Shown: positions 1 through 64,000 of the stretch, piece by piece
Layout: every line of letters begins with the position of its first letter
Numbering within the stretch: position 1 is the stretch's first letter
Position numbers and translations under genes: made by a program
Assembly (NCBI GenBank): GCA_903944345.1
Contig: CAJARJ010000013.1
Span: forward strand, 58,672 to 122,671
DNA: 64,000 nucleotides
Direction of reading: 5' to 3'
DNA from: Candidatus Omnitrophota bacterium
GTDB lineage: Bacteria > Omnitrophota > Gorgyraeia > Zapsychrales > Fredricksoniimonadaceae
The notes under the pieces: generated by a model
What the model was told of the DNA's origin: nothing
What the model saw: the letters and a program-made list of their open reading frames with translations, nothing else
Database searches by the model: none

Positions 1-3000
1 TGTGCGGCTTTAGTCTGCGAACGAGGCTTCGCTGAATCCGTAAACTTAAGCGGAACAGCGATCAAAGGGTTAACCCCCGATTCGGCAAAAGCATAATAAA
101 TACTGGCTACGGAAGCATAGGCATTGGGCGTCATCCAGTCATGCCCGGTTGGCTGGTTAGCAGCGATACGTCCATCTTTATAAACCGCATAAGGAGCAAC
201 CAGTCCGCCGTCTTTCTGTATATAGAATCCGCCAACTTCTTTCTTGAGAGCTTCATAACGCTTTTGATAATCGGACTTCTTTTCTCCGGTATGTTGTTCG
301 CTCATCCATTTGTACAACACGGCCATTTGCGACGACCACTCGGGAGATATAATGCCGCGGCTCCTGGATTCGGGGGAAAAACTAAATCCCACGAGTATCG
401 TCCCGTCATAAACTCCGGTCAACTTTTCAGTTGTGGCAATCATGGCATCGAGTTCGGCTAAACGATCTTCCCTGGTAGCGCCAAGGCTTGTGTCAGCCAG
501 CATACGCTCTTTCGGTGCCCACGCCGTAGTATCAGGGGCAAATTTACTCAAAGGATCCCTCGTCCACTGGCCATCCTTAAAAACAGCTCCTCTACGAAAA
601 ACGTGATTCTCACGATCATACATTTCAGTGATAAGCCAGTTATAACTTCTGTCCGCGGCCTGACCGTAAGCTTTTTCTTTGGTCACCTGATACAAATTAT
701 CCCAGGCATATAATGAACTTTCATTAGCTTCTGTAGATTTAAGATTCCAGAAAAAATGCTTATCCCCGTTATCCCGGTACTGCCCCTTGGGGCCAAAACG
801 CACGCCACCGTCAGCATCCTGGAGCTTCCGTAAAAAATCTGCGCGTTCCCTGGAAAATTGTAGAAAAACAGGATCCTTGGTTGCAACATAATTATGAATA
901 CCTGCCAACCCGCCCCAGGCATTGTCGCCCGCTGTTACCCTAAACTCCCAGGAACTCTCCCATTTAGGCTGTCCGGGAAGATTCTCAAAATGGCTGGTAC
1001 GAACATTATTGATAATACCGTTGGCCGGCGAATAATTGGCATCCATAGTTACAGGAGCCGCCTCTGTCGGGGAAGCTGTCCTGTTGGCGGCATATGTCCG
1101 CATGATGCGCAGTGCCTCGGGGCTGCCCGCACCAACAATAGCTCGTAAAAACTGATCATAGGCCTGCGTACCTAACTTTTTGATCGGATCCTCGTCACCA
1201 ATATGGCTGGCTACAAGCCCCGTTTGAGGATTTGCTTGAGCACGAAACAAAGCATCATACTTTTGGGCAATCGCTATGGGGACAACGGCAGGGCGGACAG
1301 CAGCTGATCCGGTCAGAGCTCCGGGAGCAACCGTTACCGCAGAGACCTTGCTTTGCCGGCCAGCAGCTTGTGATTCACTAGGAACAAGTCTCCCGGTCGG
1401 AACATTCTCTTGCTTTGAATCAAAGATAATCAACCTTTTGTCCCCTTCCAGTTTGGATGGATCAACCGGTACAGCTTTGACCCGTCCTTCAATCATCAGC
1501 CTGACCAGACCGGATTCAGGCTTGATCCCGGCGGCTTTTTGCTCGGGGCTCAAAACATTGCCCTTGGCATAAATCTCAAATTTTCCCGTGGCACGGTTCT
1601 CGATCTCGAATCCACCGTCAAATCTGGTCTGTAAAACAACAAGCCGGTGCTCGAGATTACGAATGCCCGGTTCAAAAAGATCGGTCACCCGGCCATTGCT
1701 GACTCTGACCATCATGTCGCCCGTAACAACGATCGGTTCGCTGTCCCCTTTAATGGTAACCTTCTGACCAACGATCCCCGAACCGGCAAATCTGGCCGGA
1801 CGAAAATCAGCAGCCGACTCCAGCGATGTCAGCTTTCCTGTCGCAACATTGATGGCCACCCCTTCATTCTCGATATACCCCGCATACCGGACAGCCAGCT
1901 CACGCTCTTTGGCTTTCAGCTGGTCATACCAGAGTTTCTTGGTCCTTGAGGAAGGATCAAAAACCCCGAATTGCTTGCCGGACGAAGGAAGCTGGATAAG
2001 AACAGTGTCATCAATCTGATAGGTTATGCCTTCTATAGTAACTGAAATCCCAGTTTCGGTCTTTTGTGCGCCTGCTGTTTTGCGTAACAATTCAAATTCA
2101 GCCGGCTTGAGCCACTTGACCACCTTGAACTGGCTGGTACCGCTGACGGGCTCGCTCAGAGTACCGTCAAAATGCCTGACCCAGCCCGACATGGCCTCGC
2201 CCTCGGCTTCAATATCCTGAAGCAGTTGTCCGGCCTGGAACATGTAGCCGTTAACCTTGGTGGCAGCAAAGCCCTTGACCCTTAAATCTTCTGATAAAGG
2301 ACGACCGTCGAAATCCACCTTGTCCGCGCGTTCCGCCAGGGTTTCAGGCTTGCCCAGCATATTGCGCCAGGAACGCAGGGTCATTCTTAACTGGTCACCG
2401 GTATAATCAACAATAATTGCTCCGGCTTCCTGTAAAAGCGATTTTGGAGAATGCCGGCGTGTTTGTTCCGGCGTTAACGGCTTGCCAATTTCTTTTGGCA
2501 AATACTGTCCCCCGGCAGGAAGCTGCTGAAGGAGATTAAGTTCACGCGGATCTGTTATAACGCGAATCATTTCACCACTGATCGGGTGACGCAGTCCGCC
2601 GTAAACCTTCTTGCCGTCAGAACCCTTGCCTTCAAGCACCGCCATTTCATTGGCCAGAGATTCGCGCGAAACCAAAGGCTTTATAACAACTGTCTTCAGT
2701 CCGGCCTGGGCACCTGCTTCGGCTTTAATAAATCCGTGTGTCAGAAAAGCCGGGGAAGCAAAAACCTCACGCGCCTGAACCTGACCATCTCCCTGAAGGC
2801 GCAGCATATAACCTTTGACTGTTCCACGGTAATGCACCTTGTCCTCGCCCTGCGCGGTGGGTTGAACATCGTAACCGTTCTCATCATTGCGGACATATTT
2901 TGTATTGGGATCTGTAATTTCAAAAAGTTCGATAAAAACCACATCATCGCGCGCCGCCGGTTTATTGGCCGCGGAATATTCAAAAGCCATTTGATACAAA

Positions 3001-6000
3001 CCATATTGCATCTGCTCGCCCGCATTCTCGAATGGAAAACGCAAATTGACATTTCCCATCAACTGCCACAAAGGAGTAACACCTTTGAATGTAATGCGGT
3101 CAAAAAATCCAGGGATAGCGCGCAAAGAATCGTACAGACCCACACTAAACACTGTCTTTCTCTGCATCTGATTCTCTTCGTTAGCAGCCTCGACATCGGT
3201 CCAGTTAATCGTAAGCGTATTGATAATCCCTTGAACCGGATCTTTGTCCGTATGATACAGCTTGGTCTGGTTACGGTTGGGGTGCATGAGGCCGTAATTA
3301 TAAAGTTCCATACCGATATCCAGAAGACGCAATGGCCCCAGAACCGTGGAAATATCAGAAATCGGAGCACCATTGACAGTGCCACCGAACCCTTTAACAA
3401 TCTGGGTGGCTTCAGCAACGCTCTTGAAAGGATGATTGATATTAAGCATGAACCCCAGAGAAGGATCACCGCTCGGGGTTCCAAGAGGAACTGAAGCCAG
3501 AGGATAATTATAATCCATGACCCAGGTCAGGCTGGCTGGCAAATCCTGCGCACCAAATCCCACGCCACCCAAGGCTTGCAGTCTGCGCATTTCCTGGGTA
3601 AGAAACATATGCTGCTGGGTAAAAGTCTTTTTCTTTTCTTCGGCAATCCGTGCTTTGGAGCGGGCTTGTTCCTGTTCGTAAGCCTGCCGGGCTTTTCTGG
3701 TTTGTTCCTGTTCCCGGCGCATTTCTGCTGCCTGGGTTTTTCTTTGGGCCAGAGTTTCTACCACATCAGCCAGTTCCTCGGCGATTTCCATCCGCCCGGG
3801 AGCTTTTCTGACGGCGTCTCTGGCAGTGTCAAAACGTTTAAAATAACCGGGGTCTCCCTGTTCACTGACGCCTCTCCATGCAGCCAGCGCGCGTCTTTCA
3901 TCTCCCCCGGCATCCTTCAAATGCAAACGGATCAGTTCTTTGGCAAATTTCTTGTAGGCGGGGCCGAATTTAACCGGATCAAAACCGCCTGTCCCGCCAT
4001 AGTCAAAATCAGGATTGTACCCGGGGCTTCCAATTCTGCCCGTATGCTTGAAAAACTGTTTGTAAATTGGCTCCAAAACCTGACGGAAGAAATCAGCCGA
4101 CTCTTTGGACATCCGGCCTCGTGCCACGGTATCTCGAGCCAGCGTATAAGTGATCTGAACCGGGAAGGCGGCAGAAGAGACTTTTCCGGATTTGGGATCA
4201 CCAAAAGTGCGAATCCAGGGATTATCCAGGCCTGCGGTTTCCGCATACTGGATAGAAAAATACATGGCCGAAACCGTTGCCTCCAGATCATTAAGGCTGT
4301 CCATCGACTCAATTGATCTGAAATATTCAGCCTCCTCATCCAGCGTAGAGCGGTTTGCCGATACCGGCAAAAGAGTTCTCCTGCTGGCATCTCTGGCCTC
4401 TTCGACATCTCTGGCATCAGTCGCCGGCTTGACTGACGGAGCCGAACCTGCAGATTCAATATAAGCCGTGATCACTTTCCCATTCGCCGGACGTATCCCT
4501 CTGGGAAGCTCCATATTCAAATTGGCCACCGGCTCAAGCCGAATCCAGGTGCCCGCACGAAACACCTTGGAAGCCCCGGCCACTTGTAATTCCCGCTTTG
4601 TTAAAGGATCATTTGCCCCCAGTTGACGCCAGGTTCCGTCTTTAAAATCAACCGCCTGTTCCCGGACTTCTCCGCTGAAACGATCAATAACCGCAACAGC
4701 CTGCGTCTCTGCGGCGGGGGCAACAGTCGATGCCCCTGCGGCCACAGCACTGCTCACACTTGACGCCGCACGGGCGCCTAACTCTCTGGATGTCGCGACC
4801 CCCTGGGCAAGAGTGCTGTCGGTGTATCCGGCAACAACCATTTTCTTGCCCTGATAAAGCACTGTGCGAACCACCATATCTTTCATATCAGCATCCGAAG
4901 AGCTGTATTCTCTTAACAGAACCCGGGCATCCAGATCTGAAAGGTTACGAAGGCCCTGCGCGGTATTGATAACGCCTATGCCAAGATCCCTCGCACGCAC
5001 CAGCTCACCTGACGCGGCAGTCAGAACACCGGAAGAATTAAAACGATCCACCAGATTAATTTTTGTCTGGTCTGACGGAGAAACGGGTTGACCGGAGGTT
5101 GGCTGTCCTCCGGCAACTGCCAGAACATCGGGCAGATGCAGCATATCCGGCCCTGCGGAAGGAGGAATTGTTTGCACCTCTGCAACCGGAGTTGGCGCGG
5201 GAGCCTGTTGCGCAATGGCTGCTGCGGCAGGAGCCACGGCACTGGACACTTGCAACGCCAACATTAAAGAAAGAACCCATTTACGCCAACCGAACACGGA
5301 AGTTCGAGGCGACTTCCCGCGGGATTGCCAGATACGGGAGAATTCGGTGAGAGCATACGCTCCCATAAGCCTGAGCGACATAAAATACGGCGACCATGTT
5401 TTGGGACTGGCGGCAGTCGAAAAACGATCGCTGGTTGTACGAAAATCATAAAGCTCGCGCAAGATAGCTTTCTTGACATCCCGGCCCAGGGCACTGCGAT
5501 TAAGCCTCGCAATCACCGCCTCATTGGCCAAATCCTTGAATGTAACCCGGGCCTTGAGCAGTTCAACCTGTAAAGCGGCTCTCTGCTTGGGGGTTAATAC
5601 GCCCTTTGCAGCCATCGCGGCAAGCCCGCGGAAAGGCAAATCTGTTTTAACCAGCCATCTGGCGGCATTACGGTGAGCCTGAACAATATTTTTGGCCTCA
5701 CCATAGCTCTCATCATGCCAGGCACGCACATCGTCAACCGTAGAAAAAGCTCCCTCGGTACGCACCGGAACATACGCTTGCATCTGTAAAACCAGCCGGG
5801 CTGCTATGTCCAGCGGCTGTGCCCCACGGATGCCCGAAAAATAATCTCCGGGTGCCCACTCAAACCACATGGTCTCGGCCTTGCCGCGAGCGAGTCTTTT
5901 CTGCCTGGCATCAGCCAGCTGTTTACGGGTGTTTGCGATCAGCTGACGGACACGTTGCAGCCGATTTTGCACCGACTGTCTTTTTGCCGAAACTAAAGCT

Positions 6001-7217
6001 GCATCCTTTTTTTGCTGCGCTGCAGAAGCGGAAGCCGGAGCGGCTATCATAGCTCCGTCTGTTGTCTGCAAACCGACACTGGTAACCGAGATTTCGGCGG
6101 CCGCAGGCGCAACAACCGCCATCGCTTCAGCAAAAGAAACCGAAGGATTGATGATATTCGGGCCAATCGCCGTAATACCACCCGAGAAATACTTCCTGGG
6201 CAGCAGCTCACGCGACCCCTCGTCCCATTCCTCTTTGACGTAATTAAAAACTCCGGCCTTGTACGCTTCCATGTACTGCCGGTAAATGCGCTCCTTGGAC
6301 TGAGGGTCATTGAGTTCAATGCCCCCGACCTTGCCAGTGTCCGCGTAAACCTGGCCAAGCAGGCTGTTCATAAGATTCTGCTTGAACCATGTGGCCATGA
6401 TCATGGAGTTGTACGCCTGACGCAACGCCGCAAAATGCGCCCCGCTATTGACCTCCTGCTCGATCACAGGAATAACAACATCACGCATAACATCAGAGGC
6501 CATCTGGGAGGAAGGCTCGGCAACCCCGGCATCCGCAATGCCAGCCGACTGCTTGACCGCTGAATCCCGGCCTGCCAAAAAGTCCTGTTCAAGCATCACC
6601 TTCAGGTGGCTCTTGACCAGAATAGCCGTATCATTCTTTTGATAAATATCTGCCTTGTCGGCCGTGATCCATACCTTGTTGAAAGTATCGACCGGAATAT
6701 CTGTTGTCCCAAAACGGGCATAAGCGCGGGCATAAATACGAGACCAGAACTCTTTTCCGGGAGAACTCTCCGGGAAAAGCAGCGAAGAAGTAAACTGCTT
6801 GAGCAGATAATCCTGCTCAAGCAAATCGCGTCCCATTTCGGTCATGGAAAAATTGTCAGGGATAATGCGCTCGGACTCTCTGGGAGACAGGTTAACCCAC
6901 ATATCCTGATTGGGAATAACCAGCGAAGCCATGAAATACTTGATCAGTTTGCGATACTCCAGCTCGCGTTCCTGCTGCTCAAGCTTGCGGTCGCCATCTT
7001 TCATGATGAAATAAAGATTAAACGGATTTTTGACATCCACGCGCATCCCCATCATGACGGGAGGATTTAAAGCGGGACTGGTGGCAAGCATTTGCCCTGG
7101 AGCAGGGGTAAGGGTTTGGGCATAACCGGATTGGGAAGGAATACTGCTCAGATAGGCAACCAGCACAAAAATCGCGATCATCTTGAAACAACGGCTATGC
7201 AGTAATCTCTGAAACAT
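1..7217 (-). CDS. Giant secreted protein (>2,400 aa, 3' end beyond the window); founding member P1 of the paralogous family; ATG at 7217, signal-peptide-like N-terminus, conserved N-domain, then a long charged coiled-coil region
   Basis: I translated the reverse strand from the ATG at 7217 by hand: MFQRLLHSRCFKMIAIFVLVAYLSS..GMRVDVKNPFNLYF..WVNLSPRESERIIPDNF..FGTTDIPVDTFNKVWITADKADIY..NSMIMATWFK..PRKYFSGG. This frame has no stop anywhere in the window and no minus-frame-2 ORF appears in the track. Codons around 3600-3800 read ..EIAEELADVVETLAQRKTQAAEMRREQEQTRKARQAYEQEQARSKARIAEEKKK.., a coiled coil. Confidence 0.75.
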   Translation of the reverse strand, partial: MFQRLLHSRCFKMIAIFVLVAYLSSIPSQSGYAQTLTPAPGQMLATSPALNPPVMMGMRVDVKNPFNLYFIMKDGDRKLEQQERELEYRKLIKYFMASLVIPNQDMWVNLSPRESERIIPDNFSMTEMGRDLLEQDYLLKQFTSSLLFPESSPGKEFWSRIYARAYARFGTTDIPVDTFNKVWITADKADIYQKNDTAILVKSHLKVMLEQDFLAGRDSAVKQSAGIADAGVAEPSSQMASDVMRDVVIPVIEQEVNSGAHFAALRQAYNSMIMATWFKQNLMNSLLGQVYADTGKVGGIELNDPQSKERIYRQYMEAYKAGVFNYVKEEWDEGSRELLPRKYFSGGITAIGPNIINPSVSFAEAMAVVAPAAAEISVTSVGLQTTDGAMIAAPASASAAQQKKDAALVSAKRQSVQNRLQRVRQLIANTRKQLADARQKRLARGKAETMWFEWAPGDYFSGIRGAQPLDIAARLVLQMQAYVPVRTEGAFSTVDDVRAWHDESYGEAKNIVQAHRNAARWLVKTDLPFRGLAAMAAKGVLTPKQRAALQVELLKARVTFKDLANEAVIARLNRSALGRDVKKAILRELYDFRTTSDRFSTAASPKTWSPYFMSLRLMGAYALTEFSRIWQSRGKSPRTSVFGWRKWVLSLMLALQVSSAVAPAAAAIAQQAPAPTPVAEVQTIPPSAGPDMLHLPDVLAVAGGQPTSGQPVSPSDQTKINLVDRFNSSGVLTAASGELVRARDLGIGVINTAQGLRNLSDLDARVLLREYSSSDADMKDMVVRTVLYQGKKMVVAGYTDSTLAQGVATSRELGARAASSVSSAVAAGASTVAPAAETQAVAVIDRFSGEVREQAVDFKDGTWRQLGANDPLTKRELQVAGASKVFRAGTWIRLEPVANLNMELPRGIRPANGKVITAYIESAGSAPSVKPATDARDVEEARDASRRTLLPVSANRSTLDEEAEYFRSIESMDSLNDLEATVSAMYFSIQYAETAGLDNPWIRTFGDPKSGKVSSAAFPVQITYTLARDTVARGRMSKESADFFRQVLEPIYKQFFKHTGRIGSPGYNPDFDYGGTGGFDPVKFGPAYKKFAKELIRLHLKDAGGDERRALAAWRGVSEQGDPGYFKRFDTARDAVRKAPGRMEIAEELADVVETLAQRKTQAAEMRREQEQTRKARQAYEQEQARSKARIAEEKKKTFTQQHMFLTQEMRRLQALGGVGFGAQDLPASLTWVMDYNYPLASVPLGTPSGDPSLGFMLNINHPFKSVAEATQIVKGFGGTVNGAPISDISTVLGPLRLLDIGMELYNYGLMHPNRNQTKLYHTDKDPVQGIINTLTINWTDVEAANEENQMQRKTVFSVGLYDSLRAIPGFFDRITFKGVTPLWQLMGNVNLRFPFENAGEQMQYGLYQMAFEYSAANKPAARDDVVFIELFEITDPNTKYVRNDENGYDVQPTAQGEDKVHYRGTVKGYMLRLQGDGQVQAREVFASPAFLTHGFIKAEAGAQAGLKTVVIKPLVSRESLANEMAVLEGKGSDGKKVYGGLRHPISGEMIRVITDPRELNLLQQLPAGGQYLPKEIGKPLTPEQTRRHSPKSLLQEAGAIIVDYTGDQLRMTLRSWRNMLGKPETLAERADKVDFDGRPLSEDLRVKGFAATKVNGYMFQAGQLLQDIEAEGEAMSGWVRHFDGTLSEPVSGTSQFKVVKWLKPAEFELLRKTAGAQKTETGISVTIEGITYQIDDTVLIQLPSSGKQFGVFDPSSRTKKLWYDQLKAKERELAVRYAGYIENEGVAINVATGKLTSLESAADFRPARFAGSGIVGQKVTIKGDSEPIVVTGDMMVRVSNGRVTDLFEPGIRNLEHRLVVLQTRFDGGFEIENRATGKFEIYAKGNVLSPEQKAAGIKPESGLVRLMIEGRVKAVPVDPSKLEGDKRLIIFDSKQENVPTGRLVPSESQAAGRQSKVSAVTVAPGALTGSAAVRPAVVPIAIAQKYDALFRAQANPQTGLVASHIGDEDPIKKLGTQAYDQFLRAIVGAGSPEALRIMRTYAANRTASPTEAAPVTMDANYSPANGIINNVRTSHFENLPGQPKWESSWEFRVTAGDNAWGGLAGIHNYVATKDPVFLQFSRERADFLRKLQDADGGVRFGPKGQYRDNGDKHFFWNLKSTEANESSLYAWDNLYQVTKEKAYGQAADRSYNWLITEMYDRENHVFRRGAVFKDGQWTRDPLSKFAPDTTAWAPKERMLADTSLGATREDRLAELDAMIATTEKLTGVYDGTILVGFSFSPESRSRGIISPEWSSQMAVLYKWMSEQHTGEKKSDYQKRYEALKKEVGGFYIQKDGGLVAPYAVYKDGRIAANQPTGHDWMTPNAYASVASIYYAFAESGVNPLIAVPLKFTDSAKPRSQTKAA

Positions 7218-7409
7218 AAGTCACATCCCGGTAGAGATTGTCAGATTCCGGTTAAAGACCAGCGTCTTCTCTTATAAACAGCTATATTGCGAAGTTTTAT
7301 CCTTTACATGTATATACTATAAGTGAGATAAAAGCAAGTCCCGGAAATTAATACATGTCAAAAGAATGTAACGAATGCTTTATTCTGAAGAATTAAGGGG
7401 ACAAAAAGA

Positions 7410-8153
7410 CTAATAGACAACTTCTTGCAAGCAAAGACCCCACGGCGGAACAGCCAGTCCGGCCGCACTGCGATCCCTGCGTTCCAGAATGGTCTTCAGG
7501 CTTCCGGGCGGGAAACGACCCGCACCAACCTCGATCAGGGTTCCGGCAATATTACGCACCATCTTGTAGAGAAAACCGTCTGCCGTTATGGTGATAAAAA
7601 TCCTGTCTGCATCGCGGGTAATATCCAGCCGGCTGACCGTACGCACCGCGTCTCCCTTGCGAGACGGATCAGAGTTGGCAAAACTGCTGAAATCTATTGT
7701 CCCAACCAGAAGCGTCGCTTCAGCCTGCATTAGAGCTAAATCCAGCCGGCGCGGAAAATAGTACATGGTCCGCCGGTCCAAAGCTGACGGATAAGAACGA
7801 TTCAGAATCGTGTACTGGTACGTTTTGGATTTGGCCGACAGCTGGGCATGAAAACGAAGAGAAACTTCTTCGACCTTATGAATAGTGATATCGGGAGGGA
7901 GATTGAAATTAAGCGCCCGGCCTATCTCGTCTGCGGGCATGTCGGTCTCGGACAAAAAATGCGCTACCTGACCCCGTGCGTGAACACCCCGGTCTGTACG
8001 ACCAGAACCGACCAGCACAACCCGGGGCTTTTTGAAAATACGAGAGAGTACCTTCTCCATCTCGCCCTGGATAGTCCGCGGAGCATTAGTCTGCGACTGC
8101 CAGCCATGGAACTCCGTGCCGTCATACTCGATAGTGAGTTTGAAATTACGCAT
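7410..8153 (-). CDS. truA: tRNA pseudouridine(38-40) synthase TruA
   Basis: 247 aa with ATG start; typical TruA sequence (KLTIEYDGTEFHGWQ.., RTDRGVHA, YKMVRNIAG). Confidence 0.9.
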   Translation of the reverse strand: MRNFKLTIEYDGTEFHGWQSQTNAPRTIQGEMEKVLSRIFKKPRVVLVGSGRTDRGVHARGQVAHFLSETDMPADEIGRALNFNLPPDITIHKVEEVSLRFHAQLSAKSKTYQYTILNRSYPSALDRRTMYYFPRRLDLALMQAEATLLVGTIDFSSFANSDPSRKGDAVRTVSRLDITRDADRIFITITADGFLYKMVRNIAGTLIEVGAGRFPPGSLKTILERRDRSAAGLAVPPWGLCLQEVVY

Positions 8154-8205
8154 GAACCCGCAGTAAAAGCAAGACTGCCTTTTACGGAGAACCTCCGGGA
8201 GAATC

Positions 8206-9189
8206 CTAGATCATACCGTACTCAACCAGTTTCTCCGCAATCTGGACCGCGTTAAGAGCCGCCCCCTTGCGCAGATTGTCGGAAACCACCCACAGATTAA
8301 GGCCATTGGCAATGCTCTCATCCTCACGAATACGTCCGACAAAAGTTTCGTCTTTGCCGTCAGCCAAGATAGGCATGGGATATTTCTTGGCAGCCGGATC
8401 ATCCACCACACAGACTCCCGGGGCGTTTTTCAATAACTCGATGGCCTTGGCCCTGGTCAGTTTCTTTTCGGTTTCGATATTCACAGACTCGCTATGCGAA
8501 TTAAAAACAGGAACCCGCACACAAGTGGCCGTCAATCTGATGGTGTTATCGTGCATGATCTTCATGGTCTCATTGACCATTTTCATCTCTTCTTTAGTAT
8601 AGGAATTCTCCACAAAAACATCAATCTGCGGGATCAGGTTATGCAGAATCTGGTACGCCAGCTTTTTGGGCACCAACTGTCCTTTAAGCTGATTGTTCAT
8701 CTCTTCGATAGCTTCGGAACCAGCACCTGAAATGGCCTGATAAGTAGACACCACAATACGCTTGATCCGGGCATAATCATGCAGAGGCTTGAGTGCCACA
8801 ACCATCTGGATGGTCGAACAATTAGGATTGGCAATAATCCCCTTGTGCCATTTGACATCCTCAGGGTTAACCTCGGGAACAACCAGAGGAACATCCTTGT
8901 CCATGCGAAACTGGCTGGTATTGTCGATCACCACCGCCCCGGCACGGGCCGCAACCGGCGACCATTCCTTGCTGATCTCAGCTCCCGGAGAACTGAGCAC
9001 TACATCAACTCCCTGGAATACCTCTGCAGTCAAAGGAAGCAAAGGCAGTCCATGCATTTCCCCCTTGGCTCCGCTGGGAGAAATAAGACGCAATTCGCTG
9101 ACCGGAAAATTGCGCTGTTTGACAATATCATACATGCACTGGCCGACTGCCGAACGTGCCCCGAGAATGGCCACAACATACTTTTTCAT
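8206..9189 (-). CDS. asd: Aspartate-semialdehyde dehydrogenase
   Basis: Asd-like over the full length ([10 protein letters not shown].., [28 protein letters not shown]). The track ORF starts at a TTG at 9201; the ATG at 9189 (MKKYVV) is the more likely start. Confidence 0.9.
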
Positions 9190-9215
9190 ATAACCCCGCA
9201 AAAAATAACCCTTAC

Positions 9216-10271
9216 TTATAGACCTTTGACAACCAGATCCCCGACCTCGGTTGTTGAATACCCCATTTTGCCGGCCCCCAAATCCTTGATCTTGCCGGTG
9301 ACAACCTCACGAATGGATTTCTCCACTGCATCCGCCGCCTTTTCTTCTCCCAGCTCTCTGAGCATCAGAGCCGCCGCACCGATGGCCGCCAACGGATTGA
9401 TGATATTCTTTCCTGTATATTTGGGAGCTGAGCCGCCAATAGGCTCAAACATGGAAACGCCGTCAGGATTAACATTCCCGCCTGCCGCAATACCCATGCC
9501 GCCCTGGATCATGGCCGCGAGGTCCGTAATAATATCACCAAACATGTTGTCGGTCACAATCACATCAAACCATTCCGGGTTCTTGACCATCCACATGGTG
9601 ATCGCATCCACGTGCGCGTAATCGGTCTTGATATCAGGATACTCCTGTGCGACCAGATTGAACGTCCGCTGCCACAAATCAAAAGCATATGTCAGGACAT
9701 TAGTCTTTCCGCAAAGAGTCAGCTGCTTTTTACGGCCGTATTTACGTGTATATTCAAACGCGTAACGAACACAACGTTCGATCCCGAAACGGGTGTTGAT
9801 ACTTTCCTGAATGGCCACTTCCTGAAGGGTGTCCTTGAATAACTGTCCGCCCGCTCCGGCATACAACCCTTCAGAATTTTCACGAATGACCGTGAAATTG
9901 ATATCCGCCGGTCCTTTACCTTTAAGGGGACAGAACCGCTCGTCCAGCAACTGAACAGGACGAAGATTGATATACTGGTTCAGATCAAAACGAAGTTTGA
10001 GCAAGATGCCCTTCTCCAGGATGCCGGGTTTGACATCCGGATGGCCGATCGCTCCCAGGAACATCGCATCAAATTTCTTGAAATCCTCGACCGCGGAAGC
10101 CGGCAGAACTTCTCCGGTTCGCAAATAACGCTCTCCGCCAAAGTCAAAGTTGACCGTTTCATATTTGAAAGCGAATTTTGATGCTGCCGCTTCAAGAACT
10201 TTTAACCCTTCACGAACCACTTCAGGGCCTGTTCCGTCCCCTGGAATAACAGCGATCTTGTAACTATTCAT
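9216..10271 (-). CDS. 3-isopropylmalate dehydrogenase family protein (LeuB / tartrate-dehydrogenase-like decarboxylating dehydrogenase)
   Basis: 351 aa; [14 protein letters not shown]-terminus, ..NLRP.., [46 protein letters not shown]; ATG with an AGGGGGA ribosome-binding site. Confidence 0.75.
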
Positions 10272-10286
10272 GCTTCCCCCTGTATA

Positions 10287-11531
10287 TTAAGCCTTGTATT
10301 TCCTGACCGCGAGGCAGGCATTATGACCGCCAAAACCAAGCGAGTTTGATATAGCCAAATCAACTTCCATTTTGCGCGCCTTGTTGGGAACGTAATCCAG
10401 ATCACAGTCAGGATCAGGCGTTGTGTAATTAATTGTCGGCGGAACAATCTGGTCGCGAATGGCCAGCACACAGGCCGCAAACTCGACCGCCCCGGCCGCA
10501 CCCAGAAGGTGACCGGTCATGGACTTGGTGGAACTGACGCACAACTTGCGGGCATGATCCCCGAAAGCCGTCTTGATCGCCAGGGTCTCAACCTTGTCGT
10601 TAAGATGCGTTGAAGTACCATGCGCGTTGATATAATCGACATCCTCTAATGAAGCCCCGGCGCCCTTGACCGCCTGGATCATTGCGCGGGCCGCACCATC
10701 GCCAGACGCTTCCGGAGCCGTAGAATGGAAGGCATCCGAAGTCTGACCAAAACCAACAACCTCCGCCAGAATTCTTGCGCCACGCTTGAGGGCATGACCC
10801 AATTCTTCCAGCGCCACAACACAAGCTCCTTCTCCCATAACAAAACCGTCACGGTCTTTATCAAACGGTCGACTGGCCTGTTCGGGGGCATCATTTCTGG
10901 TGGAAAGCGCTTTGAGCGCACAAAAACCGCCGACACCAAGAATAGAAATGGCCGCCTCTGTTCCTCCGGCAAACGCCACGTCAATCTCGCCGTACTGGAT
11001 CATCTTGTAAGCATCACCAATACAGGTTGTTCCGGTTGCACAGGCAGTCACAGAGCAGGTAGCCGGTCCCTTGGCCCCTGTTTCGATAGACACCTGTCCG
11101 GCGGCTTCGTTAATAATCATTTTGGGAATAAAGAAAGGCGATATCCTGCCCGGCCCTTTCTCTATATACTTTTGGTATTCTTCTTCCGCGGAACGAATGC
11201 ACCCGATACCACAACCAACCACAACTCCGACACGGGTCGGGTCAAGATTGGCCATAACAATCCCGGAATCCTGCAACATCTCCCGGGCGGCTACAACCGC
11301 GTACTGGACAAAAGACGAAATCTTGCGTGCGTCTTTGGAGCCGAAATGCTTTTCCGGTTCATACCCCTTGAGTTCTGCGGCAATTTTGGCGTCAAAAGCA
11401 GAAGCATCAAACTTTGTTATAGGCTTGACCCCGCTCTCGCCGCGTAAAAGACTGTCCCAAAAACTTTTGGTATCAAGACCGACCGGAGAAAGAACACCAA
11501 TCCCCGTAACAACAACGCGTTTTCTTTCCAT
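10287..11531 (-). CDS. fabF: Beta-ketoacyl-ACP synthase II
   Basis: 414 aa; [13 protein letters not shown], active-site region ..[11 protein letters not shown].., [16 protein letters not shown]. Confidence 0.9.
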
Positions 11532-11556
11532 AGGACCCTTTTCTCTCTAAAAAGTG

Positions 11557-11582
11557 AACCCCGACAGGGACTGCCGGGGCAA
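11557..11582 (-). terminator. Candidate intrinsic terminator/attenuator between acpP and fabF (minus strand)
   Basis: On the minus strand: ccccggcag-tccc-ctgtcgggg hairpin (9 bp, one G:U) followed by ttcacttttt. Confidence 0.35.
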
Positions 11583-11618
11583 ACTATGACATCTGCAGGA
11601 CACCTAAGCCAGTTAAGC

Positions 11619-11858
11619 TTATGCTTTACCCGCTTTAGCCTCGACATACTTGATCGCATCATCAACTTTCTTCATTTTCTCGGCATCTTCGTCAGGGATT
11701 TCGACACTGAACTCTTCTTCCAGCGCCATAATAAGCTCGACGGTATCGAGAGAATCCGCGCCAAGATCGTCAATGAACGAAGCTTCAGGCTTGACTTCCT
11801 CGATCTTGACTCCCAACTGCTCGGCGATGATTGATTTTACTTTTTCTGCGACAGCCAT
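11619..11858 (-). CDS. acpP: Acyl carrier protein
   Basis: 79 aa; [20 protein letters not shown] phosphopantetheine-attachment motif; GGAGGG ribosome-binding site. Confidence 0.95.
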
Positions 11859-11918
11859 GAAACGCCCTCCTTATTAACTGGATAACAAACGGACAATGCC
11901 GCTTCCCTTTTTCTGCTT

Positions 11919-12662
11919 TTAATACGTAACCATACCGCCATCGACCAGAATAGTCTGGCCGGTAATATAATCAGCTTCTTTTGAGGCCAAAAACAGGCAA
12001 ACATTGGCCACGTCCGTCGGCAAACCCATGCGTCCCAGCGGAACCGATTCCAGAATTTTGTTTTTGACTTCCTCGCTCAGTTTGTCGGTCATGGCTGTTT
12101 TGATATATCCGGGGGCCACCGCGTTAACTGTGATATTGCGCGAAGCAAACTCTCTGGCCAGCGATTTGGCCAAGGCAATAACTCCCGCCTTACTGGCAGC
12201 ATAGTTGGCCTGTCCGGCATTACCCATAACACCAATAACTGAACCGATATTGATAATCTTGCCCTTACGAGCCTTGAGCATGACTTTGGAAACCGACTTG
12301 CAGGCATTGAAGGTGCCCTTGAGATTAACATTGATGACCGCATCCCAGTCTTCTTCTTTCATACGCAGAAAAAGACCGTCACGCGTGATGCCGGCATTGT
12401 TCACTAATATATCTATACGGCCATATTTTTCGATAATGCGATCCACGCACTGGTCTACGTCCGAAGAAAGCGTGACATTACAGGCAAAGGCATCTGCCTT
12501 GTAACCCGCGGCAGTGAGTTCCGCCGCTGTGGCCTGGCAATCTTCCTGCTTGATGTCGGATATAATGACCAAAGCTCCCTGACGGGCAAAAACTTCGGCG
12601 ATCTCGCGGCCAATCCCGCGGGCTGAACCGGTAATAAAAGCAATTTCGTCTTTAAGGCGCAT
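11919..12662 (-). CDS. fabG: 3-oxoacyl-ACP reductase
   Basis: SDR-family sequence: ITGSARGIGREIA, NNAGITRD, YAASKAGVIALAKSLAREF..NAVAPGYIKT. The track ORF extends to 12719 through a non-conserved leader; the ATG at 12662 (MRLKDEIAFITG) is the likely start. Confidence 0.9.
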   Translation of the reverse strand: MRLKDEIAFITGSARGIGREIAEVFARQGALVIISDIKQEDCQATAAELTAAGYKADAFACNVTLSSDVDQCVDRIIEKYGRIDILVNNAGITRDGLFLRMKEEDWDAVINVNLKGTFNACKSVSKVMLKARKGKIINIGSVIGVMGNAGQANYAASKAGVIALAKSLAREFASRNITVNAVAPGYIKTAMTDKLSEEVKNKILESVPLGRMGLPTDVANVCLFLASKEADYITGQTILVDGGMVTY

Positions 12663-12751
12663 AGAACCCTTTCGATTGAAAATTTGTGTATATCGTAGCA
12701 ACAAAACTGCTGTTTGCAAGAAAAATTCTTTGGAAATTCATCCTGGGCGGG

Positions 12752-13207
12752 TCATTCCCTGATCTGGGCGTCTTCTGCCTGATCCGTGTAAAAGCCGTCC
12801 CGACCGCTGTTCTGCTTTTTCTCCGGACGCTTGGGCGAACCAGGCTTGCGGGCATCTGCCATCCAGGACCGGATAAAAATCCCCAGCAAAAAGCGCGTCA
12901 GGGGGAAAACCATCAAAAGACCGATAATGTCGCTGATAAAACCCGGAAAAAGAAAAAACAGTCCCCCCAGAAAGACCAGCACTCCGTCCAGCATTTCTCG
13001 TGAAGGAGCCTCTCCGGCGGCCAGACATTGACGGATCTTAAGAAGCACCGCCCGCCCTTGAGCCTGGGCCAGAAAAGCACCGACCCCCGCGGACACGAAC
13101 AACAGAAAAACAGCACTCCAGAAACCGATGCGGCTGGCCACTCTGGAGAACCCCCAGATCTCAACTGCCGGCAGAAAAAAGAAAAATAAAAAAGGGAAGA
13201 TTGCCAT
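12752..13207 (-). CDS. fxsA: FxsA family cytoplasmic-membrane protein
   Basis: 151 aa; FLGGLFFLFPGFISDIIGLLMVFPLTR matches the FxsA signature; two transmembrane segments. Confidence 0.7.
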   Translation of the reverse strand: MAIFPFLFFFFLPAVEIWGFSRVASRIGFWSAVFLLFVSAGVGAFLAQAQGRAVLLKIRQCLAAGEAPSREMLDGVLVFLGGLFFLFPGFISDIIGLLMVFPLTRFLLGIFIRSWMADARKPGSPKRPEKKQNSGRDGFYTDQAEDAQIRE

Positions 13208-13213
13208 TTTGTC

Positions 13214-13579
13214 TCAAGCCTCTTTTTGTGAACGAACCGCACAGACCTTCAGGGACACCGAACGGGCCGGAGGCAAGGCCGCAGGCTTCTCCACGCTGAC
13301 CGTGGCCCGGTCGATCCTTGATTCGGACATGACCTCGCGCAAAATTTCGTTGGCCAGTTTCTCAAGCAATACGAATTGCGAAGACTCAACCAAACCCACC
13401 ACCCGGTCTTTTAACGCCTGATAATCAACCGCATCTTTAAGCTCATCGGTCAAAGCCGCGCGGGAGGAATCATAGTTAAAGGAAATGTTCACAATAATCT
13501 CCTGCTTTTGCCGGCGTTCATGATCATGAACGCCAACAATCCCCTGCAAGCAGAGATCCCTGATCTCGACTGTCGCCAT
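13214..13579 (-). CDS. folB: Dihydroneopterin aldolase
   Basis: MATVEIRDLCLQGIVGVHDHERRQKQ..: FolB-like beta-alpha fold motifs, immediately downstream of folE. The ATG at 13579 has a GGAG ribosome-binding site; the track ORF start at 13714 overlaps folE. Confidence 0.8.
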   Translation of the reverse strand: MATVEIRDLCLQGIVGVHDHERRQKQEIIVNISFNYDSSRAALTDELKDAVDYQALKDRVVGLVESSQFVLLEKLANEILREVMSESRIDRATVSVEKPAALPPARSVSLKVCAVRSQKEA

Positions 13580-13596
13580 AACACATCTCCGATTGA

Positions 13597-14145
13597 CTAG
13601 GCAATGAGGCTTAGAAACTCGCTGCGGGTTGAAATCTGGGAACGGAAAACCCCCAGCATACAGGAAGTTTTCATAAGCGAATTCTGTTTTTCGACTCCGC
13701 GCATCATCATGCACAGATGCTTGGCCTCGATGACAACCGCAACCCCGCGCGCATTGATGGAGCCCATAATCGCATCCGCAATCTGTTTGGTCAGGTTTTC
13801 CTGGATCTGCAGTCTGCGGGCAAACACATCCACAATCCGGGCCACCTTGGAGAGTCCCAGCACTTTACCCTGGGGAATGTAGCCAACATGACATTTGCCA
13901 AAGAAAGGCAGCAGATGATGCTCACAAAGGGAATAAAGCTCAATATCCTTGACGATGATCATGTCATCGTTATGCGTCTCGAAAATTGCCCCGTTAATGA
14001 CCTGGGCAATATCCTGCTGGTAGCCTCTGGTCAGAAATTTCATGGCTTTGGCCGCGCGCACCGGAGTTGCCTGCAACCCCTCGCGTCCGGCATCCTCGCC
14101 TACAGCACGCAAAATCTCCTGGTAAGCCCCTTCCAACTCTTTCAT
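13597..14145 (-). CDS. folE: GTP cyclohydrolase I
   Basis: 182 aa; ..[21 protein letters not shown].., RLQIQENLT, typical FolE. Confidence 0.9.
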
Positions 14146-14258
14146 ACGCCCCCTCGATGATGGATCCTGGAAAGATTCACATGAAGCCCAATATTAACAC
14201 AAGCAGCCAAAGGTGTCAAAACGATGGATTTTTAGCGTGCTTGGGTTATAATTGTCCG

Positions 14259-15248
14259 ATGATCCCTGGCAATCCCAAGACTGACAAGCCTCTTTTTCTG
14301 GCGCCTATGGAAGACGTCACCGACCTGCCCTTTCGTCTGGTCTGCAAACGGCTGGGCGCGGATGTTGTGGTGACCGAATTTACCGCCGCCGAAGCCCTGG
14401 TACGCCACATCCCCAAAGCCCTGGAAAAAATCCGTATCAGTCCCGAAGAACGCCCCGTGGGCATCCAGCTCTTCGGGTCCCGTCCGGAAGCCATCCAGGA
14501 AGCGGCTACCATAGCTGAAAGCCTTGGTCCGGACTTTATTGATATCAACTGCGGCTGTTGGGTCAAAAATCATGTGGCCCGGGCGGAAGGAGCCGGCCTC
14601 CTGCGCGATCTGCCCTTATTCGAAAAAGTCGTCAAGGCCGCCGTGGCAGGAACCCGCCTTCCGGTCACGGTCAAAACACGTCTTGGCTGGGACGAAAATT
14701 CTATTGTCATTCTTGAAGTGGCCCGCATGATCGAGCAGTGCGGCGCCCGCATGCTGACCCTTCACTGCCGGACCCGCTCGCAAGCCCACCGGGGCTTTGC
14801 CGAATGGGACTGGCTGGAAAAAGTCAAAAAAGTTATCTCTATCCCTCTGATCGGCAACGGTGACATTGTTTCCCCGCGCGATGTCAAAGCCATGTTTGAA
14901 ACCGGCTGTGACGGGGTCATGATCGGCCGCGGAGCTATATCCGATCCCTGGCTGTTTGCCAGCAGCAAACATTATCTTGCCACCGGACAGATTCCTGAAG
15001 TTCCCTCGCTCAAAGAACGGGTCAGCGTCTGTCTGGAACATCTGGCCAATGTCTGTCAGGACCACCCGGGACGCCGTCCGGTCCTGGCGTTCCGCAAACA
15101 TTACACCGGCTATCTCAAGGGCCTTCCGGGGATCAGCCGCCTGCGCGCAGATCTGATGCAACTGGAAAATTTTGAATCCGTTCGTGAGCGCCTGCTGCGC
15201 TTCATTGACGAATCCTCCTCCCTTTCTGAAGGAGAAATGCATGCGTGA
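14259..15248 (+). CDS. tRNA-dihydrouridine synthase (Dus family)
   Basis: LAPMEDVTDLPFR, INCGCWV, KTRLGWDE, LHCRTR: Dus/TIM-barrel flavoprotein. The track ORF from 14067 overlaps folE in antisense; the ATG at 14259 (MIPGNPK..) sits the usual distance from the LAPM motif. Confidence 0.85.
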   Translation: MIPGNPKTDKPLFLAPMEDVTDLPFRLVCKRLGADVVVTEFTAAEALVRHIPKALEKIRISPEERPVGIQLFGSRPEAIQEAATIAESLGPDFIDINCGCWVKNHVARAEGAGLLRDLPLFEKVVKAAVAGTRLPVTVKTRLGWDENSIVILEVARMIEQCGARMLTLHCRTRSQAHRGFAEWDWLEKVKKVISIPLIGNGDIVSPRDVKAMFETGCDGVMIGRGAISDPWLFASSKHYLATGQIPEVPSLKERVSVCLEHLANVCQDHPGRRPVLAFRKHYTGYLKGLPGISRLRADLMQLENFESVRERLLRFIDESSSLSEGEMHA

Positions 15249-15969
15249 TTCCGGAAACGCTATCGCCATTCATAATCTGTGCAAATCCTACAAAACACTC
15301 GAAGCCCTGAAAAATGTCACCTTCACTGTAAAACGGGGCGACTTCTTCGGGTTCCTCGGGCCTAATGGCGCCGGAAAAACCACCACGATCAATGTGATCA
15401 CCGGACTCTCGAATTATAATTCCGGAGAAGTCCGTATCTTCGGGCACGATGTGACCCGGGACTATCGCCAGGCCCGCCAGCTGATCGGCCTGTGCACCCA
15501 GGAATTCAACTTCGACCCTTTCCTGAGCATTTTCCAGATGCTGGTTTACCAGGCAGGCTACTTTGGCATTCCTGCCAATGAAGCCGGACAGAAAGCCCGT
15601 GAACTGCTCAAGCGTTTCAGCCTGCTGGACAAACAGCACGAAAAATACCGCGCTTTGTCCGGAGGAATGAAAAAACGCCTCCTGCTCTGCCGTGCGCTTA
15701 TTCACGATCCGGAAATCCTGATCCTGGACGAACCTACTTCCGGCTGTGACCTGGAACTGAAATTTCTTATCTGGGATCAGCTGGCCTTGCTTAACAAGGA
15801 GGGCAAAACCATTTTTCTGACCACTCACTATATGGAAGAAGCCGAGAAACTCAGCAAAACCATCGGGATCATCAATCACGGACACATCGTCAAAATGGGA
15901 GCCAAGGAAGATATCCTGCGCGACAAATCCCTGCAGGACGTTTTTCTTGAAGTAACGGGGATAGAATAA
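15241..15969 (+). CDS. ABC transporter ATP-binding protein
   Basis: Walker A (GPNGAGKTT), signature (LSGGMKKRL), Walker B (ILILDEP); AGGAGA ribosome-binding site; the ATG overlaps the dus stop (ATGCGTGA). Confidence 0.85.
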   Translation: MRDSGNAIAIHNLCKSYKTLEALKNVTFTVKRGDFFGFLGPNGAGKTTTINVITGLSNYNSGEVRIFGHDVTRDYRQARQLIGLCTQEFNFDPFLSIFQMLVYQAGYFGIPANEAGQKARELLKRFSLLDKQHEKYRALSGGMKKRLLLCRALIHDPEILILDEPTSGCDLELKFLIWDQLALLNKEGKTIFLTTHYMEEAEKLSKTIGIINHGHIVKMGAKEDILRDKSLQDVFLEVTGIE

Positions 15970-16751
15970 TGATCCTTCAGCTTATCACCAATCCGATAGG
16001 GGTTTCCTCCCTCGCCAAACGGGAAATCCTGCGTTTTCTCAAGGTTTATATCCAGACCCTCCTGCCGCCCTGGATCAATTCAGCTTTGTTCATGTATATC
16101 TTTGGCATTGCCATTGGCGGACAGCTCAATTTTACCGTACCGGGAATAACCTACCTGGAATTTATCGTGCCGGGACTTGTGACCATGCACATGATCTCCG
16201 GAGCCTACGAGAACACGGCTTCATCTTTGTTCATTGGCCGCTGGCATAACAATATCCAGGAAGTCCTGCTTTCTCCACTCTCTTATCTGGAGATGGTGCT
16301 GGGCCTTTTGGCGGGTGGCGTAGCACGGGGACTTCTGGTGGGATCGGGTATTTTGTTAATTGCTTTTACTTTTACCGGAAGCGGAATCCGGCATCCGCTG
16401 CTGTTGCTGTTTTTCATGCTCATGATTACCGTTATCTTCTCCTGCGCAGGTATGCTGGCCGCGCTCTGGGCCGACGATTTTGACCGGCTGAACCTCTGGA
16501 ACATTTATGTGATCCTGCCCATGGTTCTTCTGGGCGGCGTCTTTCATCCGCTCAATCTTTTGCCGGACATTTTGCAGACATTCTCGCGCTTTAACCCGAT
16601 TTACTACCTGATGAGCGCAGTCCGGTATTCAGTGACAGGAACCGCCGAAACCAATATATGGCTATGTGCTGCCATGGCCTTTCTGCTGGCAAGCCTGTTT
16701 GGACTTGTAACTGTCATCCTTTTCAAAATCGGTTACAAACTGCGCACCTGA
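15969..16751 (+). CDS. ABC-2 family transporter permease
   Basis: 260 aa with six predicted transmembrane segments; start overlaps the ATPase stop (TAATG), indicating translational coupling. Confidence 0.8.
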   Translation: MILQLITNPIGVSSLAKREILRFLKVYIQTLLPPWINSALFMYIFGIAIGGQLNFTVPGITYLEFIVPGLVTMHMISGAYENTASSLFIGRWHNNIQEVLLSPLSYLEMVLGLLAGGVARGLLVGSGILLIAFTFTGSGIRHPLLLLFFMLMITVIFSCAGMLAALWADDFDRLNLWNIYVILPMVLLGGVFHPLNLLPDILQTFSRFNPIYYLMSAVRYSVTGTAETNIWLCAAMAFLLASLFGLVTVILFKIGYKLRT

Positions 16752-16769
16752 ATCAAAACCTTGAACCAT

Positions 16770-16802
16770 AAAAAAGCCGCGGATTACGCCGCGGCTTTTT
16801 TG
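16770..16802. terminator. Bidirectional Rho-independent terminator
   Basis: aaaaAGCCGCGG-attacg-CCGCGGCTttttt between the convergent ABC permease (+) and cyclophilin (-) genes. Confidence 0.6.
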
Positions 16803-16824
16803 TTGAAACACATCTGAAGAAAAA

Positions 16825-17391
16825 CTAGCCCTTGATATAGGCTCTGATAATCCTCTGATCTTCCAGCGGCTTATCCCCGGGGCCTTTGGCGGTCTGCTCG
16901 ATCTTTTGCACCACATCATACCCCTTGACCACTTCACCGAAAATCGTGTGCTTGCCCGTCAACCACGGAGTCTGCGCTGTGGTAATAAAAAACTGGCTGC
17001 CATTGGTATTGGGTCCGCGATTGGCCATAGCCAGCAAACCCGGCTTGTCAAAAGCCACTCCGCCGGAAAACTCATCCTCGAAATTACCGCCCCAAAGGCT
17101 GTCGCCGCCACGGCCGGTTCCGGTAGGATCCCCGCCCTGAACCATGAAATTCTGGATCACGCGATGAAAAATCGTACCATCATAATAACCTTTCTTGACC
17201 AGACCCGTAAAGTTTTCACAGGTTTTCGGCGCCTTGTCCGCAAAAAGCGCAAGTTCAATTTCTCCCTGATTCGTTTCAAAAACTACTGTAACCTTGCTTG
17301 ACATTCCTTCATCCTTTCTACCCTGAGCACATCCGAGAGTTGTTAACATCGCAAACGAAACCATACAGGCCACCATCGAAAATACTTTCAT
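16825..17391 (-). CDS. Peptidyl-prolyl cis-trans isomerase (cyclophilin type), secreted
   Basis: [41 protein letters not shown]: cyclophilin. The ATG at 17391 ([11 protein letters not shown].. signal peptide) has a GGAGG ribosome-binding site; the track ORF extends to 17703 through unrelated sequence. Confidence 0.85.
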
Positions 17392-17410
17392 AACCCCTCC
17401 TGATTGAGAA

Positions 17411-18025
17411 CTATCCTTGTCGAATAAACCTGCGCAAGACTGCGGGAACATCATCCACAGACAATTCCTGGTTGCGCGGGCTGCGCGAAGCGGCCACTGC
17501 CAACGCAGGCTCACTGTCTTCAACGGCATCCGGATCAAAACGGGATACAAAAGCTGAAGCAGACACCGGCTCGGCACTGGCGCGTGCATGCCTTGCGACC
17601 AGGTCATCCATCTCCTGACGGACTTTCTTGTTCTGAATCCTGAGATCCTGGATCTGGGACTGCAAAAGCTCAAACACTTTTTCGAATTCGCAGCGGTGAG
17701 CAAGCTCCGCCGAGAGGTCTTTCTGCAGACGTTCGATCAAGGCGTTTTTCTCCTGGAGCAGTTTCTCGAGAGTTTCCTTCTTCCCCGCAGGCGGCTGAAC
17801 CAGAGACTCGTCGGCTGACATATCCTGCTCCAGTCCGCCAATCAGAACCTCCTGCCGGACATCTTTGGTCCTGCCAAAAACCGAGAAAAGATTGAACGAC
17901 AAGGCTTCCTTTACCCGGGGCCAAAGATGCGTTTCAGCCGAAGTTTCCTGCCCCATACGAAACAACACAAAAGCCCAAGCGACGAAAACAACCAGCAAGG
18001 CGACACTCAGGCAGATAAATAACAT
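17411..18025 (-). CDS. Hypothetical membrane-anchored coiled-coil protein
   Basis: One N-terminal transmembrane segment ([21 protein letters not shown]) then heptad-rich charged sequence; the ATG at 18025 has a GGAG ribosome-binding site. Confidence 0.5.
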
Positions 18026-18093
18026 GATTTTTCTCCGGTTCTGGAAAAGTAGGAAGACCCTGTATATAAATATAAGAAAATTTGCATCTGTGG

Positions 18094-19941
18094 TCAAGCT
18101 TTGGAGGAATTTTCTTGCCGGGCGGCAAAAGCTTGCTCGATAACGGCCGGATCCCAGGACTGGTCTGCCAGACGCTGACGCAGAGCCTGCGTCTGCCGGG
18201 AATCAACATCAAGTTTTTCAAGATAAGATGAAAGTATCTCCAGATTCAGCTGCTGCTCCGGAGCCAGCGTCCAGTTGAGCGGACGAAGCTCCCCGGAACG
18301 CGCGAGGGCAAATGCCACAACAGCCCATAGCAAAGGAATGGCCAAAACTCCACAGGTACTCCAGAAATAAAGCGGAGCCGCAGGGTTAAGCAGGCTGCCT
18401 GCCCCGTTCCAGAAAACATCAAAAAGAAAATGCGCGACCAGAACAGGAACCAGTCCGGCGCGAAGATAAACCCAGGCCAGTAACAAACCGATGACCGAAA
18501 CCTCGACTCCGCGAAACCACATGGGATAAATCTGATAACCCGCATGGCCAAACCCCCACACCAGCGATGAAACAATGACCGCTAGAATCGTATTCCCCGT
18601 TCGGTTGGCAATCCAGTTAAGCAGAAAAACCCGAAAGACCACTTCCTCGGTCAAGGCCGCCCTGAACGCCAGCATCAAAGCCGCAAGCCACGGCCAAAGG
18701 GCTGTCGAAAAGCTGGTGATCCCCTGCTGTTCCTGCCACACCCCGCAATACTGTTCGCCAAAGAAAAAAAGTAAAGCCTGCAGGCCCAACATTCCACAGG
18801 CCAGGACGTAACCCAGAAAAATCTTCCCGGCTGTCTGACGTGTCAGGAAACTGGAGCGCAGAAACCAAAGGAAAGAACGGCCTTTACCGGCAGAAGAACG
18901 GGAACACTCCCCCTCGCCAGCCAGAGCAAAAAACACAAAACCGAAGGCGGTAAACACAACCGACATAAGAGTGCTTGCGGCCGACCGGAAAAGAAATGGC
19001 TCATACGCCTGGGAAGTCTGGTAAGAAAAAATCAGGGCATCCGCAAAATTAAATACTCCGGACATAAGTCCGGCACAAAGCACCCAGGCCAGAACAGAAA
19101 GGAAGCGCGAAGAAGCTCGCAGGGCCAGCTGCAGCCTGGAACGCATCACAAGATTGATCACCACCACCAGCAAGGCAAAATAAACAATATTGAACAACAA
19201 TGAAAAATTTCGCCCTGTCTCTTCCTGGGCGTCCAGGTACCGGCCAAACCGGTCAGGCACCTCGACTCTGCCCTCAGAAAAAGCAAGGACTTCTTCGCCG
19301 CTGACCGCTCCGCCGATAAGGATCTTGCCGGTGCCTGAATCCGGCGCATCGTCCCAGGTGACATCTGCCCCTTTCTTGCGCCAGGAAAAAGCATACTCAA
19401 CGCGTCGGTCGAAAGCTGTACGAACTTCATCTTTAAGTTCATATCGGGAGAAATCCACACCACGGGCGGAAAAAAAATCCACTATCAGCGCGCGGGCAGA
19501 ATCAACTCCGCTATCCTGACGCTGTTGGGCTTCATCAATAACATGCGTTCGGCTGATAACCTTTCCGGAACGCGGACTGATTGCGATGCGAAACTCTTCC
19601 TTCTCTCCTGGAACAAAAAAACGAACCGACCAGTGATAAAAGTCCAGGCCATGCTCCAGCGCATAGGCATTAAAAGCATTTATCCCGAGGGCTTTTTGCA
19701 GAAAACGGTCGGCATAACTTTCATGCCTGAAAACAACGGCAGAACGAAAAGCACCCGGCTGACGCTGGTACTGGCGAGCCAGCTCCTGTCCGGCCAAAGC
19801 CAAAGCGGAACTCCGGTCAATCTTGAGAGAAAGCAGTGCAAAACGCGGCCAGGACAAGGAAAACCAGGCCAGAAGACTAACAACGGCCAAACAGGAAAAA
19901 ATAATAAAACGGCGAAGAAGCGCCCAGCGACTGGCGTGCAT
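18094..19941 (-). CDS. CPBP family intramembrane glutamic endopeptidase (CAAX-protease/Abi type) with a large N-terminal extracytoplasmic domain
   Basis: 615 aa; motif 1 EEVVFRVFLL, FGHAGY, motif HFLFD in the C-terminal multi-transmembrane region; N-terminal transmembrane segment plus about 250 aa of soluble domain. Confidence 0.8.
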   Translation of the reverse strand: MHASRWALLRRFIIFSCLAVVSLLAWFSLSWPRFALLSLKIDRSSALALAGQELARQYQRQPGAFRSAVVFRHESYADRFLQKALGINAFNAYALEHGLDFYHWSVRFFVPGEKEEFRIAISPRSGKVISRTHVIDEAQQRQDSGVDSARALIVDFFSARGVDFSRYELKDEVRTAFDRRVEYAFSWRKKGADVTWDDAPDSGTGKILIGGAVSGEEVLAFSEGRVEVPDRFGRYLDAQEETGRNFSLLFNIVYFALLVVVINLVMRSRLQLALRASSRFLSVLAWVLCAGLMSGVFNFADALIFSYQTSQAYEPFLFRSAASTLMSVVFTAFGFVFFALAGEGECSRSSAGKGRSFLWFLRSSFLTRQTAGKIFLGYVLACGMLGLQALLFFFGEQYCGVWQEQQGITSFSTALWPWLAALMLAFRAALTEEVVFRVFLLNWIANRTGNTILAVIVSSLVWGFGHAGYQIYPMWFRGVEVSVIGLLLAWVYLRAGLVPVLVAHFLFDVFWNGAGSLLNPAAPLYFWSTCGVLAIPLLWAVVAFALARSGELRPLNWTLAPEQQLNLEILSSYLEKLDVDSRQTQALRQRLADQSWDPAVIEQAFAARQENSSKA

Positions 19942-19952
19942 GTTGCCCCTTG

Positions 19953-20639
19953 TTACATGAGACCAATAACTTCTTTGGGAAGCTTCTTTAACTCTTCCGT
20001 ACCAAGAATCTTGATAGCCCAGCGCAGGACCTGCAGACGATTATGCAGACGCTCGTCAGTAGACTTCGCCCCCTGCAGCTTCTTGCGCGAAAGGAAAAAC
20101 ATCTTGCGCAAGGTATTAAAAACAATCCGCGCCTCCCGGGAACGGGTGGCTGATCCGGTCAGGGCCGATATGGCGTTATAAGCCATGGTGTCCACCAACG
20201 GATCATAATGATCCATCTTCCTGACAAGAACCGGCATCATCGTATCAAAATACCGGTAACGATCCATGACCAGCAAAGTGTGCATGATCTCGATCTGGAC
20301 AAACGAAGAATTGGTCAGTTCCATCTGGCGCAGCAAAAGCCTTTCAATCAGAATCAGCTCCCTGCCCACTATCTGTGACGCAAACTTGTCACGAAAGACC
20401 CGCACGGTTGCCGCTTTTTTGAACGTGTTCAGGCTTTCGTCAGCCAGCATGGACAGCAAAACTTCTTTGGAGGCTTCTGAAAGTTTCTTGGCATACCCCT
20501 CCATTAACAGAGCATCGTCAAAAAAATGATCCAGATCCGCGCCAATATCCGTAGCAGGAACCACAGTCTCTTGGGCCGCCAACGGATGTCCCGCGCCAAC
20601 CAGGATCAGAACAAAAAGAAAAATTGAAAATATCTTCAT
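19953..20639 (-). CDS. Hypothetical secreted protein
   Basis: 228 aa with signal peptide MKIFSIFLFVLILVGAGHPLAAQ; no recognisable motifs. Confidence 0.5.
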   Translation of the reverse strand: MKIFSIFLFVLILVGAGHPLAAQETVVPATDIGADLDHFFDDALLMEGYAKKLSEASKEVLLSMLADESLNTFKKAATVRVFRDKFASQIVGRELILIERLLLRQMELTNSSFVQIEIMHTLLVMDRYRYFDTMMPVLVRKMDHYDPLVDTMAYNAISALTGSATRSREARIVFNTLRKMFFLSRKKLQGAKSTDERLHNRLQVLRWAIKILGTEELKKLPKEVIGLM

Positions 20640-21487
20640 TGAATAAACTCCATTGACATATCTATCGCCTCGCGGGAATGCGTGAGCGCTCCTGTCGAAA
20701 TCCGGTCCACCCCGGTCGCCGCTGCTGCGCGGACATTCCCGAGTGTTATCCCGCCCGAAGCTTCAAGCAGGGGCCGACGGCCGGCAGGAAGTCTGGCAAC
20801 CAGGGCCACAGCCGTGCGCATATCCCGGGGACTCATATTATCGAGCAGAACAATATCAGGCCGACCCGGCAGGACTTCCCGGAGCTCGACAAGCCCGTCG
20901 ACCTCTATTTCAATCTTCTTTTTTGTTCTGGCGCGAACGCGCAAAACCGTCTGATCCAGAGTCTCGTCTTTGCGCGAAAGGAAACGATGATTATCCTTGA
21001 TAAGAACCATATCGTAAAGACCATCCCGATGGTTCTGGCCTCCCCCGCAGCGCACCGCGTAACGTTCCAGCAGGCGCAGGCCAGGAGTGGTCTTTCGTGT
21101 ATCGAGAATAACCGCCTTGTACCCGCGAACCGCATCGCAAAACTGCCGCGTACGGCTGGCCACCGCAGACAAATACGAAAGAAAATTAAGTGCTGTCCTC
21201 TCGGCCGTCAGCACCGAACGGGCAGGCCCGTCAAGAGCCATTAAAACCGCTCCGGCCTTGACCTTGTCGCCCTCCTTGACACGCAATTGAACCCGGATGG
21301 AGGGATCCACCTGGCGAAAAACTTCCCTGGCCACCTCAAGCCCGCAAACCACCGCCGAAGAGCGGGAAACAATCGTGGCCTCGACAGATACCCCTGAGGG
21401 AATAACCAGACGGGAAGTGATGTCCCCGGATCCGACATCTTCACTGAGCGCTGTGCGCACTAGGGCGTTAATAAACTGAGGTTTCAT
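20636..21487 (-). CDS. nadC: Nicotinate-nucleotide pyrophosphorylase (quinolinate phosphoribosyltransferase)
   Basis: ALSEDVGSGDITS, LDTRKTTPGLR, LIKDNH, LLDNM..: NadC. The track ORF begins at a GTG at 21508; the ATG at 21487 is preferred. Confidence 0.9.
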   Translation of the reverse strand: MKPQFINALVRTALSEDVGSGDITSRLVIPSGVSVEATIVSRSSAVVCGLEVAREVFRQVDPSIRVQLRVKEGDKVKAGAVLMALDGPARSVLTAERTALNFLSYLSAVASRTRQFCDAVRGYKAVILDTRKTTPGLRLLERYAVRCGGGQNHRDGLYDMVLIKDNHRFLSRKDETLDQTVLRVRARTKKKIEIEVDGLVELREVLPGRPDIVLLDNMSPRDMRTAVALVARLPAGRRPLLEASGGITLGNVRAAAATGVDRISTGALTHSREAIDMSMEFIQ

Positions 21488-21589
21488 AAAACGGGAATCT
21501 CCCTGCACTCATTCAAAAACTATCGGAGTTTATACCATACCCGAAGCAGGAGAACCAGCGATTATTATTACTTAAGCCTCCGCGCAAGC

Positions 21590-22150
21590 CTAAAGAGACC
21601 CGTCTTTCCAGAGACCCAGACGTTTCTTTCTGGCTTCTTTGAGCAAATCCCTGAATTCATCGGCGTGCTGCACATTGGGAGGAATGGTCATAAGCGAAGC
21701 ATAGCCGCTGGCAATAATCCGGGCATTTACAAAAGTTCCGTCTTCAAGATAAACATAGGCCAGCAGGCGGCCATAGCGATCATGCGTTTGCACATCCGTT
21801 TCCAGCCTGACCCTTTGCCCCTGCAACAGCTCTTTGGTAAACTGCGACGCCTGGCGTCCCGCCTTGAGAATAGTGGCCACGTCCTGACCGGAACGGCGGG
21901 CATCCTTGTGGAGTTTGGGGTTTTCTCGTGATTCGGGAGTATCAATCCCGATCAGTCGGACTTTTCTCTGGTCGGTCAGACGAAAAGTATCGCCGTCATA
22001 AACATGCTCAACCACGCCCTGCATATCTGCCCCGGCCTTTTTTCCGGGGGAAGACAGATGAACAAGCCCCGAGACAAGTGCTGCAACCAGAACCAGTAAC
22101 ATCACCGCCGGATTCCCCCGCGGAGTCCGGCGCGGTCGGATGCGCTTCAT
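21590..22150 (-). CDS. Thermonuclease (SNase-like) family protein, secreted
   Basis: VYDGDTFRL..VRLIGIDTPE..YGRLLAYVYLEDG: SNase fold motifs; N-terminal signal/transmembrane segment; ATG 22150 overlaps the upstream gene stop (ATGA). Confidence 0.75.
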   Translation of the reverse strand: MKRIRPRRTPRGNPAVMLLVLVAALVSGLVHLSSPGKKAGADMQGVVEHVYDGDTFRLTDQRKVRLIGIDTPESRENPKLHKDARRSGQDVATILKAGRQASQFTKELLQGQRVRLETDVQTHDRYGRLLAYVYLEDGTFVNARIIASGYASLMTIPPNVQHADEFRDLLKEARKKRLGLWKDGSL

Positions 22151-23193
22151 ACAAATACCCCGGACAGACACTTATCCGTATCCATGATCGCGACAAGTTC
22201 GGCGGTTTGGTCTTTTTCGGAAAGAATCGTATAAAAATCCGGCTTCATCGATGGTGCCAGACGAAACGCCTCAACCCAGTCACGACGGATAAAGGGATCC
22301 GCCTTGATCGCGTCCCAAAACCCAACCGCAGAAAAGAAAGTATTCATGCGCTCCGCACCCCGCCCCTGCAAACGGCTGATCATATAGGAAGCAACGCCGA
22401 CCTGGAGTCCATGCAGTCGCGGGCGGGAGTTGATGGTATCCAAAGCGTGAGATATCAGATGCTCGCTGCCGCTGGCCGGACGGGACGATCCGCAAATTTC
22501 CATCGCAATGCCGTTAAGCATAAGCGCTGTTCCCAAAAGACGCATCCCTTCCAGATCATATTCGGGCTTGGCCATCAGCTGAAAAACCGTAGCGTCCGAC
22601 AGCAGCGCAGCCAGATCGTCCACCTGGGTGCCTTTCATACGAAACGCCAGTTTCCAGTCATAGACAGCCGTTAGCTTGGACATAAGATCGCCAATGCCCG
22701 AAAGCCACAGAATTTTAGGTGCGTTCAGGCAGACCTGGGTGTCGATCACCACCCCGTAAGGCATAGCCGCAGGGAAAGAACGGCGCTGCCCCTTGAAATC
22801 AAGACTGGAACGCGAACTGCAAAAACCGTCATTCGACAATGCCGTCGGGGAAGCAATAAAAGGAACCCGCGCCAGGAACGCAACATACTTGGCGATATCC
22901 AGGGCCTTTCCTCCTCCGACGCCAACGATCACCTCGACCGAGGTGGACATCTGCTGAAAGATGTCCTGGGCAAATTCGAAACTGGAGTCTGTAGTCTCAA
23001 TTTTGCTGATGATCTTGACCCCATGATCATCCGCCGACTTTTGCACACGCGCAACCAGGCCCTGATCCAGATCCTTGTTGACCACCAGCATGGCCTGTGT
23101 AAACTGGCCCCGGCGAATGTAAACCCCAAGCCGGTCAATGGCTCCGGGCTTGACCCGGACCAGCGTAGGAACTGAAATAACATTATTTCTCAT
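22147..23193 (-). CDS. Iron-containing alcohol dehydrogenase / glycerol-1-phosphate dehydrogenase-like (DHQS-like superfamily)
   Basis: GVGGGKALDIAKYVA (GGGxxxD nucleotide loop), SGSEHLISHALD metal-binding motif; ATG 23193 overlaps the HAD gene stop. Confidence 0.65.
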   Translation of the reverse strand: MRNNVISVPTLVRVKPGAIDRLGVYIRRGQFTQAMLVVNKDLDQGLVARVQKSADDHGVKIISKIETTDSSFEFAQDIFQQMSTSVEVIVGVGGGKALDIAKYVAFLARVPFIASPTALSNDGFCSSRSSLDFKGQRRSFPAAMPYGVVIDTQVCLNAPKILWLSGIGDLMSKLTAVYDWKLAFRMKGTQVDDLAALLSDATVFQLMAKPEYDLEGMRLLGTALMLNGIAMEICGSSRPASGSEHLISHALDTINSRPRLHGLQVGVASYMISRLQGRGAERMNTFFSAVGFWDAIKADPFIRRDWVEAFRLAPSMKPDFYTILSEKDQTAELVAIMDTDKCLSGVFV

Positions 23194-23885
23194 ACAGACC
23201 ACCCTTCATCAACCCTGAGCATTTCGACAACTTCGGACCAGCGCTCGAAGGGCCGGAATTCTTCACCAATCTCGTGCAACTTTTTGGCCAGCCAGCTCTT
23301 GGCAAACCTGCGCCGGGGAGGCACCAGTAGTGCCGGTGCCAGATCCGGACGACCATCTCCGGCAAAAGCCACATCCGCACTACGCCGCAGAGCCTCGCGC
23401 ACCACCGCCACCTTGTTAACACCCAGTTCCCGGGAAAAAAGCGGAGATTCCGGGGGCAATTGCATTTTCAGACCACCATCGGGCGAGAAAATCCCCGGAT
23501 TGGCATGAACCGCAATATTCACCCCGTTTGCCTCCAAAAGTCGGTTAATATACCAGGCACACCCCGCTGAAGCCACCACCACGGACCAGCCATTGCGTTC
23601 CAGCATCCTGACTGCCTGGGCCAGCGCCGGATCAATATCCATCTTGCGAATGATCTCGAGCATGCTGCTTTCCGGCGCCCTGATTCCGGCAAAAATATTT
23701 TTCAGCGCCTCAAAATGAGTAATCTTCCCCGACTCGTAATCCTGCCAGTAACTGGCGGCAATTTGAGGATACGCCTGACAGACCAGATCATAGAAGTCCA
23801 GACGGGTAATCGTCCCGTCAAAATCGGAAACCAGAATCCCCGCCGGGTCACGCTTGATATCTTTTCTGAAAAGTAAATCTGACAT
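23190..23885 (-). CDS. HAD-superfamily phosphatase (MtnX/phosphoserine-phosphatase-like)
   Basis: ILVSDFDGTIT (DxDGT motif I), ..SAGCAW.., ..AGDGRPD.. motif III; the ATG at 23885 (MSDLLF) is preferred over the long track ORF. Confidence 0.7.
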   Translation of the reverse strand: MSDLLFRKDIKRDPAGILVSDFDGTITRLDFYDLVCQAYPQIAASYWQDYESGKITHFEALKNIFAGIRAPESSMLEIIRKMDIDPALAQAVRMLERNGWSVVVASAGCAWYINRLLEANGVNIAVHANPGIFSPDGGLKMQLPPESPLFSRELGVNKVAVVREALRRSADVAFAGDGRPDLAPALLVPPRRRFAKSWLAKKLHEIGEEFRPFERWSEVVEMLRVDEGWSV

Positions 23886-23943
23886 AATGAATGTCCTTTC
23901 CGCGTCAATATGCCACCAGCGAGTAATTCCCCCGTCAGGGTGG

Positions 23944-24255
23944 CTAGAAAGAATAATAATTCGTAATACTGCTGACAGCTTTGGACATAACCAGGCCCAG
24001 GCCCCAGCTGAGAACAACAACCAGAACAGAAACAATAATCTTGGTCTGCCGGCTGTAATAAGGATTAAACCAGACCAGCGGTAACGCCAAAAAAAGTAAA
24101 AGAAGATGCATGCTGATAACCGTCATATCCCGGAAATACCACGGGCGCTCCGCCTTCTGCCCGCGACGTTGATCCAGAAATTCTCCGCAATGCTTGCATT
24201 TAACCGCTTCCTGCTGGATTTCTTCAGCACAAAACGGACATTTTTTGGTGCTCAT
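23944..24255 (-). CDS. Zinc-ribbon domain membrane protein (hypothetical)
   Basis: CPFCAEEI..CKHCGE CxxC pair followed by two transmembrane helices; ATG at 24255. Confidence 0.5.
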   Translation of the reverse strand: MSTKKCPFCAEEIQQEAVKCKHCGEFLDQRRGQKAERPWYFRDMTVISMHLLLLFLALPLVWFNPYYSRQTKIIVSVLVVVLSWGLGLVMSKAVSSITNYYSF

Positions 24256-24391
24256 GAACTGTCCTATCCTTTCCGGATATTGGCGGATCAACGTTCATCC
24301 GCTCATCCTGTTGGAAAATTCGGAATATATCCACGATCAGTTTATCATCAATGCCCTTAAAAACTCAACAGGTATGGTTCTTTGCAAGAAA

Positions 24392-26092
24392 TCAAGGCTG
24401 GTGCTGCGGCGGCTCCACAAAATTCTGCAACGGAAGAATCTGCAGGAGCAAAGGAAAATAACCGGCTGATTCCTGATACGCCTCCGGAAGAAAATCCGAC
24501 GATGTGTTGAAGTCCTCGGCCGCACGGACAATATCCAGCCTGCGTTCGATACCGGCCAGATCCACTCCGCCTTTATCCATACGCCAGTTACGCGACACCA
24601 GCTGTAACAAACGCTCGAGATCGGCCGTCATTTCACTTGTGCTCTGATAACGCTGCTGCGGTTTTTCGGCCAGAGCCTTTCTGACCATTGCTCTTATCCT
24701 CAGAAACACATCCTCCCGGTCTCTGGTCTCAACCCGCGTGTCAAGCCACAGCCGGAAAACAGGAACAGAACCCCTCTGCCCCTCCTGCAACGGACTCATG
24801 GCAGTCTGCATAAGCAGCATTCCCAAAGCATAAATATCGCGCACCGCGTTCCAGCGCTCCGGAACCTTAACAGCCCCCGGACTATCCTCCGGCGGGACAT
24901 ACATAGGCACTCCGGTAACCAGGTCTTCGGATGTGCGCAGAGAACCCAGACCGACCGCCATATCCAGATCAATAACCCGCACTCGTCCCCGGCTGTCGAT
25001 CATGATATTGTCCGGCTTGATATCACAAGACACATACCCTGCCTGGTGAACTTCCCCGACCGCGATAAGAAGTGCACGCAACAGTCTCAGCCGCGCTGTC
25101 AGCCCCATATCAGCATGGGCGTAGAAGTATTCCCCGAAAGTCTGGCCATCGATATATTCCGTCACCAGATAACTGCGTTCCTGATCATGAAAGTATTCAA
25201 CAAACCTGACAACCGCCCCGTCACGGCCGGAAGCGGAATATTTCATGGTAATATCCTTTAAAATCCGGGCTTCATTGGCTTGAAGCTGTGCAAGGCTCGA
25301 CTGACGATCAGACTTTGTGGATGGGGTTTTAAGAATATATTTCTTGCCGTCTTTCTCGGCCAGATAAACTGCAAACCGCCCCTTGTCCTGCAACAGGCGC
25401 AAAACGGCATAACCTGCCACCACCGGCTGACCGGACTGATGTGTGGCCATGGAGCTGTCCGCCCCCTGTTCAGGCATAGCCTTGATCGGCTGCAGAATAA
25501 CATCTAGCACGGCCGCATCATTCACCAAACGTTCCAATTCAGACTGATCCGGGGCGCCCTCTTTTCGCAAGGCCAACTGAGCCATATCAAAATTCATTCC
25601 CCCTGAGAAATACCTGCGCACAACAACCTCGCCGGTTGGAATATCCCGCTCCTCGCGGAGCAGGTCGAACGCCCCCTGCTCAAAAGTCCGGGCGTACTGC
25701 TGCCAGATGCGCTCGGCCAAACCGGGATCATCAATAGCAATACCAGTCACCTTCCCGCGATCCACATATTCCTGATGCAAACGCCCGGTTGTCATGCGTT
25801 GTTTGTACCATGCCGCCAGAATCAAAGCAGAATAAATCCGGCGTAACGGGATAAATTCTGCCCCTGTATCCACTCGTTCCTGAAGAAGAGGAATCACCTG
25901 CGTGAGCATAACCTCTTGCGCCATCCCGGCGGCCCCTCCCTCCAGCATAACTTTCAGTCGCGCCGAACGCACAAGAACCATACCAGATGTTTTATCTTCA
26001 TAAACTCCTGCGCTCTGCGGAACAATCCAGACACGCTGCCAGACGTCAAGGGGGGATATCAGTTGTTCCATACATGGCCGCCGCGCGTGCAT
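24392..26092 (-). CDS. Family-paralog::Ser/Thr protein kinase fusion, downstream reading frame (rest of the conserved N-domain, kinase domain, C-terminal GGVDL module)
   Basis: ..RVWIVPQSAGVYEDK..LKVMLE..MLTQVIPLLQERVDTGAEF..LAAWYKQ..RRYFSGG then a kinase domain (YILKTPS, CDIKPDNIMID, DLDMAVG, VPPE), ending ..DKGGVDLAGIERRLDIV.. Confidence 0.75.
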   Translation of the reverse strand: MHARRPCMEQLISPLDVWQRVWIVPQSAGVYEDKTSGMVLVRSARLKVMLEGGAAGMAQEVMLTQVIPLLQERVDTGAEFIPLRRIYSALILAAWYKQRMTTGRLHQEYVDRGKVTGIAIDDPGLAERIWQQYARTFEQGAFDLLREERDIPTGEVVVRRYFSGGMNFDMAQLALRKEGAPDQSELERLVNDAAVLDVILQPIKAMPEQGADSSMATHQSGQPVVAGYAVLRLLQDKGRFAVYLAEKDGKKYILKTPSTKSDRQSSLAQLQANEARILKDITMKYSASGRDGAVVRFVEYFHDQERSYLVTEYIDGQTFGEYFYAHADMGLTARLRLLRALLIAVGEVHQAGYVSCDIKPDNIMIDSRGRVRVIDLDMAVGLGSLRTSEDLVTGVPMYVPPEDSPGAVKVPERWNAVRDIYALGMLLMQTAMSPLQEGQRGSVPVFRLWLDTRVETRDREDVFLRIRAMVRKALAEKPQQRYQSTSEMTADLERLLQLVSRNWRMDKGGVDLAGIERRLDIVRAAEDFNTSSDFLPEAYQESAGYFPLLLQILPLQNFVEPPQHQP

Positions 26093-26540
26093 AAAGCTCT
26101 TTCCAGAAGGCTTTGCCCGTTTCCCCCTGAGGATTAAGAGCTTCCGCCATCATTTGTTTAAGCGCATAATCCTGGCTGAGCAGATCACGCCCCAATCCTG
26201 TCCGGGCGAGGGGTTGCGGCAGAATACGATCCTGTTCATCCGGCTGCAGATTGACCCAAAGGTCCTGCCCTGGAATCGTCAGGGCAGCAAAAAAATATTT
26301 AATCAGAAGCATAGCTTCCTCATCACCGGAAACCTGCTTGCTGACAATAAAACGGAAACGTAAAGGGTCATTGCTGAAAATCTTGATCCCTGATAGATAC
26401 GAAGCATCAACAGGATTGGCAACAGGCCCCTGAACAAACAAAGCCTCTGCCCTGGCGTAAGAGCTCACCGTCAAGTGAACTGCAACACACAAAAGAGTTA
26501 CTGTTCTGGCCAGATCTGTCACAAAATGATGATTCTTCAT
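26046..26540 (-). CDS. Family-paralog::Ser/Thr kinase fusion, upstream reading frame (signal peptide plus first 130 aa of the conserved N-domain); out of frame with 24392..26092
   Basis: MKNHHFVTDLARTVTLLCVAVHLTVSSYARA signal peptide; ..LWVNLQPDEQDRILPQP..LLSQDYALKQ..FWKELYARAAAMYGTTDIPP*. The frame break falls exactly on the C6 (plus-strand G6) run at 26050-26055. Confidence 0.7.
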   Translation of the reverse strand: MKNHHFVTDLARTVTLLCVAVHLTVSSYARAEALFVQGPVANPVDASYLSGIKIFSNDPLRFRFIVSKQVSGDEEAMLLIKYFFAALTIPGQDLWVNLQPDEQDRILPQPLARTGLGRDLLSQDYALKQMMAEALNPQGETGKAFWKELYARAAAMYGTTDIPP

Positions 26541-26694
26541 TTTCCTGAACAAATTACAGGATCAGTTTGGGAATGTTGCATAATATGTCAGTATAGTGAA
26601 TAGTATGGCAAGTATTGATGAAAAAACACCATCTGTCAAGTTGCTCTATCAGAGGAGATTTGTGCGGGAGGAAAAATCACGTTTGCAAAAGAAA

Positions 26695-27498
26695 CTATCC
26701 CAGATTCTCGGCACTGTAGCGGGCAATCAGCCCTGTGCGCAAAGCATGACGGTAAGTCCGGAAAAAAAGAGCACAAGCGGCGGCAAGATAGACAAGAGTT
26801 AACAGCCCTCCCTTAAAAAGGTCTGCTGGAGCAATGACCCCGCCCGACAGAATGGTGCGCATTCCCTCAAAAATGTAGGAAGGCGGCAAAAGAGCCCCCA
26901 CAGACTGCATCCATGCCGGTAAGACCTTGAGCGGATAAAAGACTCCCACAAACGGAGCGATCATGGCCGGAATCGGCCAGATCAGCCACTCGGCCGCCGG
27001 CCCGAAACGCAGCATGATCGCACAGGCAAAAATACCAAAAGATATCCCGAAAAGGAAAAGACACAAAATAAAAGGAAAAAACATAAAACCGTAAACCGCA
27101 AAAGAAAGCCCGAAAACGACTCCTGCCAGGAGAAACATGACCACCACCCCGATCGCGCTGGTAAGAATGCTGACCAAAACCAGGCCGGCCAGATAATCGG
27201 CTACAGTCAAAGGTGACGCAAAGAAATTAAGAAAGTTGCGCGACCAGACGTCCTCAAAAAAAGGCATGGTGACACCCTGCATGATACGGATAAAAAAATC
27301 CCACATCACCACCGCTCCCAGCAACGCCGGCAGCAGCTTGAGACCCGAAGGAGTAACCCCCGCCAGATACCGGGTCATAAACCCCCAGAGCACAATATCA
27401 ATCATCACCCAGATAAAAAGAGGAAGTACACGGGCCGGACTGCCGCGCAACAAATAATACTGCCGCAAAACTATCGCAGACACACGATTAAACGACAT
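26695..27498 (-). CDS. ABC-2 family transporter permease
   Basis: Six transmembrane segments; ATG at 27498 overlaps the upstream ATPase stop (TGATG); AGGAG ribosome-binding site. Confidence 0.8.
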   Translation of the reverse strand: MSFNRVSAIVLRQYYLLRGSPARVLPLFIWVMIDIVLWGFMTRYLAGVTPSGLKLLPALLGAVVMWDFFIRIMQGVTMPFFEDVWSRNFLNFFASPLTVADYLAGLVLVSILTSAIGVVVMFLLAGVVFGLSFAVYGFMFFPFILCLFLFGISFGIFACAIMLRFGPAAEWLIWPIPAMIAPFVGVFYPLKVLPAWMQSVGALLPPSYIFEGMRTILSGGVIAPADLFKGGLLTLVYLAAACALFFRTYRHALRTGLIARYSAENLG

Positions 27499-28265
27499 CA
27501 AGCTCCTCCCTCTCTCAGCGACAATGGCTCTCTGGCCACCGCCACAAAAAGGTCTTCCAGACTGTCTTTGCCGTGCACGGCCGGCAAGGTCCGCGGATTA
27601 CCTTCCAGCAGTATTTTGCCATGAGACATGAACAAAACACGATCACAGACATCGGTGACTTCATACATATTGTGCGATGTCCACAACACGCCCCCGGTTC
27701 CGGCAGCGGCAAATGAGCGGATAATAATCCGGATCTCGCGCGCAACAGCCGGATCAAGTGAAGCTGTCGGCTCGTCCAGCAACAAAAGCCGGGGTGAATT
27801 AAGCATGGCCTTGGCCAAAGCGGCTCGCGCCTGCTCGCCCGACGACAAAGCCCCGCATTTGGTGTTGCAAAAAGCTTTCAGGTCAAACTGTTCCACCAGA
27901 CGATCAATGGTCCCCGACAAGTCCCCGACCCCGTAAAGCAGGCCAAAAACACGCAAATTTTCCACAACAGTCAGATTGCCGGGCAAAGGCGCATACGTCG
28001 CCGCAAAATTGGTTCTGGACATGGAACGGGAACGCCCTTCCGACAAGCTGATACCGTCAACTTCAATGGATCCGCTATCGGGCTCAAGCACTCCCAGCAG
28101 CATGTTAATCGTGGTCGTTTTTCCGGCACCATTAGGCCCCAGAAGACCGACAATCTCACGCGGATGGACTCGAAATGAAATGCTGTCCACAGCACGGGTT
28201 GTACCATAGGATTTGCCCAGTTGAGCTACTGATAAAACTTCATCCATATCTTCCTCTGGCCTCAT
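27498..28265 (-). CDS. ABC transporter ATP-binding protein
   Basis: Walker A GPNGAGKTTT, signature LSSGEQARAALA, Walker B LLLLDEPT. Confidence 0.85.
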   Translation of the reverse strand: MRPEEDMDEVLSVAQLGKSYGTTRAVDSISFRVHPREIVGLLGPNGAGKTTTINMLLGVLEPDSGSIEVDGISLSEGRSRSMSRTNFAATYAPLPGNLTVVENLRVFGLLYGVGDLSGTIDRLVEQFDLKAFCNTKCGALSSGEQARAALAKAMLNSPRLLLLDEPTASLDPAVAREIRIIIRSFAAAGTGGVLWTSHNMYEVTDVCDRVLFMSHGKILLEGNPRTLPAVHGKDSLEDLFVAVAREPLSLREGGA

Positions 28266-29608
28266 CCTTGCTGAAAAAGTGAAATATCCATCAGTTTCCT
28301 GTTGGCCGGAGACTGGCGCAGCGTCTGGGAAAATCCGCCCAGGGTCTCTTTCAGGCGCAGAAACTCCGTATCCTGCAGAACAGGAATATTGTCTGTCCCC
28401 TTGTTCTCGAGCGCGTCAATCACAAACTGAATGGTTATCTGATGAATGTCACGGGCCGGATGAAACGAAGACTCCTTGTTGGCCGCATCACGCAATTCAG
28501 CCAGGATACCTGTTCCGGTCAGTTCAAAAAGAATGGTTCTGACCAGCCTGACCGGGATGTCCAGCACATCCGAAATTCCGCTGGTGGTCAAAGGCATCTG
28601 TCCGGCGGCAAAACGGCCAATCACCAGACTGGCGATCCGCAGGGACAAAAGTTTCTTGAACGCAGGGCTCACTTCCAGGCAGTCATGCTCGAACTCATAG
28701 GTGTCCGCATTCTGCTGCGCAAAAGAAACCTCCGCGCCAAACAAAACTATCCGCCAACTCAACTGAAGCCAGACCAGAAACAGGGGCAGCGCCGCAAAAC
28801 TGCCATAAATCACATTCATCTTTCCCACACCAATCTGGAAATGAATATAGAGCATCTGGACAAGCTGATAAATTGTTCCGGCAATGACCCCGCCTGTTAT
28901 TCCCGCGAAAAGATTCACCCGGGTGTTGGGCATAAACAAATAAAGAAACGAAAACAACAGCCAGAGCATCACAAAAGGCAGCAGCTTGAGCGATAAAAGA
29001 ATAACCGGAGCCAGCGGCCCCAGAAAGACCAGTTTATCGACAATCATCTGGATCTGACTGGCCACAAAGACCGTAACACCTCCGGAAGCTACCAGAAAGA
29101 ACGGACAGATCATCATAATGGAAAGATAATCGCTGATCTTGCGGCCCAAAGGACGCCCCACCTTGACCCCCCAGATATCATTAAAAGAAGTTTCGATGGA
29201 ATTCAGCACCTTGATGACCGTCCAGAAAAGCAGGATGACACCAACTCCGGCAATAACCCCGCCGCTGGTATCAGCCAGGAGATTATTGGCAAAACCGATG
29301 ATCTGCCCCAGAATATCTTCCTGCCCGGGAAACTTGTCCAAGAGCTGTGTCTCGAGGGTTTTCTCCAGCCCAAACCCCTTGGCAATGCCAAAAGCCATAG
29401 CCATGATCGGCACGATAGAAATAAGGGTATAAAACGTCAAGGCTGAAGCGTTCAGCTGACACTGGTTCCCCCTGAACTCTCTGACCGCCAGCACAATGAC
29501 CCGTAATTGTTGAATCAGAAACGAACGCCGGCGGGGCAGCTTCCTGACGGGAATACGCCAGATGTCCCGCTCGAGAAAATCAACAATTTTTTTTATCGCC
29601 AGAGGCAT
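28262..29608 (-). CDS. YihY/BrkB family inner-membrane protein with a C-terminal cytoplasmic extension
   Basis: 448 aa; ..ALTFYTLISIVP.., six-transmembrane YihY core (..FGAEVSFA..) followed by a soluble domain of about 150 aa. Confidence 0.75.
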   Translation of the reverse strand: MPLAIKKIVDFLERDIWRIPVRKLPRRRSFLIQQLRVIVLAVREFRGNQCQLNASALTFYTLISIVPIMAMAFGIAKGFGLEKTLETQLLDKFPGQEDILGQIIGFANNLLADTSGGVIAGVGVILLFWTVIKVLNSIETSFNDIWGVKVGRPLGRKISDYLSIMMICPFFLVASGGVTVFVASQIQMIVDKLVFLGPLAPVILLSLKLLPFVMLWLLFSFLYLFMPNTRVNLFAGITGGVIAGTIYQLVQMLYIHFQIGVGKMNVIYGSFAALPLFLVWLQLSWRIVLFGAEVSFAQQNADTYEFEHDCLEVSPAFKKLLSLRIASLVIGRFAAGQMPLTTSGISDVLDIPVRLVRTILFELTGTGILAELRDAANKESSFHPARDIHQITIQFVIDALENKGTDNIPVLQDTEFLRLKETLGGFSQTLRQSPANRKLMDISLFQQG

Positions 29609-29641
29609 AAAACATCCTTTTCCCGGATTTATTTCCCGGAT

Positions 29642-30430
29642 TTATTTTCCGAACAATCCGCCAAGGCCTTCCTTGAGCGCCTTCAGGCTGGTGCCAGCTT
29701 CTTTTTCCAGCTCCTTGCCCAGGCCTTTAAGAGCCTTGCCTGTGTCCAGCAATGATCCCTTGACAGCCTCCAGCGTGCTGCCGGTCACCTGCCCCAGCAC
29801 CGTCTGGATCAGATCCTCAGGAGTCATTCCTCCGGTGTCTTTGCCCAGTCCGGTCAGATGAATATCCGGCAAAGACATGGTCATGGTTTTGGAGGATATC
29901 CCCCGGAGATTAACATGCACCTTGACTCCCTTGATCAGCAAATCATCCAGCTGAATCTTCGGTGCGGGCTTGCCGGCGGATTCTTCTTTACCCTGACCGG
30001 AAACCCCGGACGCTTTGCCTGTCTTTCCGGCGGATGCATTCACATTATTCATAATGGTTCCAAGATTGCTCTCCCCGGTAAGTCCCCCGTCATATGTAAC
30101 TTCCAGCGAGTCAACAAGCACGGAACGCAGATGAATTTTCTCGGAAAAGACCGACATTACCTCCAGGCTGACAGCCGCACTGCCCAGACGCAAAGCCCCG
30201 GAACTGGTATAACCTTCAGGATTCCCCACATTCAAACCGTTGATGCTGGCCGAACCTCCCGGCAAAGACACCACAACCGATTCAAGCGTGACCGGCACCC
30301 GCATGATCTTCGGTCCGAGTGTTTCCACTCCGGCCTTGATGATCGGTCCGATAAAAAGACCTGCCGCAACGACCAGCGCGATAATCACAACAAAAATTCC
30401 GCCCACCCACACAAGTACAACTTTTTTCAT
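29642..30430 (-). CDS. Hypothetical membrane-anchored periplasmic protein (Gly/Ser/Lys-rich)
   Basis: N-terminal transmembrane segment MKKVVLVWVGGIFVVIIALVVAAG, then a low-complexity G/S/K-rich domain. Confidence 0.5.
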   Translation of the reverse strand: MKKVVLVWVGGIFVVIIALVVAAGLFIGPIIKAGVETLGPKIMRVPVTLESVVVSLPGGSASINGLNVGNPEGYTSSGALRLGSAAVSLEVMSVFSEKIHLRSVLVDSLEVTYDGGLTGESNLGTIMNNVNASAGKTGKASGVSGQGKEESAGKPAPKIQLDDLLIKGVKVHVNLRGISSKTMTMSLPDIHLTGLGKDTGGMTPEDLIQTVLGQVTGSTLEAVKGSLLDTGKALKGLGKELEKEAGTSLKALKEGLGGLFGK

Positions 30431-32844
30431 AAATGACTCTCCGTTTCCTGCTTGACTCTTTCAAACGACTGAGCATCTTTCCATGCTCCCCCTTCGTGCC
30501 AACGATCTCCTATAATTCTGATCTGCTCGCGAACAACCTCATAGTCACCGGCAAAATACGCTGAGAGGGCAAACCAGTTCCTGCGCTCGAGTGATTCCGG
30601 AAAACTTTTCAGAAGGTCCAGATAAGCCCGCTTCATTTCCTGCCAGACACCTGGTTCCCTGAAATAATCCTGATCATGTTCAAAGTTAAACTTCTCCCAA
30701 TGAGCATTTAGAATAATTTTGGGAACAAGCGTGCCTTCCGGAGCACTGGCCAGTGCCTCCCGGGCAAAACCAAACATACTTTTCCAGGACCCATGCCATT
30801 TGGGAGCCAGGAATATAAGTTTGGGATAATACGACATATATTCTCCCGGATCCGCTTTAACGGCTCGCTGAAATTGCTTGTCCAGAAGAACCCTGCGCAG
30901 GCTTCCCGAAGGCGGACAATCCGCAGGATAAATTGTTTGCAAGAACATCCTGTTAATCAAAACATGCCTGCCTGTAAAAGGGTCTTCTCTTGCCAGTTGT
31001 GTTCTATAGGCCTGAACATCTTCCGGCAGCAAATCCTTTCTGCGGCTGATGATTGATTCTATCAGGGCATTGTCCTGCAACAGCACATTAAGTTTATCCA
31101 AGGCCAAACCTTCTGCCGGGATATCAATGCCGTCTTTCTGCAAAACCCCCAAAAGCCTGTCTGCAGACATGTTTTGAATAAACTCTTCCGGACGGAACTC
31201 ATCCGGCAGATCCTTCCCTCTGAGAACAGTCATAAGTTCCGCCGGAACAAAAGGATCAGAAGGATCCCTTTCATACGCTTTTTCCAGATAATCCTCGGCC
31301 TGGCGCAAACGCTCCTGGTAAAGACCGGAGCCGCTGCTGGTCACAGCCTGAGAAAATCCGGTTCCTCTGGCCAGCCAGGCGTAATTAACATAAAAAGATC
31401 CCAAAAGCGCATTCGCAAAATGAGAATCCGGAACGGCAGTCACCCATTCCTGCAACTTGCCCAGCAATTCTTCGGCAGCATATTCAAAATCTTTTGGCTC
31501 TGCGAGGCTGATATAAGCATTATATAACAAGCTTTCCCCGTTTTTGTCCCGCTCCCGGCTTTTGAGCAGGCCATCAAGATATTTTTCCAACGCAAGGAAT
31601 TTCCTGTCCCGCAACATAATAACAGGATTATCCTGTTCCTGCGCACTTAAACCGGCATTAACCGAAGACAAATAGGCGCGAACCATTCCGGCATGTTCCC
31701 CGTCAGGGACTTGCCGCAGATATTCCTGAAAATGAATAACAGCGTTTGGGACATCCCCTTTCTCCTGATAAGCCCGTGCCAATGCATGGTGATAATTATA
31801 AGCCGTCGGTCTGGCCGCAACCGAACGTTGATAATAAGCGACTGCCTGATCATATTGCTGATGAATAAAATAGTACCTGCCCAGATTGTAAAGAGCCGAG
31901 GCATAGCCAGGCTCAAGATAAATCGCAGCTTGCAAATAGAAAACAGTCTTTTCCTCGTCGTTCTGCGATTCGTAAACATTGGATATGTTATTAAACAGGA
32001 CAGAATAATCCGGGCATAAAGCCAATGCCTGGAAATACACTGACAATCCCTGGCGAACATCATTCTCCCGGACCAGATTGTAAGCTCTGTCTTTTAAACC
32101 CTCTGCCTCACTTGTCAAGAGATCAACGATCCGGGTTATCTCCGTCAGCTTCTTTTGCAGAAAAGTATCATCGGTTGTTGAAATGATCTTTTTAAAAACC
32201 CGGCAAATACGAAGATCCCTGACAGTCCTCACGATCAGTTCTGTCTCATCCTCACCTGACAGCTCCCTGTGCGGATTGGCCAGGAAATTCGCAATACTCA
32301 TGATAACTTGTTCGTCACCGCTTGCACTAAAAGCGGCCAACGCCAGCCGTATCGCCTCCGGAGAATCAACTGGACGGAGCGTGTCGGATGAGGCCTCGGC
32401 AATAATGGCCTGTATCATCTTCTTCCTGCGAGAATCGACTTTCATCTCCTGACTTTTCAATTCTTCGAGAAAAGCCGCGTCTTGTCCTGCCAAGGTAGCG
32501 AAAAATCGGATGCCATAAATATCGGAACCGGACTGTTCTGCCTCTTTGTCTTTTACCAGAAAAAAAGCATCAAGAATTTTCGTTCTCGACCTTCTGTCCT
32601 TAGAACGATAATAATACGTCATCAACCATTCAGGAGAGTACGGCGGGAAACTCTTGAGGCGAATATTATTCCTGACCCGATCGCTCAACGGTAACTGTAC
32701 CGATACCGATTCAGACAAGACTTGAGCAACCACATCCCCTTGCGGCATTAACCGGTCATCCGCGACAACACGGCCGGATATTAAAAGCAAAAGAACAGAA
32801 AATATTGGGGAAACACACTTTATTGCTGTTCTGTTTTGATTCAT
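30427..32844 (-). CDS. Secreted TPR-repeat protein (about 806 aa)
   Basis: Signal peptide MNQNRTAIKCVSPIFSVLLLLISG; several TPR-like A/Y/L-spaced repeats (ALALCPDYS.., AIYLEPGYASALYNLGRYY, AVAYYQRSVAARP..); the ATG at 32844 is preferred over the track start at 32916. Confidence 0.65.
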   Translation of the reverse strand: MNQNRTAIKCVSPIFSVLLLLISGRVVADDRLMPQGDVVAQVLSESVSVQLPLSDRVRNNIRLKSFPPYSPEWLMTYYYRSKDRRSRTKILDAFFLVKDKEAEQSGSDIYGIRFFATLAGQDAAFLEELKSQEMKVDSRRKKMIQAIIAEASSDTLRPVDSPEAIRLALAAFSASGDEQVIMSIANFLANPHRELSGEDETELIVRTVRDLRICRVFKKIISTTDDTFLQKKLTEITRIVDLLTSEAEGLKDRAYNLVRENDVRQGLSVYFQALALCPDYSVLFNNISNVYESQNDEEKTVFYLQAAIYLEPGYASALYNLGRYYFIHQQYDQAVAYYQRSVAARPTAYNYHHALARAYQEKGDVPNAVIHFQEYLRQVPDGEHAGMVRAYLSSVNAGLSAQEQDNPVIMLRDRKFLALEKYLDGLLKSRERDKNGESLLYNAYISLAEPKDFEYAAEELLGKLQEWVTAVPDSHFANALLGSFYVNYAWLARGTGFSQAVTSSGSGLYQERLRQAEDYLEKAYERDPSDPFVPAELMTVLRGKDLPDEFRPEEFIQNMSADRLLGVLQKDGIDIPAEGLALDKLNVLLQDNALIESIISRRKDLLPEDVQAYRTQLAREDPFTGRHVLINRMFLQTIYPADCPPSGSLRRVLLDKQFQRAVKADPGEYMSYYPKLIFLAPKWHGSWKSMFGFAREALASAPEGTLVPKIILNAHWEKFNFEHDQDYFREPGVWQEMKRAYLDLLKSFPESLERRNWFALSAYFAGDYEVVREQIRIIGDRWHEGGAWKDAQSFERVKQETESHL

Positions 32845-32960
32845 AAACCAACCTTTCGTTGCCAGAAGTCTATCAAGCCCTTTACAATCGCGCAATGTGA
32901 TTTCCATGAAATCCATGAAATCAGTTGTCAGCTCGCGCCCTGCCGAACTAGAATGGGTTT

Positions 32961-34247
32961 ATGTTACATGTCTTTTTCCTGACCTTTTGCTGTTTATTGG
33001 CCTGCCTGCCGCCCTTGTCCGCGCAGGAAAACTCTTCTGCCCCACTGCCCCGGGCCGAAGAATTCTACAAGAAATACACCCCCGCACTCTATCAGATTGA
33101 AACGCTAAGCCGTCAGTCCCGCAAGAAATACGCCATCGGTTCGGCTTTCCAGGTGTCTGCAGACGGGCTTTTGGTCACCAATTATCATGTGATTGCTCCG
33201 GCTCTGCTCAATCCCCGCATGTTTGTCCTGCTGGCCAGACAGGCGGACAAGGCCGAATTCCCGGCCACAGTCCTGGCTGTGGACATCCTGCATGATTTGG
33301 CCATACTCCGTATTAATCCACCCCAGGAAACTTTTCTGCCCCTTGGATCCTCTGATATCAATGAGGGGAAAGTGATTTACTCTCTGGGGAATCCTCACGA
33401 CCTGGGTTTAACCATTAAAGAAGGACTGGCCAACGGTTTTGTTGACAAGTCCGTCTACCGTAAAATCCTTACCAGCCTGTCACTTAATCCCGGCATGAGC
33501 GGCGGCCCGACTATCAACGAAAATGGCCAGGTGATCGGGGTCAATGTCGCGGTAGCTGATATGGCCTTGAGTTTCCTGATCCCGGCCGATTACCTCGAAC
33601 CTCTGGTTACAAAAGCCCTCGGGCACAAGTCTGCGTCTCCATCTACCATGACAGCCGATATCGAACGCCAGCTGCTGCTTCAAGAACGCAAACGTTTTAT
33701 TCCACTGCTTAAAATGCCCTGGGAAAAACAGCAATTCGGGCACTTTCTGGTGCCGGCAGCGATCGCCAGCGATTTCTCCTGCTGGGGCAAACCCAATGAC
33801 GCCCCCGAAATCTGGATCAAATACCCGATGTTCTCCTGTTCCAGCCAGGACAGCATTTATCTTTCCCAACGCCTGAATGCTCATTCCGTTTTTTTTAACT
33901 ACTCCAGCCTGAGCAGTGTCTCTCCCGACCCTGTGCGCCTTTATTCGCTGGCCAATGACTATTTCAACAACTACCGGCTGGATCTGCAGGATGCCCAGTC
34001 AGAAGATGCCGAAAACTTCCGGTGCCGCACCGACCGCACCCTGGTCGCCGGACGCCCGTTTCTTGTCTCGACCTGCGCCAGGCGACTCAAACAAATGCCC
34101 CGGCTTTATGATGTCAACCTGTTGATGGGCTCACTGGCAGACCCTGAAGAAATCCTGATCGTCGAGCTGACACTGAGTGCTGTCAGCCGGGAAATGTCTC
34201 TGGGCATGGTCAAAAAGTTTCTGAAAGAAATCGAATGGCAAAAATAA
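32961..34247 (+). CDS. Secreted trypsin-like (S1 family) serine protease with a C-terminal extension
   Basis: Signal peptide; catalytic triad context VTNYHVI (His), ILHDLAIL (Asp), NPGMSGGP (Ser); 428 aa. Confidence 0.75.
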   Translation: MLHVFFLTFCCLLACLPPLSAQENSSAPLPRAEEFYKKYTPALYQIETLSRQSRKKYAIGSAFQVSADGLLVTNYHVIAPALLNPRMFVLLARQADKAEFPATVLAVDILHDLAILRINPPQETFLPLGSSDINEGKVIYSLGNPHDLGLTIKEGLANGFVDKSVYRKILTSLSLNPGMSGGPTINENGQVIGVNVAVADMALSFLIPADYLEPLVTKALGHKSASPSTMTADIERQLLLQERKRFIPLLKMPWEKQQFGHFLVPAAIASDFSCWGKPNDAPEIWIKYPMFSCSSQDSIYLSQRLNAHSVFFNYSSLSSVSPDPVRLYSLANDYFNNYRLDLQDAQSEDAENFRCRTDRTLVAGRPFLVSTCARRLKQMPRLYDVNLLMGSLADPEEILIVELTLSAVSREMSLGMVKKFLKEIEWQK

Positions 34248-35197
34248 TCCTCGAAATCCTTGCTGCCGCGGAACCCGGCCCCCGCTTCGTTACGGTCACT
34301 GGCCCCTGCGTAACAATCGGAAGGGGAATGAATAATGACATCATTATCCCTGACCCGTATATGAACCCCGAGCACCTCGTTCTGGATTTTACATCGGAGG
34401 AATGGTTTTGCCAGGATTCCGGAAGTCTTAACGGCACTCTGTTGGCCTGCGGCTGTTCGCGTGAAACCTGTGCGCAACGGATCAACGGTCGCACCCGTTT
34501 ATTCAGCGGATACACCCTCACGGCAGGACACACTTCTATCCGGGTATGGGATTCCCTGCATCCCGTTCCTCCAGCGGAACCTATCCGGGAAGACCACGAT
34601 AACGCCCGCAGCAAAACACACTCTTTACTGCCTGGCCTTATCTCGGCCGTGCTGCTTTATTACATTCTTTTTTTCTATCTCTTCTGCCTGGGAAATCCCA
34701 AGATCAATACCCCGTACATGGAATTCTTCTCGATCATCACGTTAATGCTGGCGGCGCTTGCGCTCTGGTCGGGCTTCTGGGCACTGATCACCCGTTTCTC
34801 TCGCCGTGAACACCGCTTTGCCAGGCACTTCCTTTTTGCCTGCCGTATCACCATCCTGTCCGTTATGACAGGGTTGATCCTGCGCCTGGTTGGATTCTAC
34901 CTTTGCGGCTATGTGGCCAATATGATCATGCAGCTTGTCGTTGCCGGTTCAGTGGCCGTCTTTACCTTGTATCATCATATGCGGCTGGCCACCCGCCTGC
35001 CGTCCCGCAAACGGCTTCTGGTTGCGTCTTTGATCATTATCCCTCTGCTCGGCGTCATTGTCATGATTGATGTCAGTCAGAAAACAGAGTTCAATCCTGA
35101 ACCAGGACACAATCTCCAGACTCTTTTTCTGCCCAAAGAATTTATCCCGGCTGATCCTCTTGATACCACACTCAAGCGGATGAACAGTATTTTCTGA
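34235..35197 (+). CDS. FHA-domain membrane protein
   Basis: FHA signature ..VTIGRGMNNDIIIPDPYMNPEHLVLDF..QDSGSLNGTLL (GR..SxxH..NGT); four C-terminal transmembrane helices; start overlaps the protease gene end by 13 bp. Confidence 0.75.
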   Translation: MAKIILEILAAAEPGPRFVTVTGPCVTIGRGMNNDIIIPDPYMNPEHLVLDFTSEEWFCQDSGSLNGTLLACGCSRETCAQRINGRTRLFSGYTLTAGHTSIRVWDSLHPVPPAEPIREDHDNARSKTHSLLPGLISAVLLYYILFFYLFCLGNPKINTPYMEFFSIITLMLAALALWSGFWALITRFSRREHRFARHFLFACRITILSVMTGLILRLVGFYLCGYVANMIMQLVVAGSVAVFTLYHHMRLATRLPSRKRLLVASLIIIPLLGVIVMIDVSQKTEFNPEPGHNLQTLFLPKEFIPADPLDTTLKRMNSIF

Positions 35198-35211
35198 CCC
35201 ACACCGGGTTC

Positions 35212-35613
35212 TTATGACTTGTTGTATTCCGTCAAATACGGCCGATAACGCACAGGCACATGCTTTTTCTGCAGAGCCGGATTATGCCGCTCCCTGATCT
35301 CGATGGTGTCAAAATAGGTTTGCCACAAACCTTCAACCTCATCGGCCACACAAGGCTCCACCGGCTGCTGCCAGCTCGTCAGTCTCCATTTACCACCTGT
35401 ACCGCAAACAGCGGCACATCCCCGGCTTTCATCAATCAGAATCCAGCTCCTGCCGAGTAATCGCGGAGCAAAATAAGCGGCCAGCCCCGCAAGAATATCA
35501 AACGCAGGGGCTATGCGAGCGATCAGTTGACCGTCCTTTCCGGCTCTGAACCTGGTAAATCCCTGCCAACGGTGAAACTCCCAGGCTTCCTGTTCCACGC
35601 TTGTTTTTTGCAT
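35212..35613 (-). CDS. DUF4130-type putative DNA-repair protein (usual partner of the DNA-modification/repair radical-SAM protein)
   Basis: 133 aa immediately downstream of, and 2 bp from, the radical-SAM gene. Family membership is assigned from gene-pair context and size, not from a diagnostic motif. Confidence 0.55.
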   Translation of the reverse strand: MQKTSVEQEAWEFHRWQGFTRFRAGKDGQLIARIAPAFDILAGLAAYFAPRLLGRSWILIDESRGCAAVCGTGGKWRLTSWQQPVEPCVADEVEGLWQTYFDTIEIRERHNPALQKKHVPVRYRPYLTEYNKS

Positions 35614-35614
35614 A

Positions 35615-36880
35615 TCAAAGTTCTCCCGTTAACGCCGCGACTTGTTCTTCAAAATGATTTTGCGGTTCGAGAAACGTCAGTTGGCATTCGCTGCGCAATT
35701 GTTTGGGTAAAAGAATACGCCGCAACGCTGCTGTATCCCGAATATCGGGCGCCAGCGCCTGACCACCGACGGTCACAAAAAAACGGGCACGCTTGAGAGT
35801 GACTCCCAAACGTTCGAGGTCGCCGACTGCCAGTGTTTTATGCCGACGGGCCTGCACAATACGAGCGGCACTGCGCAGCCCTATTCCGGGAATCCTTAAC
35901 AGTTCTTCGTAAGGTGCGCTGGCGGCATCAACCGGAAAACAGTCTGGATGGCGCAAAGCCCAGGCGCATTTCGGATCCAGCTCCAGATCCAGCATGCCTG
36001 AAGAAAGGATCTCGTCTGTTGTAAAACCATATTGCCTCAACAACCAGTCCGCCTGATAAAGACGATGCTCCCGGAGCAAAGGCGGTGCCGCCTGCGGTGC
36101 ATCGGTATTGACCGGCACATACGCCGAATAATAAACACGCTTAAGTCCCCGGCCCCGGTAAAGTTCTGACGCCAGAGTAAGCACCTGCCGGTCATCATCC
36201 GGAGTTGCTCCGACAATAAGCTGGGTGCTTTGTCCGGTAGCGGTAAAACCGGCGGGCATGGACGACTGTTCCTTGCGGAGACGGGCAAACTCTTCGATAC
36301 GCCGGGCAGCCCGATCCATTGGAGCCAGAACCTGCGCCCAGTCCTTATCGGGGGCCATCAAGGCCAGGCTTTGCGGTGAAGCAAACTCGGTGTTAACACT
36401 GATGCGATCCGCCAGGCGCACAGCTTCGTCAACCAGTCCTCCGGAGACTCCCGGAATCAGCTTAAGATGAATGTATCCCCGAAAACGCCACTGCCCGCGC
36501 AAAAGGCGTACGGTGCGCAGCATCAGCTCCAGAGTATGATCCGGACTCCTGACCACTCCGGAGCTGAGAAAAAGTCCCTCAACATAATTGCGGCGATAAA
36601 ATTCACTGGCAAGGGCGGCCAGTTCTTCAGGGGTAAAGGCCGCACGCGGTGTCTCGTTAGACCGGCGGTTAAGGCAATAGCGGCAGTCATAAACACAATG
36701 ATTGGTTAACAGGACTTTGAGAAGGGAAATACAGCGCCCGTCAGCAGACCAACTGTGGCAAACTCCGGGCATTTGCCGGGCTTTACCGGAAGAGTCCCGG
36801 CGTACCGCTCCGCTGGAGGCGCAACTGACATCGTAACGCGCGGCTCCGGAAAGAATCCTGAGTTTTTCGGCCAACTGCAT
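35615..36880 (-). CDS. Putative DNA modification/repair radical SAM protein
   Basis: CVYDCRYC (Cx3Cx2C) radical-SAM cluster motif; about 420 aa with a characteristic C-terminal HhH-like region; the ATG at 36880 has a GGAG ribosome-binding site. Confidence 0.75.
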   Translation of the reverse strand: MQLAEKLRILSGAARYDVSCASSGAVRRDSSGKARQMPGVCHSWSADGRCISLLKVLLTNHCVYDCRYCLNRRSNETPRAAFTPEELAALASEFYRRNYVEGLFLSSGVVRSPDHTLELMLRTVRLLRGQWRFRGYIHLKLIPGVSGGLVDEAVRLADRISVNTEFASPQSLALMAPDKDWAQVLAPMDRAARRIEEFARLRKEQSSMPAGFTATGQSTQLIVGATPDDDRQVLTLASELYRGRGLKRVYYSAYVPVNTDAPQAAPPLLREHRLYQADWLLRQYGFTTDEILSSGMLDLELDPKCAWALRHPDCFPVDAASAPYEELLRIPGIGLRSAARIVQARRHKTLAVGDLERLGVTLKRARFFVTVGGQALAPDIRDTAALRRILLPKQLRSECQLTFLEPQNHFEEQVAALTGEL

Positions 36881-36949
36881 ATACCACTCCTTTGTGTGGT
36901 ATATGCTACACCCCGATAAAGAACGAGTCAAGAAAGAATTCGAACCAAA

Positions 36950-38896
36950 TCACGGACGACTCAACCGTCCCATAAAAATAATACGCCCGCTCCCGGATTC
37001 CTGGATCAGAAACATAAAAGGACGATCCGCCCTGAACAACTGGGCTGGCCGGGGCATGGCCCCGCCAAACATTCCGGCCGCAGTGGCCGCAGCGGCTTTG
37101 GTGCCTTGCTCGTTCACCTCAATAAAGGCTTTATGAATCACCTCGCCGATATAAATATCTTTCTGACCGGTCATACGCGAAAAATCGGCCTGCGGGCCAA
37201 AAGCGTCGGTTATCCCCATGGCCTGTAAGACCTCGCGCATCTTGTCGCTAAACGAAAAGACAAAACGCGGCAGATAGACATCCACTTTTTGCGGCATCAA
37301 TGACTGCTTCCATTGCGCAAGTTTCTCGAGACTCAACCCGGACTCAAATGCCTGCGCGGCCTCCGGCGCGGGCAGCAAAACCAGCATGGACAACTTTCCG
37401 CCGGCATACGGCAATTCGAGAATCTGCCCCTCAGGCAAGCGGGCATAATTCAACCTGGCCATATCGTTGCCCTCAAGAAACATCATCGGCACGCTCACAG
37501 TCCTGTTGTCATCAAGCCTGAAATCTTCATTGCGGGTTGAACGGACGTCGAAAGGATAGCGCCAATCACCTTTGAAATAAACTGCGTTAGTCAGGATCAG
37601 CCGGGTCACAGGCGTAATAAACCCTTCAGGGATCAGCTCCGTAATCAGTCCCCGGGTTTCTTTCCCGGCCCAGAGATTGATGGTCTTGCGCGACAGCCCG
37701 GGGTCAGAAGCAAAATCCACATTGAACGCCCCCGCACCATAAAACTCACCGACCAGCGACACGTAAGAAGAAAGCAGGGGTGCCTGTTGACTGGCCCACA
37801 AGGCATTGGCGGCATCAAGAATGTAACCTGGTTCATTCTCCTGCGAGGAGGAACGGACAAACCGCGCCGTTTCCAGACGTAGAAAAGGATCCGCGATAAA
37901 ATGACTGGCCGCAAGCAGCTGCCGGGCCGTATCTCCTGCCGCACCTTCATACACCATGCCCAGAACCGGAAGGATACTGGCCGGCGAATAAAATATATTT
38001 CCTTCGCGTTCGCGATACCTGGCATACAATTCCAGGGCAAAACGATTGTTGCCCTCAAGCGCTTGCTGACGGGCATCGGTCACCCAGGAGTTGCTCCAGA
38101 GGCCCTGTGACTCCAGAAACTGCTCGACCACGGTCCGGGCCGTCTTGCCCGAAATTTCCGGATCAGCCCCCGTCACATTGCAAGCGAATGTCCGCAACGT
38201 TTTTCCGGTTTCAAGAAAACCTACAAACCAGCCTATAGACTGCCCACTTTGCGGATCGGTTCCCGACCCCGTCTTGCCATAAAGCACCGCTCCATTCTCA
38301 GCCGTGCCCAGACGCATGATATCCTTGAGAATCGCGATATTATCAGCGGAAAAAGGCATCTCGCCATTTAACAGCCGGTTGAGCAAGGCCACCTGCTCCT
38401 GTGCGCAGATCAGAAGCGGTTTTGTTTCTGCCAAAGGAAGCCAGAAACTGTCCACCCCGGAAGAAATATCTCCCGAACCATAGCCCAGCTGACGAATATA
38501 ATCCTGCATACGTTCCGGCCCTGTCTGCCGGGCCAGCTCGCGAAAAGCCGGAACCGCAGACACGCGGAAAGCTTCGCGCAAACTCAGATCAGTATTCCAG
38601 GACGCAATCGGGCGCTTGACGCCATCCCAGCGGTACCATGGCTCGTCAGGATTCTTGAGCAACCCCAGTTCCAGCCCGATAAGAGTGTTATAAATCTTGA
38701 AGGTCGAACAGGGCGGCAGCCTGCGTGCCGCAAGCGACGGATCAAGGTTAATCTCTGTACCGGTGGAAAGATCATAAACAACCAAAGCAGTCTGATAATT
38801 TTCTGCCAGAAAGAAAACCGGCTCCCCTTCCGCCTGACACGCGACAAGCGACAGGATCAAAAAAGAAAAAGCCAGTAAAATTTTTCGGCAGAACAT
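36950..38896 (-). CDS. Secreted fusion protein: class-D beta-lactamase/BlaR-sensor-like penicillin-binding domain plus serpin domain
   Basis: Signal peptide with lipobox-like LVAC; PCSTFKIYNTL (SxxK) and YGKTGSG (KTG) in the first 270 aa. A full serpin follows: NAVYFKGDWRYPF, hinge EVNEQGTKAAAATAAG, FRADRPFMFLIQESGSGRIIFMGRLSRP. Confidence 0.8.
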   Translation of the reverse strand: MFCRKILLAFSFLILSLVACQAEGEPVFFLAENYQTALVVYDLSTGTEINLDPSLAARRLPPCSTFKIYNTLIGLELGLLKNPDEPWYRWDGVKRPIASWNTDLSLREAFRVSAVPAFRELARQTGPERMQDYIRQLGYGSGDISSGVDSFWLPLAETKPLLICAQEQVALLNRLLNGEMPFSADNIAILKDIMRLGTAENGAVLYGKTGSGTDPQSGQSIGWFVGFLETGKTLRTFACNVTGADPEISGKTARTVVEQFLESQGLWSNSWVTDARQQALEGNNRFALELYARYREREGNIFYSPASILPVLGMVYEGAAGDTARQLLAASHFIADPFLRLETARFVRSSSQENEPGYILDAANALWASQQAPLLSSYVSLVGEFYGAGAFNVDFASDPGLSRKTINLWAGKETRGLITELIPEGFITPVTRLILTNAVYFKGDWRYPFDVRSTRNEDFRLDDNRTVSVPMMFLEGNDMARLNYARLPEGQILELPYAGGKLSMLVLLPAPEAAQAFESGLSLEKLAQWKQSLMPQKVDVYLPRFVFSFSDKMREVLQAMGITDAFGPQADFSRMTGQKDIYIGEVIHKAFIEVNEQGTKAAAATAAGMFGGAMPRPAQLFRADRPFMFLIQESGSGRIIFMGRLSRP

Positions 38897-38926
38897 AACT
38901 TACTCCTCCATTATTAAACGAACCTT

Positions 38927-40378
38927 TTACTGCAGACGGGAGGCAGTTCGCAAATAAACCGCCGCAAACAAAAGAAGGAAAACGGACAAGAATATGACAC
39001 CTCCATATCCGGTTTCGCTCATCAGATGCAGATAATCATTGTGCGCCTGGCGCAAATACTCGATCTCAAAATTAAAAGTACGATACCTGGCAAAATTTGT
39101 TCCGAAAGTGTTTACCCCTGTCCCGAAAAAACTGAAGTCCTTAAAAACTTTCCATGCCCCTTTATAGAAATCCAGACGCACCCCGATAGGCCCTTCCATC
39201 TTTACAATCTTATCGATACTCAGCAAACGAAAGCGTGCCAGAAACTCTTCCGGTCCCAGCCAGACCACCATAACTCCGGCCAATAACAAAACTGTTGTCA
39301 GAATGCCGGCAAAACGCTTTTTTTTGCTGGAACGGGCTGCCGCGCGCAGGACAAGCGCGAAGAAAATGATCTGACTCAAAAGAAAGCTCATGATCCCGCC
39401 CCGCGAGGTCGACATAAAAATGGTGCTGATCATTACCGCCGACATAAGAATATAACGCAGGGTGCGATTAGCCTCGGGAGTCGAAAACCACAAGAGACGT
39501 TCGGACAAGCCTTTGCAGTGAGAGAATGACGTATGCATGATGCTGGCCACCGCCATTCCGGTGGCCGTCGCGCTACAGAGCTCCATAAAACCGGCAAAGT
39601 GATCGTAATTATAATACGGTCCGACCGGATTGGGGGCCTTCATTCCCAGCCAGAAAATACGTCCGTTGTAGCTGAACTTCTGAACAATGGCAAACAGAGC
39701 CACCAGAAAACCGAACATGATGACAAAATCGATCATCCGGCGAAAAAAGCTATGGTCATAATCCTTTCGTCCGGCACTGCCTGTCCCCAACCCCAGCAAA
39801 ACAACAAAATATATCCCGTTGGCCGCTATATGCAGGTTGAAATCATAGATACTGTGAAACAAAAGGGACAGGACTCCTGACAGGCATCCCAAACGCAGAT
39901 ATTCGGTCTTGACCAGACTGAGCGGATGCGGTGCGGTCAAGCGCTCGTCGGCAGAAGCAACCGGAGCCAAACGCAACAGAATAGTCACAAAAAAGAGTCC
40001 ATAGGTCATAAACTGGACAAGACCCATGATAGTGTCGTTTGAATAGACCGACAAGGTATCCCGTCCACCAACAGGAATACCTCCCGGCAGTGTCCTGGCA
40101 TAAAGATCAAACGTTGCCGGAGAAAGCAGTTTGATCTGCTCATATGGCAAAGGCAGCAGCTGAAACAGAACAAACGCCAGGAGAAAAAGCCCCAGCCACA
40201 CCCAGAACGAACGCAAGACCGGCACGAATGCCTGCGGGCGGGAGAATACGACCAGATTAAAAACGATCAAGGAAAGTAAAGCCAGAAAAAGCAAAGGAAG
40301 AAACTGGACGCTCCCATACATGAGCGGAGCAGCGGCAAGTCCTGCAAACAGAAAAAAATCAGCCAAACGCAAAAGCAT
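38927..40378 (-). CDS. O-antigen ligase-like (Wzy_C) polytopic membrane protein
   Basis: About 10 transmembrane segments; AHNDYLHLMSETGYGG matches the O-antigen ligase/Wzy_C loop motif; start overlaps the Wzc stop (ATGA). Confidence 0.75.
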   Translation of the reverse strand: MLLRLADFFLFAGLAAAPLMYGSVQFLPLLFLALLSLIVFNLVVFSRPQAFVPVLRSFWVWLGLFLLAFVLFQLLPLPYEQIKLLSPATFDLYARTLPGGIPVGGRDTLSVYSNDTIMGLVQFMTYGLFFVTILLRLAPVASADERLTAPHPLSLVKTEYLRLGCLSGVLSLLFHSIYDFNLHIAANGIYFVVLLGLGTGSAGRKDYDHSFFRRMIDFVIMFGFLVALFAIVQKFSYNGRIFWLGMKAPNPVGPYYNYDHFAGFMELCSATATGMAVASIMHTSFSHCKGLSERLLWFSTPEANRTLRYILMSAVMISTIFMSTSRGGIMSFLLSQIIFFALVLRAAARSSKKKRFAGILTTVLLLAGVMVVWLGPEEFLARFRLLSIDKIVKMEGPIGVRLDFYKGAWKVFKDFSFFGTGVNTFGTNFARYRTFNFEIEYLRQAHNDYLHLMSETGYGGVIFLSVFLLLFAAVYLRTASRLQ

Positions 40379-42102
40379 CAGGTTTTCTTTTTATCCGACC
40401 TGGATTTTGAAGACGCGTTCTGCCCGTAATGATAATAATAGTAGTGATAAGCGTTCTGATCTGTGCTGTTGATCATATTCAGAACTGCTCCAAGAAGATG
40501 CGCATTGACCGCTCGAAACGCCTCCACCGCGCGTAAAGCCGCCTGACGATGAGTGCTGCCTGACTTGACCACCAGAATCGCGGCGTCCACCTTGGTTGAA
40601 AGCACAATCGCATCGGTCGCGGCCAACACCGGGGGGGTATCAAAAATCACCCGGTCATAATCTTTGAGAAGGCGCGCAATAAAATCCTCCATCTTGCGGG
40701 AGCCGAGCAATTCGGAAGGATTCGGAGGGACTTCTCCGCAGGTTAAAAGATCCAAATTGGGGATATCGGTTTTGTGAATAAACGCCTTGATATCCGTTTT
40801 CCCCAGCGCCAGGATATCGGTAATACCGTTGGCACGATCTACCTTGAACACCGAGTGCAAACGCGGATTACGCAAATCGGTATCCACCAGGATGGTACGC
40901 TCCTCCGCCTGGGCAAAAACCGTAGCCAGATTTACCGAGACCGTAGTCTTGCCTTCCGATGGCGAAGGGCTGGTGACCAGAAAAGTTTTTTTCTGCAAAT
41001 CCGGATTACTGAAAAGAATGCTGGTGCGCAGACCGCGGAAAGCTTCCGATATGGTCGAATGCCGGTCACGCGAGGAAACAAACTCAGGTTGTGCGTCAGG
41101 ACGGGAAGGATCAGCCTTGTGCAATGGAACAGGAACAAGACAAAAAGTTTTAAGGATGCTTTCGATGTCCCCCCCGGTCTTGAGCGTCTGGTCAAGGGAC
41201 TCAAAAAGGAAAACCAGTCCAAGCCCGGCGAATAGCCCCAGCATCAGTGCCAGGGCGACGTTTAACGACTTGCGCGGACGCACCGGAGAAACAGGTACCT
41301 GAGCCCGGTCAAGAATCTTGACATTGGTGATGTCGCTGGCCCCTGACAAAGAACCGGCCGGAAGTTTTTCGTCTACGCTCAGGCGACGGCGCTCGTTACT
41401 GATACGGGCGTTAATGGCCTCGATCTCGCTCATAAGCCCGGTAATAACCGGATGCTTGTCTTTATAAACCTTCAACTGCTGGGCCAGATCAGATTCCAGC
41501 TCACTGCGGCGCTGAAGCAACTGGTCAACCGAGGAAAAAAGCACATACGCCCGTGTCCAGGCGTTGGCAATACGCGCCGCCAGAGCCGGATCGGTATCTT
41601 CTACCCGGATGTCAATGACCTGGGTCATTCTAACCGGAGTGATCTTGACCTGTTTAAGCAAAGCATTCACCCGCTCGTCCCGGGTTATGTCCTTAAGCTT
41701 GTCCGCCGGTTTACCACGACGACCGGAAGGTTCATAAGTGCCGATATCATCAAACACCATATCTGCCACAGAATGACTTTTGAGGATCTCGATCTGGGAA
41801 TTAAAAAAACTGGTGCGATCCGTGTAGTCGGGCATGATCACATCCTCGACTTTCACGATCTTGGGAGGCTTGCCTTCCACCAGAATACGTGCCGCCGCGC
41901 TAAAAACCGGAACAGCCGTGGAAGAAGCAATAAGTGCTGCCACCACCGCTACGCCAACTGTGGAAAAGAGAATATGTCGGTGCTTGAAAACCTTGCGCCA
42001 GACCTCGCGCAGGTCGATTTCGATCACATCGCTCTGAATATTGTTTTCTAACGGGGCCACTGGATTAATCTCCGGATCAGAATATGCTTTCCGGGACCAC
42101 AA
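40378..42102 (-). CDS. Polysaccharide co-polymerase / tyrosine autokinase (Wzc/GumC-like)
   Basis: N-terminal transmembrane segment, chain-length-determinant domain, coiled coil, second transmembrane segment, P-loop SPSPSEGKTT, ..VDTDLRNP.., tyrosine-rich tail YHYYYYHY. Start is non-ATG (TTG at 42102 or GTG at 42060 with a GGAG ribosome-binding site). Confidence 0.85.
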   Translation of the reverse strand: MWSRKAYSDPEINPVAPLENNIQSDVIEIDLREVWRKVFKHRHILFSTVGVAVVAALIASSTAVPVFSAAARILVEGKPPKIVKVEDVIMPDYTDRTSFFNSQIEILKSHSVADMVFDDIGTYEPSGRRGKPADKLKDITRDERVNALLKQVKITPVRMTQVIDIRVEDTDPALAARIANAWTRAYVLFSSVDQLLQRRSELESDLAQQLKVYKDKHPVITGLMSEIEAINARISNERRRLSVDEKLPAGSLSGASDITNVKILDRAQVPVSPVRPRKSLNVALALMLGLFAGLGLVFLFESLDQTLKTGGDIESILKTFCLVPVPLHKADPSRPDAQPEFVSSRDRHSTISEAFRGLRTSILFSNPDLQKKTFLVTSPSPSEGKTTVSVNLATVFAQAEERTILVDTDLRNPRLHSVFKVDRANGITDILALGKTDIKAFIHKTDIPNLDLLTCGEVPPNPSELLGSRKMEDFIARLLKDYDRVIFDTPPVLAATDAIVLSTKVDAAILVVKSGSTHRQAALRAVEAFRAVNAHLLGAVLNMINSTDQNAYHYYYYHYGQNASSKSRSDKKKT

Positions 42103-42715
42103 TAATGTCTCCGGAACGTAAAACTACATTTTCCCTGTCAGCCTGATCCTTGTTCATAATATCATAAACACGTACCGGCATTTCTTCCCGAACTCCCGCC
42201 GCATTAACGCGGATCACCTTAACCTTGTTGGGCGCGGCAATCTTGGTAAAGCCCTCGGCAAGCGAGATCAGCTCCACAACAGTCAAGCGTCCCTTGATCG
42301 GATACGCTCCGGGCTTGCGCACTTCGCCCATGATGGTCACCGTACTGTACTCTTCGATAAAAGCTGTCACCTGGGGATTGACCAGATAATCTTTTTCCAG
42401 CATAATACGCAGCTTGTCCTGCAAGCCGGTAACAGTCAGCCCCGCAGCCTCTACCTGACCGATGAGAGGAAAATTGATAACCCCGGTTGAGGACACCCGG
42501 ACTTTCTGTGAAATCTTCTCGTTCTTGCCGTAGTACACATCGATCTGAATGGCGTTCTCGGGGCCGATAATATACTCAGAGGAAGTTTGCTGGTCTGCCG
42601 AAAAAGAAACACCCTGTGCGGCGGCCAGAAAGCCGGACACCGACAGGATGAAGGAAGTCAGCAATAATAAAAAGAAAAAGTGCAGCGATTTAACAATCAC
42701 AGAATAACCTCTCAA
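42077..42715 (-). CDS. Polysaccharide export protein (Wza-like periplasmic Poly_export/SLBB)
   Basis: Signal peptide; ..GPENAIQIDV.., PLIGQVEAAGLT.., SGDIIVVPE: Wza/KpsD-like motifs; non-ATG start (TTG at 42715 or GTG at 42700). Confidence 0.8.
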   Translation of the reverse strand: MRGYSVIVKSLHFFFLLLLTSFILSVSGFLAAAQGVSFSADQQTSSEYIIGPENAIQIDVYYGKNEKISQKVRVSSTGVINFPLIGQVEAAGLTVTGLQDKLRIMLEKDYLVNPQVTAFIEEYSTVTIMGEVRKPGAYPIKGRLTVVELISLAEGFTKIAAPNKVKVIRVNAAGVREEMPVRVYDIMNKDQADRENVVLRSGDIIVVPESIF

Positions 42716-42717
42716 GC

Positions 42718-43926
42718 CTACATGACCAGATCGAAGCGAATGGACGTAAGATTATCCACATACTCCTTCGAATCGATGTTGGAGAGATTTTCCTTGTGCT
42801 CATAACCCAGATTCACCCGCATGTTATCTTTAACCTCGTAACGCAAGGTACTCTTGCCGCTAACCACGGTATCCGCACGCTTGACACTTAAGGTCGTATC
42901 TGTTTCCGGATAAAGATTTCTGGCATACCCGGCTCCCAACAGCAGGCTAAAGCCGCCCTTAAGCTTTTGCTGGAACTCAGCACTTAACATATGTGCGTCA
43001 TAATAATTATTGGCACCATAAACAGATTCCAGCGCCTTGCTGATATACTTCAAGGTCAAGGAACGGCGTTCTGTAAAAGCAATGTCGATCCCGGTTTCGG
43101 ATACCAGGCCTTCATACCCCTGTTCCCCGGCATCGTCGTAATCACGCAGCTGGTAACCAAGCTTGACCGTACCCGTAATCTTGTCGGTCAACTCGCCTCT
43201 TAACCCGGCCATAAACTGGTCGTAAGAAGCATCACGGGACGCATCCCGGCTGTAATCAATCATACCGTGATCGTACTGCACCAGAGCTTTGGTCTTGGGG
43301 AATAACTGATAATAAACGGTTCCGCTGACCACATCCTCGTTGTACTCAAGTGTCCGATAGGTGCTGTCATCATAACGCTTGATGAAGTTGGCAAACGCCA
43401 ACTCATAGGTCAGACGGTTGATCTCAACCCCGACAGCGACCGCGGCCCGATTCTCACGCCGACGAATCTGATCGGTAAATTCGGTGGACGAACGGTCAAC
43501 AGTATCCTTGAAATCGTCATTAACATTAAAGTAACCAAAAGGCAGAATAAGATTCAGGTTAAGGCCCGCATTCTGATTGATATAATTCTGGCCGGAATAA
43601 TCCGAAAAAGCGGCCATATCCGCCGCGTAAAGCGCCTGGAAAAGATGGCGTGAATCGATTCCCATCGGCAGGTCAAACAGCACCTTGGGACTAAGAATGC
43701 TGATATAATCGGCCTTTTTATTATTTGAAGTCAGAAAAACGTTGCTGTCATGCTGACCGGTTAAGGAAACTCCGGACTTGAGTGTGCCTTGTCCGATACG
43801 GATTCCGTTAATATCCTTGAACTCGCGAGCTCCGATGCGAACACCCTCCTGCCGGAAAGTCTGGGCCAAAGCTGGCTGAACCATTGCCAGAAAAACAATT
43901 GAAACTATCAAAAACGATTTATTCAC
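42718..43926 (-). CDS. Putative outer-membrane beta-barrel protein of the EPS locus
   Basis: Signal peptide then alternating-hydrophobic beta-strand pattern with an aromatic-rich C-terminus (..IRFDLVM); GTG start with a GGAGG ribosome-binding site. Confidence 0.5.
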   Translation of the reverse strand: MNKSFLIVSIVFLAMVQPALAQTFRQEGVRIGAREFKDINGIRIGQGTLKSGVSLTGQHDSNVFLTSNNKKADYISILSPKVLFDLPMGIDSRHLFQALYAADMAAFSDYSGQNYINQNAGLNLNLILPFGYFNVNDDFKDTVDRSSTEFTDQIRRRENRAAVAVGVEINRLTYELAFANFIKRYDDSTYRTLEYNEDVVSGTVYYQLFPKTKALVQYDHGMIDYSRDASRDASYDQFMAGLRGELTDKITGTVKLGYQLRDYDDAGEQGYEGLVSETGIDIAFTERRSLTLKYISKALESVYGANNYYDAHMLSAEFQQKLKGGFSLLLGAGYARNLYPETDTTLSVKRADTVVSGKSTLRYEVKDNMRVNLGYEHKENLSNIDSKEYVDNLTSIRFDLVM

Positions 43927-43967
43927 GGGATTGCCTCCGTATAAAATTTATTAAATTAAACTTCTTG

Positions 43968-44558
43968 TTACGGAGTAACCGGACTGGTATCTGCAGCCGT
44001 TTCCTCGTTCTGAATATTCAGATCAAGAGTATTAGCATTCAAAACTACGGGAGGATTATACGTTTCCGCCTGAGCCTCGGCTGTCAAATTTGATGTCTGT
44101 CCACTGGCATCGGTATAGCTGACCTCGCCGCGTAAAACCTCGGGAGTACTGCCGGCCATTGCGCGAATCTGATCGCCTTCGGTCAATTCGGCAACCGAAC
44201 CATCTTCAGCCAGAACAGACACTTGACCCGCCGCACACTCTAAAATAACTGCCCCGGTAGGCTCGAAAGAAACGTTTACTGTTGATCCGCCGCCCACCAC
44301 AACACTCTGTCCGCCAGCCAAAAGATTGACCGAATCATTGCCCGTCACCACAACCGAGATAATGCCTGAAAGCACCTCGATAACGGCTCCGTCCGGAATA
44401 ACAGGTAAAGGATCCGTATCGGCAATATCCTGAACCGATCCATCAGGTAAAGTAAGGCGCAACGTACCTGTACGCGTTTCAATATTGATAGCTGCAAATG
44501 CAACAGACTGGAAGCTGATCAGAATTGCACTCAAAAATACAAAAAGCTTCTTTACCAT
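43968..44558 (-). CDS. Hypothetical secreted Gly/Val/Ser-rich protein
   Basis: Signal peptide MVKKLFVFLSAILISFQSVAFA; the ATG at 44558 has an AGGGGG ribosome-binding site. Confidence 0.45.
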   Translation of the reverse strand: MVKKLFVFLSAILISFQSVAFAAINIETRTGTLRLTLPDGSVQDIADTDPLPVIPDGAVIEVLSGIISVVVTGNDSVNLLAGGQSVVVGGGSTVNVSFEPTGAVILECAAGQVSVLAEDGSVAELTEGDQIRAMAGSTPEVLRGEVSYTDASGQTSNLTAEAQAETYNPPVVLNANTLDLNIQNEETAADTSPVTP

Positions 44559-44690
44559 AGAACCCCCTGTTGGAATAAAAGAGTTTTTCCGCTCCCGGAC
44601 ACAGAAACATCCGCAGAAAAATTGAAAATCAGCGGATACTTTTATCATTTCCGGCATTTCAAGTCAACAGAAAAGAAAAAACAAGAGATT

Positions 44691-45422
44691 TCAGGGACCT
44701 TCCAGATGCTCATCCACATGAGCCGCCAGCAGTTCAGCAACCTGGGCCGGAGGCGGGGCCTTGAAATAATGATCAATAACCGCGTGCGCCATTTCGTGAG
44801 CAATAATCGAATCGATCAAATCCTGCTCCGAAGAAAAAATAAGCGCGTGCTTGTGCACATAAAAAGAACGGGCGTCTATATTGATCCCCTCCTGGCTGGC
44901 GTAAGCCGCCTGCATATCCTTACGTGTCCGATAGAGCTCGATCGAAAGCTTCGGAATAAAGGGTTTCATTCCCAGAATATCTTCCACCCGCATCATCAGA
45001 AATTGCAGGCGGGCATTGATACGGGTTTCTATCGGATAATCACGGCTGGTAAAAAGACGGCGATACTGGGGCGACAAAGGCAACTGACGCGTTCCCAGAC
45101 GGGACTCGATTTTTCCCAGGCTGGCTCCGGGCAAATAATACAAAAACACCTTGTTCCCTTTAATAGTGGACCAGAGGATAGTTTTCTTATCGGGCGGAGG
45201 CTCGAAAGAGTTTTCCGGGACATCTTCCTCTTCTTCATAAGCGATCTGGGAACGAAGAATAGCCCGGCTTGCATCTACCAACAACATTTCCGGAGCAGCA
45301 TCCATGCGGACAAAGGCCGGCATCAAACGGGCATCCGAATAATCTTCTGCTCTTACGGAAGAAAACCCGGTCACGCAAAGAATCAATAAAACAAGGCCAA
45401 AAACAAAATCGCGACTAGACAT
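44691..45422 (-). CDS. Hypothetical secreted protein with an HExxH motif (putative zinc metallopeptidase-like)
   Basis: Signal peptide; IAHEMAHAVIDHY near the C-terminus. Confidence 0.45.
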   Translation of the reverse strand: MSSRDFVFGLVLLILCVTGFSSVRAEDYSDARLMPAFVRMDAAPEMLLVDASRAILRSQIAYEEEEDVPENSFEPPPDKKTILWSTIKGNKVFLYYLPGASLGKIESRLGTRQLPLSPQYRRLFTSRDYPIETRINARLQFLMMRVEDILGMKPFIPKLSIELYRTRKDMQAAYASQEGINIDARSFYVHKHALIFSSEQDLIDSIIAHEMAHAVIDHYFKAPPPAQVAELLAAHVDEHLEGP

Positions 45423-45975
45423 GGTAGTTATCCAGTATTTCCTTTATAACACGCGCATGACCAGCCACATCAGAAGGAAGCCCTGCAATATTATTCAAAC
45501 GGTACGTCTCGGCCTTCAGACGGGAAACGTCATCCTGCAGCTTGCGGGCTGTTTCTTCGAGCAGCTCGGACAAGGGAATCAACTCATCCCCATCGCGCAA
45601 ACGAAAACGCTGGGCCAGATACCCCTCTTTCAGACGCATCAAGTCCTGTCGTAAACGGTAAGCAGGACCGGCAATACGATGCGATATTGTGAAAGCCACA
45701 AAAACCGTAGCCAAGCCAACCGTGGCGGTAACAACCAGCGTGCTCGTGATCAGTAACGGCAAGATAAAGTCGGCTGTACTGACTACTTCAAGCCGGAAAT
45801 CCCTGAACACTGTCGTATAAGTCTGCCCGGAGAAAAAATAAACGATAGCCAGTGAAATAACTGCAGCGGCAGAAACAAGAAAAAAGAAACGTATAATAAA
45901 CCTGTTCTGAAACTTTTTGTCAACGATGCGGAAGGGATTACGCTGATTGCGCAAATCGTTAGTTTTTGTCTTCAT
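45415..45975 (-). CDS. Hypothetical membrane protein
   Basis: Two transmembrane helices followed by a coiled-coil-like segment; the ATG at 45975 has an AGGAGG ribosome-binding site. Confidence 0.45.
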   Translation of the reverse strand: MKTKTNDLRNQRNPFRIVDKKFQNRFIIRFFFLVSAAAVISLAIVYFFSGQTYTTVFRDFRLEVVSTADFILPLLITSTLVVTATVGLATVFVAFTISHRIAGPAYRLRQDLMRLKEGYLAQRFRLRDGDELIPLSELLEETARKLQDDVSRLKAETYRLNNIAGLPSDVAGHARVIKEILDNYHV

Positions 45976-46465
45976 ACTGACCTCCTCTTTGCCCGGAAAC
46001 GGGCACCGGCATATCTCCAATCACCTTGCTGTCAATCTCGATTTTGGCGTCGGACTGCAATTGTTTGATCCATTGCTCCATCACGGCAGATGATTGTTGA
46101 GCAGATACTTCGCTATTTTCCATAAATTCCCTGTACTTGGCCGCTACAACTGCTTTGAGCAAAGCCTGTCTCCAGTAATCCTGTACCTCAAGACGAAAGG
46201 AATCCTGCAACTCAAGCCCCTTTTTCTGCGCTTGTTCCATCAGCAGAAAATTGACCACCATGTTATCCAGAACACTGGCCTTGATATCATCATCTGAAAG
46301 ATCGCCAAATTGACCAAGCATCGGCGCGGCCCGTTCAAGTTCCCGCAAAAAATCATCAGCAGTTATGGCACTGCCGTTAACCCGCGCGACCACTTTCTCG
46401 GTCGTCAGAGGACGCGGAGAACAACCGGCCACATACACACAAAACAACAACAGCATCCATTTCAT
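45959..46465 (-). CDS. Putative lipoprotein, SurA-N-terminal-domain-like chaperone fold
   Basis: Lipobox ..YVAGCS; ..VARVNGSAITADDFLRELE.. resembles the SurA N-domain. Confidence 0.45.
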   Translation of the reverse strand: MKWMLLLFCVYVAGCSPRPLTTEKVVARVNGSAITADDFLRELERAAPMLGQFGDLSDDDIKASVLDNMVVNFLLMEQAQKKGLELQDSFRLEVQDYWRQALLKAVVAAKYREFMENSEVSAQQSSAVMEQWIKQLQSDAKIEIDSKVIGDMPVPVSGQRGGQYEDKN

Positions 46466-46656
46466 CCCGCACCTCCCTGTGAAACAACCGGCTCCGGTCT
46501 GGACCCGCTTTTTTTATTATATTTAATTTTCCCTAACCTGATACCAAATTTTTTGTTTTCTTTACAAGTCACCCTGCCCTTGTTTTTTACCATTTTTCCA
46601 TATAAACTTTCGCTAATTCACGAAAAATCAACACGACCAACGAAAGATGCCGCATC

Positions 46657-48681
46657 ATGATCCAGCGCTTATATCACTCAAGATGGTTTAAAAAAACAAC
46701 TTGCGCCGTCCTGGCGACATTTGTCACGCTCATCCCGGCACAATCAGGCTACACACAGGTGGTTGCCCCCATGCCGGCACCGGGCCAGATGACGCGAGTA
46801 ACCGGAAAATTTGAGCCTGCCCGCATGGCAGGAATGCGCATAGATCCCCGGAACCCGTTCAATTTCTATTTTCTCATAAACAAAGGCGAACAGTCTTTAA
46901 CACTTGAGGCCCAAAAGGCTGAATACAACAAACTCATAAAATATTTTCTGGCTTCCCTGACCATTCCGAACCGGGATATGTGGGTTAACCTGTCTCCGTC
47001 GGAGTCCGACCGCATAATCCCGGATAACTTTGCCCGGACTGAAACAGGGCACGCCCTTCTGGCACAAGATTATCTTTTAAAACAATTCACGTCTTCATTA
47101 ATGCACCCGGAAGACCCTGTCGGCAAAGAATTCTGGACAAAGATCTACGCGAAAGCGTTCGAAAAATTCGGCACAACCGAGATTCCGATAGATACCTTCA
47201 ACAAAGTGTGGATCACCGCCGACAGGGCGGATATCTATCAAAAAGACGATACCGCTCTTCTGGTCGACAGCCATCTGAAAGTGATGCTGCAGCAGGATTT
47301 CATGGCCATCAGACAGAACAAGGAACAATACGCAGTCGCGGCCGACACCCTGGCGCAAGAGAGCGACGGGGCACGCCAAATGACATCGGATCTTGTGCGG
47401 GAAGTGATCATTCCGGTCATGGAAAACGAGATAAACACCGGCAGCAACTTTGCCCAGGTTCGCCAGATATACAATTCCATGATCCTGGCAACCTGGTACA
47501 AGAAAACTCTCCGGAAAAGCCTGCTCGGACAGATCTACGCCGACAAAAGCAAAGCAGCCGGGATTGAAACAAGTGACCCGCAAGCCAGAGAGAAAATTTA
47601 TCAACAGTATCTCGAAGCGTTCCAACTGGGCGCCTTCAATTATATAAAAAATGACACAAATCCCTCAACACAGGAAACATTACCCAGAAAATATTTTTCG
47701 GGAGGAGTTGCCCTCTTGCCAGACGCAGCCATGATCAAGGTCGTCGATGAACGTTCAGCCAGAAATCAATTTCTTGGTCTGAGGAATACTGTAGAAGTTG
47801 TTACCACCCTGTTCACCAAAACCAGCCGACTCTTCCCTCTTTTACTGCTCCCCGCCAACAGCTTGACTTACGCATCAACAACTCTCCCGTCTACCGAACC
47901 GCCTGACACAGATCTCATCGCGACAACCCTCGGAATGATCCATTCACAGACCGCAGAATTCATGAATCTGCTGAACAACGAAGCAACCGGCTGGGCGCTG
48001 CTGGGAATATTCCTCGTTTCCGTGCCCCTGATCCTGTACCATGCCCACAAACTCAGGATCAAGATCGCACTTGCTGTCCAGATTATCGATACCAGGACAG
48101 ACTTGTTGTCCAGGGAAGACCTTTTAGCAATACTAAAAGAGGTATACCGGTCAGATGCAACCACAAGCTCGGATCTGGACATTCAGTTTATTACCAATAG
48201 CATGCAAAAGCAGAATATCGATATTCAAACCGGTCTCGCGGCATTAATATCGTTCTTCAGCCTGGATCAGGAACACCGCTTGCTTGAGGTCAATGCAACT
48301 GCCTACATAGCCAACATAAAAACAAACGATCTCACATCGAAAAGAAACAGATTGAATCCTCTCCGTCACGCGGCTGAGATTTCCGACATTGAAAGAAGAA
48401 TACACCAGAGCGAACAATCTTATATGCAACTGGAAAAAGCCATAGACGCATTAACACCCCCCGATTCTGCCGCCCTGCAGGCGCCTACCGGCGGTATTGA
48501 TCTGGATGAAAAATATCTGACCATGAATATCCGTGTGGACGGAAAAGGAATGCCTTTGCCGGTGTCCATGCAGGATCCGGCGATGCTTGATATCGACGGG
48601 CTCTCACCGTTCATTCGTGAGATTGAACCTGTGACCCCCTTGAATATGCCGGTATTCCTGGAACTGACCCAAAGCCCGTAA
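46657..48681 (+). CDS. Family paralog P2 (674 aa): signal peptide, conserved N-domain, hydrophobic segment, C-terminal GGIDL module
   Basis: ..GMRIDPRNPFNFYF..WVNLSPSESDRIIPDNF..LLAQDYLLKQ..FGTTEIPIDTFNKVWITADRADIY..LKVMLQQD..REVIIPVMENEIN..NSMILATWYK..PRKYFSGG..; transmembrane-like GWALLGIFLVSVPLILY; ends ..APTGGIDLDEKY..PLPV.. Confidence 0.8.
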   Translation: MIQRLYHSRWFKKTTCAVLATFVTLIPAQSGYTQVVAPMPAPGQMTRVTGKFEPARMAGMRIDPRNPFNFYFLINKGEQSLTLEAQKAEYNKLIKYFLASLTIPNRDMWVNLSPSESDRIIPDNFARTETGHALLAQDYLLKQFTSSLMHPEDPVGKEFWTKIYAKAFEKFGTTEIPIDTFNKVWITADRADIYQKDDTALLVDSHLKVMLQQDFMAIRQNKEQYAVAADTLAQESDGARQMTSDLVREVIIPVMENEINTGSNFAQVRQIYNSMILATWYKKTLRKSLLGQIYADKSKAAGIETSDPQAREKIYQQYLEAFQLGAFNYIKNDTNPSTQETLPRKYFSGGVALLPDAAMIKVVDERSARNQFLGLRNTVEVVTTLFTKTSRLFPLLLLPANSLTYASTTLPSTEPPDTDLIATTLGMIHSQTAEFMNLLNNEATGWALLGIFLVSVPLILYHAHKLRIKIALAVQIIDTRTDLLSREDLLAILKEVYRSDATTSSDLDIQFITNSMQKQNIDIQTGLAALISFFSLDQEHRLLEVNATAYIANIKTNDLTSKRNRLNPLRHAAEISDIERRIHQSEQSYMQLEKAIDALTPPDSAALQAPTGGIDLDEKYLTMNIRVDGKGMPLPVSMQDPAMLDIDGLSPFIREIEPVTPLNMPVFLELTQSP

Positions 48682-48787
48682 TTATCCGTTCCCCCTAACA
48701 ACCCTGAGATAGTTAGGTAAACATTGTAAGGTTACCGACAATTAATGTACTAAATCTGAAATAAGATGAAAACACAGGAAAAAAAAC

Positions 48788-50977
48788 ATGTTCAAACGTT
48801 TGTGTGCAATCCTACTAATCGTGTCCGTTCTTGTCACTTCCACAATTCCCTCGGCGGCTTTGGCCCAGATGTCGTCTTTACCCGTCCCCGGATCCATGCT
48901 GGGGAAAACCCCGGATTTCTCTCCTCTGATAATGCAGGGAGTTCGCGTCCATCCCGATAATGCTCTCCTGTTTGATTTTATTATCGATTCCGGAGACTCA
49001 GGACTCGCCACTGACAGTGCCGCTTTCAGACAGGAAGCCGGAAAACTCGTCAATTATTTTCTGGCGTCGCTCACTATAAAAGAAGAAGACCTTTGGGTTA
49101 ACCTTTCCCCGTTTGAACACAACCGCATCCTCTCCCCCGATCTGGAAAAAACAGAACTGGGCAGTGACATGCTGGCACAAGACTACATCCTGAAACAATT
49201 AAGCGCTTCACTGATCTATCCGGAAGAAAATCTGGGAGAAACGTTCTGGAACCGGGTCTACGCCCGTGCCCGGGAAGAATTCGGCACCACAAACATACCG
49301 GTCGACACCTTCCACAAAATATGGATCAAGGCAGACAAGGTCCGGGTTATCGAACACGAGGGGGCCGCCTATGTGGCCGGAGCACACCTGAAAGTCATGC
49401 TGGAACAGGACTATCTGGCCATAAGCCGCACACCTTCCGACGGCGAAGGCAGCGATATTGCCCGTGATATCCTGCGCGAAGTCATTGTTCCTGAAATAGA
49501 AAAAGAAGTCAACCGGGGCACCCATTTTGCCCCGCTCAGGCAGATGTTCAATTCCATGATCCTTGCCACATGGTACAAGCTGGCACTCAAAGACGCCCTG
49601 CTCAACCGGATTTACAGCGACCGCGGAAAAACCGGCGGCGTACTGGCAGACGATCCGGCAGAAGCAGAGAAAATCTATGAACGCTATCTGGAAGCTTACA
49701 AAAAAGGCGTTTTCAACTATATCAAGGAAACCCCCGGAGCGAATGAGGAACCTACTTTGCCAAGAAAATATTTCTCGGGTGGAGTGGACGGGAACCTGGC
49801 TAAAATACTGGAACGTGTGGATGCCGCTGCTGCTCCGACAGAACTGACAGCTCCTGGCAACAGTCGCCGCTCCGCCGTTACGGTGCGGCTGGAAACAGTT
49901 GCCCAACCGGTCGAAGACTCCGTTCCTGCAAAAGAAACCCAACAACGCATAGAAAACTTCCTGGCGGGACACTCCGAAACGGCAACAGATGCGTCCATGC
50001 TGTCTGATTTAAACGAACTGATCAAAACTATCCGCGAACTTCCGGTCGACATGTTCGAAAAACGTTTCGAGGAACTCTCCCTGTTGACCAGTAAAAAACA
50101 GTTGCGCGTCCTGCGTGATTTGTTCGACAAAATAAGAGGCCTGGACGAGCCTGGCGTTGAGCATCTGATCTCCCGGATAAAAGCCCTGGGTCTCAGGCAG
50201 GCCGAAATGGATGAACTGGTTGAAAATCTCGAAAAAACTGTCTGGATGCGAAAAGAAGCTTCCGGCCCGGCTGTCTCCACCGATCGTTACATCACCCTTC
50301 TGAAAAAAAAGATTGCCCTGAGCCTGTCATTTATAGTTCTGGGATTTATATCCGGGAGCTTTGCCGTTATCGACATGCTAGACAACAGAACAGAATGGAC
50401 TTCTCTGCTGGCCATTTTTGCCTCGTACATTTTTTTTATACTGGCCAGGCATCTGGACAAATATATTAAAAGCATGAACGAGCAACCGGCCAAACGTACG
50501 CTGGGCCAGAACGATCTTGTGAATCTGGCGGAACAGTTTCTTGTCCTTTATCAGAATGGCGAAGCGATACCGGGTGCAACCGAAGAGCTCGCGCGGGACG
50601 CCGTCAATTACGAAATCTATTTCTGGCTGCTGCACGAAAGATACATTGCGCCCGATGATCTGCCTGCTGCTGTTCGTGGTGTCAGCCAACAGCTGTCGCT
50701 AACACCATTAAAAGGCCCTGGCAGTTACTGGAGCATTACCGTCAATCACCCTGACCCTCTGGACAGTAACACCGACCAGTCCCAGGCCGCCAAGGGTGGT
50801 ATCGACCTGAATGCCAAAACCATGAGCCTGGATATTTCCAGAACAGCGGCAAGCGCCGCGATCAGAATGGATCAATCTGCCTTCGACGGGTTTGAGGACA
50901 ACCTGTTTTCGGGACTGCAGGGGATTATTATCAGGATCGTTCCGGTTGAAAACCCGGCCGTATTTCTGGGCGTCTGA
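48788..50977 (+). CDS. Family paralog P3 (729 aa): signal peptide, conserved N-domain, two hydrophobic segments, C-terminal GGIDLN module
   Basis: ..GVRVHPDNALLFDF..WVNLSPFEHNRILSPDL..LAQDYILKQ..FGTTNIPVDTFHKIWIKADK..LKVMLEQD..REVIVPEIEKEVN..NSMILATWYK..PRKYFSGG..; ends ..AAKGGIDLNAKT..IVPVENPAVFLGV. Confidence 0.8.
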   Translation: MFKRLCAILLIVSVLVTSTIPSAALAQMSSLPVPGSMLGKTPDFSPLIMQGVRVHPDNALLFDFIIDSGDSGLATDSAAFRQEAGKLVNYFLASLTIKEEDLWVNLSPFEHNRILSPDLEKTELGSDMLAQDYILKQLSASLIYPEENLGETFWNRVYARAREEFGTTNIPVDTFHKIWIKADKVRVIEHEGAAYVAGAHLKVMLEQDYLAISRTPSDGEGSDIARDILREVIVPEIEKEVNRGTHFAPLRQMFNSMILATWYKLALKDALLNRIYSDRGKTGGVLADDPAEAEKIYERYLEAYKKGVFNYIKETPGANEEPTLPRKYFSGGVDGNLAKILERVDAAAAPTELTAPGNSRRSAVTVRLETVAQPVEDSVPAKETQQRIENFLAGHSETATDASMLSDLNELIKTIRELPVDMFEKRFEELSLLTSKKQLRVLRDLFDKIRGLDEPGVEHLISRIKALGLRQAEMDELVENLEKTVWMRKEASGPAVSTDRYITLLKKKIALSLSFIVLGFISGSFAVIDMLDNRTEWTSLLAIFASYIFFILARHLDKYIKSMNEQPAKRTLGQNDLVNLAEQFLVLYQNGEAIPGATEELARDAVNYEIYFWLLHERYIAPDDLPAAVRGVSQQLSLTPLKGPGSYWSITVNHPDPLDSNTDQSQAAKGGIDLNAKTMSLDISRTAASAAIRMDQSAFDGFEDNLFSGLQGIIIRIVPVENPAVFLGV

Positions 50978-50987
50978 GTTCCCCGGC

Positions 50988-52832
50988 CTAGTTTCCGGCG
51001 GCAATAATCCGGGCCAGGCAACGGATAAGCATTTCTTCATCCATTACCTGAGTCGCGCGATGAAGCAGGCGCAAATCGCGGTGCAGTTCAGCTCGGTCGT
51101 AACGCACTCCAGAGCGGCTGACAAAAATCTTGTTGTTCCGGGTGGTGGCATCCTTCTCGCGATCCAGTAAAAGCTCCTCTTCCAGCTTCTCGCCCGGTCT
51201 CAACCCGGTGTATTGCAGGCGAATATCCTTGTCTATGGTCAGTCCCGAGAGGGCAATCAGATTGCGTGCGATCTCGACCACCTTGATCTGTTCGCCCATA
51301 TCCAGAATAAACAATTCACCCCCGGTCCCCAATGCCCCGGCCTGCAAGACCAGCATACAGGCTTCGCGAATGCTCATAAAATAGCGTTTAACGTCCGGGT
51401 GCGTAATGGTCACCGGACCGCCTTTCTCAATTTGCGCCTTAAAAAGCGGCACCACAGATCCTGCCGATCCCAGCACATTGCCAAAGCGAACCGCCATAAA
51501 ACGTGTATGGCTGCGCACCGCACGCGCCTGCATAATCATCTCGGCCACACGTTTGGACATGCCCATGACATTGGAAGGGTTCACCGCCTTGTCGGTAGAA
51601 ATCATGACAAACCGCTCGACCTTGTAGTGATGACTGGCATAGATCAGGTTACGGGTGCCAAAAATATTGTTTTTGACCGCAGCCGACGGGCTGTCTTCCA
51701 TAAGCGGCACATGCTTGTGCGCCGCCGCATGAAAAACCACCTGCGGGGCCATGCGGCTGAAAATATGCTTGAGCAAACCGACATCACGCACATCGCCCAC
51801 TACCGTGCGGATCCGGACTCCTGGGTAAAGCTGGCGCAGTTCAAGCAACAGAAAATAAAGCGAATTCTCATAATGATCGAACATGATCAGCTCTTTGGGG
51901 CCAAACGAAGCCGCCTGACGGCAAATTTCGGAACCTATCGAGCCGCCAGCACCGGTAACCAGAAGAACCTTGCCTCGCACATACTGCTCGATCTCGGCCG
52001 TATTGATAGAAACCGTTTCGCGCCCCAGCAAATCCTCCGGGCGTACTTCGCGCGGCCGGACTTCCATCTCGCCGGAGATGATCTTGCCCAGGCCAGGAAC
52101 CACACGGATACGGGCTGTGGACTGCTCGCAAAAAGACAGGATACCGCGCACAGTCTCGCCTTCTGCTGACGGGATCGCCAGAATAATCTCGTCGATGGAA
52201 CGCTCTCTCACTATGCGGGGAATATCGTGACGATACCCAAGGATTTCAATTCCGGAAATACTGGTGCGCTGCTTGAAGCGGTCATCATCTATAAAGCCTA
52301 CGACCACCCCCATACAGGGATTGCGCTGATATTCCCCCAGCAAAAGAAGTCCGGCTTCACCGGCGCCTACGATCAGAATCCTGCGCAAAGCGGCGGAACC
52401 TGAACAGCGCCGGGCCAGAAATTCGCGGAGCACGCGCGTAAATACACGTAACCCGCCCATAAAAATAATGGAAATACCAAGATCCATCACCAGAATAGAA
52501 CGCGGAAAACCGTCCAGACGGAAAAAGAAAACCTCAGCGATAAGAAAAGTTGCCGTTGCAGCCAGATTCCCTTTAAAGATATTCCACAAATCGGTGATGT
52601 TTACATAGCGCCATATCCCTGAATAAAGCCCGAAAAACCAGAACACCGGCAGTTTGACCAGAAGAAGGAGCGGCAGACGCGCATCAAAAATAGACTGGTA
52701 TTCCGGCGCGATATGGAACTCGAAGCGCAAAAGAAAAGCCAGCCAGAAAGACAGGCCGACAATCCCCATGTAAAAGAAAAGAATAAAAATCCGCCGGTAC
52801 TGAAAGAATAAATTATGTGCTGTCTTTTTCAT
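50988..52832 (-). CDS. Membrane-bound nucleotide-sugar 4,6-dehydratase/epimerase (CapD/WbpM/PglF-like polysaccharide biosynthesis protein)
   Basis: 614 aa; four N-terminal transmembrane segments; VTGAGGSIGSEICRQ Rossmann motif; ..HAAAHKHVP.. (YxxxK region); convergent with P3, 10-bp gap. Confidence 0.85.
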   Translation of the reverse strand: MKKTAHNLFFQYRRIFILFFYMGIVGLSFWLAFLLRFEFHIAPEYQSIFDARLPLLLLVKLPVFWFFGLYSGIWRYVNITDLWNIFKGNLAATATFLIAEVFFFRLDGFPRSILVMDLGISIIFMGGLRVFTRVLREFLARRCSGSAALRRILIVGAGEAGLLLLGEYQRNPCMGVVVGFIDDDRFKQRTSISGIEILGYRHDIPRIVRERSIDEIILAIPSAEGETVRGILSFCEQSTARIRVVPGLGKIISGEMEVRPREVRPEDLLGRETVSINTAEIEQYVRGKVLLVTGAGGSIGSEICRQAASFGPKELIMFDHYENSLYFLLLELRQLYPGVRIRTVVGDVRDVGLLKHIFSRMAPQVVFHAAAHKHVPLMEDSPSAAVKNNIFGTRNLIYASHHYKVERFVMISTDKAVNPSNVMGMSKRVAEMIMQARAVRSHTRFMAVRFGNVLGSAGSVVPLFKAQIEKGGPVTITHPDVKRYFMSIREACMLVLQAGALGTGGELFILDMGEQIKVVEIARNLIALSGLTIDKDIRLQYTGLRPGEKLEEELLLDREKDATTRNNKIFVSRSGVRYDRAELHRDLRLLHRATQVMDEEMLIRCLARIIAAGN

Positions 52833-52936
52833 ATAAAGCCCTGCTGATTAAGAAGATTGACTGCCAAAATGATTCTTAAGTATACCAGAAACATTTTAAT
52901 TCATTTTTAATTAGTGTTTTTAATTCGTGTTAATTC

Positions 52937-52954
52937 GTGACACACACAATTGTT
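52937..52954. repeat. IR-element left arm GTGACACACACAATTGTT, preceded by two TAATTCGTG sub-repeats
   Basis: Perfect reverse complement of 54093..54110; the same family as the other eight copies below. Confidence 0.7.
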
Positions 52955-53043
52955 TTGTCACATTTTATACATTAATAGCACATTTAGTATCATATTTTGT
53001 CTAAGATATGATGACAAACAAAAAATGATCTTATATCAAAAAA

Positions 53044-54006
53044 TCAGTGCCTTCCTAATTTAATGAACCCGGAGATAATTTTTGCCACCGTATCTGTTCC
53101 CTGCGGAGCACGCAAGTCCCCGGCCAGGACATGATTTTCGGAATGATCAAAACTCCGGACGGCAACAAGCTTTTTATCATCCCGCGGAATACGCTTAAAC
53201 GCTCTGCTAGCCGGTCCGGGATCAACCAAACGATCCTCAGGCGAATAAATAACCAGCAGAGGGCGATGTATCTTTTCCCAGGCGGCTTGGCGCGCAAAAG
53301 CCGCCAAAAGCCCCGGCGTAACCAACGCCCCGGAGGGATACTGTGTCGTCCAATAGCGATTGATAAGAGGATTGTCGGAAACTCGGGAATACTGCGGCCC
53401 AACCACCAGCCTGGCGATCTGAGCGCCCCACGGCCCGGATAAAAGACCCGATAAAGGATGCCTGAACCCCAGCGCCGGAGAAAGAAGAACATACGCCAGC
53501 ACATCGTCGTTACCCTCAAGCGTTGCCAGCCAGGCTGCCAGCGCCCCGCCCGAGGAGTTACCAATAACAATTACTTTTTCGCCAATTCTACGGCCGACAG
53601 CCAGAGCCTCAAGTGTGTCCTGCAAGAAATCTTCCACCCGGGCAGACGCCAGGCTCTCCCCACCAAGACCATGTCCCCTCAGACGTGTGTAAAACACGTT
53701 GGCTCCCCATTCTTCAGCCAGACGCTCGCATAAAGGAAAAGTATCCTGACGTGAAGACGAAAAACCGTGCAGATAAACTATAGAAACCGACGTTTTCTCC
53801 CCGGGTGCAGCGGCCCAGGAAACAGATTTTTCAGTTCCCGGAATCACAGCCGGATACGAAGCCTCACGATGCAATAAATAAGTCACAATATCTTGCTCAG
53901 GCAAAAAATCAATTGCAACCGATCTAAAATGCACCCGCGCCCGAGGCCCGGCCAAAAATAAAACAACCAACGCACAAAGAAAGAAAACTATTTTAGAGAC
54001 ACCCAT
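53044..54006 (-). CDS. Secreted alpha/beta-hydrolase (esterase/lipase-like)
   Basis: Signal peptide; HGFSSS; nucleophile elbow GNSSGG (GxSxG); C-terminal Asp/His region; bracketed by the perfect 18-bp inverted repeat. Confidence 0.75.
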   Translation of the reverse strand: MGVSKIVFFLCALVVLFLAGPRARVHFRSVAIDFLPEQDIVTYLLHREASYPAVIPGTEKSVSWAAAPGEKTSVSIVYLHGFSSSRQDTFPLCERLAEEWGANVFYTRLRGHGLGGESLASARVEDFLQDTLEALAVGRRIGEKVIVIGNSSGGALAAWLATLEGNDDVLAYVLLSPALGFRHPLSGLLSGPWGAQIARLVVGPQYSRVSDNPLINRYWTTQYPSGALVTPGLLAAFARQAAWEKIHRPLLVIYSPEDRLVDPGPASRAFKRIPRDDKKLVAVRSFDHSENHVLAGDLRAPQGTDTVAKIISGFIKLGRH

Positions 54007-54092
54007 AATTGTTTTTTTATATCGCTGGCCACATTAGTAATTTAATTCACTAAACAACTAGATATGTTGAATAATGTTAATAAATGCTTGAA

Positions 54093-54110
54093 AACAATTG
54101 TGTGTGTCAC
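54093..54110. repeat. IR-element right arm AACAATTGTGTGTGTCAC
   Basis: Perfect inverted partner of 52937..52954, 87 bp upstream of the hydrolase ATG. Confidence 0.7.
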
Positions 54111-54113
54111 CGA

Positions 54114-55142
54114 TTAAACTATCCGGGCGCGAAGGTCGTGGAAAACTTCGTCCAGAGAACCGGCATGAGCTGAGCGGATTTCCTGGAGCTGACGCGCAAC
54201 CTCGTTACGCAGACGCGGGGAACGCAGGTCATCCAGCTTCTGGCACAAGCCAAGCCGCCGAGCGAGCGTAAAATAAATACGCTCTTCTTCGGGAAGTTCA
54301 AGGTAGCGATCCATCAATCCCAAAAGTGCAGGCTTGTCCTGAGGAAACTGTCCCCTGGCTTCCAGCAAAAGATCAACAGCATGATGGTTGGCGTAATGAC
54401 TGGTAATGCCTTCCAGTGCCGCAATCAGCATTTTTTGTTCTTCAATAATATTCTTTTCTGTCTGCAGGGTAAATTCCCCGGCCTGCATCTGGCGAAACAA
54501 ACCTGAACCAGGTTTAACACCGATAGTAAGAACCCGGATAAAATCCGGATTGATTTCATTCAACACCCTGGCTGTTTCACGAGCGTGCTCCTGCCACAAT
54601 TCCTGCCCGCCGAGCCCCAGGATAATAAATTCCGAAACCGACATTCCCGCCTCTTTGGCCCTGCGTCCGGAAACAGCAATATCAGTGGCCGTAGCCCCTT
54701 TGTTGACCTTCTTGAGTACCGTATCCGACCCCGACTCCATTCCGCAGTAGAGCTTGTTGAGTCCGGCACGGCACATATCCTGCATTTCTTCCGGTGACTT
54801 GCGGATCATGGTCTGGGCTCGACCGTAACTGCTGATGCGTTTCAGCTGCGGGAACCTCTGCCGCAAAAAGCCGAGCAATTCCAGAAGATCGGCGGTTTTC
54901 ATCAAAAAACTGTCGCCATCCTGAAGAAAACATGTTTCAAAAGCGTGCCCCCGGTAATATTCTGCCGCGGCATCAATATCGCCTTTTATTTCGTCGAGCG
55001 TCCGCAGGGAAAACTTCATGTCCCTGTAGTTGACGCAAAACTCGCACTTGTTCCAAGGGCAGCCGCGCGTAGTACGCACAAGCAGACTTTCAGCCTCGTC
55101 TACCGGACGAATAGGCCCCAGTTCAAACGGCGGATTATTCAT
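54114..55142 (-). CDS. Radical SAM domain protein (unusual Cx4Cx2C cluster motif), coupled to paralog P4
   Basis: ..TTRGCPWNKCEFC.. near the N-terminus; 342 aa; the ATG lies 2 nt after the P4 stop codon (TAA-AT-ATG). Confidence 0.7.
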   Translation of the reverse strand: MNNPPFELGPIRPVDEAESLLVRTTRGCPWNKCEFCVNYRDMKFSLRTLDEIKGDIDAAAEYYRGHAFETCFLQDGDSFLMKTADLLELLGFLRQRFPQLKRISSYGRAQTMIRKSPEEMQDMCRAGLNKLYCGMESGSDTVLKKVNKGATATDIAVSGRRAKEAGMSVSEFIILGLGGQELWQEHARETARVLNEINPDFIRVLTIGVKPGSGLFRQMQAGEFTLQTEKNIIEEQKMLIAALEGITSHYANHHAVDLLLEARGQFPQDKPALLGLMDRYLELPEEERIYFTLARRLGLCQKLDDLRSPRLRNEVARQLQEIRSAHAGSLDEVFHDLRARIV

Positions 55143-55144
55143 AT

Positions 55145-58100
55145 TTAAAACCTCACAAAATCCGTTAGCGCGGCCTGCGCGGTAACACCAACAATAACCG
55201 GAACAATCCCCGTTGCATGCTGACGCAGCTGCTGCATGGTTTCTTCACTCAGCTCAAAGACTGAAGCCGATGCCAGATCATACCCCGATCCAGCCGCTCT
55301 TTCAATCAGAAGCCTGATATTATCCGGATTAAGATCGATACCACCCGGAGTTAATGCTGACTGGGCGTGATCGGCTCCTACAACAACCTGTCGCGCCCGG
55401 GCAAGCGCCTCATTATTGTTCCTGTACCCTCTGAGATACTCCTTGAACTCAGGCGGCATACTGTTGCTGTTGGCTGACTGCTTGAAATCGGCGATCGGCC
55501 CGGCGGCAACAACAACCAGACGACGGCGGCCATAGGCGCGCTCAAGAACAGCCCGTAAAGCCGGATGATCAGAAATTTCATCGGAATGCCCTGAAAAAAA
55601 ACTGTCCAGACGCGCACCAAAGGCTTCCGCAGTCCCGTCATCCTGAAAAACCCACAAATCTTTCTCCCTGAGCTTGACCATAAGCCCGTCAGTCACAAGC
55701 CGGTTCAATATTCCGGTCCCTTCATAGCCCAACTCGTTAAGGGTGGCCGAGGACACCATCCCCGAAAGCACAACATAAACACTTATCGACTGCCCCTTGC
55801 TCTGAAGGCGTTCAATGTGCGGCAAGCCATTCTGGTTGGAATCAATCTTGCCTTCCAGAAAATCATTGATCAACCCCTCAATCACGCGCCGCTCGCGCGG
55901 TTGCTGCAAATAGTCACCATTCACCCATCCTCCGTCGACAACCGCGACATCATATCCTTTGATCCGCAAAGGCTGCTCCTGTTTTAAATACCGCTCGGGC
56001 GTAACACCCCAGAGCTTCCAGTAACCCTGCAGAACACTTTGCTCAATCTGCATCTGCCTGCTCATATGCGGTAGAAGTTTGTCGTACCCTTCCCGTGCAA
56101 GCCGACCATTCTTGACTATGGTTCGTGTTTCGGAGAGAGCATTAAAATAAGCTTCGCCATTGCCCTCGCTATCCAGAAAACGCCGCACAGACTCCGGCGG
56201 AGCTTGCGCCGAACGGGCCAACGTACTGACCACATCAGCATAATTCCCCTCGTACTGCAATCCGGAAGCAAGAATACCGTCAAGTCCCTCGGAGATGAGA
56301 ACCCCTTCCTCAATGGCAGCAGACTCCTCGTCCTGCCAGGGAATTTCGACGAAAGCCAGAAAACGCGAACCCATGCTACCCTCGGGCCGCCAACGATCAA
56401 TATCCTCAAAGGTCAGACCCTGCGCTTTGGAGGCAAGAAATACCCGTTCTGGCGTTACATTGACTCCACTCCGGGCAAGACTGATAACCGCGTCCAGCAG
56501 ACGTGTATCCTCGGGCTCCAGCTGCAGAATCTCTGCCTCGCCCAGAATAAAAGCCAGCTTGTCTGCAGGCGGTTCCCCGTTAGAAAACCCCGAAGATTCC
56601 CGCAAAAACCTGGTGACCCAGGTATTCATCCACAATCCAAAGCGCTCTCTGAGTGCCGCTTGCAATATTTTACGATCAACCTGTGCATCGGTAATATCTG
56701 TAAAAGCCAAATCATTCTTGTACTGACGCACCACCTTGCGCAAAACATCTTTAAGGCTGGTACCTGGACGGGCATGCTTTATCATGACCTCGTAATGACG
56801 AATCATGCGCTCAATCAACGGGCGCTGCAAAGGAGACGGGGCTACCGGGCGAGAAACCTCTATGGTTTTCTTGATCTTCTCGGTCCTGGCATAGGACTGC
56901 AGAAACAAATCCACATTATAGTACCCGGCTTCAAACAAAAGATCCGCAACCCGTCTTTCCACATCCACAAATTGCTTCTTATGCCGCGGCTGGGGAATAT
57001 CCTGCTCCCGGATATTGGCCAAAACCTGTAACAAGTCTTGCCACCGTGAACTTCTGATAATATCCGAGAGTTCCTCCTCAAGCTGTCCTCTTCTGAAAGG
57101 ATTCGGAATCCAGGAATCTTCTCCCAGGTCTTCGATAAATATAAGATCTTTCAACGGGAGCGGTTCAGCAACAAATGCGGCGAACAAACGCAGAAACAAC
57201 AGGCCCCTGCGGGCTTCCTGAATAATCTGCTGATTTTTTGATCTCCCGCCTTCGGCCAGAATCTCGAGCAATTTATTACCGACTGCAGCCGTCTTATCCT
57301 GCGCGCCAAACGCCTCCTGGAACTTTAAGAGCAGTCCGGAAGAAAGATCCTCTTTCCTGAAAACTTTCAGCATTTTCTCCAACCCCAGCCACTCTTCCAT
57401 ATTGACTTTAGAAAATAAATGCCCCATTCTCATAACAAGTGCCTGACGGAATTCCACAACATCCAGATCCTTGAGAAATTCGACTACCAGCCCGGCGAAT
57501 TCAAAAGACTTTCCCTTTACAATCGCGTTTTCAATCTTTTCAAGCTGCGGACGCAACTTCTTGATCTGCCCCTTGTGCTTGGGAAGAAATATGGCCGAGT
57601 CCCGTGTAAAGTCTGCAACATTATAATGAAGCCCCCCTTGCATCTTGATCCCCTGCGCGGCGTCGGTCTGAACCTGCAGATCAGAAGAGACCCTGTAATA
57701 ATCCCGCGTGTCCGCAGGAAGGTCCAAATCCATCGCGGCGTCGCCATTGAGAATCACTCCGCCGGACATATATTTGCGGGGGATAGTGTCGCCATTCCAG
57801 GGGTCAGTTTCTTCCCGAATCAGGTTAAAAACACCCTGCCTGAAACTGTCCATATAAGCTGTCCAGACCGTTTCGGCAGAAACCCTCCCGAAGCTGTCCA
57901 TCCCCTGCGTTTTACGGCTGTCAGAGTACACCCGCGCCACAACAGAATCATACAGCTTTTTCTTGTACCACGTGGCCAATACCAGACAGCGATAAATCTC
58001 TCTCACCCTGGCAAAACGCGGGCTTTCATTAACCTCGCGCTCAAGAGCGGGTATAACCACTTCGCGCATGGCACGTAAAGCCGCGGTACGCGCCGGATTG

Positions 58101-58900
58101 TTATATCCCGGACCAATTTCAGCCGAAAACTGCGGATAAGCCGCCGAAGCCCTGTAATCGTCCTCAAGCAAAACCTTCAGACGAGTTTCCGTCACAACTG
58201 CAGCAGCACCCGGCGCGGCGACGTCCCGGGAAAAGTTTTCAAAAATACGCGCGCTGTCAGAAGTTATCCAGACCTTGTTGAAGGTATCAACCGGCAAATC
58301 GGTTGTGCCAAACTTTTCGTGCAAATCAGCATAGACACCGGCCCAAAAAGCTTTCCCCTGGCTGTCGTCAGGATGAACCAACTCGGCGGCCACGCGCTTG
58401 AGCAAATAATCCATAACCAGCAAGTCCTGCCCCATGCCTGTTCGCGCGAGGTCCGGGGTCGTCACCCGGTCTTTTTCATAGGGGGAAAGATTGATCCACA
58501 AATCCTGGGGAGGAATAACCAGCGAAGAAAGAAAGTACCTGATCTGACGAAGGGAGTCCTGGCTGTTATCAATCTCGGAACTCCCCCAGGCAGCATTGCG
58601 CTCGAAAATGAAATCCATCCGTAAAGGATTGCGGGGGTCAACCCTGACACCCTTCATGATCACGCCGGAGGGGGCTGTAATATCTTCAAGCAGAGGATCG
58701 CCGGGCAACGCAAGTGGAAGAACAGATTGTGCGCTAACAGGAACTACGGAGCCCAAAAAAAGGATGGCGCACAAAAATAACCGGAAGAAAATTCCGAAAG
58801 GTGAAAGCATCTGGCCAGAACAATTTAGAAGTGACATGGTTTTTGACAAATCCGGGTTAAAACTACAGGAAAGTATAATATATTTTAAGCTTTCCTGCAC
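55145..58900 (-). CDS. Family paralog P4 (about 1,230-1,251 aa): signal peptide, conserved N-domain, long unique central region, C-terminal GGIDLN module
   Basis: ..GVRVDPRNPLRMDF..WINLSPYEKDRVTTPDL..LLVMDYLLKR..FGTTDLPVDTFNKVWITSD..LKVLLEDD..REVVIPALEREVN..LVLATWYK..PRKYMSGG..; ends ..LTPGGIDLNPDN..IVPVIVGV... The track ORF starts at a GTG at 58900; ATGs at 58837 and 58810 are alternatives (the signal peptide follows 58810). Confidence 0.8.
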   Translation of the reverse strand: MQESLKYIILSCSFNPDLSKTMSLLNCSGQMLSPFGIFFRLFLCAILFLGSVVPVSAQSVLPLALPGDPLLEDITAPSGVIMKGVRVDPRNPLRMDFIFERNAAWGSSEIDNSQDSLRQIRYFLSSLVIPPQDLWINLSPYEKDRVTTPDLARTGMGQDLLVMDYLLKRVAAELVHPDDSQGKAFWAGVYADLHEKFGTTDLPVDTFNKVWITSDSARIFENFSRDVAAPGAAAVVTETRLKVLLEDDYRASAAYPQFSAEIGPGYNNPARTAALRAMREVVIPALEREVNESPRFARVREIYRCLVLATWYKKKLYDSVVARVYSDSRKTQGMDSFGRVSAETVWTAYMDSFRQGVFNLIREETDPWNGDTIPRKYMSGGVILNGDAAMDLDLPADTRDYYRVSSDLQVQTDAAQGIKMQGGLHYNVADFTRDSAIFLPKHKGQIKKLRPQLEKIENAIVKGKSFEFAGLVVEFLKDLDVVEFRQALVMRMGHLFSKVNMEEWLGLEKMLKVFRKEDLSSGLLLKFQEAFGAQDKTAAVGNKLLEILAEGGRSKNQQIIQEARRGLLFLRLFAAFVAEPLPLKDLIFIEDLGEDSWIPNPFRRGQLEEELSDIIRSSRWQDLLQVLANIREQDIPQPRHKKQFVDVERRVADLLFEAGYYNVDLFLQSYARTEKIKKTIEVSRPVAPSPLQRPLIERMIRHYEVMIKHARPGTSLKDVLRKVVRQYKNDLAFTDITDAQVDRKILQAALRERFGLWMNTWVTRFLRESSGFSNGEPPADKLAFILGEAEILQLEPEDTRLLDAVISLARSGVNVTPERVFLASKAQGLTFEDIDRWRPEGSMGSRFLAFVEIPWQDEESAAIEEGVLISEGLDGILASGLQYEGNYADVVSTLARSAQAPPESVRRFLDSEGNGEAYFNALSETRTIVKNGRLAREGYDKLLPHMSRQMQIEQSVLQGYWKLWGVTPERYLKQEQPLRIKGYDVAVVDGGWVNGDYLQQPRERRVIEGLINDFLEGKIDSNQNGLPHIERLQSKGQSISVYVVLSGMVSSATLNELGYEGTGILNRLVTDGLMVKLREKDLWVFQDDGTAEAFGARLDSFFSGHSDEISDHPALRAVLERAYGRRRLVVVAAGPIADFKQSANSNSMPPEFKEYLRGYRNNNEALARARQVVVGADHAQSALTPGGIDLNPDNIRLLIERAAGSGYDLASASVFELSEETMQQLRQHATGIVPVIVGVTAQAALTDFVRF

Positions 58901-58919
58901 ATTATCCGGATCAGATCGA

Positions 58920-59549
58920 CTAACTTGCGGTAGCCGTGATCGTCAAAACACCTTCATAGACTCCGGCAACATCACTCAGGGTAAAGGGGACGGCACCCGC
59001 CGGGTCGGTAGCATCTCCACTCGCCAGCTGCAAATGAACAATCAGCGCTGTGCTACTACCCATCTCTTCAGGCGTAACCTGTTCGTTTATAACATCTTTT
59101 AACAGTTTTCTGGGGCCATGATCGGGCAGATCAACTGTAATACTCTGATTACCTCTATAAACAAATCGCTTAAACCAGGCCACAGTGTGCCACCCTAACC
59201 CCTTGCCGGTTTGTCCGTTAGGATTTCTACTTTCCGCATAAGTGAGCGTGGCATTTATACTCCCTACCCAACCGATAGGAGTGATGGAAATAACGAACGT
59301 GTTGGGTGACTTATAAATATTCTGAGCAGAATCAAACTGCAGGGCGCCAAAATCAAGGGAACCACTCTCGGGTAAAACGTCCACATTCTCGCCGCGGGCA
59401 GCGGAAACCATGATCCCTGCTTGAGAAGGAACATAAGCTCCCAGATTAAAAGACTGCTCATCCGCCTGCAAAATTCCGCAAGTCAAAAGAACAAAAAAGA
59501 AAATTAACCGGGCAATTAATTGGTGACACACAGAATTGTTTTCTAACAT
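58920..59549 (-). CDS. Hypothetical small secreted protein (209 aa), first gene of the P4 operon
   Basis: ATG at 59549; signal peptide LIARLIFFFVLLTCGILQA; the first 9 codons are encoded by the IR element (MLENNSVCHQ is the reverse complement of ..TGGTGACACACAGAATTGTTTTCTAACAT). Confidence 0.5.
   Translation of the reverse strand: MLENNSVCHQLIARLIFFFVLLTCGILQADEQSFNLGAYVPSQAGIMVSAARGENVDVLPESGSLDFGALQFDSAQNIYKSPNTFVISITPIGWVGSINATLTYAESRNPNGQTGKGLGWHTVAWFKRFVYRGNQSITVDLPDHGPRKLLKDVINEQVTPEEMGSSTALIVHLQLASGDATDPAGAVPFTLSDVAGVYEGVLTITATAS
59523..59540. repeat. IR-element left arm GTGACACACAGAATTGTT (preceded by AATTAATTGGTGA)
   Basis: Left end of a MITE-like unit of about 116 bp, 59523..59638. 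Confidence 0.7.
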
Positions 59550-59620
59550 TCTTTACACAAGTTATACAACATACAGTTTTCAATTATTACATTGTAATAA
59601 AACGCAATTAAATGTCAAAG

Positions 59621-59638
59621 AATAATTCTGTGTGTCAC
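59621..59638. repeat. IR-element right arm AATAATTCTGTGTGTCAC
   Basis: Inverted partner, one mismatch; the internal sequence begins TTCTAACATTCTTTACA and ends ATGTCAAAG, like the 62189..62305 copy. Confidence 0.7.
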
Positions 59639-59695
59639 TAATTATTGCTAATTATTCTTTTTAATATAACAATAGAATGTGATAAAATGTTAAAT

Positions 59696-59713
59696 AATAA
59701 TTCTGTGTGTCAC
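59696..59713. repeat. Second right-arm copy AATAATTCTGTGTGTCAC(CAATTAA), 85 bp upstream of the P5 ATG
   Basis: Solo arm, or a tandem arrangement with 59621. Confidence 0.65.
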
Positions 59714-59797
59714 CAATTAACACAACTGCCCGCTGGGGCAAGGAGAATAAAGATTCGCTTTACAACTCAAGACTGATTAACAAAAGGAGAAACAGGC

Positions 59798-62167
59798 ATG
59801 CGCTATGTATTATCCAGTCAATCCGATCAGTTGAGGACAAGAAAGCCCGGCACACACATCATCAACGCGGTCATGACCGCCATATTCCTCTTTCAAAGCT
59901 GTGTTGCACCCAACGTATGGGCGCAGTCCCTTCAGATGCCATCATCAGTCCCCTCTACAAAACCAGCGTATATCCCCGCGAGCCTGCAAGGTCTGGTTCT
60001 TGATTACAAAGAACCCTTTAAACTCAATTTTCTCGTTAGCCCCGGGCAATCCCCTCTTTCTCCTGTCGAAAAGAAAGAAGAATACGCCCGCCTCGTAAGA
60101 TATTTCTTGGCCGCCCTTGCCATCCCCGACAACGACCAGTGGGTCAACCTTTCACCTTTTGAAAAAGAACGCATTATTTCCGGGAACTTCGGCCGCACGG
60201 AAATGGGCCGCGACCTGCTGCGGCAGGACTATCAACTCAAACAATTATCCTCCAGCCTCACTCATCCCGACTCTGCAACAGGGAAAATATTCTGGGAACA
60301 TCTGTATGCCGAATTTTTGCGCACATTCGGAACAACCCAAATCCCCGCCGAGGCCTTGAACAAGGTGTGGATCATGCCGGACAAGGCCGTAATCCATGAA
60401 AACAGCCGAACCCGTTCGGTACACATTCTGGAACAACGATTAAAAATTGTCAGCGATGTGGATCATGCCGCGCTTCGCGGAGGACAACCGGACAGATCTC
60501 CTCTTGAGGATATTTACCAGGATGCCCTGCGCAAAACCATCCTGCCACTAATCGAAAAAGAAATTAATGAAAGCCGCGACTTCGCCATGCTCCGGCAGAT
60601 TTACAGCAGCATGTTACTGGCCGCATGGTTCAAGCGGGCCCTCAAGGATTCGGTCCTCACCAATCTTTACGGCGACAAATCGAAAACCACAGGCATCGAT
60701 ACAAATCCGCTTGTCAACCAGGCCATCTACCGTGATTACGTTGACATGTTCCGCAAGGGAGTCTTTGATTTCATCCGGGACGATCTGGACACAGCAACAG
60801 GAGACATCCTCCCCCGCAGGTACTTCTCGGGCGGGGCTGTTTCTGTCGGATCAGCTTTCGAGGATACAGTGACGGTCCTGACCGATCAGTCGCAAAGAAT
60901 TGCAGATCCCAACGAGGAACTGGTTACAGCAAGCCTGGTCTCTCCCCAACAAATCCCCCGACGCCTGGCCCCAACAGATATCCCCGTCGTTCTAATACTG
61001 CTGTCTCTCTGGCAGGGACATACCAATGCCCCCAATAAACAGGTTGTAATTCCTTTCTCGCCGATATACGCACAGTTCTTGCCTGAACAAAACGCTATCC
61101 CGGGGACACGTCTTCTGGACGACTCCCCGGCAGCAGGTCTTGAAATTGTTGATCGTCACGATTTGATCTCCTGGCTCGTTGGCCTGAAGAATTTCAAACG
61201 GGCCAAGAAACTGGCCCAGATAGCCTTGCGCCAAAGACATGAACTCTTGGCCCTGGCTCTTTCCTTACCTCTCTCTGAAACATTGTCAGACGACCAACAA
61301 ACCCGTGTCCTGACGTTTTCAGTCAATCACCGGGATTACACCGTCGAGATCATCAGTCACAACAAACCTTTCACATATAATGGTACTGATTACGATCCGC
61401 TGCCCGGAAGCATGATAAAAATCACAAAAGACAGAGGGCATGAAATTCTCCTGGAAATCCTGAAGGGCGAAACAACACCCGCGCAATGGAAGACAGACGT
61501 TGTTCCTTTCCTGCTGGCCCGGGTTTTTCCAGGAATTGAAGTTTCCGGATTCGATCAACCCGCCGAAACATTCGAATTGGCAGCGTCCAAGGACGACATG
61601 ACCAGCGACGACAATACTCCTTCCTTAAACGTAACTGCAAATACACTGGAACAAATTTTTTCTTTACCAGCGTCGAAAACAGAACTCGTTTCAAGAAAAG
61701 ATGCCCTGGAACTGGCTTTTATGGTGGAAACACCGGAGGGCAAAGCTCTCCTGACGGCCCTGCCTCTTTACGCCCCTGAAGATAAAGACCGCACATTTGT
61801 CGTCGGTTTACAGGTCACTGTCTCCACACTCACAGAAACCGGGCTTCACGAAATACTTTTTGCCAATACACACGATCTTTCCCTTATCAGCCGTCTGAAC
61901 AGAGAAAATCCGTCGTGGCGTAATTTTGCTGTTTTCGCAAGCGCGCTGGTTGCCGGCAATCCCGACACAAACAGCAGTCCTGGCAGCCTCGCAGCCGCCG
62001 CTCCTGGTGGTGTTGACTTCAGCGAAGCAGCACTGGATTTGTTGATCAAACGAGATGGCAGCGGGATTCCTCTGCCTGTGGGTCAGCAAAACCTGACGAA
62101 TATAAGAATCAACGGACTGGTGCCGGTCATTATGAACATCCGTCCGGCAGTCGAAATTAATTGGTAA
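59798..62167 (+). CDS. Family paralog P5 (789 aa): conserved N-domain, unique central region, C-terminal GGVDF module
   Basis: ..WVNLSPFEKERIISGNF..LLRQDYQLKQ..FGTTQIPAEALNKVWIMPDKAVI..KTILPLIEKEIN..SSMLLAAWFK..PRRYFSGG..; ends ..AAPGGVDFSEAALDLLIKRDGSGIPLPV..VPVIMNIRPAVEINW; ATG with a GGAG ribosome-binding site. Confidence 0.8.
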   Translation: MRYVLSSQSDQLRTRKPGTHIINAVMTAIFLFQSCVAPNVWAQSLQMPSSVPSTKPAYIPASLQGLVLDYKEPFKLNFLVSPGQSPLSPVEKKEEYARLVRYFLAALAIPDNDQWVNLSPFEKERIISGNFGRTEMGRDLLRQDYQLKQLSSSLTHPDSATGKIFWEHLYAEFLRTFGTTQIPAEALNKVWIMPDKAVIHENSRTRSVHILEQRLKIVSDVDHAALRGGQPDRSPLEDIYQDALRKTILPLIEKEINESRDFAMLRQIYSSMLLAAWFKRALKDSVLTNLYGDKSKTTGIDTNPLVNQAIYRDYVDMFRKGVFDFIRDDLDTATGDILPRRYFSGGAVSVGSAFEDTVTVLTDQSQRIADPNEELVTASLVSPQQIPRRLAPTDIPVVLILLSLWQGHTNAPNKQVVIPFSPIYAQFLPEQNAIPGTRLLDDSPAAGLEIVDRHDLISWLVGLKNFKRAKKLAQIALRQRHELLALALSLPLSETLSDDQQTRVLTFSVNHRDYTVEIISHNKPFTYNGTDYDPLPGSMIKITKDRGHEILLEILKGETTPAQWKTDVVPFLLARVFPGIEVSGFDQPAETFELAASKDDMTSDDNTPSLNVTANTLEQIFSLPASKTELVSRKDALELAFMVETPEGKALLTALPLYAPEDKDRTFVVGLQVTVSTLTETGLHEILFANTHDLSLISRLNRENPSWRNFAVFASALVAGNPDTNSSPGSLAAAAPGGVDFSEAALDLLIKRDGSGIPLPVGQQNLTNIRINGLVPVIMNIRPAVEINW

Positions 62168-62192
62168 TTAATTGGTGATAATTAATTGGTGA
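62155..62192. repeat. Three tandem AATTAATTGGT(A/G) sub-repeats overlapping the P5 stop codon and leading into the IR arm
   Basis: gaAATTAATTGGTAATTAATTGGTGATAATTAATTGGTGAcac; the last P5 codons (EINW*) are read from the first repeat. Confidence 0.55.
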
Positions 62193-62206
62193 CACACAGA
62201 ATTGTT
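62189..62206. repeat. IR-element left arm GTGACACACAGAATTGTT
   Basis: Left end of a MITE-like unit of about 117 bp, 62189..62305. Confidence 0.7.
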
Positions 62207-62287
62207 TCTTAACATTCTTTACATCTATTTTACGCTTTTTCAGGATCTAGTTTTGACTACGCAAAAGAATGTCAATAGATGTCAGAA

Positions 62288-62305
62288 AACAATTCTGTGT
62301 GTCAC
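62288..62305. repeat. IR-element right arm AACAATTCTGTGTGTCAC (followed by a CGAATTATCT x2 direct repeat)
   Basis: Perfect reverse complement of the left arm; internal subterminal sequences match the 59523..59638 copy. Confidence 0.7.
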
Positions 62306-62319
62306 GAATTATCTACGAA

Positions 62320-62868
62320 TTATCTGATTTCAAAAATATCCACACACGCGTTAATCTCGCTTGCAGAGAATGGTGGCCGCGTATTGCTTCTGATCTCATT
62401 AAGAACAATCTTTCTTTGATCAATACTCAGAGGAGCCGAATTCAGGAAATCCCATGAAGATTCCGTCTTGCCATACAAATACACGGCACAAATAAGACCT
62501 TTGTCAGCATTCGCAAGGTTAAGGACTCTCAGTTTTCCGATATCCGAGAGAATTTCCCCCATCCTGACCCCATCCCCATTTTTGACTCCCAGACGAATAA
62601 CTTTCAATTCAAACGCAGCCAGAATATTCCTACTGGTATTAGAATCTTTAATAATAATATCTGCCACAACATTCGCAAGAGAATCAGACTCCACAAGAAC
62701 TGTCTTCGACGGAAATCTCTCTTGTAACCACCCCGCCAATCCAAGCTGGATATAGTTCTCGAAACCGACAGAACCCTGTTTCATACAAAGGATAACACCG
62801 GAGGTTTTCATCAATTCGACCACTTTTTTTTCTATCTGCTTTTTCAACTCTTCCGTTAGAAACTGCAT
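62320..62868 (-). CDS. Hypothetical protein with a possible PD-(D/E)xK nuclease-like motif
   Basis: 183 aa from the ATG at 62868 (MQFLTEEL..); ..VESDSLANVVADIIIKD..AAFELKV.. (D ... ExK spacing). The track ORF starts at a GTG inside the IR arm at 62913. Local GC looks lower than its neighbours. Confidence 0.4.
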   Translation of the reverse strand: MQFLTEELKKQIEKKVVELMKTSGVILCMKQGSVGFENYIQLGLAGWLQERFPSKTVLVESDSLANVVADIIIKDSNTSRNILAAFELKVIRLGVKNGDGVRMGEILSDIGKLRVLNLANADKGLICAVYLYGKTESSWDFLNSAPLSIDQRKIVLNEIRSNTRPPFSASEINACVDIFEIR

Positions 62869-62869
62869 A

Positions 62870-62878
62870 CCCCCCCCC
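62870..62878. promoter_or_regulatory. C9 homopolymer (G9 on the coding strand) 1 nt upstream of the ATG of the 62320..62868 gene, within its ribosome-binding-site window
   Basis: Plus strand gcatACCCCCCCCCtc; coding strand GAGGGGGGGGGT-ATG; a candidate slipped-strand phase-variation tract. Confidence 0.5.
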
Positions 62879-62906
62879 TCTTTAAAAATTAATTGGCGAT
62901 TAATTG

Positions 62907-62924
62907 GTGACACACAGAATTATT
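62907..62924. repeat. IR-element left arm GTGACACACAGAATTATT (preceded by AATTAATTGGCG and ATTAATTGGTGA sub-repeats)
   Basis: Left end of a unit of about 252 bp, 62907..63158. Confidence 0.7.
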
Positions 62925-63140
62925 AGCCAGCGATAAGCCCCTGCATAAGCCATCAAGGCATCACTAAAGGCCAGCTTGCTATTGAAGCGACTGAGCACAA
63001 CTGCGTTGAATACTTTAACATCATTCTCAGGCAAAAAAAAAGAACAAAAAAAATATCCTCAATCACATCATAAAAACGCAAAGGTTTCCAACGCGGCATT
63101 GTCAGGAAGCGGACAAGGGCAATGACAAAATATGTCAAGA

Positions 63141-63158
63141 AACAATTCTGTGTGTCAC
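63141..63158. repeat. IR-element right arm AACAATTCTGTGTGTCAC overlapping the umuC stop codon
   Basis: The umuC TGA (63155-63157, minus strand) is the TGA inside GTGACAC of this arm; preceded by ATGTCAAGA as in other copies. Confidence 0.7.
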
Positions 63159-64000
63159 CGATTATACTCTCCGGCAAAAAATACCGCTCCTTTGGCAACT
63201 TTTGTGTTCAGCTGATCCACCACCGCCATGAGCTTTTCCTGACGCTCCCGCGCCTGCGTATCCACAAAAAGTTCCAGGGGAGTTTCTGTCCGGGTTGAAA
63301 AGTCGCCAAGGACTACCCCCGCCCGTTTATACCCCCTCCCGGGTTGATATATCTCCCCGAGAATTTGACGAACTGCACTGGTCAAGCCCGGGGTATAATC
63401 CGTCCGTGGATCAAACCGGACACTCCCTGAATTGGCGTAATAATCAGGCTTGAACGGACTGGTGCCTGCAAACACCTGCAAAAAACCGGTGATCTGCCCC
63501 TGCGCCCGCATCTTTTGAGCCGCATGAGACGTGAACCCGCACACTATCGACTCAATCTCTTCCAAAGAATGAATATCCCGAGGGAATGTCCGTGAAATGC
63601 CGATAGTCTGCCTGGGGGCAGGAATATCCTCAAGACCGATACAAGAAATTCCGCGAAGTTCGAAAACCGTCCGCAGCGTCACCACACTCATGTTTTTCCT
63701 GATCCATCGATCATCGGCATTGCGCAGGTCCAAGATCGTTCGAATTCCCCGCGCTGTCAAGACCCTGGCCTTCTGCCCGCCTATCCCCCATACCTCGCTT
63801 ACAGGAAGCTCTTGCATAACCCGTTGCGAATTTTGTTCCTCCAAAAGAGAACAAACCCCCTGATATTCCGGATGCGTCTTTGCTGTGTGATTGGCCAGCT
63901 TGGATAACGTCTTGGTGGATGCTATTCCGACGGAAACAGGAAGACCTGTGTCCTTGAGGACCGTCCGGCGAATATCCCGCCCATACTCAACAAAAGCCTT
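63155..64000 (-). CDS. umuC: Y-family DNA polymerase (UmuC/DinB-like), C-terminal about two thirds; 5' end beyond the window
   Basis: I extended the frame upstream of the track ORF by hand: ..KAFVEYGRDIRRTVLKDTGLPVSVGIASTKTLSKLANHTAK..EVWGIGGQKARVLTARGIRTILDL... It remains open to position 64000. Confidence 0.8.
   Translation of the reverse strand, partial: KAFVEYGRDIRRTVLKDTGLPVSVGIASTKTLSKLANHTAKTHPEYQGVCSLLEEQNSQRVMQELPVSEVWGIGGQKARVLTARGIRTILDLRNADDRWIRKNMSVVTLRTVFELRGISCIGLEDIPAPRQTIGISRTFPRDIHSLEEIESIVCGFTSHAAQKMRAQGQITGFLQVFAGTSPFKPDYYANSGSVRFDPRTDYTPGLTSAVRQILGEIYQPGRGYKRAGVVLGDFSTRTETPLELFVDTQARERQEKLMAVVDQLNTKVAKGAVFFAGEYNR

Follow-up and report, generated by a model that had tools for sequence, protein, structure and literature searches.

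A very large protein family of Omnitrophota in which a conserved N-terminal domain and a C-terminal module enclose variable cargo

Six genes in a 64,000-nucleotide stretch of a Candidatus Omnitrophota genome (hereafter the window) come, judging from their sequences, from a protein family that is very large, has no name, and is apparently specific to this phylum. Its architecture is near-universal: a signal peptide, an N-terminal domain of ~300 aa (N-domain or head), a variable insert (cargo), and a C-terminal module of ~55 aa (C-module or tail). The genes are dispersed and unlinked. That head and tail bracket almost every sort of enzyme normally found in the cytoplasm hints at a mode of protein export or display that has not been described before.

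Six genes and their shared N-terminal domain

A six-frame translation of the window searched with an HMM of the N-domain yielded exactly six copies and no others, with domain E-values of 1e-125 to 1e-164 in the five intact ones. All six genes reported in an earlier note on this DNA were thereby recovered, with their coordinates and strands, and every recurrent motif block listed there was seen in the six-way alignment. The matches span 6042-7220 (P1, minus strand), 25526-26537 (kinase fusion, minus, in two reading frames), 46657-47775 (P2, plus), 48767-49921 (P3, plus), 57665-58783 (P4, minus), and 59840-60916 (P5, plus). A domain length of ~330 aa had been proposed; the core, which runs from G[MV]R[IV] up to PRKYFSGG, measures 282-298 aa, and ~330-350 aa holds when the signal peptide and an LPxPG stretch are included. 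Predicted with AF2, the P2 N-domain (pLDDT 78.7) adopts a mixed alpha/beta fold with long helices. About 30 residues are invariant across the family, many of them polar, charged, or aromatic. No relationship to named families or solved folds was found in Pfam, NCBIfam, or the PDB. Nor did these databases yield a match that would make this an ordinary, well-characterised multigene family, for example a peptidase or glycoside hydrolase, and we regard that reading as extremely improbable; at the very least the N-domain is a large unnamed domain family whose fold has no match in the PDB.

The window members range from 674 to >2,405 aa. P1 (1..7217, minus strand) is the 5' part of a gene whose translation exceeds 2405 codons and runs beyond the window; the signal peptide and N-domain (core GMRVD…PRKYFSGG, 6177..7049, minus, E 2.5e-160) are followed by >2000 aa of cargo without a named domain. 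It has no Pfam or NCBIfam match, and residues ~1977-2386 share 46% identity with part of another member (L006:5311-9819). The C-terminus of P1 falls outside the window. P2 (46657..48681, plus, 674 aa; core 46831..47706, plus, E 9e-164) and P3 (48788..50977, plus, 729 aa; core 48938..49783, plus, E 6.1e-151) stand in tandem with a gap of 107 nt, and both carry transmembrane-like helices between the signal peptide and N-domain on one side and the C-module on the other. In P2 this is one strong helix between head and tail (aa 443-461, then KLRIK), in P3 there are two (aa 509-556). An identical P2 protein is found in public assemblies (P0288/P0395). P4 (55145..58900, minus, up to 1251 aa; core 57758..58651, minus, E 2.5e-125) consists of a signal peptide, the N-domain, ~800 aa of cargo that match nothing in the PDB or Pfam significantly, and a C-module. 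Its start is more likely ATG 58837 or 58810 than GTG 58900. P5 (59798..62167, plus, 789 aa; core 59990..60835, plus, E 6.8e-130) has the same layout with ~390 aa of unnamed cargo.

The sixth gene, the kinase fusion (24392..26552, minus), encodes a signal peptide, the N-domain, a Ser/Thr protein kinase, and a C-module. The earlier note took it for a single reading frame, which does not hold, as a +1 frameshift splits it into two overlapping ORFs (26552..26046 and 26092..24392). The frame shifts at six consecutive C of the coding strand (26050..26055, minus), where DIPLDVWQRVWI is restored by dropping one C or by a +1 slip on CCC-CCC. The 566-aa split product recurs on 14 independently assembled contigs. 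The kinase (24587..25411, minus) is the sole cargo in the window that Pfam can name (Pkinase PF00069, E 5.6e-19, 69 bits against a cutoff of 31.7), and its translation contains KYILK, CDIKPDN, and IDLD, that is, the catalytic Lys, HRD-type Asp, and DFG-type Asp of eukaryotic-like Ser/Thr protein kinases.

Beyond the window, the N-domain profile matches 8,400 representative clusters (50% identity) at E<=1e-3 and 6,808 at E<=1e-30. In all of the 150 matches listed (proteins of 420-4,969 aa, the last being the longest member among them) the N-domain match begins within about the first 65 residues. The named matches are Omnitrophota MAGs, save a few probably mislabelled records, in agreement with the earlier idea of a lineage-restricted family. 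The expansion is phylum-wide and old, and not recent in the source genome: the six N-domains are only 34-58% identical among themselves, and the nearer relatives of each one are encoded in other genomes. Across the phylum, N-domains retain ~50% identity.

A C-terminal module and the cargo in between

The content downstream of the N-domain had been described as unrelated between the genes. This is true of the cargo, as the middle regions show no conservation between members, but P2 to P5 and the kinase fusion have the C-module in common. In these proteins it comprises 53-66 aa and starts with GG[IV]D[LF]; the consensus of ~55 aa reads GGIDL…G[FL]xPVIIxIxP; its last stretch is rich in proline and moderately hydrophobic, and there is no basic tail. 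HMM matches lie at 48490..48678 in P2 (plus, E 5.6e-24), 50795..50974 in P3 (plus, E 3.3e-19), 55148..55345 in P4 (minus, E 3.4e-13), 62006..62164 in P5 (plus, E 9.1e-25), and 24395..24571 in the kinase fusion (minus, GGVDL…, E 1.9e-12). Among database members, 213/374 have the module, always as a single copy that stops a median of 6 aa short of the C-terminus; for those of at least 1,000 aa the share is 135/142 (95%). A strict GGIDL pattern 40-90 aa before the end was present in 53/75 complete ORFs from genome loci. The insert always sits between SGG and GGIDL and measures 15 to 4,520 aa (median 704). Its lower extreme is a minimal member of 438 aa, P0045, in which head and tail are separated by 15 aa and there is no cargo.

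The families found as cargo include Pkinase, HATPase_c, Response_reg, PP2C, WD40, GT5, methyltransferases, PGK, ICL, class-I aldolase, malate synthase, ECH, SDR, AMP-binding, and GHMP kinase; one chain carries malate synthase, aldolase, and isocitrate lyase together. A role as effector, toxin, or surface protein, as put forward earlier, is something we infer; the cargo is made up mostly of metabolic and signalling enzymes, not toxin domains. One fixed insertion point, with inserts that vary this widely in length and show no conservation, would also suit an ancestral exported protein of ~400 aa with an insertion-tolerant loop, its inserts being neutral fusion debris or assembly chimeras, and short-read assemblies do break at paralogous N-domains. 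We consider this explanation highly unlikely. Several independent assemblies contain the window genes in identical form, ORFs stay open up to 4,969 aa, there are thousands of distinct members, and the cargo domains have the scores of complete and well-conserved enzymes (PGK E 2.7e-107, ICL 1.7e-79, aldolase 2.1e-78).

Export and the possible role of head and tail

Signal peptides were predicted by simple sequence rules rather than with a trained predictor. By these rules, 260/267 complete members have an N-terminal hydrophobic 12-mer consistent with a Sec-type signal peptide, preceded by K/R in 253 and followed by a small-x-small motif in 241. Between N-domain and C-module, 170/213 members (~80%) have no transmembrane-like segment, while 38/213 have exactly one and 3/213 have two. 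The single helix of P2 between head and tail implies that its two modules would sit on opposite sides of the membrane.

Our preferred reading, which we hold tentatively and at somewhat less than even chances, is that of a Sec-exported carrier, in which head and tail clasp together and direct variable cargo to a shared extracytoplasmic destination. N-domain and C-module would be the two halves of one conserved 'chassis', and the function common to all members would lie in this chassis rather than in the cargo. The protein would be exported by Sec and cleaved at an A-x-A↓Q site, whereupon the chassis would target the insert outside the cytoplasm by way of a partner whose gene lies at another place in the genome and is conserved throughout the phylum. 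The cargo might end up on the cell surface or coat, or be passed on to a host or prey cell; the TPS domain, the C-terminal domain of type IX cargo, and the conserved arms of MARTX toxins serve as working likenesses. The tail is proposed to pack with its GGIDL strand against the head's WVNLSP segment, which would leave the cargo as a loop held between the two. The cargo enzymes (kinase, PGK, malate synthase with aldolase and isocitrate lyase), and likewise the histidine-kinase ATPase and the CoA- or NAD-dependent enzymes, would act where their cofactors exist, with which delivery into another cell by these putatively host-dependent nanobacteria would fit best. Metabolic enzymes behind a signal peptide, with no obvious extracellular use, count against a carrier, and so do the single helix of P2 and the failure to find a secretion partner in the window or beside family genes elsewhere.

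Structure prediction and coevolution analysis bear on the contact between head and tail. In the AF2 model of P0045 (pTM 0.75) the GGIDL/LQVKS strands reach a pLDDT of ~92, and a two-residue strand, W104-V105, forms only with the tail present, which indirectly points to docking. DCA gave 8 N-C pairs with a score of at least 1.15 as against 0-2 in six permutations, among them K101/L103 with T372/R373, beside the two invariant motifs. N-C pairs are nevertheless under-represented among the top 60 couplings (13% vs 27% of all pairs), and since permuting removes relatedness as well, the excess could stem from the shared ancestry of subfamilies instead of contact.

The gene neighbourhood was also considered. 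The earlier note had pointed out that the family lies beside capsule/EPS genes. Such genes do occur in the vicinity (EPS, 38927-43926 and 50988-52832), but the link is incidental: in 80 other loci, with 106 family ORFs, no neighbour gene was conserved, and within the window the neighbours are housekeeping or EPS genes. Neither the window nor the surroundings of family genes in the 80 loci contained a secretion partner. The ~50% identity, the ~30 invariant residues, and the lack of a linked accessory gene count in favour of a conserved, self-encoded partner.

The invariant residues may also be read differently. N56, S58, E61, D83, K87, K128, D159, E203, R214, and K227, together with four W and four Y, resemble an active or sugar-binding site, and the cargo-less P0045 shows that head and tail are viable alone. 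On this basis the N-domain could itself be the working part, an enzyme or ligand binder whose target is a conserved molecule of the envelope or host surface (a glycan, lipid, or peptidoglycan, for example), with the inserts as accessory domains and no role of the N-domain in targeting or transport; we think this unlikely.

A further alternative holds that the proteins are never released. PVC-related bacteria address internal compartments, e.g. the anammoxosome, by signal peptides. A hydrophobic N-terminus might direct family members to a membrane or an internal membrane-bounded compartment, where head and tail would scaffold the enzymes as a tethered metabolon. The requirement of the cargo for ATP, CoA, or NAD is in line with this, as are the transmembrane helices of some members, including P2 and P3, and the chain of malate synthase, aldolase, and isocitrate lyase, which resembles pathway scaffolding. 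Long Omnitrophota proteins with similar domain sets have moreover been described as mostly membrane-associated in architecture (2026 preprint, 10.64898/2026.06.07.730766). We judge the tethered arrangement improbable all the same: the small-x-small motif in 241/267 is typical of signal-peptidase cleavage, ~80% of members lack a membrane segment past the signal peptide, no internal compartment is known in Omnitrophota, and the usual topology puts a domain following a signal peptide outside the cytoplasm, where the cofactors are absent.

Relation to known systems and what the family may mean

Several known systems share parts of this architecture. The TpsA exoproteins of type Vb secretion (FHA, CdiA, ShlA, HMW1) likewise begin with a Sec signal peptide and a conserved N-domain of ~250-300 aa, continue with long, highly variable sequence, and occur as several paralogs per genome; their N-domain serves recognition by the transporter and not the end function of the protein. 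We rejected a TPS-domain exoprotein, as Pfam gave no Haemagg_act/TPS match and the beta-helix with NPNL/NPNGI motifs was not found. The predicted mixed alpha/beta N-domain differs from a beta-helix, the family has an additional obligatory C-terminal module, and no gene for a TpsB-like outer-membrane transporter lies beside family genes in the window or in the 80 loci. Type IX secretion cargo of Bacteroidota is similar in its dispersed, unlinked genes, Sec signal peptides, arbitrary functional domains, and a short conserved module at the very C-terminal end, with one machine, encoded elsewhere, common to dozens of cargoes. This identity was likewise discarded: the five C-module proteins have no Por_Secre_tail or TIGR04183/TIGR04131 match (Pfam, NCBIfam), and the ~55-aa module is not a 7-stranded Ig-like domain, comes from a different phylum, and is accompanied by an N-domain.

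MARTX toxins also have conserved N- and C-terminal regions around modular enzymatic effector domains that vary between strains. They are characterised by type I secretion without a Sec signal peptide, glycine-rich RTX-type repeats, and a cysteine-protease processing domain; no such domains were found in the family (Pfam, NCBIfam), and 260/267 members have a Sec-type signal peptide, so that a MARTX/RTX toxin was dismissed. Sorting signals of the sortase/exosortase type (LPXTG, PEP-CTERM, GlyGly-CTERM) were excluded by the lack of an NCBIfam match and of a basic tail in the C-module, and autotransporters (type Va/Vc) by the lack of an Autotransporter or YadA_anchor match in Pfam and a C-module of only ~55 aa.

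Within the same phylum, the giant proteins ('Archaeovorins') possess signal peptides and an N-terminal region without identifiable domains (West-Roberts et al. 2023, 10.1101/2023.11.21.568195; 10.64898/2026.06.07.730766). They draw on the same cytoplasmic-type pool of methyltransferases, HATPase_c, starch synthase/GT5, response regulator receiver, HEAT, and multi-enzyme metabolic sets, and family members of other genomes carry such cargo (glycosyltransferases, methyltransferases, HATPase_c, receiver, metabolic enzymes). The giants differ in length, 10,000-147,000 aa as against 438-4,969 aa in the members seen here, and the window members do not lie beside type II/IV secretion-like loci. Giants of the Archaeovorin type, with >30,000 aa and many transmembrane helices, were set aside as an identity for the family, in which 170/213 members lack an internal transmembrane-like segment. 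It is possible, if doubtful, that head and tail are recognition and closure elements of an undescribed phylum-wide system of export, display, or inter-cellular delivery, and that they cap the giants as well. If so, the members of 438-5,000 aa would be tractable miniatures of the giants, and their metabolic and signalling enzymes would act outside the producer's cytoplasm, either on its coat or within the cell of a host or prey.

In any case, the N-domain family merits a database entry. Omnitrophota are widespread, uncultured bacteria, mostly of ultra-small size, that are believed to rely on other cells or to prey on them. They are known for the largest proteins predicted in nature, and neither the function nor the export of these has an explanation. 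A head and tail placed around nearly any cytoplasmic-type enzyme, in thousands of copies, offer a concrete handle on these organisms, and small members (438-700 aa) can be expressed for structural and localisation work, unlike proteins of 40,000 aa. If the chassis does target its cargo, the HMMs would allow the exported proteome of Omnitrophota to be catalogued, and the family would represent a new bacterial route for placing enzymes outside the cytoplasm.

The window genes and their shared modules

All six genes encoding the common N-domain, or head, were confirmed in the ORF list and in translation: P1 (7217 to <1, minus strand; more than 2,405 codons, extending past the window edge), the kinase-containing gene or kinase fusion (26552-24392, minus), P2 (46657-48681, plus; 674 aa), P3 (48788-50977, plus; 729 aa), which begins 107 nt past P2, P4 (58900-55145, minus; at most 1,251 aa) and P5 (59798-62167, plus; 789 aa). 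Searching a six-frame translation of the window with an HMM of the N-domain returned exactly these six copies and none besides; the five intact copies have E-values between 1e-125 and 1e-164. The conserved motif blocks reported in the earlier note, from G[MV]R[IV]xPxNP to PRKYFSGG, are all visible in the six-way alignment, and the observation of six N-domains is far beyond chance. Each protein also starts with the proposed Sec-type signal peptide, consisting of basic residues, a hydrophobic core and A-x-A followed by Q; translations and alignment place its end after ALA in P3 and after VSA in P4, in both cases just before Q.

The first reading needs revision. Everything downstream of the N-domain had been described as unrelated, which does not hold for P2-P5 or the kinase fusion: these have in common a C-terminal module, or tail, of 53-66 aa that starts with GG[IV]D[LF] and includes G[LFIY]xP[VFL]I..I.P. 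This count covers five of the six window genes, as the C-terminus of P1 lies beyond the window. A recent local expansion is not supported either. Pairwise identity among the six window N-domains is only 34-58%, and each copy is nearer to proteins from other genomes (P2 at 70% and P1 at 63%, for example), so that they are best regarded as old paralogs of a phylum-wide family. Identical copies of the window genes are present in several public assemblies.

The kinase fusion consists of two overlapping ORFs (24392-26552, minus strand), both halves being otherwise intact. The frame changes by +1 at a run of six C (26050-26055) inside the N-domain, and removal of one C yields ...GTTDIPLDVWQRVWI..., which corresponds to the family consensus. 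Since 14 contigs assembled independently, and from several samples, share the split product of 566 aa, an assembly error is ruled out and the frameshift is real in the population. It could mark a pseudogene. The catalytic motifs of the kinase, the only cargo in the window that can be named with Pfam, are intact. The run could also be a phase-variable C tract or a site of +1 translational frameshifting (CCC-CCC, then CCU-UGA-C); in the case of translational frameshifting, the predicted trans-frame peptide would be GTTDIPLDVWQR or GTTDIPPDVWQR. A UGA stop directly follows the run in the 0 frame (CCC CCU UGA C).

Spread of the family and absence of relatives

Relatives of the P2 domain are annotated exclusively as 'hypothetical proteins', share 47-70% identity with it and come from metagenome-assembled genomes (MAGs) source-labelled Candidatus Omnitrophota or Omnitrophica; a few stray taxon labels among them are probably mis-binned or mislabelled. 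Against 1.84 billion representative proteins, the N-domain profile matched 8,400 clusters (50% identity) with E<=1e-3, of which 6,808 reached E<=1e-30, and among the 150 matches listed, from proteins of 420-4,969 aa, the match begins within about the first 65 residues. Scanning one genome per species yielded at least 560 family loci, with several per MAG and three-gene tandem arrays in two of the retrieved loci (L012 and L080). A viral origin of the N-domain is unlikely, as it occurs on just 3 of the 2.9 million viral contigs in IMG/VR. The corresponding search with the C-module profile gave 20 matches, all to short fragments, and says nothing about distribution because the word index used favours short proteins.

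Two further contigs of the window's species (L082 and L083, short-read assemblies of other samples) stop about 380 nt into P3, inside the N-domain, and many family members in the databases carry the label 'partial'. Paralogous N-domains appear to fragment assemblies, and copy numbers in MAGs are therefore probably underestimated.

The earlier note could not match the N-domain motifs to a family, and this was borne out in every collection searched. Pfam-A and NCBIfam (E<=0.1) gave no match for the six window proteins save the Pkinase of the kinase fusion, and PADLOC (E<=0.01) gave none. The same three scans of P0045, a 438-aa database member, returned nothing for either the N-domain or the C-module. 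No PDB sequence was matched at E<=10, neither with the single P2 domain nor with a profile of 74 sequences, and a Foldseek comparison to the predicted viral structures in BFVD found nothing at E<=0.001. For the P4 cargo, the only PDB match was a non-significant aminopeptidase P (E 0.27). The match to a well-known family that would have refuted the earlier note was thus not found, and that the proteins belong to an ordinary, known family is scarcely credible. No name, model, structure or description of the N-domain or the C-module was found in the databases and full-text literature searched, including two preprints on giant proteins in Omnitrophota; the sequences are already public, annotated as hypothetical proteins.

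An AlphaFold2 model of the P2 N-domain based on the 74-sequence alignment (mean pLDDT 78.7, pTM 0.70) predicts an N-terminal β-hairpin, long helices, a long two-stranded hairpin, further long helices and a final hairpin. The N-domain could itself be an enzyme or a binder, which we consider unlikely.

A variable insert between conserved ends

The C-module was detected with local HMMs in 213 of the 374 retrieved members, always as a single copy, whose end lies 6 aa (median) before that of the protein. Restricting the count to lengths of 1,000 aa or more, where contig-end fragments are less likely, raises the proportion to 135 of 142. At the other end, 260 of 267 complete N-termini contain a hydrophobic 12-mer, preceded by K/R in 253 and followed by a small-x-small pattern in 241. 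Between ...YFSGG and GGIDL... lies an insert of 15-4,520 aa (median 704), and in about 80% of members the stretch from head to tail lacks a transmembrane-like segment. P0045, from an ENA metagenome (5 contigs), represents the cargo-free form, with signal peptide, N-domain, a 15-aa linker and C-module. The family is phylum-restricted and very large, keeps a fixed order of signal peptide, N-domain, insert and C-module, and combines extreme variability of the insert with strong conservation of head and tail and no detectable relatives.

That the inserts are neutral debris in a tolerant loop we regard as very improbable. They are not conserved among members apart from occasional patches; residues ~1977-2386 of P1 (window ~1-1300) are 46% identical to residues 440-863 of a family member from another genome (L006:5311-9819). 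This shared cargo domain of about 410 aa has no match in Pfam, and a search for cargo orthology between window proteins and other members gave nothing for P2-P5. In the other members, Pfam identifies signalling domains (HATPase_c, Response_reg, PP2C, FHA), methyltransferases, starch-synthase-type and GT2 glycosyltransferases, GH26, HEAT repeats and WD40 propellers, as well as enoyl-CoA hydratase, SDR, AMP-binding enzyme, GHMP kinase and UDP-glucose dehydrogenase. A chain of 1,892 aa (L044:3551-9226) carries a UDPGP-like domain and a complete phosphoglycerate kinase (E 2.7e-107), and a single chain of 3,026 aa (L049:448-9525) joins malate synthase, class-I fructose-bisphosphate aldolase and isocitrate lyase. 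One member whose ORF exceeds 3,695 aa and continues past its locus edge (L008:9809-20893) has a cargo of multiple WD40 β-propellers; another of similar size, 3,687 aa (L001), has no Pfam match anywhere. Overwhelmingly, the cargo comprises domains that are normally cytoplasmic and use ATP, CoA or NAD. Omnitrophota giant proteins are reported to draw on the same domain pool (10.1101/2023.11.21.568195; 10.64898/2026.06.07.730766), and their N-terminal regions are said in one of these two preprints to 'lack identifiable domains'.

Otherwise the window holds mainly housekeeping genes, among them truA-like, asd, leuB-like, fabF, fabG, folB, folE, dus, ABC transporters, nadC and cyclophilin, and no secretion machinery was found within it. 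An EPS export set (38927-43926 and 50988-52832, both minus) encodes Wzy_C-like, Wzz/GNVR tyrosine-kinase-like, Poly_export/SLBB, BBP2_2 β-barrel and Polysacc_synt_2 dehydratase proteins. Its proximity to family genes, remarked on in the earlier note, is real in the window and does not extend to a conserved association at 80 other loci. Around those loci no non-family cluster recurs, only generic response regulators and an antisense ORF of about 150 aa inside the N-domain coding region (22 of the 80), which we attribute to the conserved N-domain sequence and treat as a shadow ORF, not a gene. Whatever partner the proteins use must have its gene elsewhere and be common to all members.

Some neighbouring genes deserve mention in their own right. 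A 648-aa ORF (36950-38896, minus) fuses a penicillin-binding-protein transpeptidase (aa 54-261) to a complete serpin (aa 282-648, E 1.5e-106), an unusual combination. The gene of a trypsin-like peptidase overlaps the start of one for an FHA and Yip1-domain membrane protein (32961-35197, plus), and a 615-aa protein (18094-19941, minus) contains a Rce1-like/CPBP intramembrane protease domain; the peptidase or the CPBP protein could be a putative processor of exported proteins. Most genes lie on the minus strand, and GC skew is negative in all 4-kb bins (-0.05 to -0.15; window 1-64000), so that in the absence of a switch neither origin nor terminus falls within the window.

A putative chassis for exported cargo

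Head and tail may form one chassis, the common functional element of the family. In the AlphaFold2 model of P0045, built from 61 full-length members (pTM 0.75), the tail strands GID and LQVKS reach a pLDDT of ~92 between low-confidence linkers, and W104 and V105, from the invariant WVNLSP, form a two-residue strand that the N-only model lacks. When 278 paired heads and tails (effective ~251) were analysed by mean-field DCA, 8 head-tail pairs scored 1.15 or more, compared with 0-2 in six controls with permuted pairing, a permutation that also erases shared ancestry. The pairs include K101/L103, just ahead of WVNLSP, with T372/R373, just past GGIDL; the very strongest couplings show no excess of head-tail pairs. 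Model and couplings are consistent with, but do not prove, a docking of the tail's first strand beside the WVNLSP segment. At least in P2, a strong transmembrane helix between head and tail disfavours such a contact.

After Sec export, the chassis would most likely target, anchor or deliver the cargo, acting through a conserved partner that belongs to the bacterium itself. Host-facing surfaces usually diversify, whereas heads from throughout the phylum still share ~50% identity, which makes a self-encoded partner probable. We propose this chassis-directed export or targeting tentatively, a little short of an even call. Its weakest step concerns the destination: given the cofactors that the cargo needs, the most fitting one would be the inside of another cell, which agrees with the host-dependent or predatory lifestyle proposed for Omnitrophota. 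The proteins might instead act as metabolons tethered to a membrane or within an internal compartment, an arrangement we rate as quite improbable; P2 has its transmembrane helix, and most members have none between head and tail. In function, the proposed chassis would resemble the TPS domain of type Vb exoproteins, the CTD of type IX cargo or the conserved arms of MARTX toxins. Tests for membership in each of these groups were negative, so the claim is that it 'works like' them and not that it 'is a member of' any.

Exported proteins of the carrier-cargo type are known; the modules described here are unrelated to any known carrier, and the type of cargo is unusual. That they represent a new route of export or delivery, and sit at the ends of the giant proteins as well, is a doubtful possibility. 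Finding whole enzymes of glycolysis and the glyoxylate shunt preceded by signal peptides, in a family of thousands of proteins, would surprise specialists. The small members open the question of the giant proteins to experiment, with P0045 an obvious choice for solving a structure and probing topology.

Follow-up and report, generated by a model that had tools for sequence, protein, structure and literature searches.

At the locus under study, within a 64-kb stretch of DNA referred to here as the window, a gene on the minus strand runs from an ATG at position 26540 to a stop codon at 24392 and is split into two open reading frames (ORFs) at a run of six cytosines. The run occupies 26050..26055 (C6 on the minus strand, G6 on the plus strand) and is one C longer than the in-frame C5 state. 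The 5' fragment (26046..26540, minus strand) encodes 164 aa from the ATG and ends at a TGA (26046-26048) directly behind the tract, and the 3' fragment (24392..26092, minus strand; stop 24392-24394) is a 566-aa ORF that overlaps the 5' fragment in the +1 frame relative to it and is identical to the database proteins P0002 and P0121. The ORF list extends the upstream frame to a TTG (26046..26552, minus strand; 168 aa; C-terminal end ...YGTTDIPP-TGA); the ATG at 26540, preceded by AGGAAA, is the likelier start, and the JGI and ENA gene calls begin at this codon (26538-26540, 164 aa). A promoter-like site, TTGACA-17-AATACT, lies upstream of the gene (26611..26639, minus strand) and was called from its consensus match alone (10/12 in a consensus scan).

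In the mRNA the tract reads AUC CCC CCU UGA C, and its length sets the reading frame: C6 leads to a stop at codon 165, C5 to the full ORF. Deletion of one C yields a single ORF, 715 aa long when counted from the ATG and 719 aa from the TTG, which reads ...YGTTDIPLDVWQRVWI... and matches the paralogs' ...FGTTDIPVDTFNKVWI... across the junction without gaps (tblastn), which bears out the one-base frameshift in the C6 run claimed in an earlier note on this DNA. Both sister-lineage orthologs have DIPLD at this junction, and the site of the C6 run is ATT CCG CTG in them, without a run. The frameshift is the single disabling lesion in the window gene. Only eight G/C runs of at least 6 nt are present in the 64-kb window, which makes this tract a rarity. 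For annotation, we recommend merging both ORFs into a single gene marked as frameshifted. They currently carry the names 'hypothetical protein' and 'serine/threonine protein kinase', the second of which comes from JGI.

The repaired 715-aa protein comprises, in this order, a Sec-type signal peptide, an N-domain of ~300 aa, a Hanks-type kinase, and a GGVDL tail. The signal peptide (residues 1-31; 26448..26540, minus strand) reads MKNHHFVTDLAR / TVTLLCVAVHLTV / SSYARA|E, with the n-, h-, and c-regions and the A-R-A at -3/-1 judged by eye; it has the positive n-region, the hydrophobic h-region of 10-15 residues, and the small residues at -3/-1 of a Sec (SPase I) signal. The same layout recurs in the orthologs (SCARA|E), the paralogs (ALA|Q, VSA|Q, VWA|Q), and an 80-sequence consensus (...A|Q). 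From this AxA-type signal peptide and the family architecture, export of the kinase protein is predicted and appears plausible.

The family N-domain (residues 32-335; 25535..26447, minus strand), delimited by tblastn to the five paralogs in the window, is cut by the frameshift at residue 163/164. An alignment of 80 sequences contains 29 invariant columns, and the repaired protein aligns across the whole domain. Profile searches found no Pfam or NCBIfam model for it and no fold match was found in the PDB; its AlphaFold2 model reached a pLDDT of 80.9 and a pTM of 0.83. A full-length AlphaFold2 model was dropped (pLDDT 62.8, kinase C-lobe below 45), the C-lobe being poorly modeled because the alignment held only 5 kinase-bearing homologs. 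The C-terminal tail of about 60 aa (24395..24574, minus strand) has the form K-GGVDL-AGIERRLDIV...PLLLQILPLQNFV... and is common to all window paralogs; the window gene has ...DKGGVDLAGIE... where the paralogs carry GGIDL or GGVDF. The tail also appears in the consensus of the family alignment. The invariant N-domain motifs of the family are W-V-N-L-x-P, D-Y-x-L-K, K-V-W-I, and Y-F-S-G-G; at these places the repaired protein has WVNLQP, DYALKQ, RVWI, and YFSGG, along with the tail KGGVDL.

Between the N-domain and the tail, residues 391-632 (24644..25369, minus strand) match Pfam PF00069 (Pkinase) over profile positions 15-253 of 263, with an E value of 8.9e-19 and 68.3 bits against a cut-off of 31.7. 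Together with the by-eye signal peptide, this match confirms the anatomy that had been given in the earlier note. Kinase motifs were aligned with PknB and 33 generic kinases; residues 91-279 of the PknB sequence used agree with the PDB alignment. K404 (25328-25330), E423 (25271-25273), the catalytic D506 (25022-25024), K508, N511 (25007-25009), and the Mg-binding D524 (24968-24970), all on the minus strand, align with PknB K40, E59, D138, K140, N143, and D156. Equivalents of K404, E423, D506, N511, and D524 are kept in 5/5 family kinases and in 32-33 of the 33 generic kinases, and these positions as well as that of K508 are invariant in the 882-aa relatives P0004 and P0005. With the catalytic Lys, Glu, Asp, and Asn and the Mg-binding Asp kept, the objection that the domain might be a pseudokinase fails. 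The catalytic Lys and Asp named in the earlier note are thus in place, but the glycine loop and the HRD and DFG triplets are atypical. GxGG is replaced by QDKG, leaving one Gly (none in P0004/P0005), HRD by SCD (non-RD), and DFG by DLD (DFE in P0004/P0005). Judged from the alignment, these departures would not by themselves make the domain a pseudokinase; kinase activity could be weak or atypical because of them.

A sequence search of the PDB returned 4eqm, PknB (Mycobacterium tuberculosis), and StkP (Streptococcus pneumoniae) as the best solved-structure matches (E about 1e-17). They share with the window kinase the beta3 Lys, the alphaC Glu, D-x-K-x-x-N, and the Mg-binding Asp, whereas identity is only about 25-30%. 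Moreover, kinases of the PknB type form the cytoplasmic portion of membrane receptors equipped with PASTA or other sensor domains; the window kinase instead follows a signal peptide of the cleavable type and an N-domain of 300 aa. Among NCBIfam kinase families, 0/16 matches reached the cut-off (best, 97.3 bits versus 450), the named families tested including PknB_PASTA_kin, LanL/LanKC, MAD6, PglW, and LegK1. In a protein-based scan of genome contigs, all matches were kinases of other phyla with 24-32% identity, generic kinases being picked up via the DIKPDNIM pattern.

The C6 run was present in 8/8 sequences, namely, the window and seven further loci on assembled contigs (L001-L007), which stem from JGI (four assemblies) and Logan (three single-run assemblies: ERR4222574, ERR4221775, ERR4221774) and share 99.97-100% identity with the window over 3.7-9.7 kb. 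The ENA records ERZ1426763 and ERZ1426753 contain the same gene calls of 164 and 566 aa. An intact allele of at least 90% identity was absent from the protein collection, where the cluster members are of 559, 566, and 510 aa only. Exact-pattern scans with a variable-length tract over the JGI metagenome and GTDB genome collections, aimed at C5 or C7 alleles of the window site and at the sister-species tract described below, gave no match of any kind; these collections evidently lack the organisms concerned and have no bearing on the alleles. The contigs of the window population are clonal and represent separate libraries and assemblies, not separate strains.

Homopolymers are classic error sites, and a systematic sequencing or assembly error, with a true C5 genome and an intact gene, would recur in all contigs of a clonal set. 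Against this, C6 was returned in 7/7 extra contigs by at least two pipelines and in three single-run assemblies, and the other C6 run in the same loci (29167-29172) agrees throughout, as do all other tracts. In addition, samples of a sister species differ between C5 and C6 at a tract of their own, while 18 other tracts in coding regions are constant; the same pipelines thus resolve C5 and C6 differently among these samples and therefore distinguish both lengths. We regard a systematic error as having the slimmest of chances. The frameshift is real in the genome, and the simple assembly slip that had been considered in the earlier note is effectively excluded. Minority C5 alleles may exist in the window population, with which the contig-level data are compatible.

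Comparison with related genomes, suggested in the earlier note, revealed a split at a different tract in the sister species and a break elsewhere, outside any homopolymer, in a third lineage. The syntenic ortholog of the sister species has 79% aa identity and shares the ABC-transporter, BrkB, HAD, and Fe-ADH neighbors. In 12 loci the ortholog is intact (709 aa), in 10 it is split (161 + 560 aa), and the split is due solely to C6G6 in place of C5G6 at nt ~389. This position lies some 110 nt upstream of the C6 site of the window gene, which reads AAT CCT CAG there and has no C5G6. In the 10-kb locus, compared over 22 contigs, C5G6/C6G6 is the only one of 19 homopolymer tracts that varies within a coding region. 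Of the eight sister biosamples, SAMN06685568, 573, and 575 are ON and 569-572 and 574 are OFF. Intact and broken states both occur on both gene haplotypes (3 SNPs), producing a four-gamete pattern, and the ON/OFF state does not track flanking SNPs, among which mosaics are visible. In the third lineage (L026, 81% aa identity), a +1 insertion at nt ~1940 in nonrepetitive sequence cuts off the tail.

Between the window gene and the sister ortholog, dN/dS is 0.23 overall and 0.21 in the kinase domain (dS 0.56). A value around 0.2 implies long-term constraint, and therefore the gene is not simply junk; the several lesions and the dN/dS near 1 of a decaying pseudogene contrast with the one lesion and dN/dS of 0.23 found here. 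The gene's dN/dS of 0.23-0.37 exceeds the 0.00-0.18 (mostly 0.04-0.11) of seven flanking genes, which suggests that it was recently, or only partly, released from constraint.

We therefore favor, with a probability of roughly 0.57, the reading that a +1 slippage frameshift silenced a dispensable, probably accessory gene that has been broken repeatedly in this clade. Its product would be a Sec-exported modular protein carrying the kinase as variable 'cargo' between the N-domain and the GGVDL tail. The insertion that turned C5 into C6 would have arisen most simply by replication slippage; it would halt translation midway through the N-domain, at residue 164, and deprive the kinase of its signal peptide. 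The gene is taken to be OFF because translation stops there and the kinase is uncoupled from the signal peptide, and the event appears evolutionarily recent, since the ORF is otherwise intact and under purifying selection. At least three independent frameshifts would have struck the ortholog across the three sister lineages, one of them segregating intact and broken forms. The gene looks dispensable and repeatedly silenced because in two sister species it is broken independently or occurs in both states. An accessory gene, plausibly an effector, may thus have been silenced at whatever short mutable sites it offered, under relaxed or fluctuating selection. Silencing in 3/3 lineages could also reflect selection for the OFF state rather than dispensability. 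A homopolymer indel that silences a gene is by itself ordinary biology; an ortholog broken three separate times, and both intact and broken in one lineage, provides a natural knock-out series for the role of the gene.

Alternatively, the poly-C tract might be a selected, reversible ON/OFF contingency locus that the window would happen to catch in its OFF phase, so that the population would hedge its bets on expression of the exported kinase. The tract lies in the 5' third of the ORF, where a change of +/-1 toggles the frame, the gene is otherwise under purifying selection, and the sister tract, the only variable coding homopolymer at its locus, occurs in both states among the eight biosamples and on both haplotypes. 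This last pattern is the one expected of a reversible hypermutable switch, but recombination in a mixture of strains also yields four gametes and could account for it. Known poly-G/C switches are mostly at least 7 nt long, whereas the window and sister tracts have only 5-6 nt. The position of the tract differs between lineages, the third lineage is broken at a nonrepeat site, and the window population is C6 only, with no variation in tract length in the window and the 7/7 extra contigs; the sister species shows such variation, at the other tract. Nor are G/C runs enriched in the six family genes: an enrichment was considered and rejected, as these genes make up 31% of the window and hold 3/8 runs. 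Contrary to a family-wide switch, every database copy of the other window paralogs is intact.

Exported and surface proteins are classic targets of phase variation, and the SSR tracts of phase-variable loci are hypermutable, at 100-10,000 times the basal rate (PMC11868660). As in Haemophilus, Neisseria, Campylobacter, and Group A Streptococcus mga (PMC11868660), a poly-C/G tract lies in the 5' part of the ORF and one base toggles the frame, and as in SSR phase-variable genes, nearly identical genomes, here those of the sister species, occur in either state. Unlike in those genes, the run falls short of the usual length, its position depends on the lineage, and its length is fixed in the window population. 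The slipped-strand switch raised in the earlier note thus gains indirect support from the coexisting C5G6/C6G6 alleles of the sister species alone but is at odds with an OFF-only window population and short tracts. As the tracts are short and their position is not conserved, we consider a purpose-built switch unlikely, while granting it some weight; recurrent inactivation of a dispensable gene fits better.

The context of the tract also invites a recoding explanation, in which +1 ribosomal frameshifting at AUC-CCC-CCU-UGA-C would still produce the full-length protein, tRNA-Pro slipping on CCC-C or CCU-U while the poor stop UGA-C waits in the A site. The shift needed is indeed +1, the 0-frame stop stands directly behind the slippery run, and both possible products (DIPLDVW and DIPPDVW) retain the family alignment. 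CC[C/U]-[C/U] is reported to be notably prone to +1 slips, which at CCC-C reach about 1% in Escherichia coli and are favored next to an empty A site (PMC4519876). The arrangement recalls CUU-UGA-C of prfB (RF2), in which a slippery P-site codon just before an in-frame UGA and a following C directs a +1 shift into the downstream ORF. Unlike in prfB, the site here is made by the insertion itself, the UGA being a by-product of the C added to CCC CTT GAC, and it is not conserved: both sister orthologs read ATT CCG CTG GAT in frame. No GGAGG-like element, which could act as a Shine-Dalgarno-like stimulator as in prfB, was found within 20 nt upstream. Since nonprogrammed shifting is reported to amount to ~1% or less (PMC4519876), recoding would be a leak at most, and as a means of keeping the gene functional we judge it quite improbable. 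The silenced gene that we favor would at best be leaky, through rare +1 slips at CCC-C or CCU-U before the UGA.

The two ORFs might also have become separate functional genes, one for a secreted N-fragment of 133 aa and one for a cytoplasmic kinase started from an internal ATG at 26092 or 26071; the frameshift would then have redirected the kinase into the cytoplasm of the producing cell itself. Both pieces are annotated by gene callers, the kinase domain is untouched, and the third lineage loses the tail alone. But the break falls between a helix and a long beta-hairpin of a confidently modeled single N-domain, so that both pieces carry half a domain, and no ribosome-binding site is evident before either ATG. 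The break points also differ per lineage and therefore argue against a selected new architecture. Such a functional split appears highly improbable, and silencing of the whole gene remains our preferred reading.

The gene belongs to a very large family, marked by the N-domain and GGIDL tail. The family profile gathered 6,997 50%-identity clusters at E <=1e-30, and GG[IVLM]D[LFMI] occurs within the last 100 residues of 55/79 family members; source names link the family to Candidatus Omnitrophota. Five more paralogs lie in the window, with 32-40% identity to the window gene (tblastn, E 1e-52 to 1e-64). Paralog A (~7220 to beyond position 1, minus strand) starts with the signal peptide and N-domain; its ORF exceeds 2,400 aa and continues past the edge of the window. 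Paralogs B (46657..48681, plus strand; 674 aa), C (48788..50977, plus strand; 729 aa), and E (59798..62167, plus strand; 789 aa) are intact, as is paralog D (55145..58900, minus strand), a 1,251-aa ORF whose true start probably lies downstream of its GTG. Where the clusters of the window paralogs or of the 882-aa kinase relatives contain shorter members (for the latter, 830 and 822 aa), these reflect alternative start calls, not further frameshifts.

Domains found as cargo in the family include Pkinase, RelA_SpoT, a complete phosphoglycerate kinase (PGK), HATPase_c, Peptidase_M23, Metallophos, and HEAT. T9SS cargo with its C-terminal domain and polymorphic toxins with a trafficking N-domain and a variable C-terminal toxin are organized in a similar way, and as in these, a signal peptide and conserved terminal modules flank a variable enzymatic middle. 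Routing an ATP-needing kinase out of the cell is sensible only if the enzyme works within another cell. It is tempting to speculate that the N-domain and GGIDL tail are the delivery modules of a hitherto unrecognized Sec-dependent effector system of host-dependent Omnitrophota, with cargo genes switched by slippage at short poly-C tracts as bet-hedging against host variation, although we consider this combined proposal rather doubtful. If it held true, cytoplasmic-type enzymes (kinase, RelA/SpoT, PGK, ATPases, and peptidases) would leave the nanobacterium and enter a partner or prey cell. Translocated effector kinases are represented by Yersinia YpkA/YopO, the Legionella LegK family, and Shigella OspG/E. 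coli NleH, and pathogen effector genes are commonly lost through frameshift. Unlike those kinases, which use T3SS or T4SS signals, the window gene has a Sec signal peptide, the N-domain, and the C-terminal tail; the only sequence link is to LegK1 (E 3.8e-5, 22.5 bits versus a cut-off of 550). No secretion machinery adjoins the gene in its neighborhood.

The Omnitrophota lineage has been proposed to be host dependent or predatory (PMC10066038). Since members of this phylum are presumed to live on other cells, a large family with no Pfam or NCBIfam model that places cytoplasmic-type enzymes behind a signal peptide deserves attention, and the putatively exported ATP-dependent kinase is a testable candidate host-directed effector of an uncultured nanobacterial lineage. 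A literature search for the motifs GGIDL, GGIDF, and GGVDL returned nothing relevant. The texts on the giant ORFs of Omnitrophota (PMC10066038; bioRxiv 10.64898/2026.06.07.730766), as searched, do not describe the N-domain/tail family, which by homolog names belongs to the same phylum and, like the giant ORFs, combines a signal peptide with cytoplasmic-type domains, PF08323, PF02518, methyltransferases, and kinases being in both lists. Unlike these giant ORFs, most family members have 600-2,600 aa and are not encoded by more than 20 kb. Through at least one very long ORF, that of paralog A, which exceeds 2,400 aa and opens with the same N-domain, the family is nevertheless tied to the unexplained 'giant proteins' known from Omnitrophota.

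The kinase gene is split by a frameshift, as the earlier note had claimed. Two minus-strand ORFs in different frames meet at a run of exactly six C (plus-strand G6, 26050-26055). By ORF layout and sequence, the 5' ORF extends from a TTG at 26552 to a TGA at 26046-26048, ending in ...AAAMYGTTDIPP*, and is overlapped by the 3' ORF (26092..24392) in the +1 frame. The more likely start is the ATG at 26540, which is preceded by AGGAAA and chosen in the JGI and ENA gene calls. Removal of one C did restore the frame, giving a single ORF of 715 amino acids (...YGTTDIPLDVWQRVWI...), and in a tblastn search of the window the repaired protein aligned with the five paralogs gap-free across the junction (...FGTTDIPVDTFNKVWI...; 32-40% identity, E values of 1e-52 to 1e-64). 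Since orthologs of two sister lineages also carry DIPLD at the junction position, the ancestral in-frame state was C5 (ATC CCC CTT), to which the window gene has added one C. The window has few G/C runs of at least six bases (eight in all), with no enrichment in family genes.

An assembly error, one of the explanations considered earlier, is effectively excluded. The public protein collection lists the 3' ORF under P0002 and P0121, from up to 14 contigs. Of seven loci retrieved, four come from JGI assemblies and three from Logan assemblies of single runs (ERR4222574, ERR4221775, and ERR4221774). C6 is present in every one, and over 3.7-9.7 kb their identity to the window is 99.97-100%. Two ENA records without DNA contain identical calls of 164 and 566 amino acids, and no intact protein at ≥90% identity was detected in the protein collection. 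The agreement thus extends over independent libraries and two or more assembly pipelines. These C6 contigs are assembly-level sequences of one clonal population, not independent strains. The other family paralogs of this population are intact in all database copies.

The most informative evidence on the frameshift is provided by the orthologs. In a sister species, the ortholog shares 79% amino acid identity and a conserved neighborhood, with DUF748, BrkB, and two ABC-transporter genes upstream and genes for a 103-amino-acid zinc-ribbon protein, HAD, Fe-ADH, SNase, and QRPTase downstream. The sister gene is intact in 12 retrieved loci (709 amino acids; P0001 and P0124) and split in 10 (161 and 560 amino acids; P0123 and P0125), and the sole difference between the two forms in this 2.13-kb gene is one C (CTCAA-C5-G6-AAAC versus C6-G6). 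This tract lies at nucleotide ~389, about 110 nucleotides upstream of the window's C6 site. Neither tract is shared, the window reading AAT CCT CAG GGG G at the sister's C5G6 position and the sister ATT CCG CTG at the window's C6 position. The sister gene occurs as two haplotypes, three SNPs apart near the 3' end, each found both intact and split, and the two states do not track the flanking SNP mosaics. One assembly series contains both states, with intact copies in SAMN06685568, 573, and 575 and split copies in 569-572 and 574. As a control, 19 homopolymer tracts in the 10-kb sister locus, including another G6, were compared in 22 contigs; the C5/C6 tract is the only one to vary, except for an intergenic A4/A5 difference seen in two contigs. 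In a third lineage (81% amino acid identity; SRR14932502), a +1 insertion at nucleotide ~1940, in non-repetitive sequence, cuts the protein at 649 amino acids, just ahead of the GGVDL tail. Each of the three lineages thus has its own, independent +1 frameshift, and two of these are C5-to-C6 changes.

Some features of the locus surrounding the kinase gene were also noted. The zinc-ribbon gene (23944-24291, minus strand) adjoins it downstream, a position conserved in all three lineages; its small product (103 amino acids in both JGI and ENA calls) has an N-terminal zinc-ribbon motif (CPFC...CKHC) followed by hydrophobic segments and gave no Pfam match. In the sister-species contigs L008-L025, the BrkB/ABC-transporter region 2.6 kb upstream contains 95 variable positions, mosaic among contigs, and the kinase gene (three SNPs in 2.13 kb) and downstream genes are almost invariant. 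These samples contain a mixture of strains, whose diversity is distributed very unevenly along the locus. One contig (L012; SAMN06685575) has no HAD-family gene call on the downstream side of the kinase gene (locus ~5220-5830). Its alignment with the reference locus is interrupted there by a break of about 240 reference bases (7039 to 7277), apparently reflecting a deletion or rearrangement at strain level beside the kinase gene.

On the best reading, the kinase gene is a putatively exported kinase-cargo member of a large uncharacterized Omnitrophota family that has been silenced recurrently, and its frameshift is real and recent. A genomic slippage mutation would have switched off the kinase gene, which would be a dispensable accessory gene silenced again and again across the clade. 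Phase variation, with the tract serving as a dedicated on/off switch, is kept as the main rival because the polymorphism in the sister species has the population-level look of such variation. Hypermutability and reversibility are the defining properties of phase-variable simple sequence repeats (PMC11868660). However, we regard a dedicated switch as rather unlikely: the tracts are short (5-6 nucleotides), their positions are lineage specific, one break lies outside any repeat, and the window's population is uniformly OFF. Hence, the switch proposed in the earlier note is suggested by the sister species but not demonstrated in the population from which the window derives.

Comparison of the repaired window gene with the sister ortholog yielded a dN/dS of 0.23 at a dS of 0.56 (Nei-Gojobori; 0.21 for the kinase domain), which indicates purifying selection through most of the divergence and therefore a recent lesion. 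Seven flanking genes have dN/dS values of 0.00 to 0.18, mostly 0.04-0.11, and the kinase gene lies well above them. Its value reaches 0.37 when the two closest lineages are compared, with 0.47-0.83 for the N-domain and tail.

Alternatively, a full-length protein might be produced from the split gene by programmed +1 recoding at AUC-CCC-CCU-UGA-C (slip-site stretch AACUGAUAUCCCCCCUUGACGUCUGG), with …GTTDIPLDVWQR… or …GTTDIPPDVWQR… as candidate junction peptides. This mRNA context is intrinsically prone to +1 slips and has similarities to the prfB site; some full-length protein might therefore be made at a low level. In PMC4519876, CC[C/U]-[C/U] sequences are reported as especially prone to slipping, and shifting at CCC-C is put at up to ~1%. 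Programmed recoding is nevertheless unlikely, since the slip site arose only with the insertion, is missing from the orthologs, and lacks a stimulator.

The repaired protein has the domain order described before. Residues 1-31 resemble a Sec/SPase I signal peptide (MKNHHFVTDLAR-TVTLLCVAVHLTV-SSYARA|E), as claimed, and this layout, with A|Q or A|E at its end, is common to all paralogs, the orthologs, and an 80-sequence family consensus. The N-domain (residues ~32-335) comprises 29 invariant columns, including WVNLxP, DYxLK, KVWI, and YFSGG, and has no Pfam or NCBIfam model. Its AlphaFold2 model, built from 80 homologs, is confident (pLDDT, 80.9; pTM, 0.83), and Foldseek found no significant structural neighbor (best E values, 0.15 against PDB and 0.02 against BFVD). 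The Pfam Pkinase match (residues 391-632; 68.3 bits, cutoff 31.7) lies between the N-domain and the GGVDL tail, and the nearest solved kinase relatives are 4eqm, PknB, and StkP (about 1e-17). The tail, the last ~60 residues (KGGVDLAGIERRLDIV...PLLLQILPLQNFV), occurs in all window paralogs as GGIDL or GGVDF and in 55 of 79 family members examined.

As a side observation, the N-domain model (window 25535-26447) consists of long helices and two long beta-hairpins, and ClyA-family alpha-pore-forming toxins (VCA0883/MakA, MakB, MakE, and NheA) account for five of the seven best Foldseek/PDB matches, all non-significant with TM scores of about 0.1. That the N-domain could interact with membranes is thus a weak lead.

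Alignment of the kinase domain with PknB and 33 generic bacterial kinases identified K404 (beta3 Lys), E423 (alphaC Glu), D506/K508/N511 (catalytic Asp/Lys/Asn), and D524 (Mg-binding Asp), all of which are also present in the orthologs and in a distant 882-amino-acid kinase-bearing subfamily (P0004 and P0005). With the catalytic Lys, Glu, Asp, and Asn and the Mg-binding Asp retained, the suspicion of a pseudokinase is effectively dismissed. The glycine-rich loop is atypical (QDKG for GxGG, and zero Gly in the 882-amino-acid relatives), SCD replaces HRD, making this a non-RD kinase, and DLD replaces DFG (DFE in these relatives). Nucleotide binding may be unusual. None of the named NCBIfam kinase families was reached.

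With the family profile, 10,596 cluster representatives (50% identity) were matched at E ≤0.001 and 6,997 at ≤1e-30. The family includes proteins P0006-P0087 and P0142-P0276 as well as the window paralogs, and homologs are named in their sources as Candidatus Omnitrophota/Omnitrophica MAG proteins. The N-domain is always N-terminal, and the listed matches span 627-2,610 amino acids. The middle part is highly variable: among 42 members scanned, it contained Pkinase (five), RelA_SpoT (two), a complete phosphoglycerate kinase (E value, 4e-82), HATPase_c, Peptidase_M23, Metallophos, and HEAT, to which precomputed Pfam matches add PF08323, PF03118, PF01661, PF00082, and PF00753. Besides the paralogs at 46657-48681, 48788-50977, 55145-58900, and 59798-62167, the window contains paralog A (1-7220, minus strand), with signal peptide and N-domain in one ORF of >2,400 amino acids that continues past the window start. 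Very long proteins thus occur in the family and link it to the giant and other long multi-enzyme ORFs with signal peptides that PMC10066038 and bioRxiv 10.64898/2026.06.07.730766 report from this phylum; term searches of both papers found no description of the N-domain/tail family. A host-dependent or predatory way of life has been argued for the phylum (PMC10066038). Enzymes of cytoplasmic type that need ATP, when carried behind a signal peptide, may act in another cell.

Elsewhere, at 62866-62885 on the minus strand, lies the longest G/C homopolymer of the window, a G9 run. A small ORF on that strand (MQFLTEELKKQIEKK...) has this run inside its ribosome-binding region, AGAGGGGGGGGGTATG, and slippage in a tract of this length could modulate translation initiation.

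What the first reader, a model, noticed from the sequence alone, without database searches (positions are those of the whole stretch)
36950..38896. Secreted fusion of a class-D beta-lactamase/BlaR-sensor-like domain with a complete serpin
One ORF joins two domains not normally found together. The first is an OXA-type penicillin-recognising domain (STFK active-site motif, KTG box). The second is a full serpin with hinge and reactive-centre loop (EVNEQGTKAAAATAAG...) and the C-terminal FRADRPFMFLI signature. Bacterial serpins are sporadic. A serpin fused to an acyl-enzyme-forming penicillin-binding fold suggests a protease inhibitor targeted or regulated by a beta-lactam/peptidoglycan-fragment-binding module. 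Both domains could also act as mechanism-based traps. The gene sits next to the EPS locus.
Basis: partly seen in the sequence, partly recalled or inferred. Interest (0 to 1): 0.75.

Follow-up and report, generated by a model that had tools for sequence, protein, structure and literature searches.

The report
Secreted beta-lactamase fused to a serpin
An uncultivated Omnitrophota bacterium makes one secreted protein that joins an intact antibiotic-destroying enzyme (class D beta-lactamase) to an intact protease-trapping inhibitor (serpin); the combination is real, evolutionarily maintained and extremely rare, but most likely it is just two independent defensive activities exported together.

Summary
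ORF 36950-38896 (-) encodes a 648-aa protein: signal peptide, complete class D (OXA-type) beta-lactamase domain, ~6-residue linker, complete inhibitory-type serpin. All class D catalytic motifs are present and invariant against 120 stand-alone relatives. The N-domain model superposes on OXA enzymes (TM ~0.87), not on BlaR1 sensors. The serpin keeps the inhibitory hinge and 88 of 93 conserved positions. By count the scissile site is Met-Phe-Gly-Gly|Ala. The fusion is not an artefact: the identical protein occurs on at least 16 contigs from several samples, and two orthologues (85% and 77% identity) keep the reading frame with dN/dS ~0.1-0.15 in both halves. It is very rare: one 50%-identity cluster among 1.84 billion representatives. 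JGI auto-annotates it, but I found no paper on it. The host is Candidatus Omnitrophota. The gene is the last one of a Wza/Wzc/Wzy polysaccharide-export operon. Best reading: a periplasmic bifunctional shield, beta-lactamase plus protease inhibitor, with the domains acting independently. A beta-lactam-gated serpin is not excluded but has no specific support. Verdict: new variant of known kinds, moderate interest.

The parts
36950..38896 (-). Whole fusion gene: 648 codons plus TGA stop at 36950-36952
   Evidence: ORF list; Pfam two-domain hit; identical protein present in public collections
38904..38909 (-). Shine-Dalgarno GGAGGA, 7 nt upstream of the ATG; the Wzy_C stop TAA is at 38927-38929, so the intergenic gap is 30 nt (operon-style junction)
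   Evidence: Sequence read, checked; the same ~30-nt spacing is seen in the orthologous loci L001-L004
38831..38896 (-). Signal peptide, residues 1-22 (MFCRKILLAFSFLILSLVACQA|EGE), probably cleaved by signal peptidase I
   Evidence: The closest stand-alone OXA relatives carry the same '...SVCRA|QE' ending; lipobox-like matches occur in only 4 of 111 relatives and not in orthologue P0002. AF2 models residues 2-22 as a helix followed by a low-confidence segment. No SignalP-type tool was run.
38099..38824 (-). Class D (OXA-type) beta-lactamase domain, residues 25-266
   Evidence: NCBIfam bla_class_D_main E 5e-57; PDB FUS-1/OXA-85 E 1e-47; AF2 pLDDT 94.4 with TM 0.87-0.89 to FUS-1, OXA-48 and OXA-10
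38696..38707 (-). Motif I, S64-T-F-K67 (catalytic Ser and the Lys that is carboxylated in class D enzymes)
   Evidence: Aligned to OXA-10 STFK; invariant in 121 sequences
38552..38560 (-). Motif II, S113-A-V115 (the SxV form of class D enzymes)
38474..38482 (-). Motif III, Y139-G-S141 (YGN in clinical OXAs; YGS is the consensus of this environmental clade)
   Evidence: consensus 'GYGSxDIS'; Y and G are invariant
38438..38446 (-). F151-W152-L153, the omega-loop Trp equivalent to OXA-10 W154
   Evidence: invariant
38267..38275 (-). Motif IV, K208-T-G210
   Evidence: invariant
38090..38107 (-). Inter-domain linker QGLWSN (residues 264-269), between the last OXA helix (250-263) and serpin helix A (270-294)
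   Evidence: AF2 secondary structure of the full-length model, pTM 0.76
36953..38089 (-). Serpin domain, residues 270-648; it has no signal peptide of its own
   Evidence: PF00079 positions 2-370 of 370, E 1.5e-106; conserpin and chloropin E ~1e-72; 88 of 93 conserved positions kept
37037..37111 (-). Hinge and reactive-centre loop, P17 E596 to P8' L620: EQGTKAAAATAAGMFGG|AMPRPAQL
   Evidence: In-register, gap-free alignment with 71 stand-alone serpins. Inhibitory hinge consensus ExGTEAAAA (PMC8233489). Residues 611-622 are disordered in the AF2 model.
37058..37063 (-). Predicted scissile pair P1-P1' = G612-A613 (P4-P1 = M-F-G-G)
   Evidence: Count of 17 residues from P17. The experimentally mapped P1 Arg of chloropin (8GXV; PMC10090351) sits at the same count; in the gapped HMMER alignment it falls opposite G611 because the fusion loop is one residue shorter. 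The site is conserved in all three orthologues. It is predicted, not measured.
37016..37036 (-). F621-RADRPF627, the conserved C-terminal serpin signature

Best explanation
The gene encodes a periplasmic, Sec-exported bifunctional defence protein of a Candidatus Omnitrophota bacterium. A typical Omnitrophota stand-alone class D beta-lactamase gene, with its signal peptide, became fused in frame to a serpin gene that lost its own leader. The N-domain hydrolyses beta-lactams by the normal class D mechanism (Ser64 acylation, carboxylated Lys67 as general base). The C-domain is a canonical suicide-substrate serpin. A serine (or cysteine) protease attacks the exposed loop near Met-Phe-Gly-Gly|Ala, is trapped as an acyl-enzyme, and is dragged across the molecule when the loop inserts into sheet A. 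The two activities are chemically independent. What the fusion gives is one export signal, one-to-one stoichiometry and co-localisation in the cell envelope, expressed as the last gene of a capsule/EPS export operon, so that the whole forms an 'envelope shield' set. Shown here: the architecture, intact motifs and folds, purifying selection, rarity and context. Inferred: the export route, both activities, domain independence, co-transcription and the target protease class.
For: Both halves are complete and unremarkable members of their families. All class D catalytic residues are invariant against 120 stand-alone relatives. The N-domain model (pLDDT 94.4) matches OXA enzymes at TM ~0.87 and 1.6-2.0 A. 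The serpin keeps 88 of 93 highly conserved positions and an inhibitory hinge with P14 Thr and P12-P9 Ala4, with loop length in register with the experimentally inhibitory chloropin. dN/dS is 0.09-0.15 for the OXA half and 0.10-0.14 for the serpin half, at dS 0.7-1.3, across three lineages. The signal peptide is the same type as in the closest stand-alone OXA genes. The closest relatives of each half are stand-alone secreted proteins. The same OXA clade is also found fused to unrelated modules (a PF00144 class-C-like domain in P0022, a cupin in P0071), as expected for an autonomous catalytic module. A strong RBS lies 30 nt after Wzy_C and no terminator-like site lies in that gap. The context is conserved in L001-L004 and L006-L008.
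Against: No activity of either domain has been measured. The linker is only ~6 residues and the full-length pTM is 0.76, which suggests a fixed inter-domain geometry and leaves room for coupling. Twelve of 121 otherwise conserved OXA positions are changed in all three fusion proteins, clustering at residues 234-256 next to the junction. The hinge P13 Glu, 100% conserved in 71 relatives, is Lys in all three. These could be interface or regulatory adaptations. A Gly-Gly P2-P1 is unusual (P1 Gly in 4 of 71 relatives), so the target is unclear. The NCBIfam class D score (192.8) is below the 250-bit equivalog cut-off.
Confidence: 0.6

Rival explanations
1. Ligand-gated serpin, a BlaR1-like logic with an inhibitor output. 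The OXA-like domain acts as a sensor that is acylated by a beta-lactam (or binds a peptidoglycan fragment). Through the short rigid junction this changes the serpin's loop exposure or latency, so that protease inhibition in the envelope is switched on or off.
For: Class D folds are used as sensors in BlaR1/MecR1 (established knowledge), and the domain has a secondary hit to blaR1_generic (144.9 bits). The linker is ~6 residues and pTM is 0.76. Fusion-specific substitutions cluster near the junction, and P13 is Glu-to-Lys in the hinge of all three orthologues.
Against: The domain scores higher to enzymes than to sensors. All top-50 structural matches are beta-lactamases. Motif II is the enzyme-type SxV. 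Every residue invariant in 120 stand-alone enzymes is kept. Nearest relatives at 58-63% identity are ordinary stand-alone enzymes. The BlaR1 transmembrane/M56 protease part is absent. No precedent for allosteric control of a serpin by a fused enzyme domain was found in the literature searched.
Confidence: 0.08
2. The serpin half controls an endogenous envelope protease rather than foreign ones. The candidate is the secreted HtrA-like Trypsin_2 protease encoded two genes away (32961-34247, +). The beta-lactamase half is a passenger or gives independent resistance.
For: The Trypsin_2 protein has a signal peptide and an intact His/Asp/Ser triad. It lies within 3 kb in every orthologous contig long enough to include that position. 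HtrA-type proteases prefer small aliphatic P1 residues (established knowledge), which is compatible with a small-residue loop.
Against: The synteny is seen only among close relatives (77-100% identity), so it carries little weight. The protease is on the opposite strand, in a separate unit coupled to an FHA/Yip1 gene, with a radical-SAM/DUF4130 pair in between. The protease's 90% cluster has 12 members against 2 for the fusion's, which hints that it may occur without the fusion. No interaction was tested.
Confidence: 0.15
3. The OXA-like domain no longer works as a beta-lactamase. It serves as a carrier, anchor or chaperone module (supplying the signal peptide, stabilising the metastable serpin, or binding cell-wall material), or it has a different esterase/amidase substrate.
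For: The score is below the NCBIfam equivalog cut-off (192.8 vs 250). The physiological substrates of environmental class D enzymes are unknown. Twelve conserved positions are changed specifically in the fusion lineage. N-terminal extensions are common in prokaryotic serpins.
Against: A mere carrier would not be expected to keep every catalytic residue at dN/dS ~0.1 over dS ~1. None of the twelve changes touches a catalytic motif.
Confidence: 0.12
4. Artefact: two adjacent genes merged by a sequencing or assembly error or a recent stop-codon loss, with no functional fusion protein.
For: None beyond the rarity of the architecture.
Against: The identical 648-aa protein occurs on at least 16 contigs from independent samples and assemblers. 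Orthologues at 85% and 77% identity keep the uninterrupted frame. The linker is conserved in length. The serpin half has no leader or start context of its own. Both halves are under purifying selection.
Confidence: 0.01

Closest known systems
Stand-alone environmental class D beta-lactamases of Candidatus Omnitrophota (e.g. P0290, P0296, P0316; solved relatives FUS-1/OXA-85 4IED, OXA-10, OXA-48)
   Same: Same fold (TM 0.87-0.89), same signal-peptide type, and all catalytic motifs identical; 58-63% identity to the Omnitrophota enzymes and ~40% to FUS-1.
   Different: Those are ~262-aa single-domain proteins. Here the C-terminal helix runs after ~6 residues into a 379-aa serpin. Twelve otherwise conserved positions are changed in the fusion lineage.
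Prokaryotic inhibitory serpins, e.g. chloropin (Chlorobium limicola, PDB 8GXV) and miropin (Tannerella forsythia)
   Same: Full serpin fold, inhibitory hinge, RCL length in register and the FxADxPF signature; E 2e-72 to chloropin.
   Different: Chloropin uses P1 Arg, whereas here P3-P1 is Phe-Gly-Gly. P13 is Lys instead of the invariant Glu. There is no leader of its own, and it is fused behind an enzyme. The best stand-alone serpin is only 47% identical.
BlaR1/MecR1 beta-lactam sensor-transducers
   Same: A class D-type penicillin-recognising domain covalently linked to a module of proteolytic signalling. Here the partner is a protease inhibitor instead of a protease.
   Different: BlaR1 has an N-terminal transmembrane M56 zinc-protease region with the sensor at the C-terminus. 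Here there is no membrane or M56 part, the OXA domain is N-terminal, it resembles enzymes more than sensors, and the partner is a serpin.
Other fusions of the same OXA clade (P0022: OXA + PF00144 class-C-like serine hydrolase; P0071: cupin + OXA)
   Same: The same OXA subfamily (52-57% identity) is joined to a second module in one secreted polypeptide.
   Different: The partners are different. Each was seen on only one or two contigs, and none contains a serpin.

Membership tests
Class D (OXA-type) beta-lactamase | Penicillin-recognising alpha/beta fold of class D enzymes | tested here: met
   AF2 N-domain pLDDT 94.4, pTM 0.91. Foldseek TM 0.87-0.89 and rmsd 1.6-2.0 A to FUS-1, OXA-48 and OXA-10.
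Class D (OXA-type) beta-lactamase | Motif I S-x-x-K (nucleophile Ser and the carboxylatable Lys) | tested here: met
   S64-T-F-K67 aligned to OXA-10 STFK; invariant in 121 sequences.
Class D (OXA-type) beta-lactamase | Motif II S-x-V, motif IV K-T/S-G, and the omega-loop Trp (OXA-10 W154) | tested here: met
   S113-A-V115, K208-T-G210 and W152 are all invariant in the clade.
Class D (OXA-type) beta-lactamase | Motif III Y/F-G-N | tested here: inconclusive
   The motif is Y139-G-S141. Tyr and Gly are invariant. Ser instead of Asn is the consensus of this whole environmental clade. The functional consequence is unknown.
Class D (OXA-type) beta-lactamase | Score above NCBIfam bla_class_D_main equivalog cut-off (250 bits) | tested here: not met
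   192.8 bits. It is the best-scoring family and covers profile positions 5-234 of 236, but it is below the curated naming threshold.
Class D (OXA-type) beta-lactamase | Hydrolysis of beta-lactams with CO2-dependent carboxy-lysine | not testable with these tools
   Needs an enzyme assay.
Serpin (inhibitory) | Complete serpin fold | tested here: met
   PF00079 positions 2-370 of 370, 357 bits. Foldseek TMt 0.8-0.92 to many serpins. 88 of 93 conserved positions kept.
Serpin (inhibitory) | Inhibitory hinge P17-P9 ExGTEAAAA (small P12-P9, P14 Thr/Ser) | tested here: met
   E596-Q-G-T-K-A-A-A-A604. P17 Glu, P15 Gly, P14 Thr and P12-P9 Ala4 are present. P13 is Lys instead of Glu, a deviation at a position I take from general serpin structure to be solvent-facing.
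Serpin (inhibitory) | RCL length of 17 residues from P17 to P1, exposed loop | tested here: met
   Gap-free register with 71 relatives up to P1; one residue shorter than chloropin in the HMMER alignment. The loop at 611-622 has low pLDDT. The AF2 model shows the hinge as an inserted strand, which I take to be a modelling preference.
Serpin (inhibitory) | Formation of an SDS-stable covalent complex with a target protease | not testable with these tools
   Needs biochemistry.
BlaR1/MecR1 sensor-transducer | N-terminal polytopic membrane region with an M56 zinc-protease domain | tested here: not met
   Only a single N-terminal signal peptide is present and there is no Peptidase_M56 hit.
BlaR1/MecR1 sensor-transducer | Sensor-type penicillin-binding domain (NCBIfam blaR1_generic cut-off 400 bits) | tested here: not met
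   144.9 bits, below both the cut-off and the class D enzyme score. No sensor domain appears among the top 50 structural matches.

The most novel reading that the evidence does not exclude
The protein is a beta-lactam-gated (or cell-wall-fragment-gated) protease inhibitor. Acylation of the OXA-type domain is transmitted through the 6-residue rigid junction to the serpin's hinge or breach region, where the lineage-specific P13 Glu-to-Lys change sits. This switches loop insertion or latency. It would be a soluble periplasmic counterpart of BlaR1 in which the output is protease inhibition instead of proteolysis.
Probability: 0.07. Interest if true: 0.85.

Novelty: new variant of a known kind. Interest (0 to 1): 0.45.

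Why it matters
If both halves are active, this would be, as far as my searches reach, the first natural protein that combines antibiotic inactivation and protease trapping in one exported polypeptide. That would be a compact example of how uncultivated, possibly host-dependent nanobacteria (Omnitrophota) armour their envelope. It would also add an environmental class D beta-lactamase lineage with recurrent domain fusions to the resistome. The tight junction also makes it a convenient natural scaffold for asking whether serpin metastability can be influenced by a covalently attached enzyme domain. It does not by itself resolve a long-standing question, and it is confined to one narrow lineage.

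Tried and rejected
1. Artefact hypothesis: rejected on multiple independent contigs, orthologues and dN/dS.

2. 'The architecture is common': rejected within the reach of the searches. The word-indexed search of 5.8 billion proteins gave only P0001 and P0002. Exhaustive phmmer over 1.84 billion representatives gave only P0002's cluster. The next hits are tandem serpins, an ankyrin-serpin, or serpins with unannotated N-terminal extensions. A local phmmer with the N-domain against all 289 fetched proteins found no other OXA+serpin. Limitation: only the best 150 hits (276 bits or more) are listed, so very remote PBP-fold+serpin fusions are not excluded.

3. Rosetta-stone adjacency: there is no serpin within 6 kb on either side of the OXA gene in any of the seven OXA-relative loci checked (L005, L009-L014).

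4. GTDB representative genomes: the fusion is absent; only an OXA-only Omnitrophota hit was found.

5. Metagenome scan anchored on the adjacent radical-SAM gene, meant to find sister genomes and the pre-fusion state: it failed. The anchor is too conserved, the 80 loci are ~50% identical, and none carries an OXA or serpin.

6. Lipoprotein reading of 'LVAC': judged unlikely. The lipobox is absent in P0002, and the 'VCRA|' ending is an SPase I site in the closest stand-alone relatives.

7. R616 as P1 (HMMER aligned P-R with conserpin's P2-P1): rejected in favour of G612. The 71-sequence alignment is gap-free up to P1, and a 21-residue P-side would be too long for the trap mechanism as I know it from the serpin literature. 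The conservative R616K swap is noted.

8. PEP-CTERM/exosortase identity of the EPS locus: only sub-threshold hits, so it is described generically as Wza/Wzc/Wzy-type.

10. Literature: no paper on OXA-serpin fusions.
Full report
OBSERVATION. The window contains a 648-codon ORF on the minus strand at exactly 36950..38896. It starts at an ATG preceded by GGAGGA 7 nt upstream, and only 30 nt after the stop codon of the preceding Wzy_C gene. Pfam finds two non-overlapping domains. One is a penicillin-binding/transpeptidase-type domain (PF00905, residues 54-261, E 3e-24). The other is a full-length serpin (PF00079, residues 282-648, profile positions 2-370 of 370, E 1.5e-106). NCBIfam places the first domain best in bla_class_D_main (192.8 bits over profile positions 5-234 of 236), ahead of blaR1_generic (144.9 bits).

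IS THE FUSION REAL? The identical 648-aa sequence is in NCBI, JGI/IMG, ENA and Logan. It occurs on at least 16 contigs, the longest 318 kb, from several samples and assemblers. Two orthologues, P0001 (85% identity, 648 aa) and P0002 (77%, 647 aa), keep the same uninterrupted frame and the same linker length. Nei-Gojobori estimates give dN/dS of 0.09-0.15 for the OXA half and 0.10-0.14 for the serpin half, at dS 0.67-1.3. So the single polypeptide has been maintained by purifying selection in at least three species-level lineages. An assembly or frameshift artefact is excluded.

THE N-TERMINAL HALF. Residues 1-22 form a signal peptide. Its ending, 'VAC-Q-A|E' ('CRA|E' in the orthologues), is the same as the 'SVCRA|QE' signal-peptidase I site of the closest stand-alone relatives. 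The lipobox-like 'LVAC' of the window copy is not conserved in P0002, and lipobox-like strings occur in only 4 of 111 relatives, so a soluble periplasmic protein is the more likely product. This is an inference, because no signal-peptide predictor was available.

Residues 25-266 are 58-63% identical to a large set of ~262-aa stand-alone class D beta-lactamases, many from Candidatus Omnitrophota MAGs. They are ~40% identical to the crystallised FUS-1/OXA-85. In a 121-sequence alignment the following are invariant: S64-T-F-K67, S113-x-V115, Y139-G140, F151-W152-L153, K208-T-G210 and W223. 'YGS' instead of 'YGN' is the consensus of the clade, not a defect of this protein. An AlphaFold2 model of the domain (pLDDT 94.4, pTM 0.91) superposes on FUS-1, OXA-48, OXA-10, BSU-2 and YbxI at TM 0.85-0.89 and 1.6-2.2 A. 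All 50 best PDB matches are beta-lactamases, and none is a BlaR1/MecR1 sensor.

Two qualifications apply. The NCBIfam score is below the 250-bit equivalog cut-off. And 12 of 121 positions that are at least 90% conserved in stand-alone enzymes are changed in all three fusion proteins. None of these is catalytic, and they cluster at residues 234-256 next to the junction.

THE C-TERMINAL HALF. Residues 270-648 align end to end with conserpin and with chloropin (8GXV) at E ~1e-72. Chloropin is an experimentally inhibitory bacterial serpin whose P1 Arg was mapped by mass spectrometry (PMC10090351). The hinge is E596-Q-G-T-K-A-A-A-A, which matches the inhibitory consensus ExGTEAAAA (PMC8233489) except that P13 is Lys. 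That Glu is 100% conserved in 71 stand-alone relatives and is replaced in all three fusion orthologues. This is unexplained.

The loop aligns without gaps with those 71 serpins up to the scissile position. Counting 17 residues from P17 gives P4-P1|P1' = Met-Phe-Gly-Gly|Ala, conserved as G-[ML]-F-G-G-[AS]-M-P-[RK]-P. P1 Gly is unusual: 4 of 71 relatives have it, against Thr 39, Lys 8 and Arg 6. I therefore predict a protease that accepts small or hydrophobic residues (elastase-, subtilisin- or HtrA-like), and I cannot be more specific. Miropin shows that bacterial serpins can use several bonds in the loop (title of Ksiazek et al. 2015, cited).

88 of 93 highly conserved serpin positions are kept. 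The best stand-alone serpin is only 47% identical, and the named relatives come from many phyla, so the source of the serpin half is unknown.

THE WHOLE PROTEIN. The full-length AlphaFold2 model has mean pLDDT 88.8 and pTM 0.76. The last OXA helix (250-263) is followed after six residues (QGLWSN) by a long serpin helix A (270-294). Only residues 20-23 and 611-622 (the loop) are below pLDDT 50. The serpin part is modelled with the hinge as a strand and resembles latent or cleaved serpins most closely. I regard this as a modelling preference for the relaxed state, not as evidence about the native state. Coordinates and PAE were not available, so I could not examine an inter-domain interface. The short linker and the pTM value are compatible with a fixed arrangement.

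RARITY. Among 5.8 billion clustered proteins, only P0001 and P0002 (plus the query's own cluster) contain both domains. An exhaustive phmmer over 1.84 billion 50%-identity representatives returns a single full-length representative (P0002, 1135 bits). The next hits (387 bits or less) are tandem serpins, an ankyrin-serpin, or serpins with unannotated N-terminal extensions. A local screen of all fetched proteins with the N-domain found no further case. The fusion is absent from the GTDB species representatives. Only the best 150 hits are listed, so a very remote analogue below ~276 bits cannot be excluded. JGI's pipeline names the protein 'serine protease inhibitor/beta-lactamase class D'. Full-text searches found no paper that describes such a fusion, and a superfamily-wide serpin phylogeny does not mention fusions.

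CONTEXT AND HOST. FabF in the window is 75-80% identical to proteins of Candidatus Omnitrophica MAGs, the same phylum as the closest OXA relatives. So the host is an uncultivated Omnitrophota bacterium, and the OXA half is native to the phylum.

The upstream genes on the same strand form a Wza/Wzc/Wzy-type polysaccharide export cluster: a SurA_N-like protein, a BBP2_2 outer-membrane barrel, Poly_export/SLBB, a Wzz-GNVR tyrosine autokinase and Wzy_C. The cluster has only sub-threshold similarity to PEP-CTERM-associated models. The fusion gene follows Wzy_C after 30 nt with its own strong RBS. No promoter- or terminator-like site falls in that gap, so co-transcription is likely. This is inferred.

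Downstream lie a radical-SAM/DUF4130 pair (TIGR03916; true start ATG 36880, with its own RBS and a promoter-like TTGACT-17-TAGCAT). On the other strand there is a secreted HtrA-like Trypsin_2 protease, translationally coupled to an FHA/Yip1 membrane protein. This order is conserved in all orthologous contigs, but these are close relatives, so the synteny says little about function. Stand-alone OXA relatives are never next to a serpin. An attempt to find the pre-fusion state with a metagenome scan anchored on the radical-SAM gene returned only distant loci.

MECHANISM. The best-supported reading (confidence 0.6) is a periplasmic bifunctional shield. An ordinary class D beta-lactamase and an ordinary inhibitory serpin act independently. 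They are joined so that one leader exports both in equal amounts into the envelope, and they are expressed with the capsule/EPS export genes. That the same OXA clade is also found fused to a class-C-like serine hydrolase (P0022) and to a cupin (P0071) fits an autonomous catalytic module that tolerates fusion.

The rivals are as follows:
- An endogenous target for the serpin, namely the neighbouring HtrA-like protease (0.15). This is not exclusive with the main reading.
- An OXA half with a non-beta-lactamase or carrier role (0.12).
- A ligand-gated serpin analogous to BlaR1 (0.08).
- An artefact (0.01).

The gated-serpin idea is the most novel reading not excluded. What speaks for it is only the tight junction, the junction-proximal substitutions and the P13 Lys. 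What speaks against it is that the domain is enzyme-like by every test applied.

VERDICT. Its functional interpretation (sensor-regulated or targeted inhibitor, or double trap) is not supported by specific evidence. This is a new variant of known kinds: a previously undescribed, lineage-restricted, selectively maintained combination of two well-understood domains. Interest is moderate (0.45). It is surprising as an architecture and easily testable, but it probably reflects co-export of two independent defences.

Noticed in passing
L014:6001-7926 (P0022); P0071: The same OXA clade (52-57% identity) occurs in other secreted fusions. P0022 is signal peptide + OXA-like + PF00144 class-C-like serine hydrolase (641 aa). 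P0071 is signal peptide + cupin + OXA-like (381 aa). P0032, P0080 and P0113 look like upstream mis-called starts or further fusions. This clade seems unusually prone to fusion.
   Followed up: partly
window 38708-38710 (C63) and 38180-38182 (C239), minus strand: A Cys immediately before the catalytic Ser ('PCSTFK') and a Cys in 'FACN' on the strand after KTG are invariant in all 121 members of this class D clade. The positions recall the C69-C238 disulfide of class A carbapenemases (from memory). A possible active-site disulfide was not examined structurally.
   Followed up: no
window 32961-35197 (+): A secreted HtrA-like Trypsin_2 protease (428 aa; intact triad; no PDZ domain; ~230-aa C-terminal region with no family) overlaps by 13 nt the start of an FHA + Yip1-like multi-pass membrane protein (320 aa). 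This conserved two-gene module has unknown function.
   Followed up: partly
window 30427-32916 (-): An 829-aa TPR/DUF4034 protein lies between the Trypsin_2 gene and the DUF748 gene in the window. It is absent at that position in the orthologous contigs L001 and L003, where only ~170 nt separate the two genes. This is a lineage-specific insertion.
   Followed up: partly
window 55145-58900 (-), 46657-48681 (+), 48788-50977 (+), 59798-62167 (+): Four large ORFs (1251, 674, 729 and 789 aa) have no Pfam or NCBIfam match at all.
   Followed up: no
window 37097-37099 (K600, minus strand): The serpin hinge P13 is Lys in all three fusion orthologues, although Glu is 100% conserved at this position in 71 stand-alone relatives. 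This charge reversal is specific to the fused lineage and is unexplained.
   Followed up: partly
Proteins P0143-P0289 (exhaustive search hits): Many prokaryotic serpins are multi-module. Examples are tandem double and triple serpins (P0143, P0144, P0146, P0160, P0197), an ankyrin-repeat-serpin (P0188), and numerous serpins with 150-280-aa N-terminal extensions that have no Pfam match (P0147, P0148, P0151, P0157).
   Followed up: partly
window 35212-36880 (-): A radical-SAM (TIGR03916, 533 bits) plus DUF4130 pair, the known 'putative DNA modification/repair' couple, lies directly downstream of the fusion gene. The mechanical ORF list over-extends the radical-SAM gene to a TTG at 36931. The likely true start is the ATG at 36880, which has an AAGGAG RBS.
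   Followed up: yes
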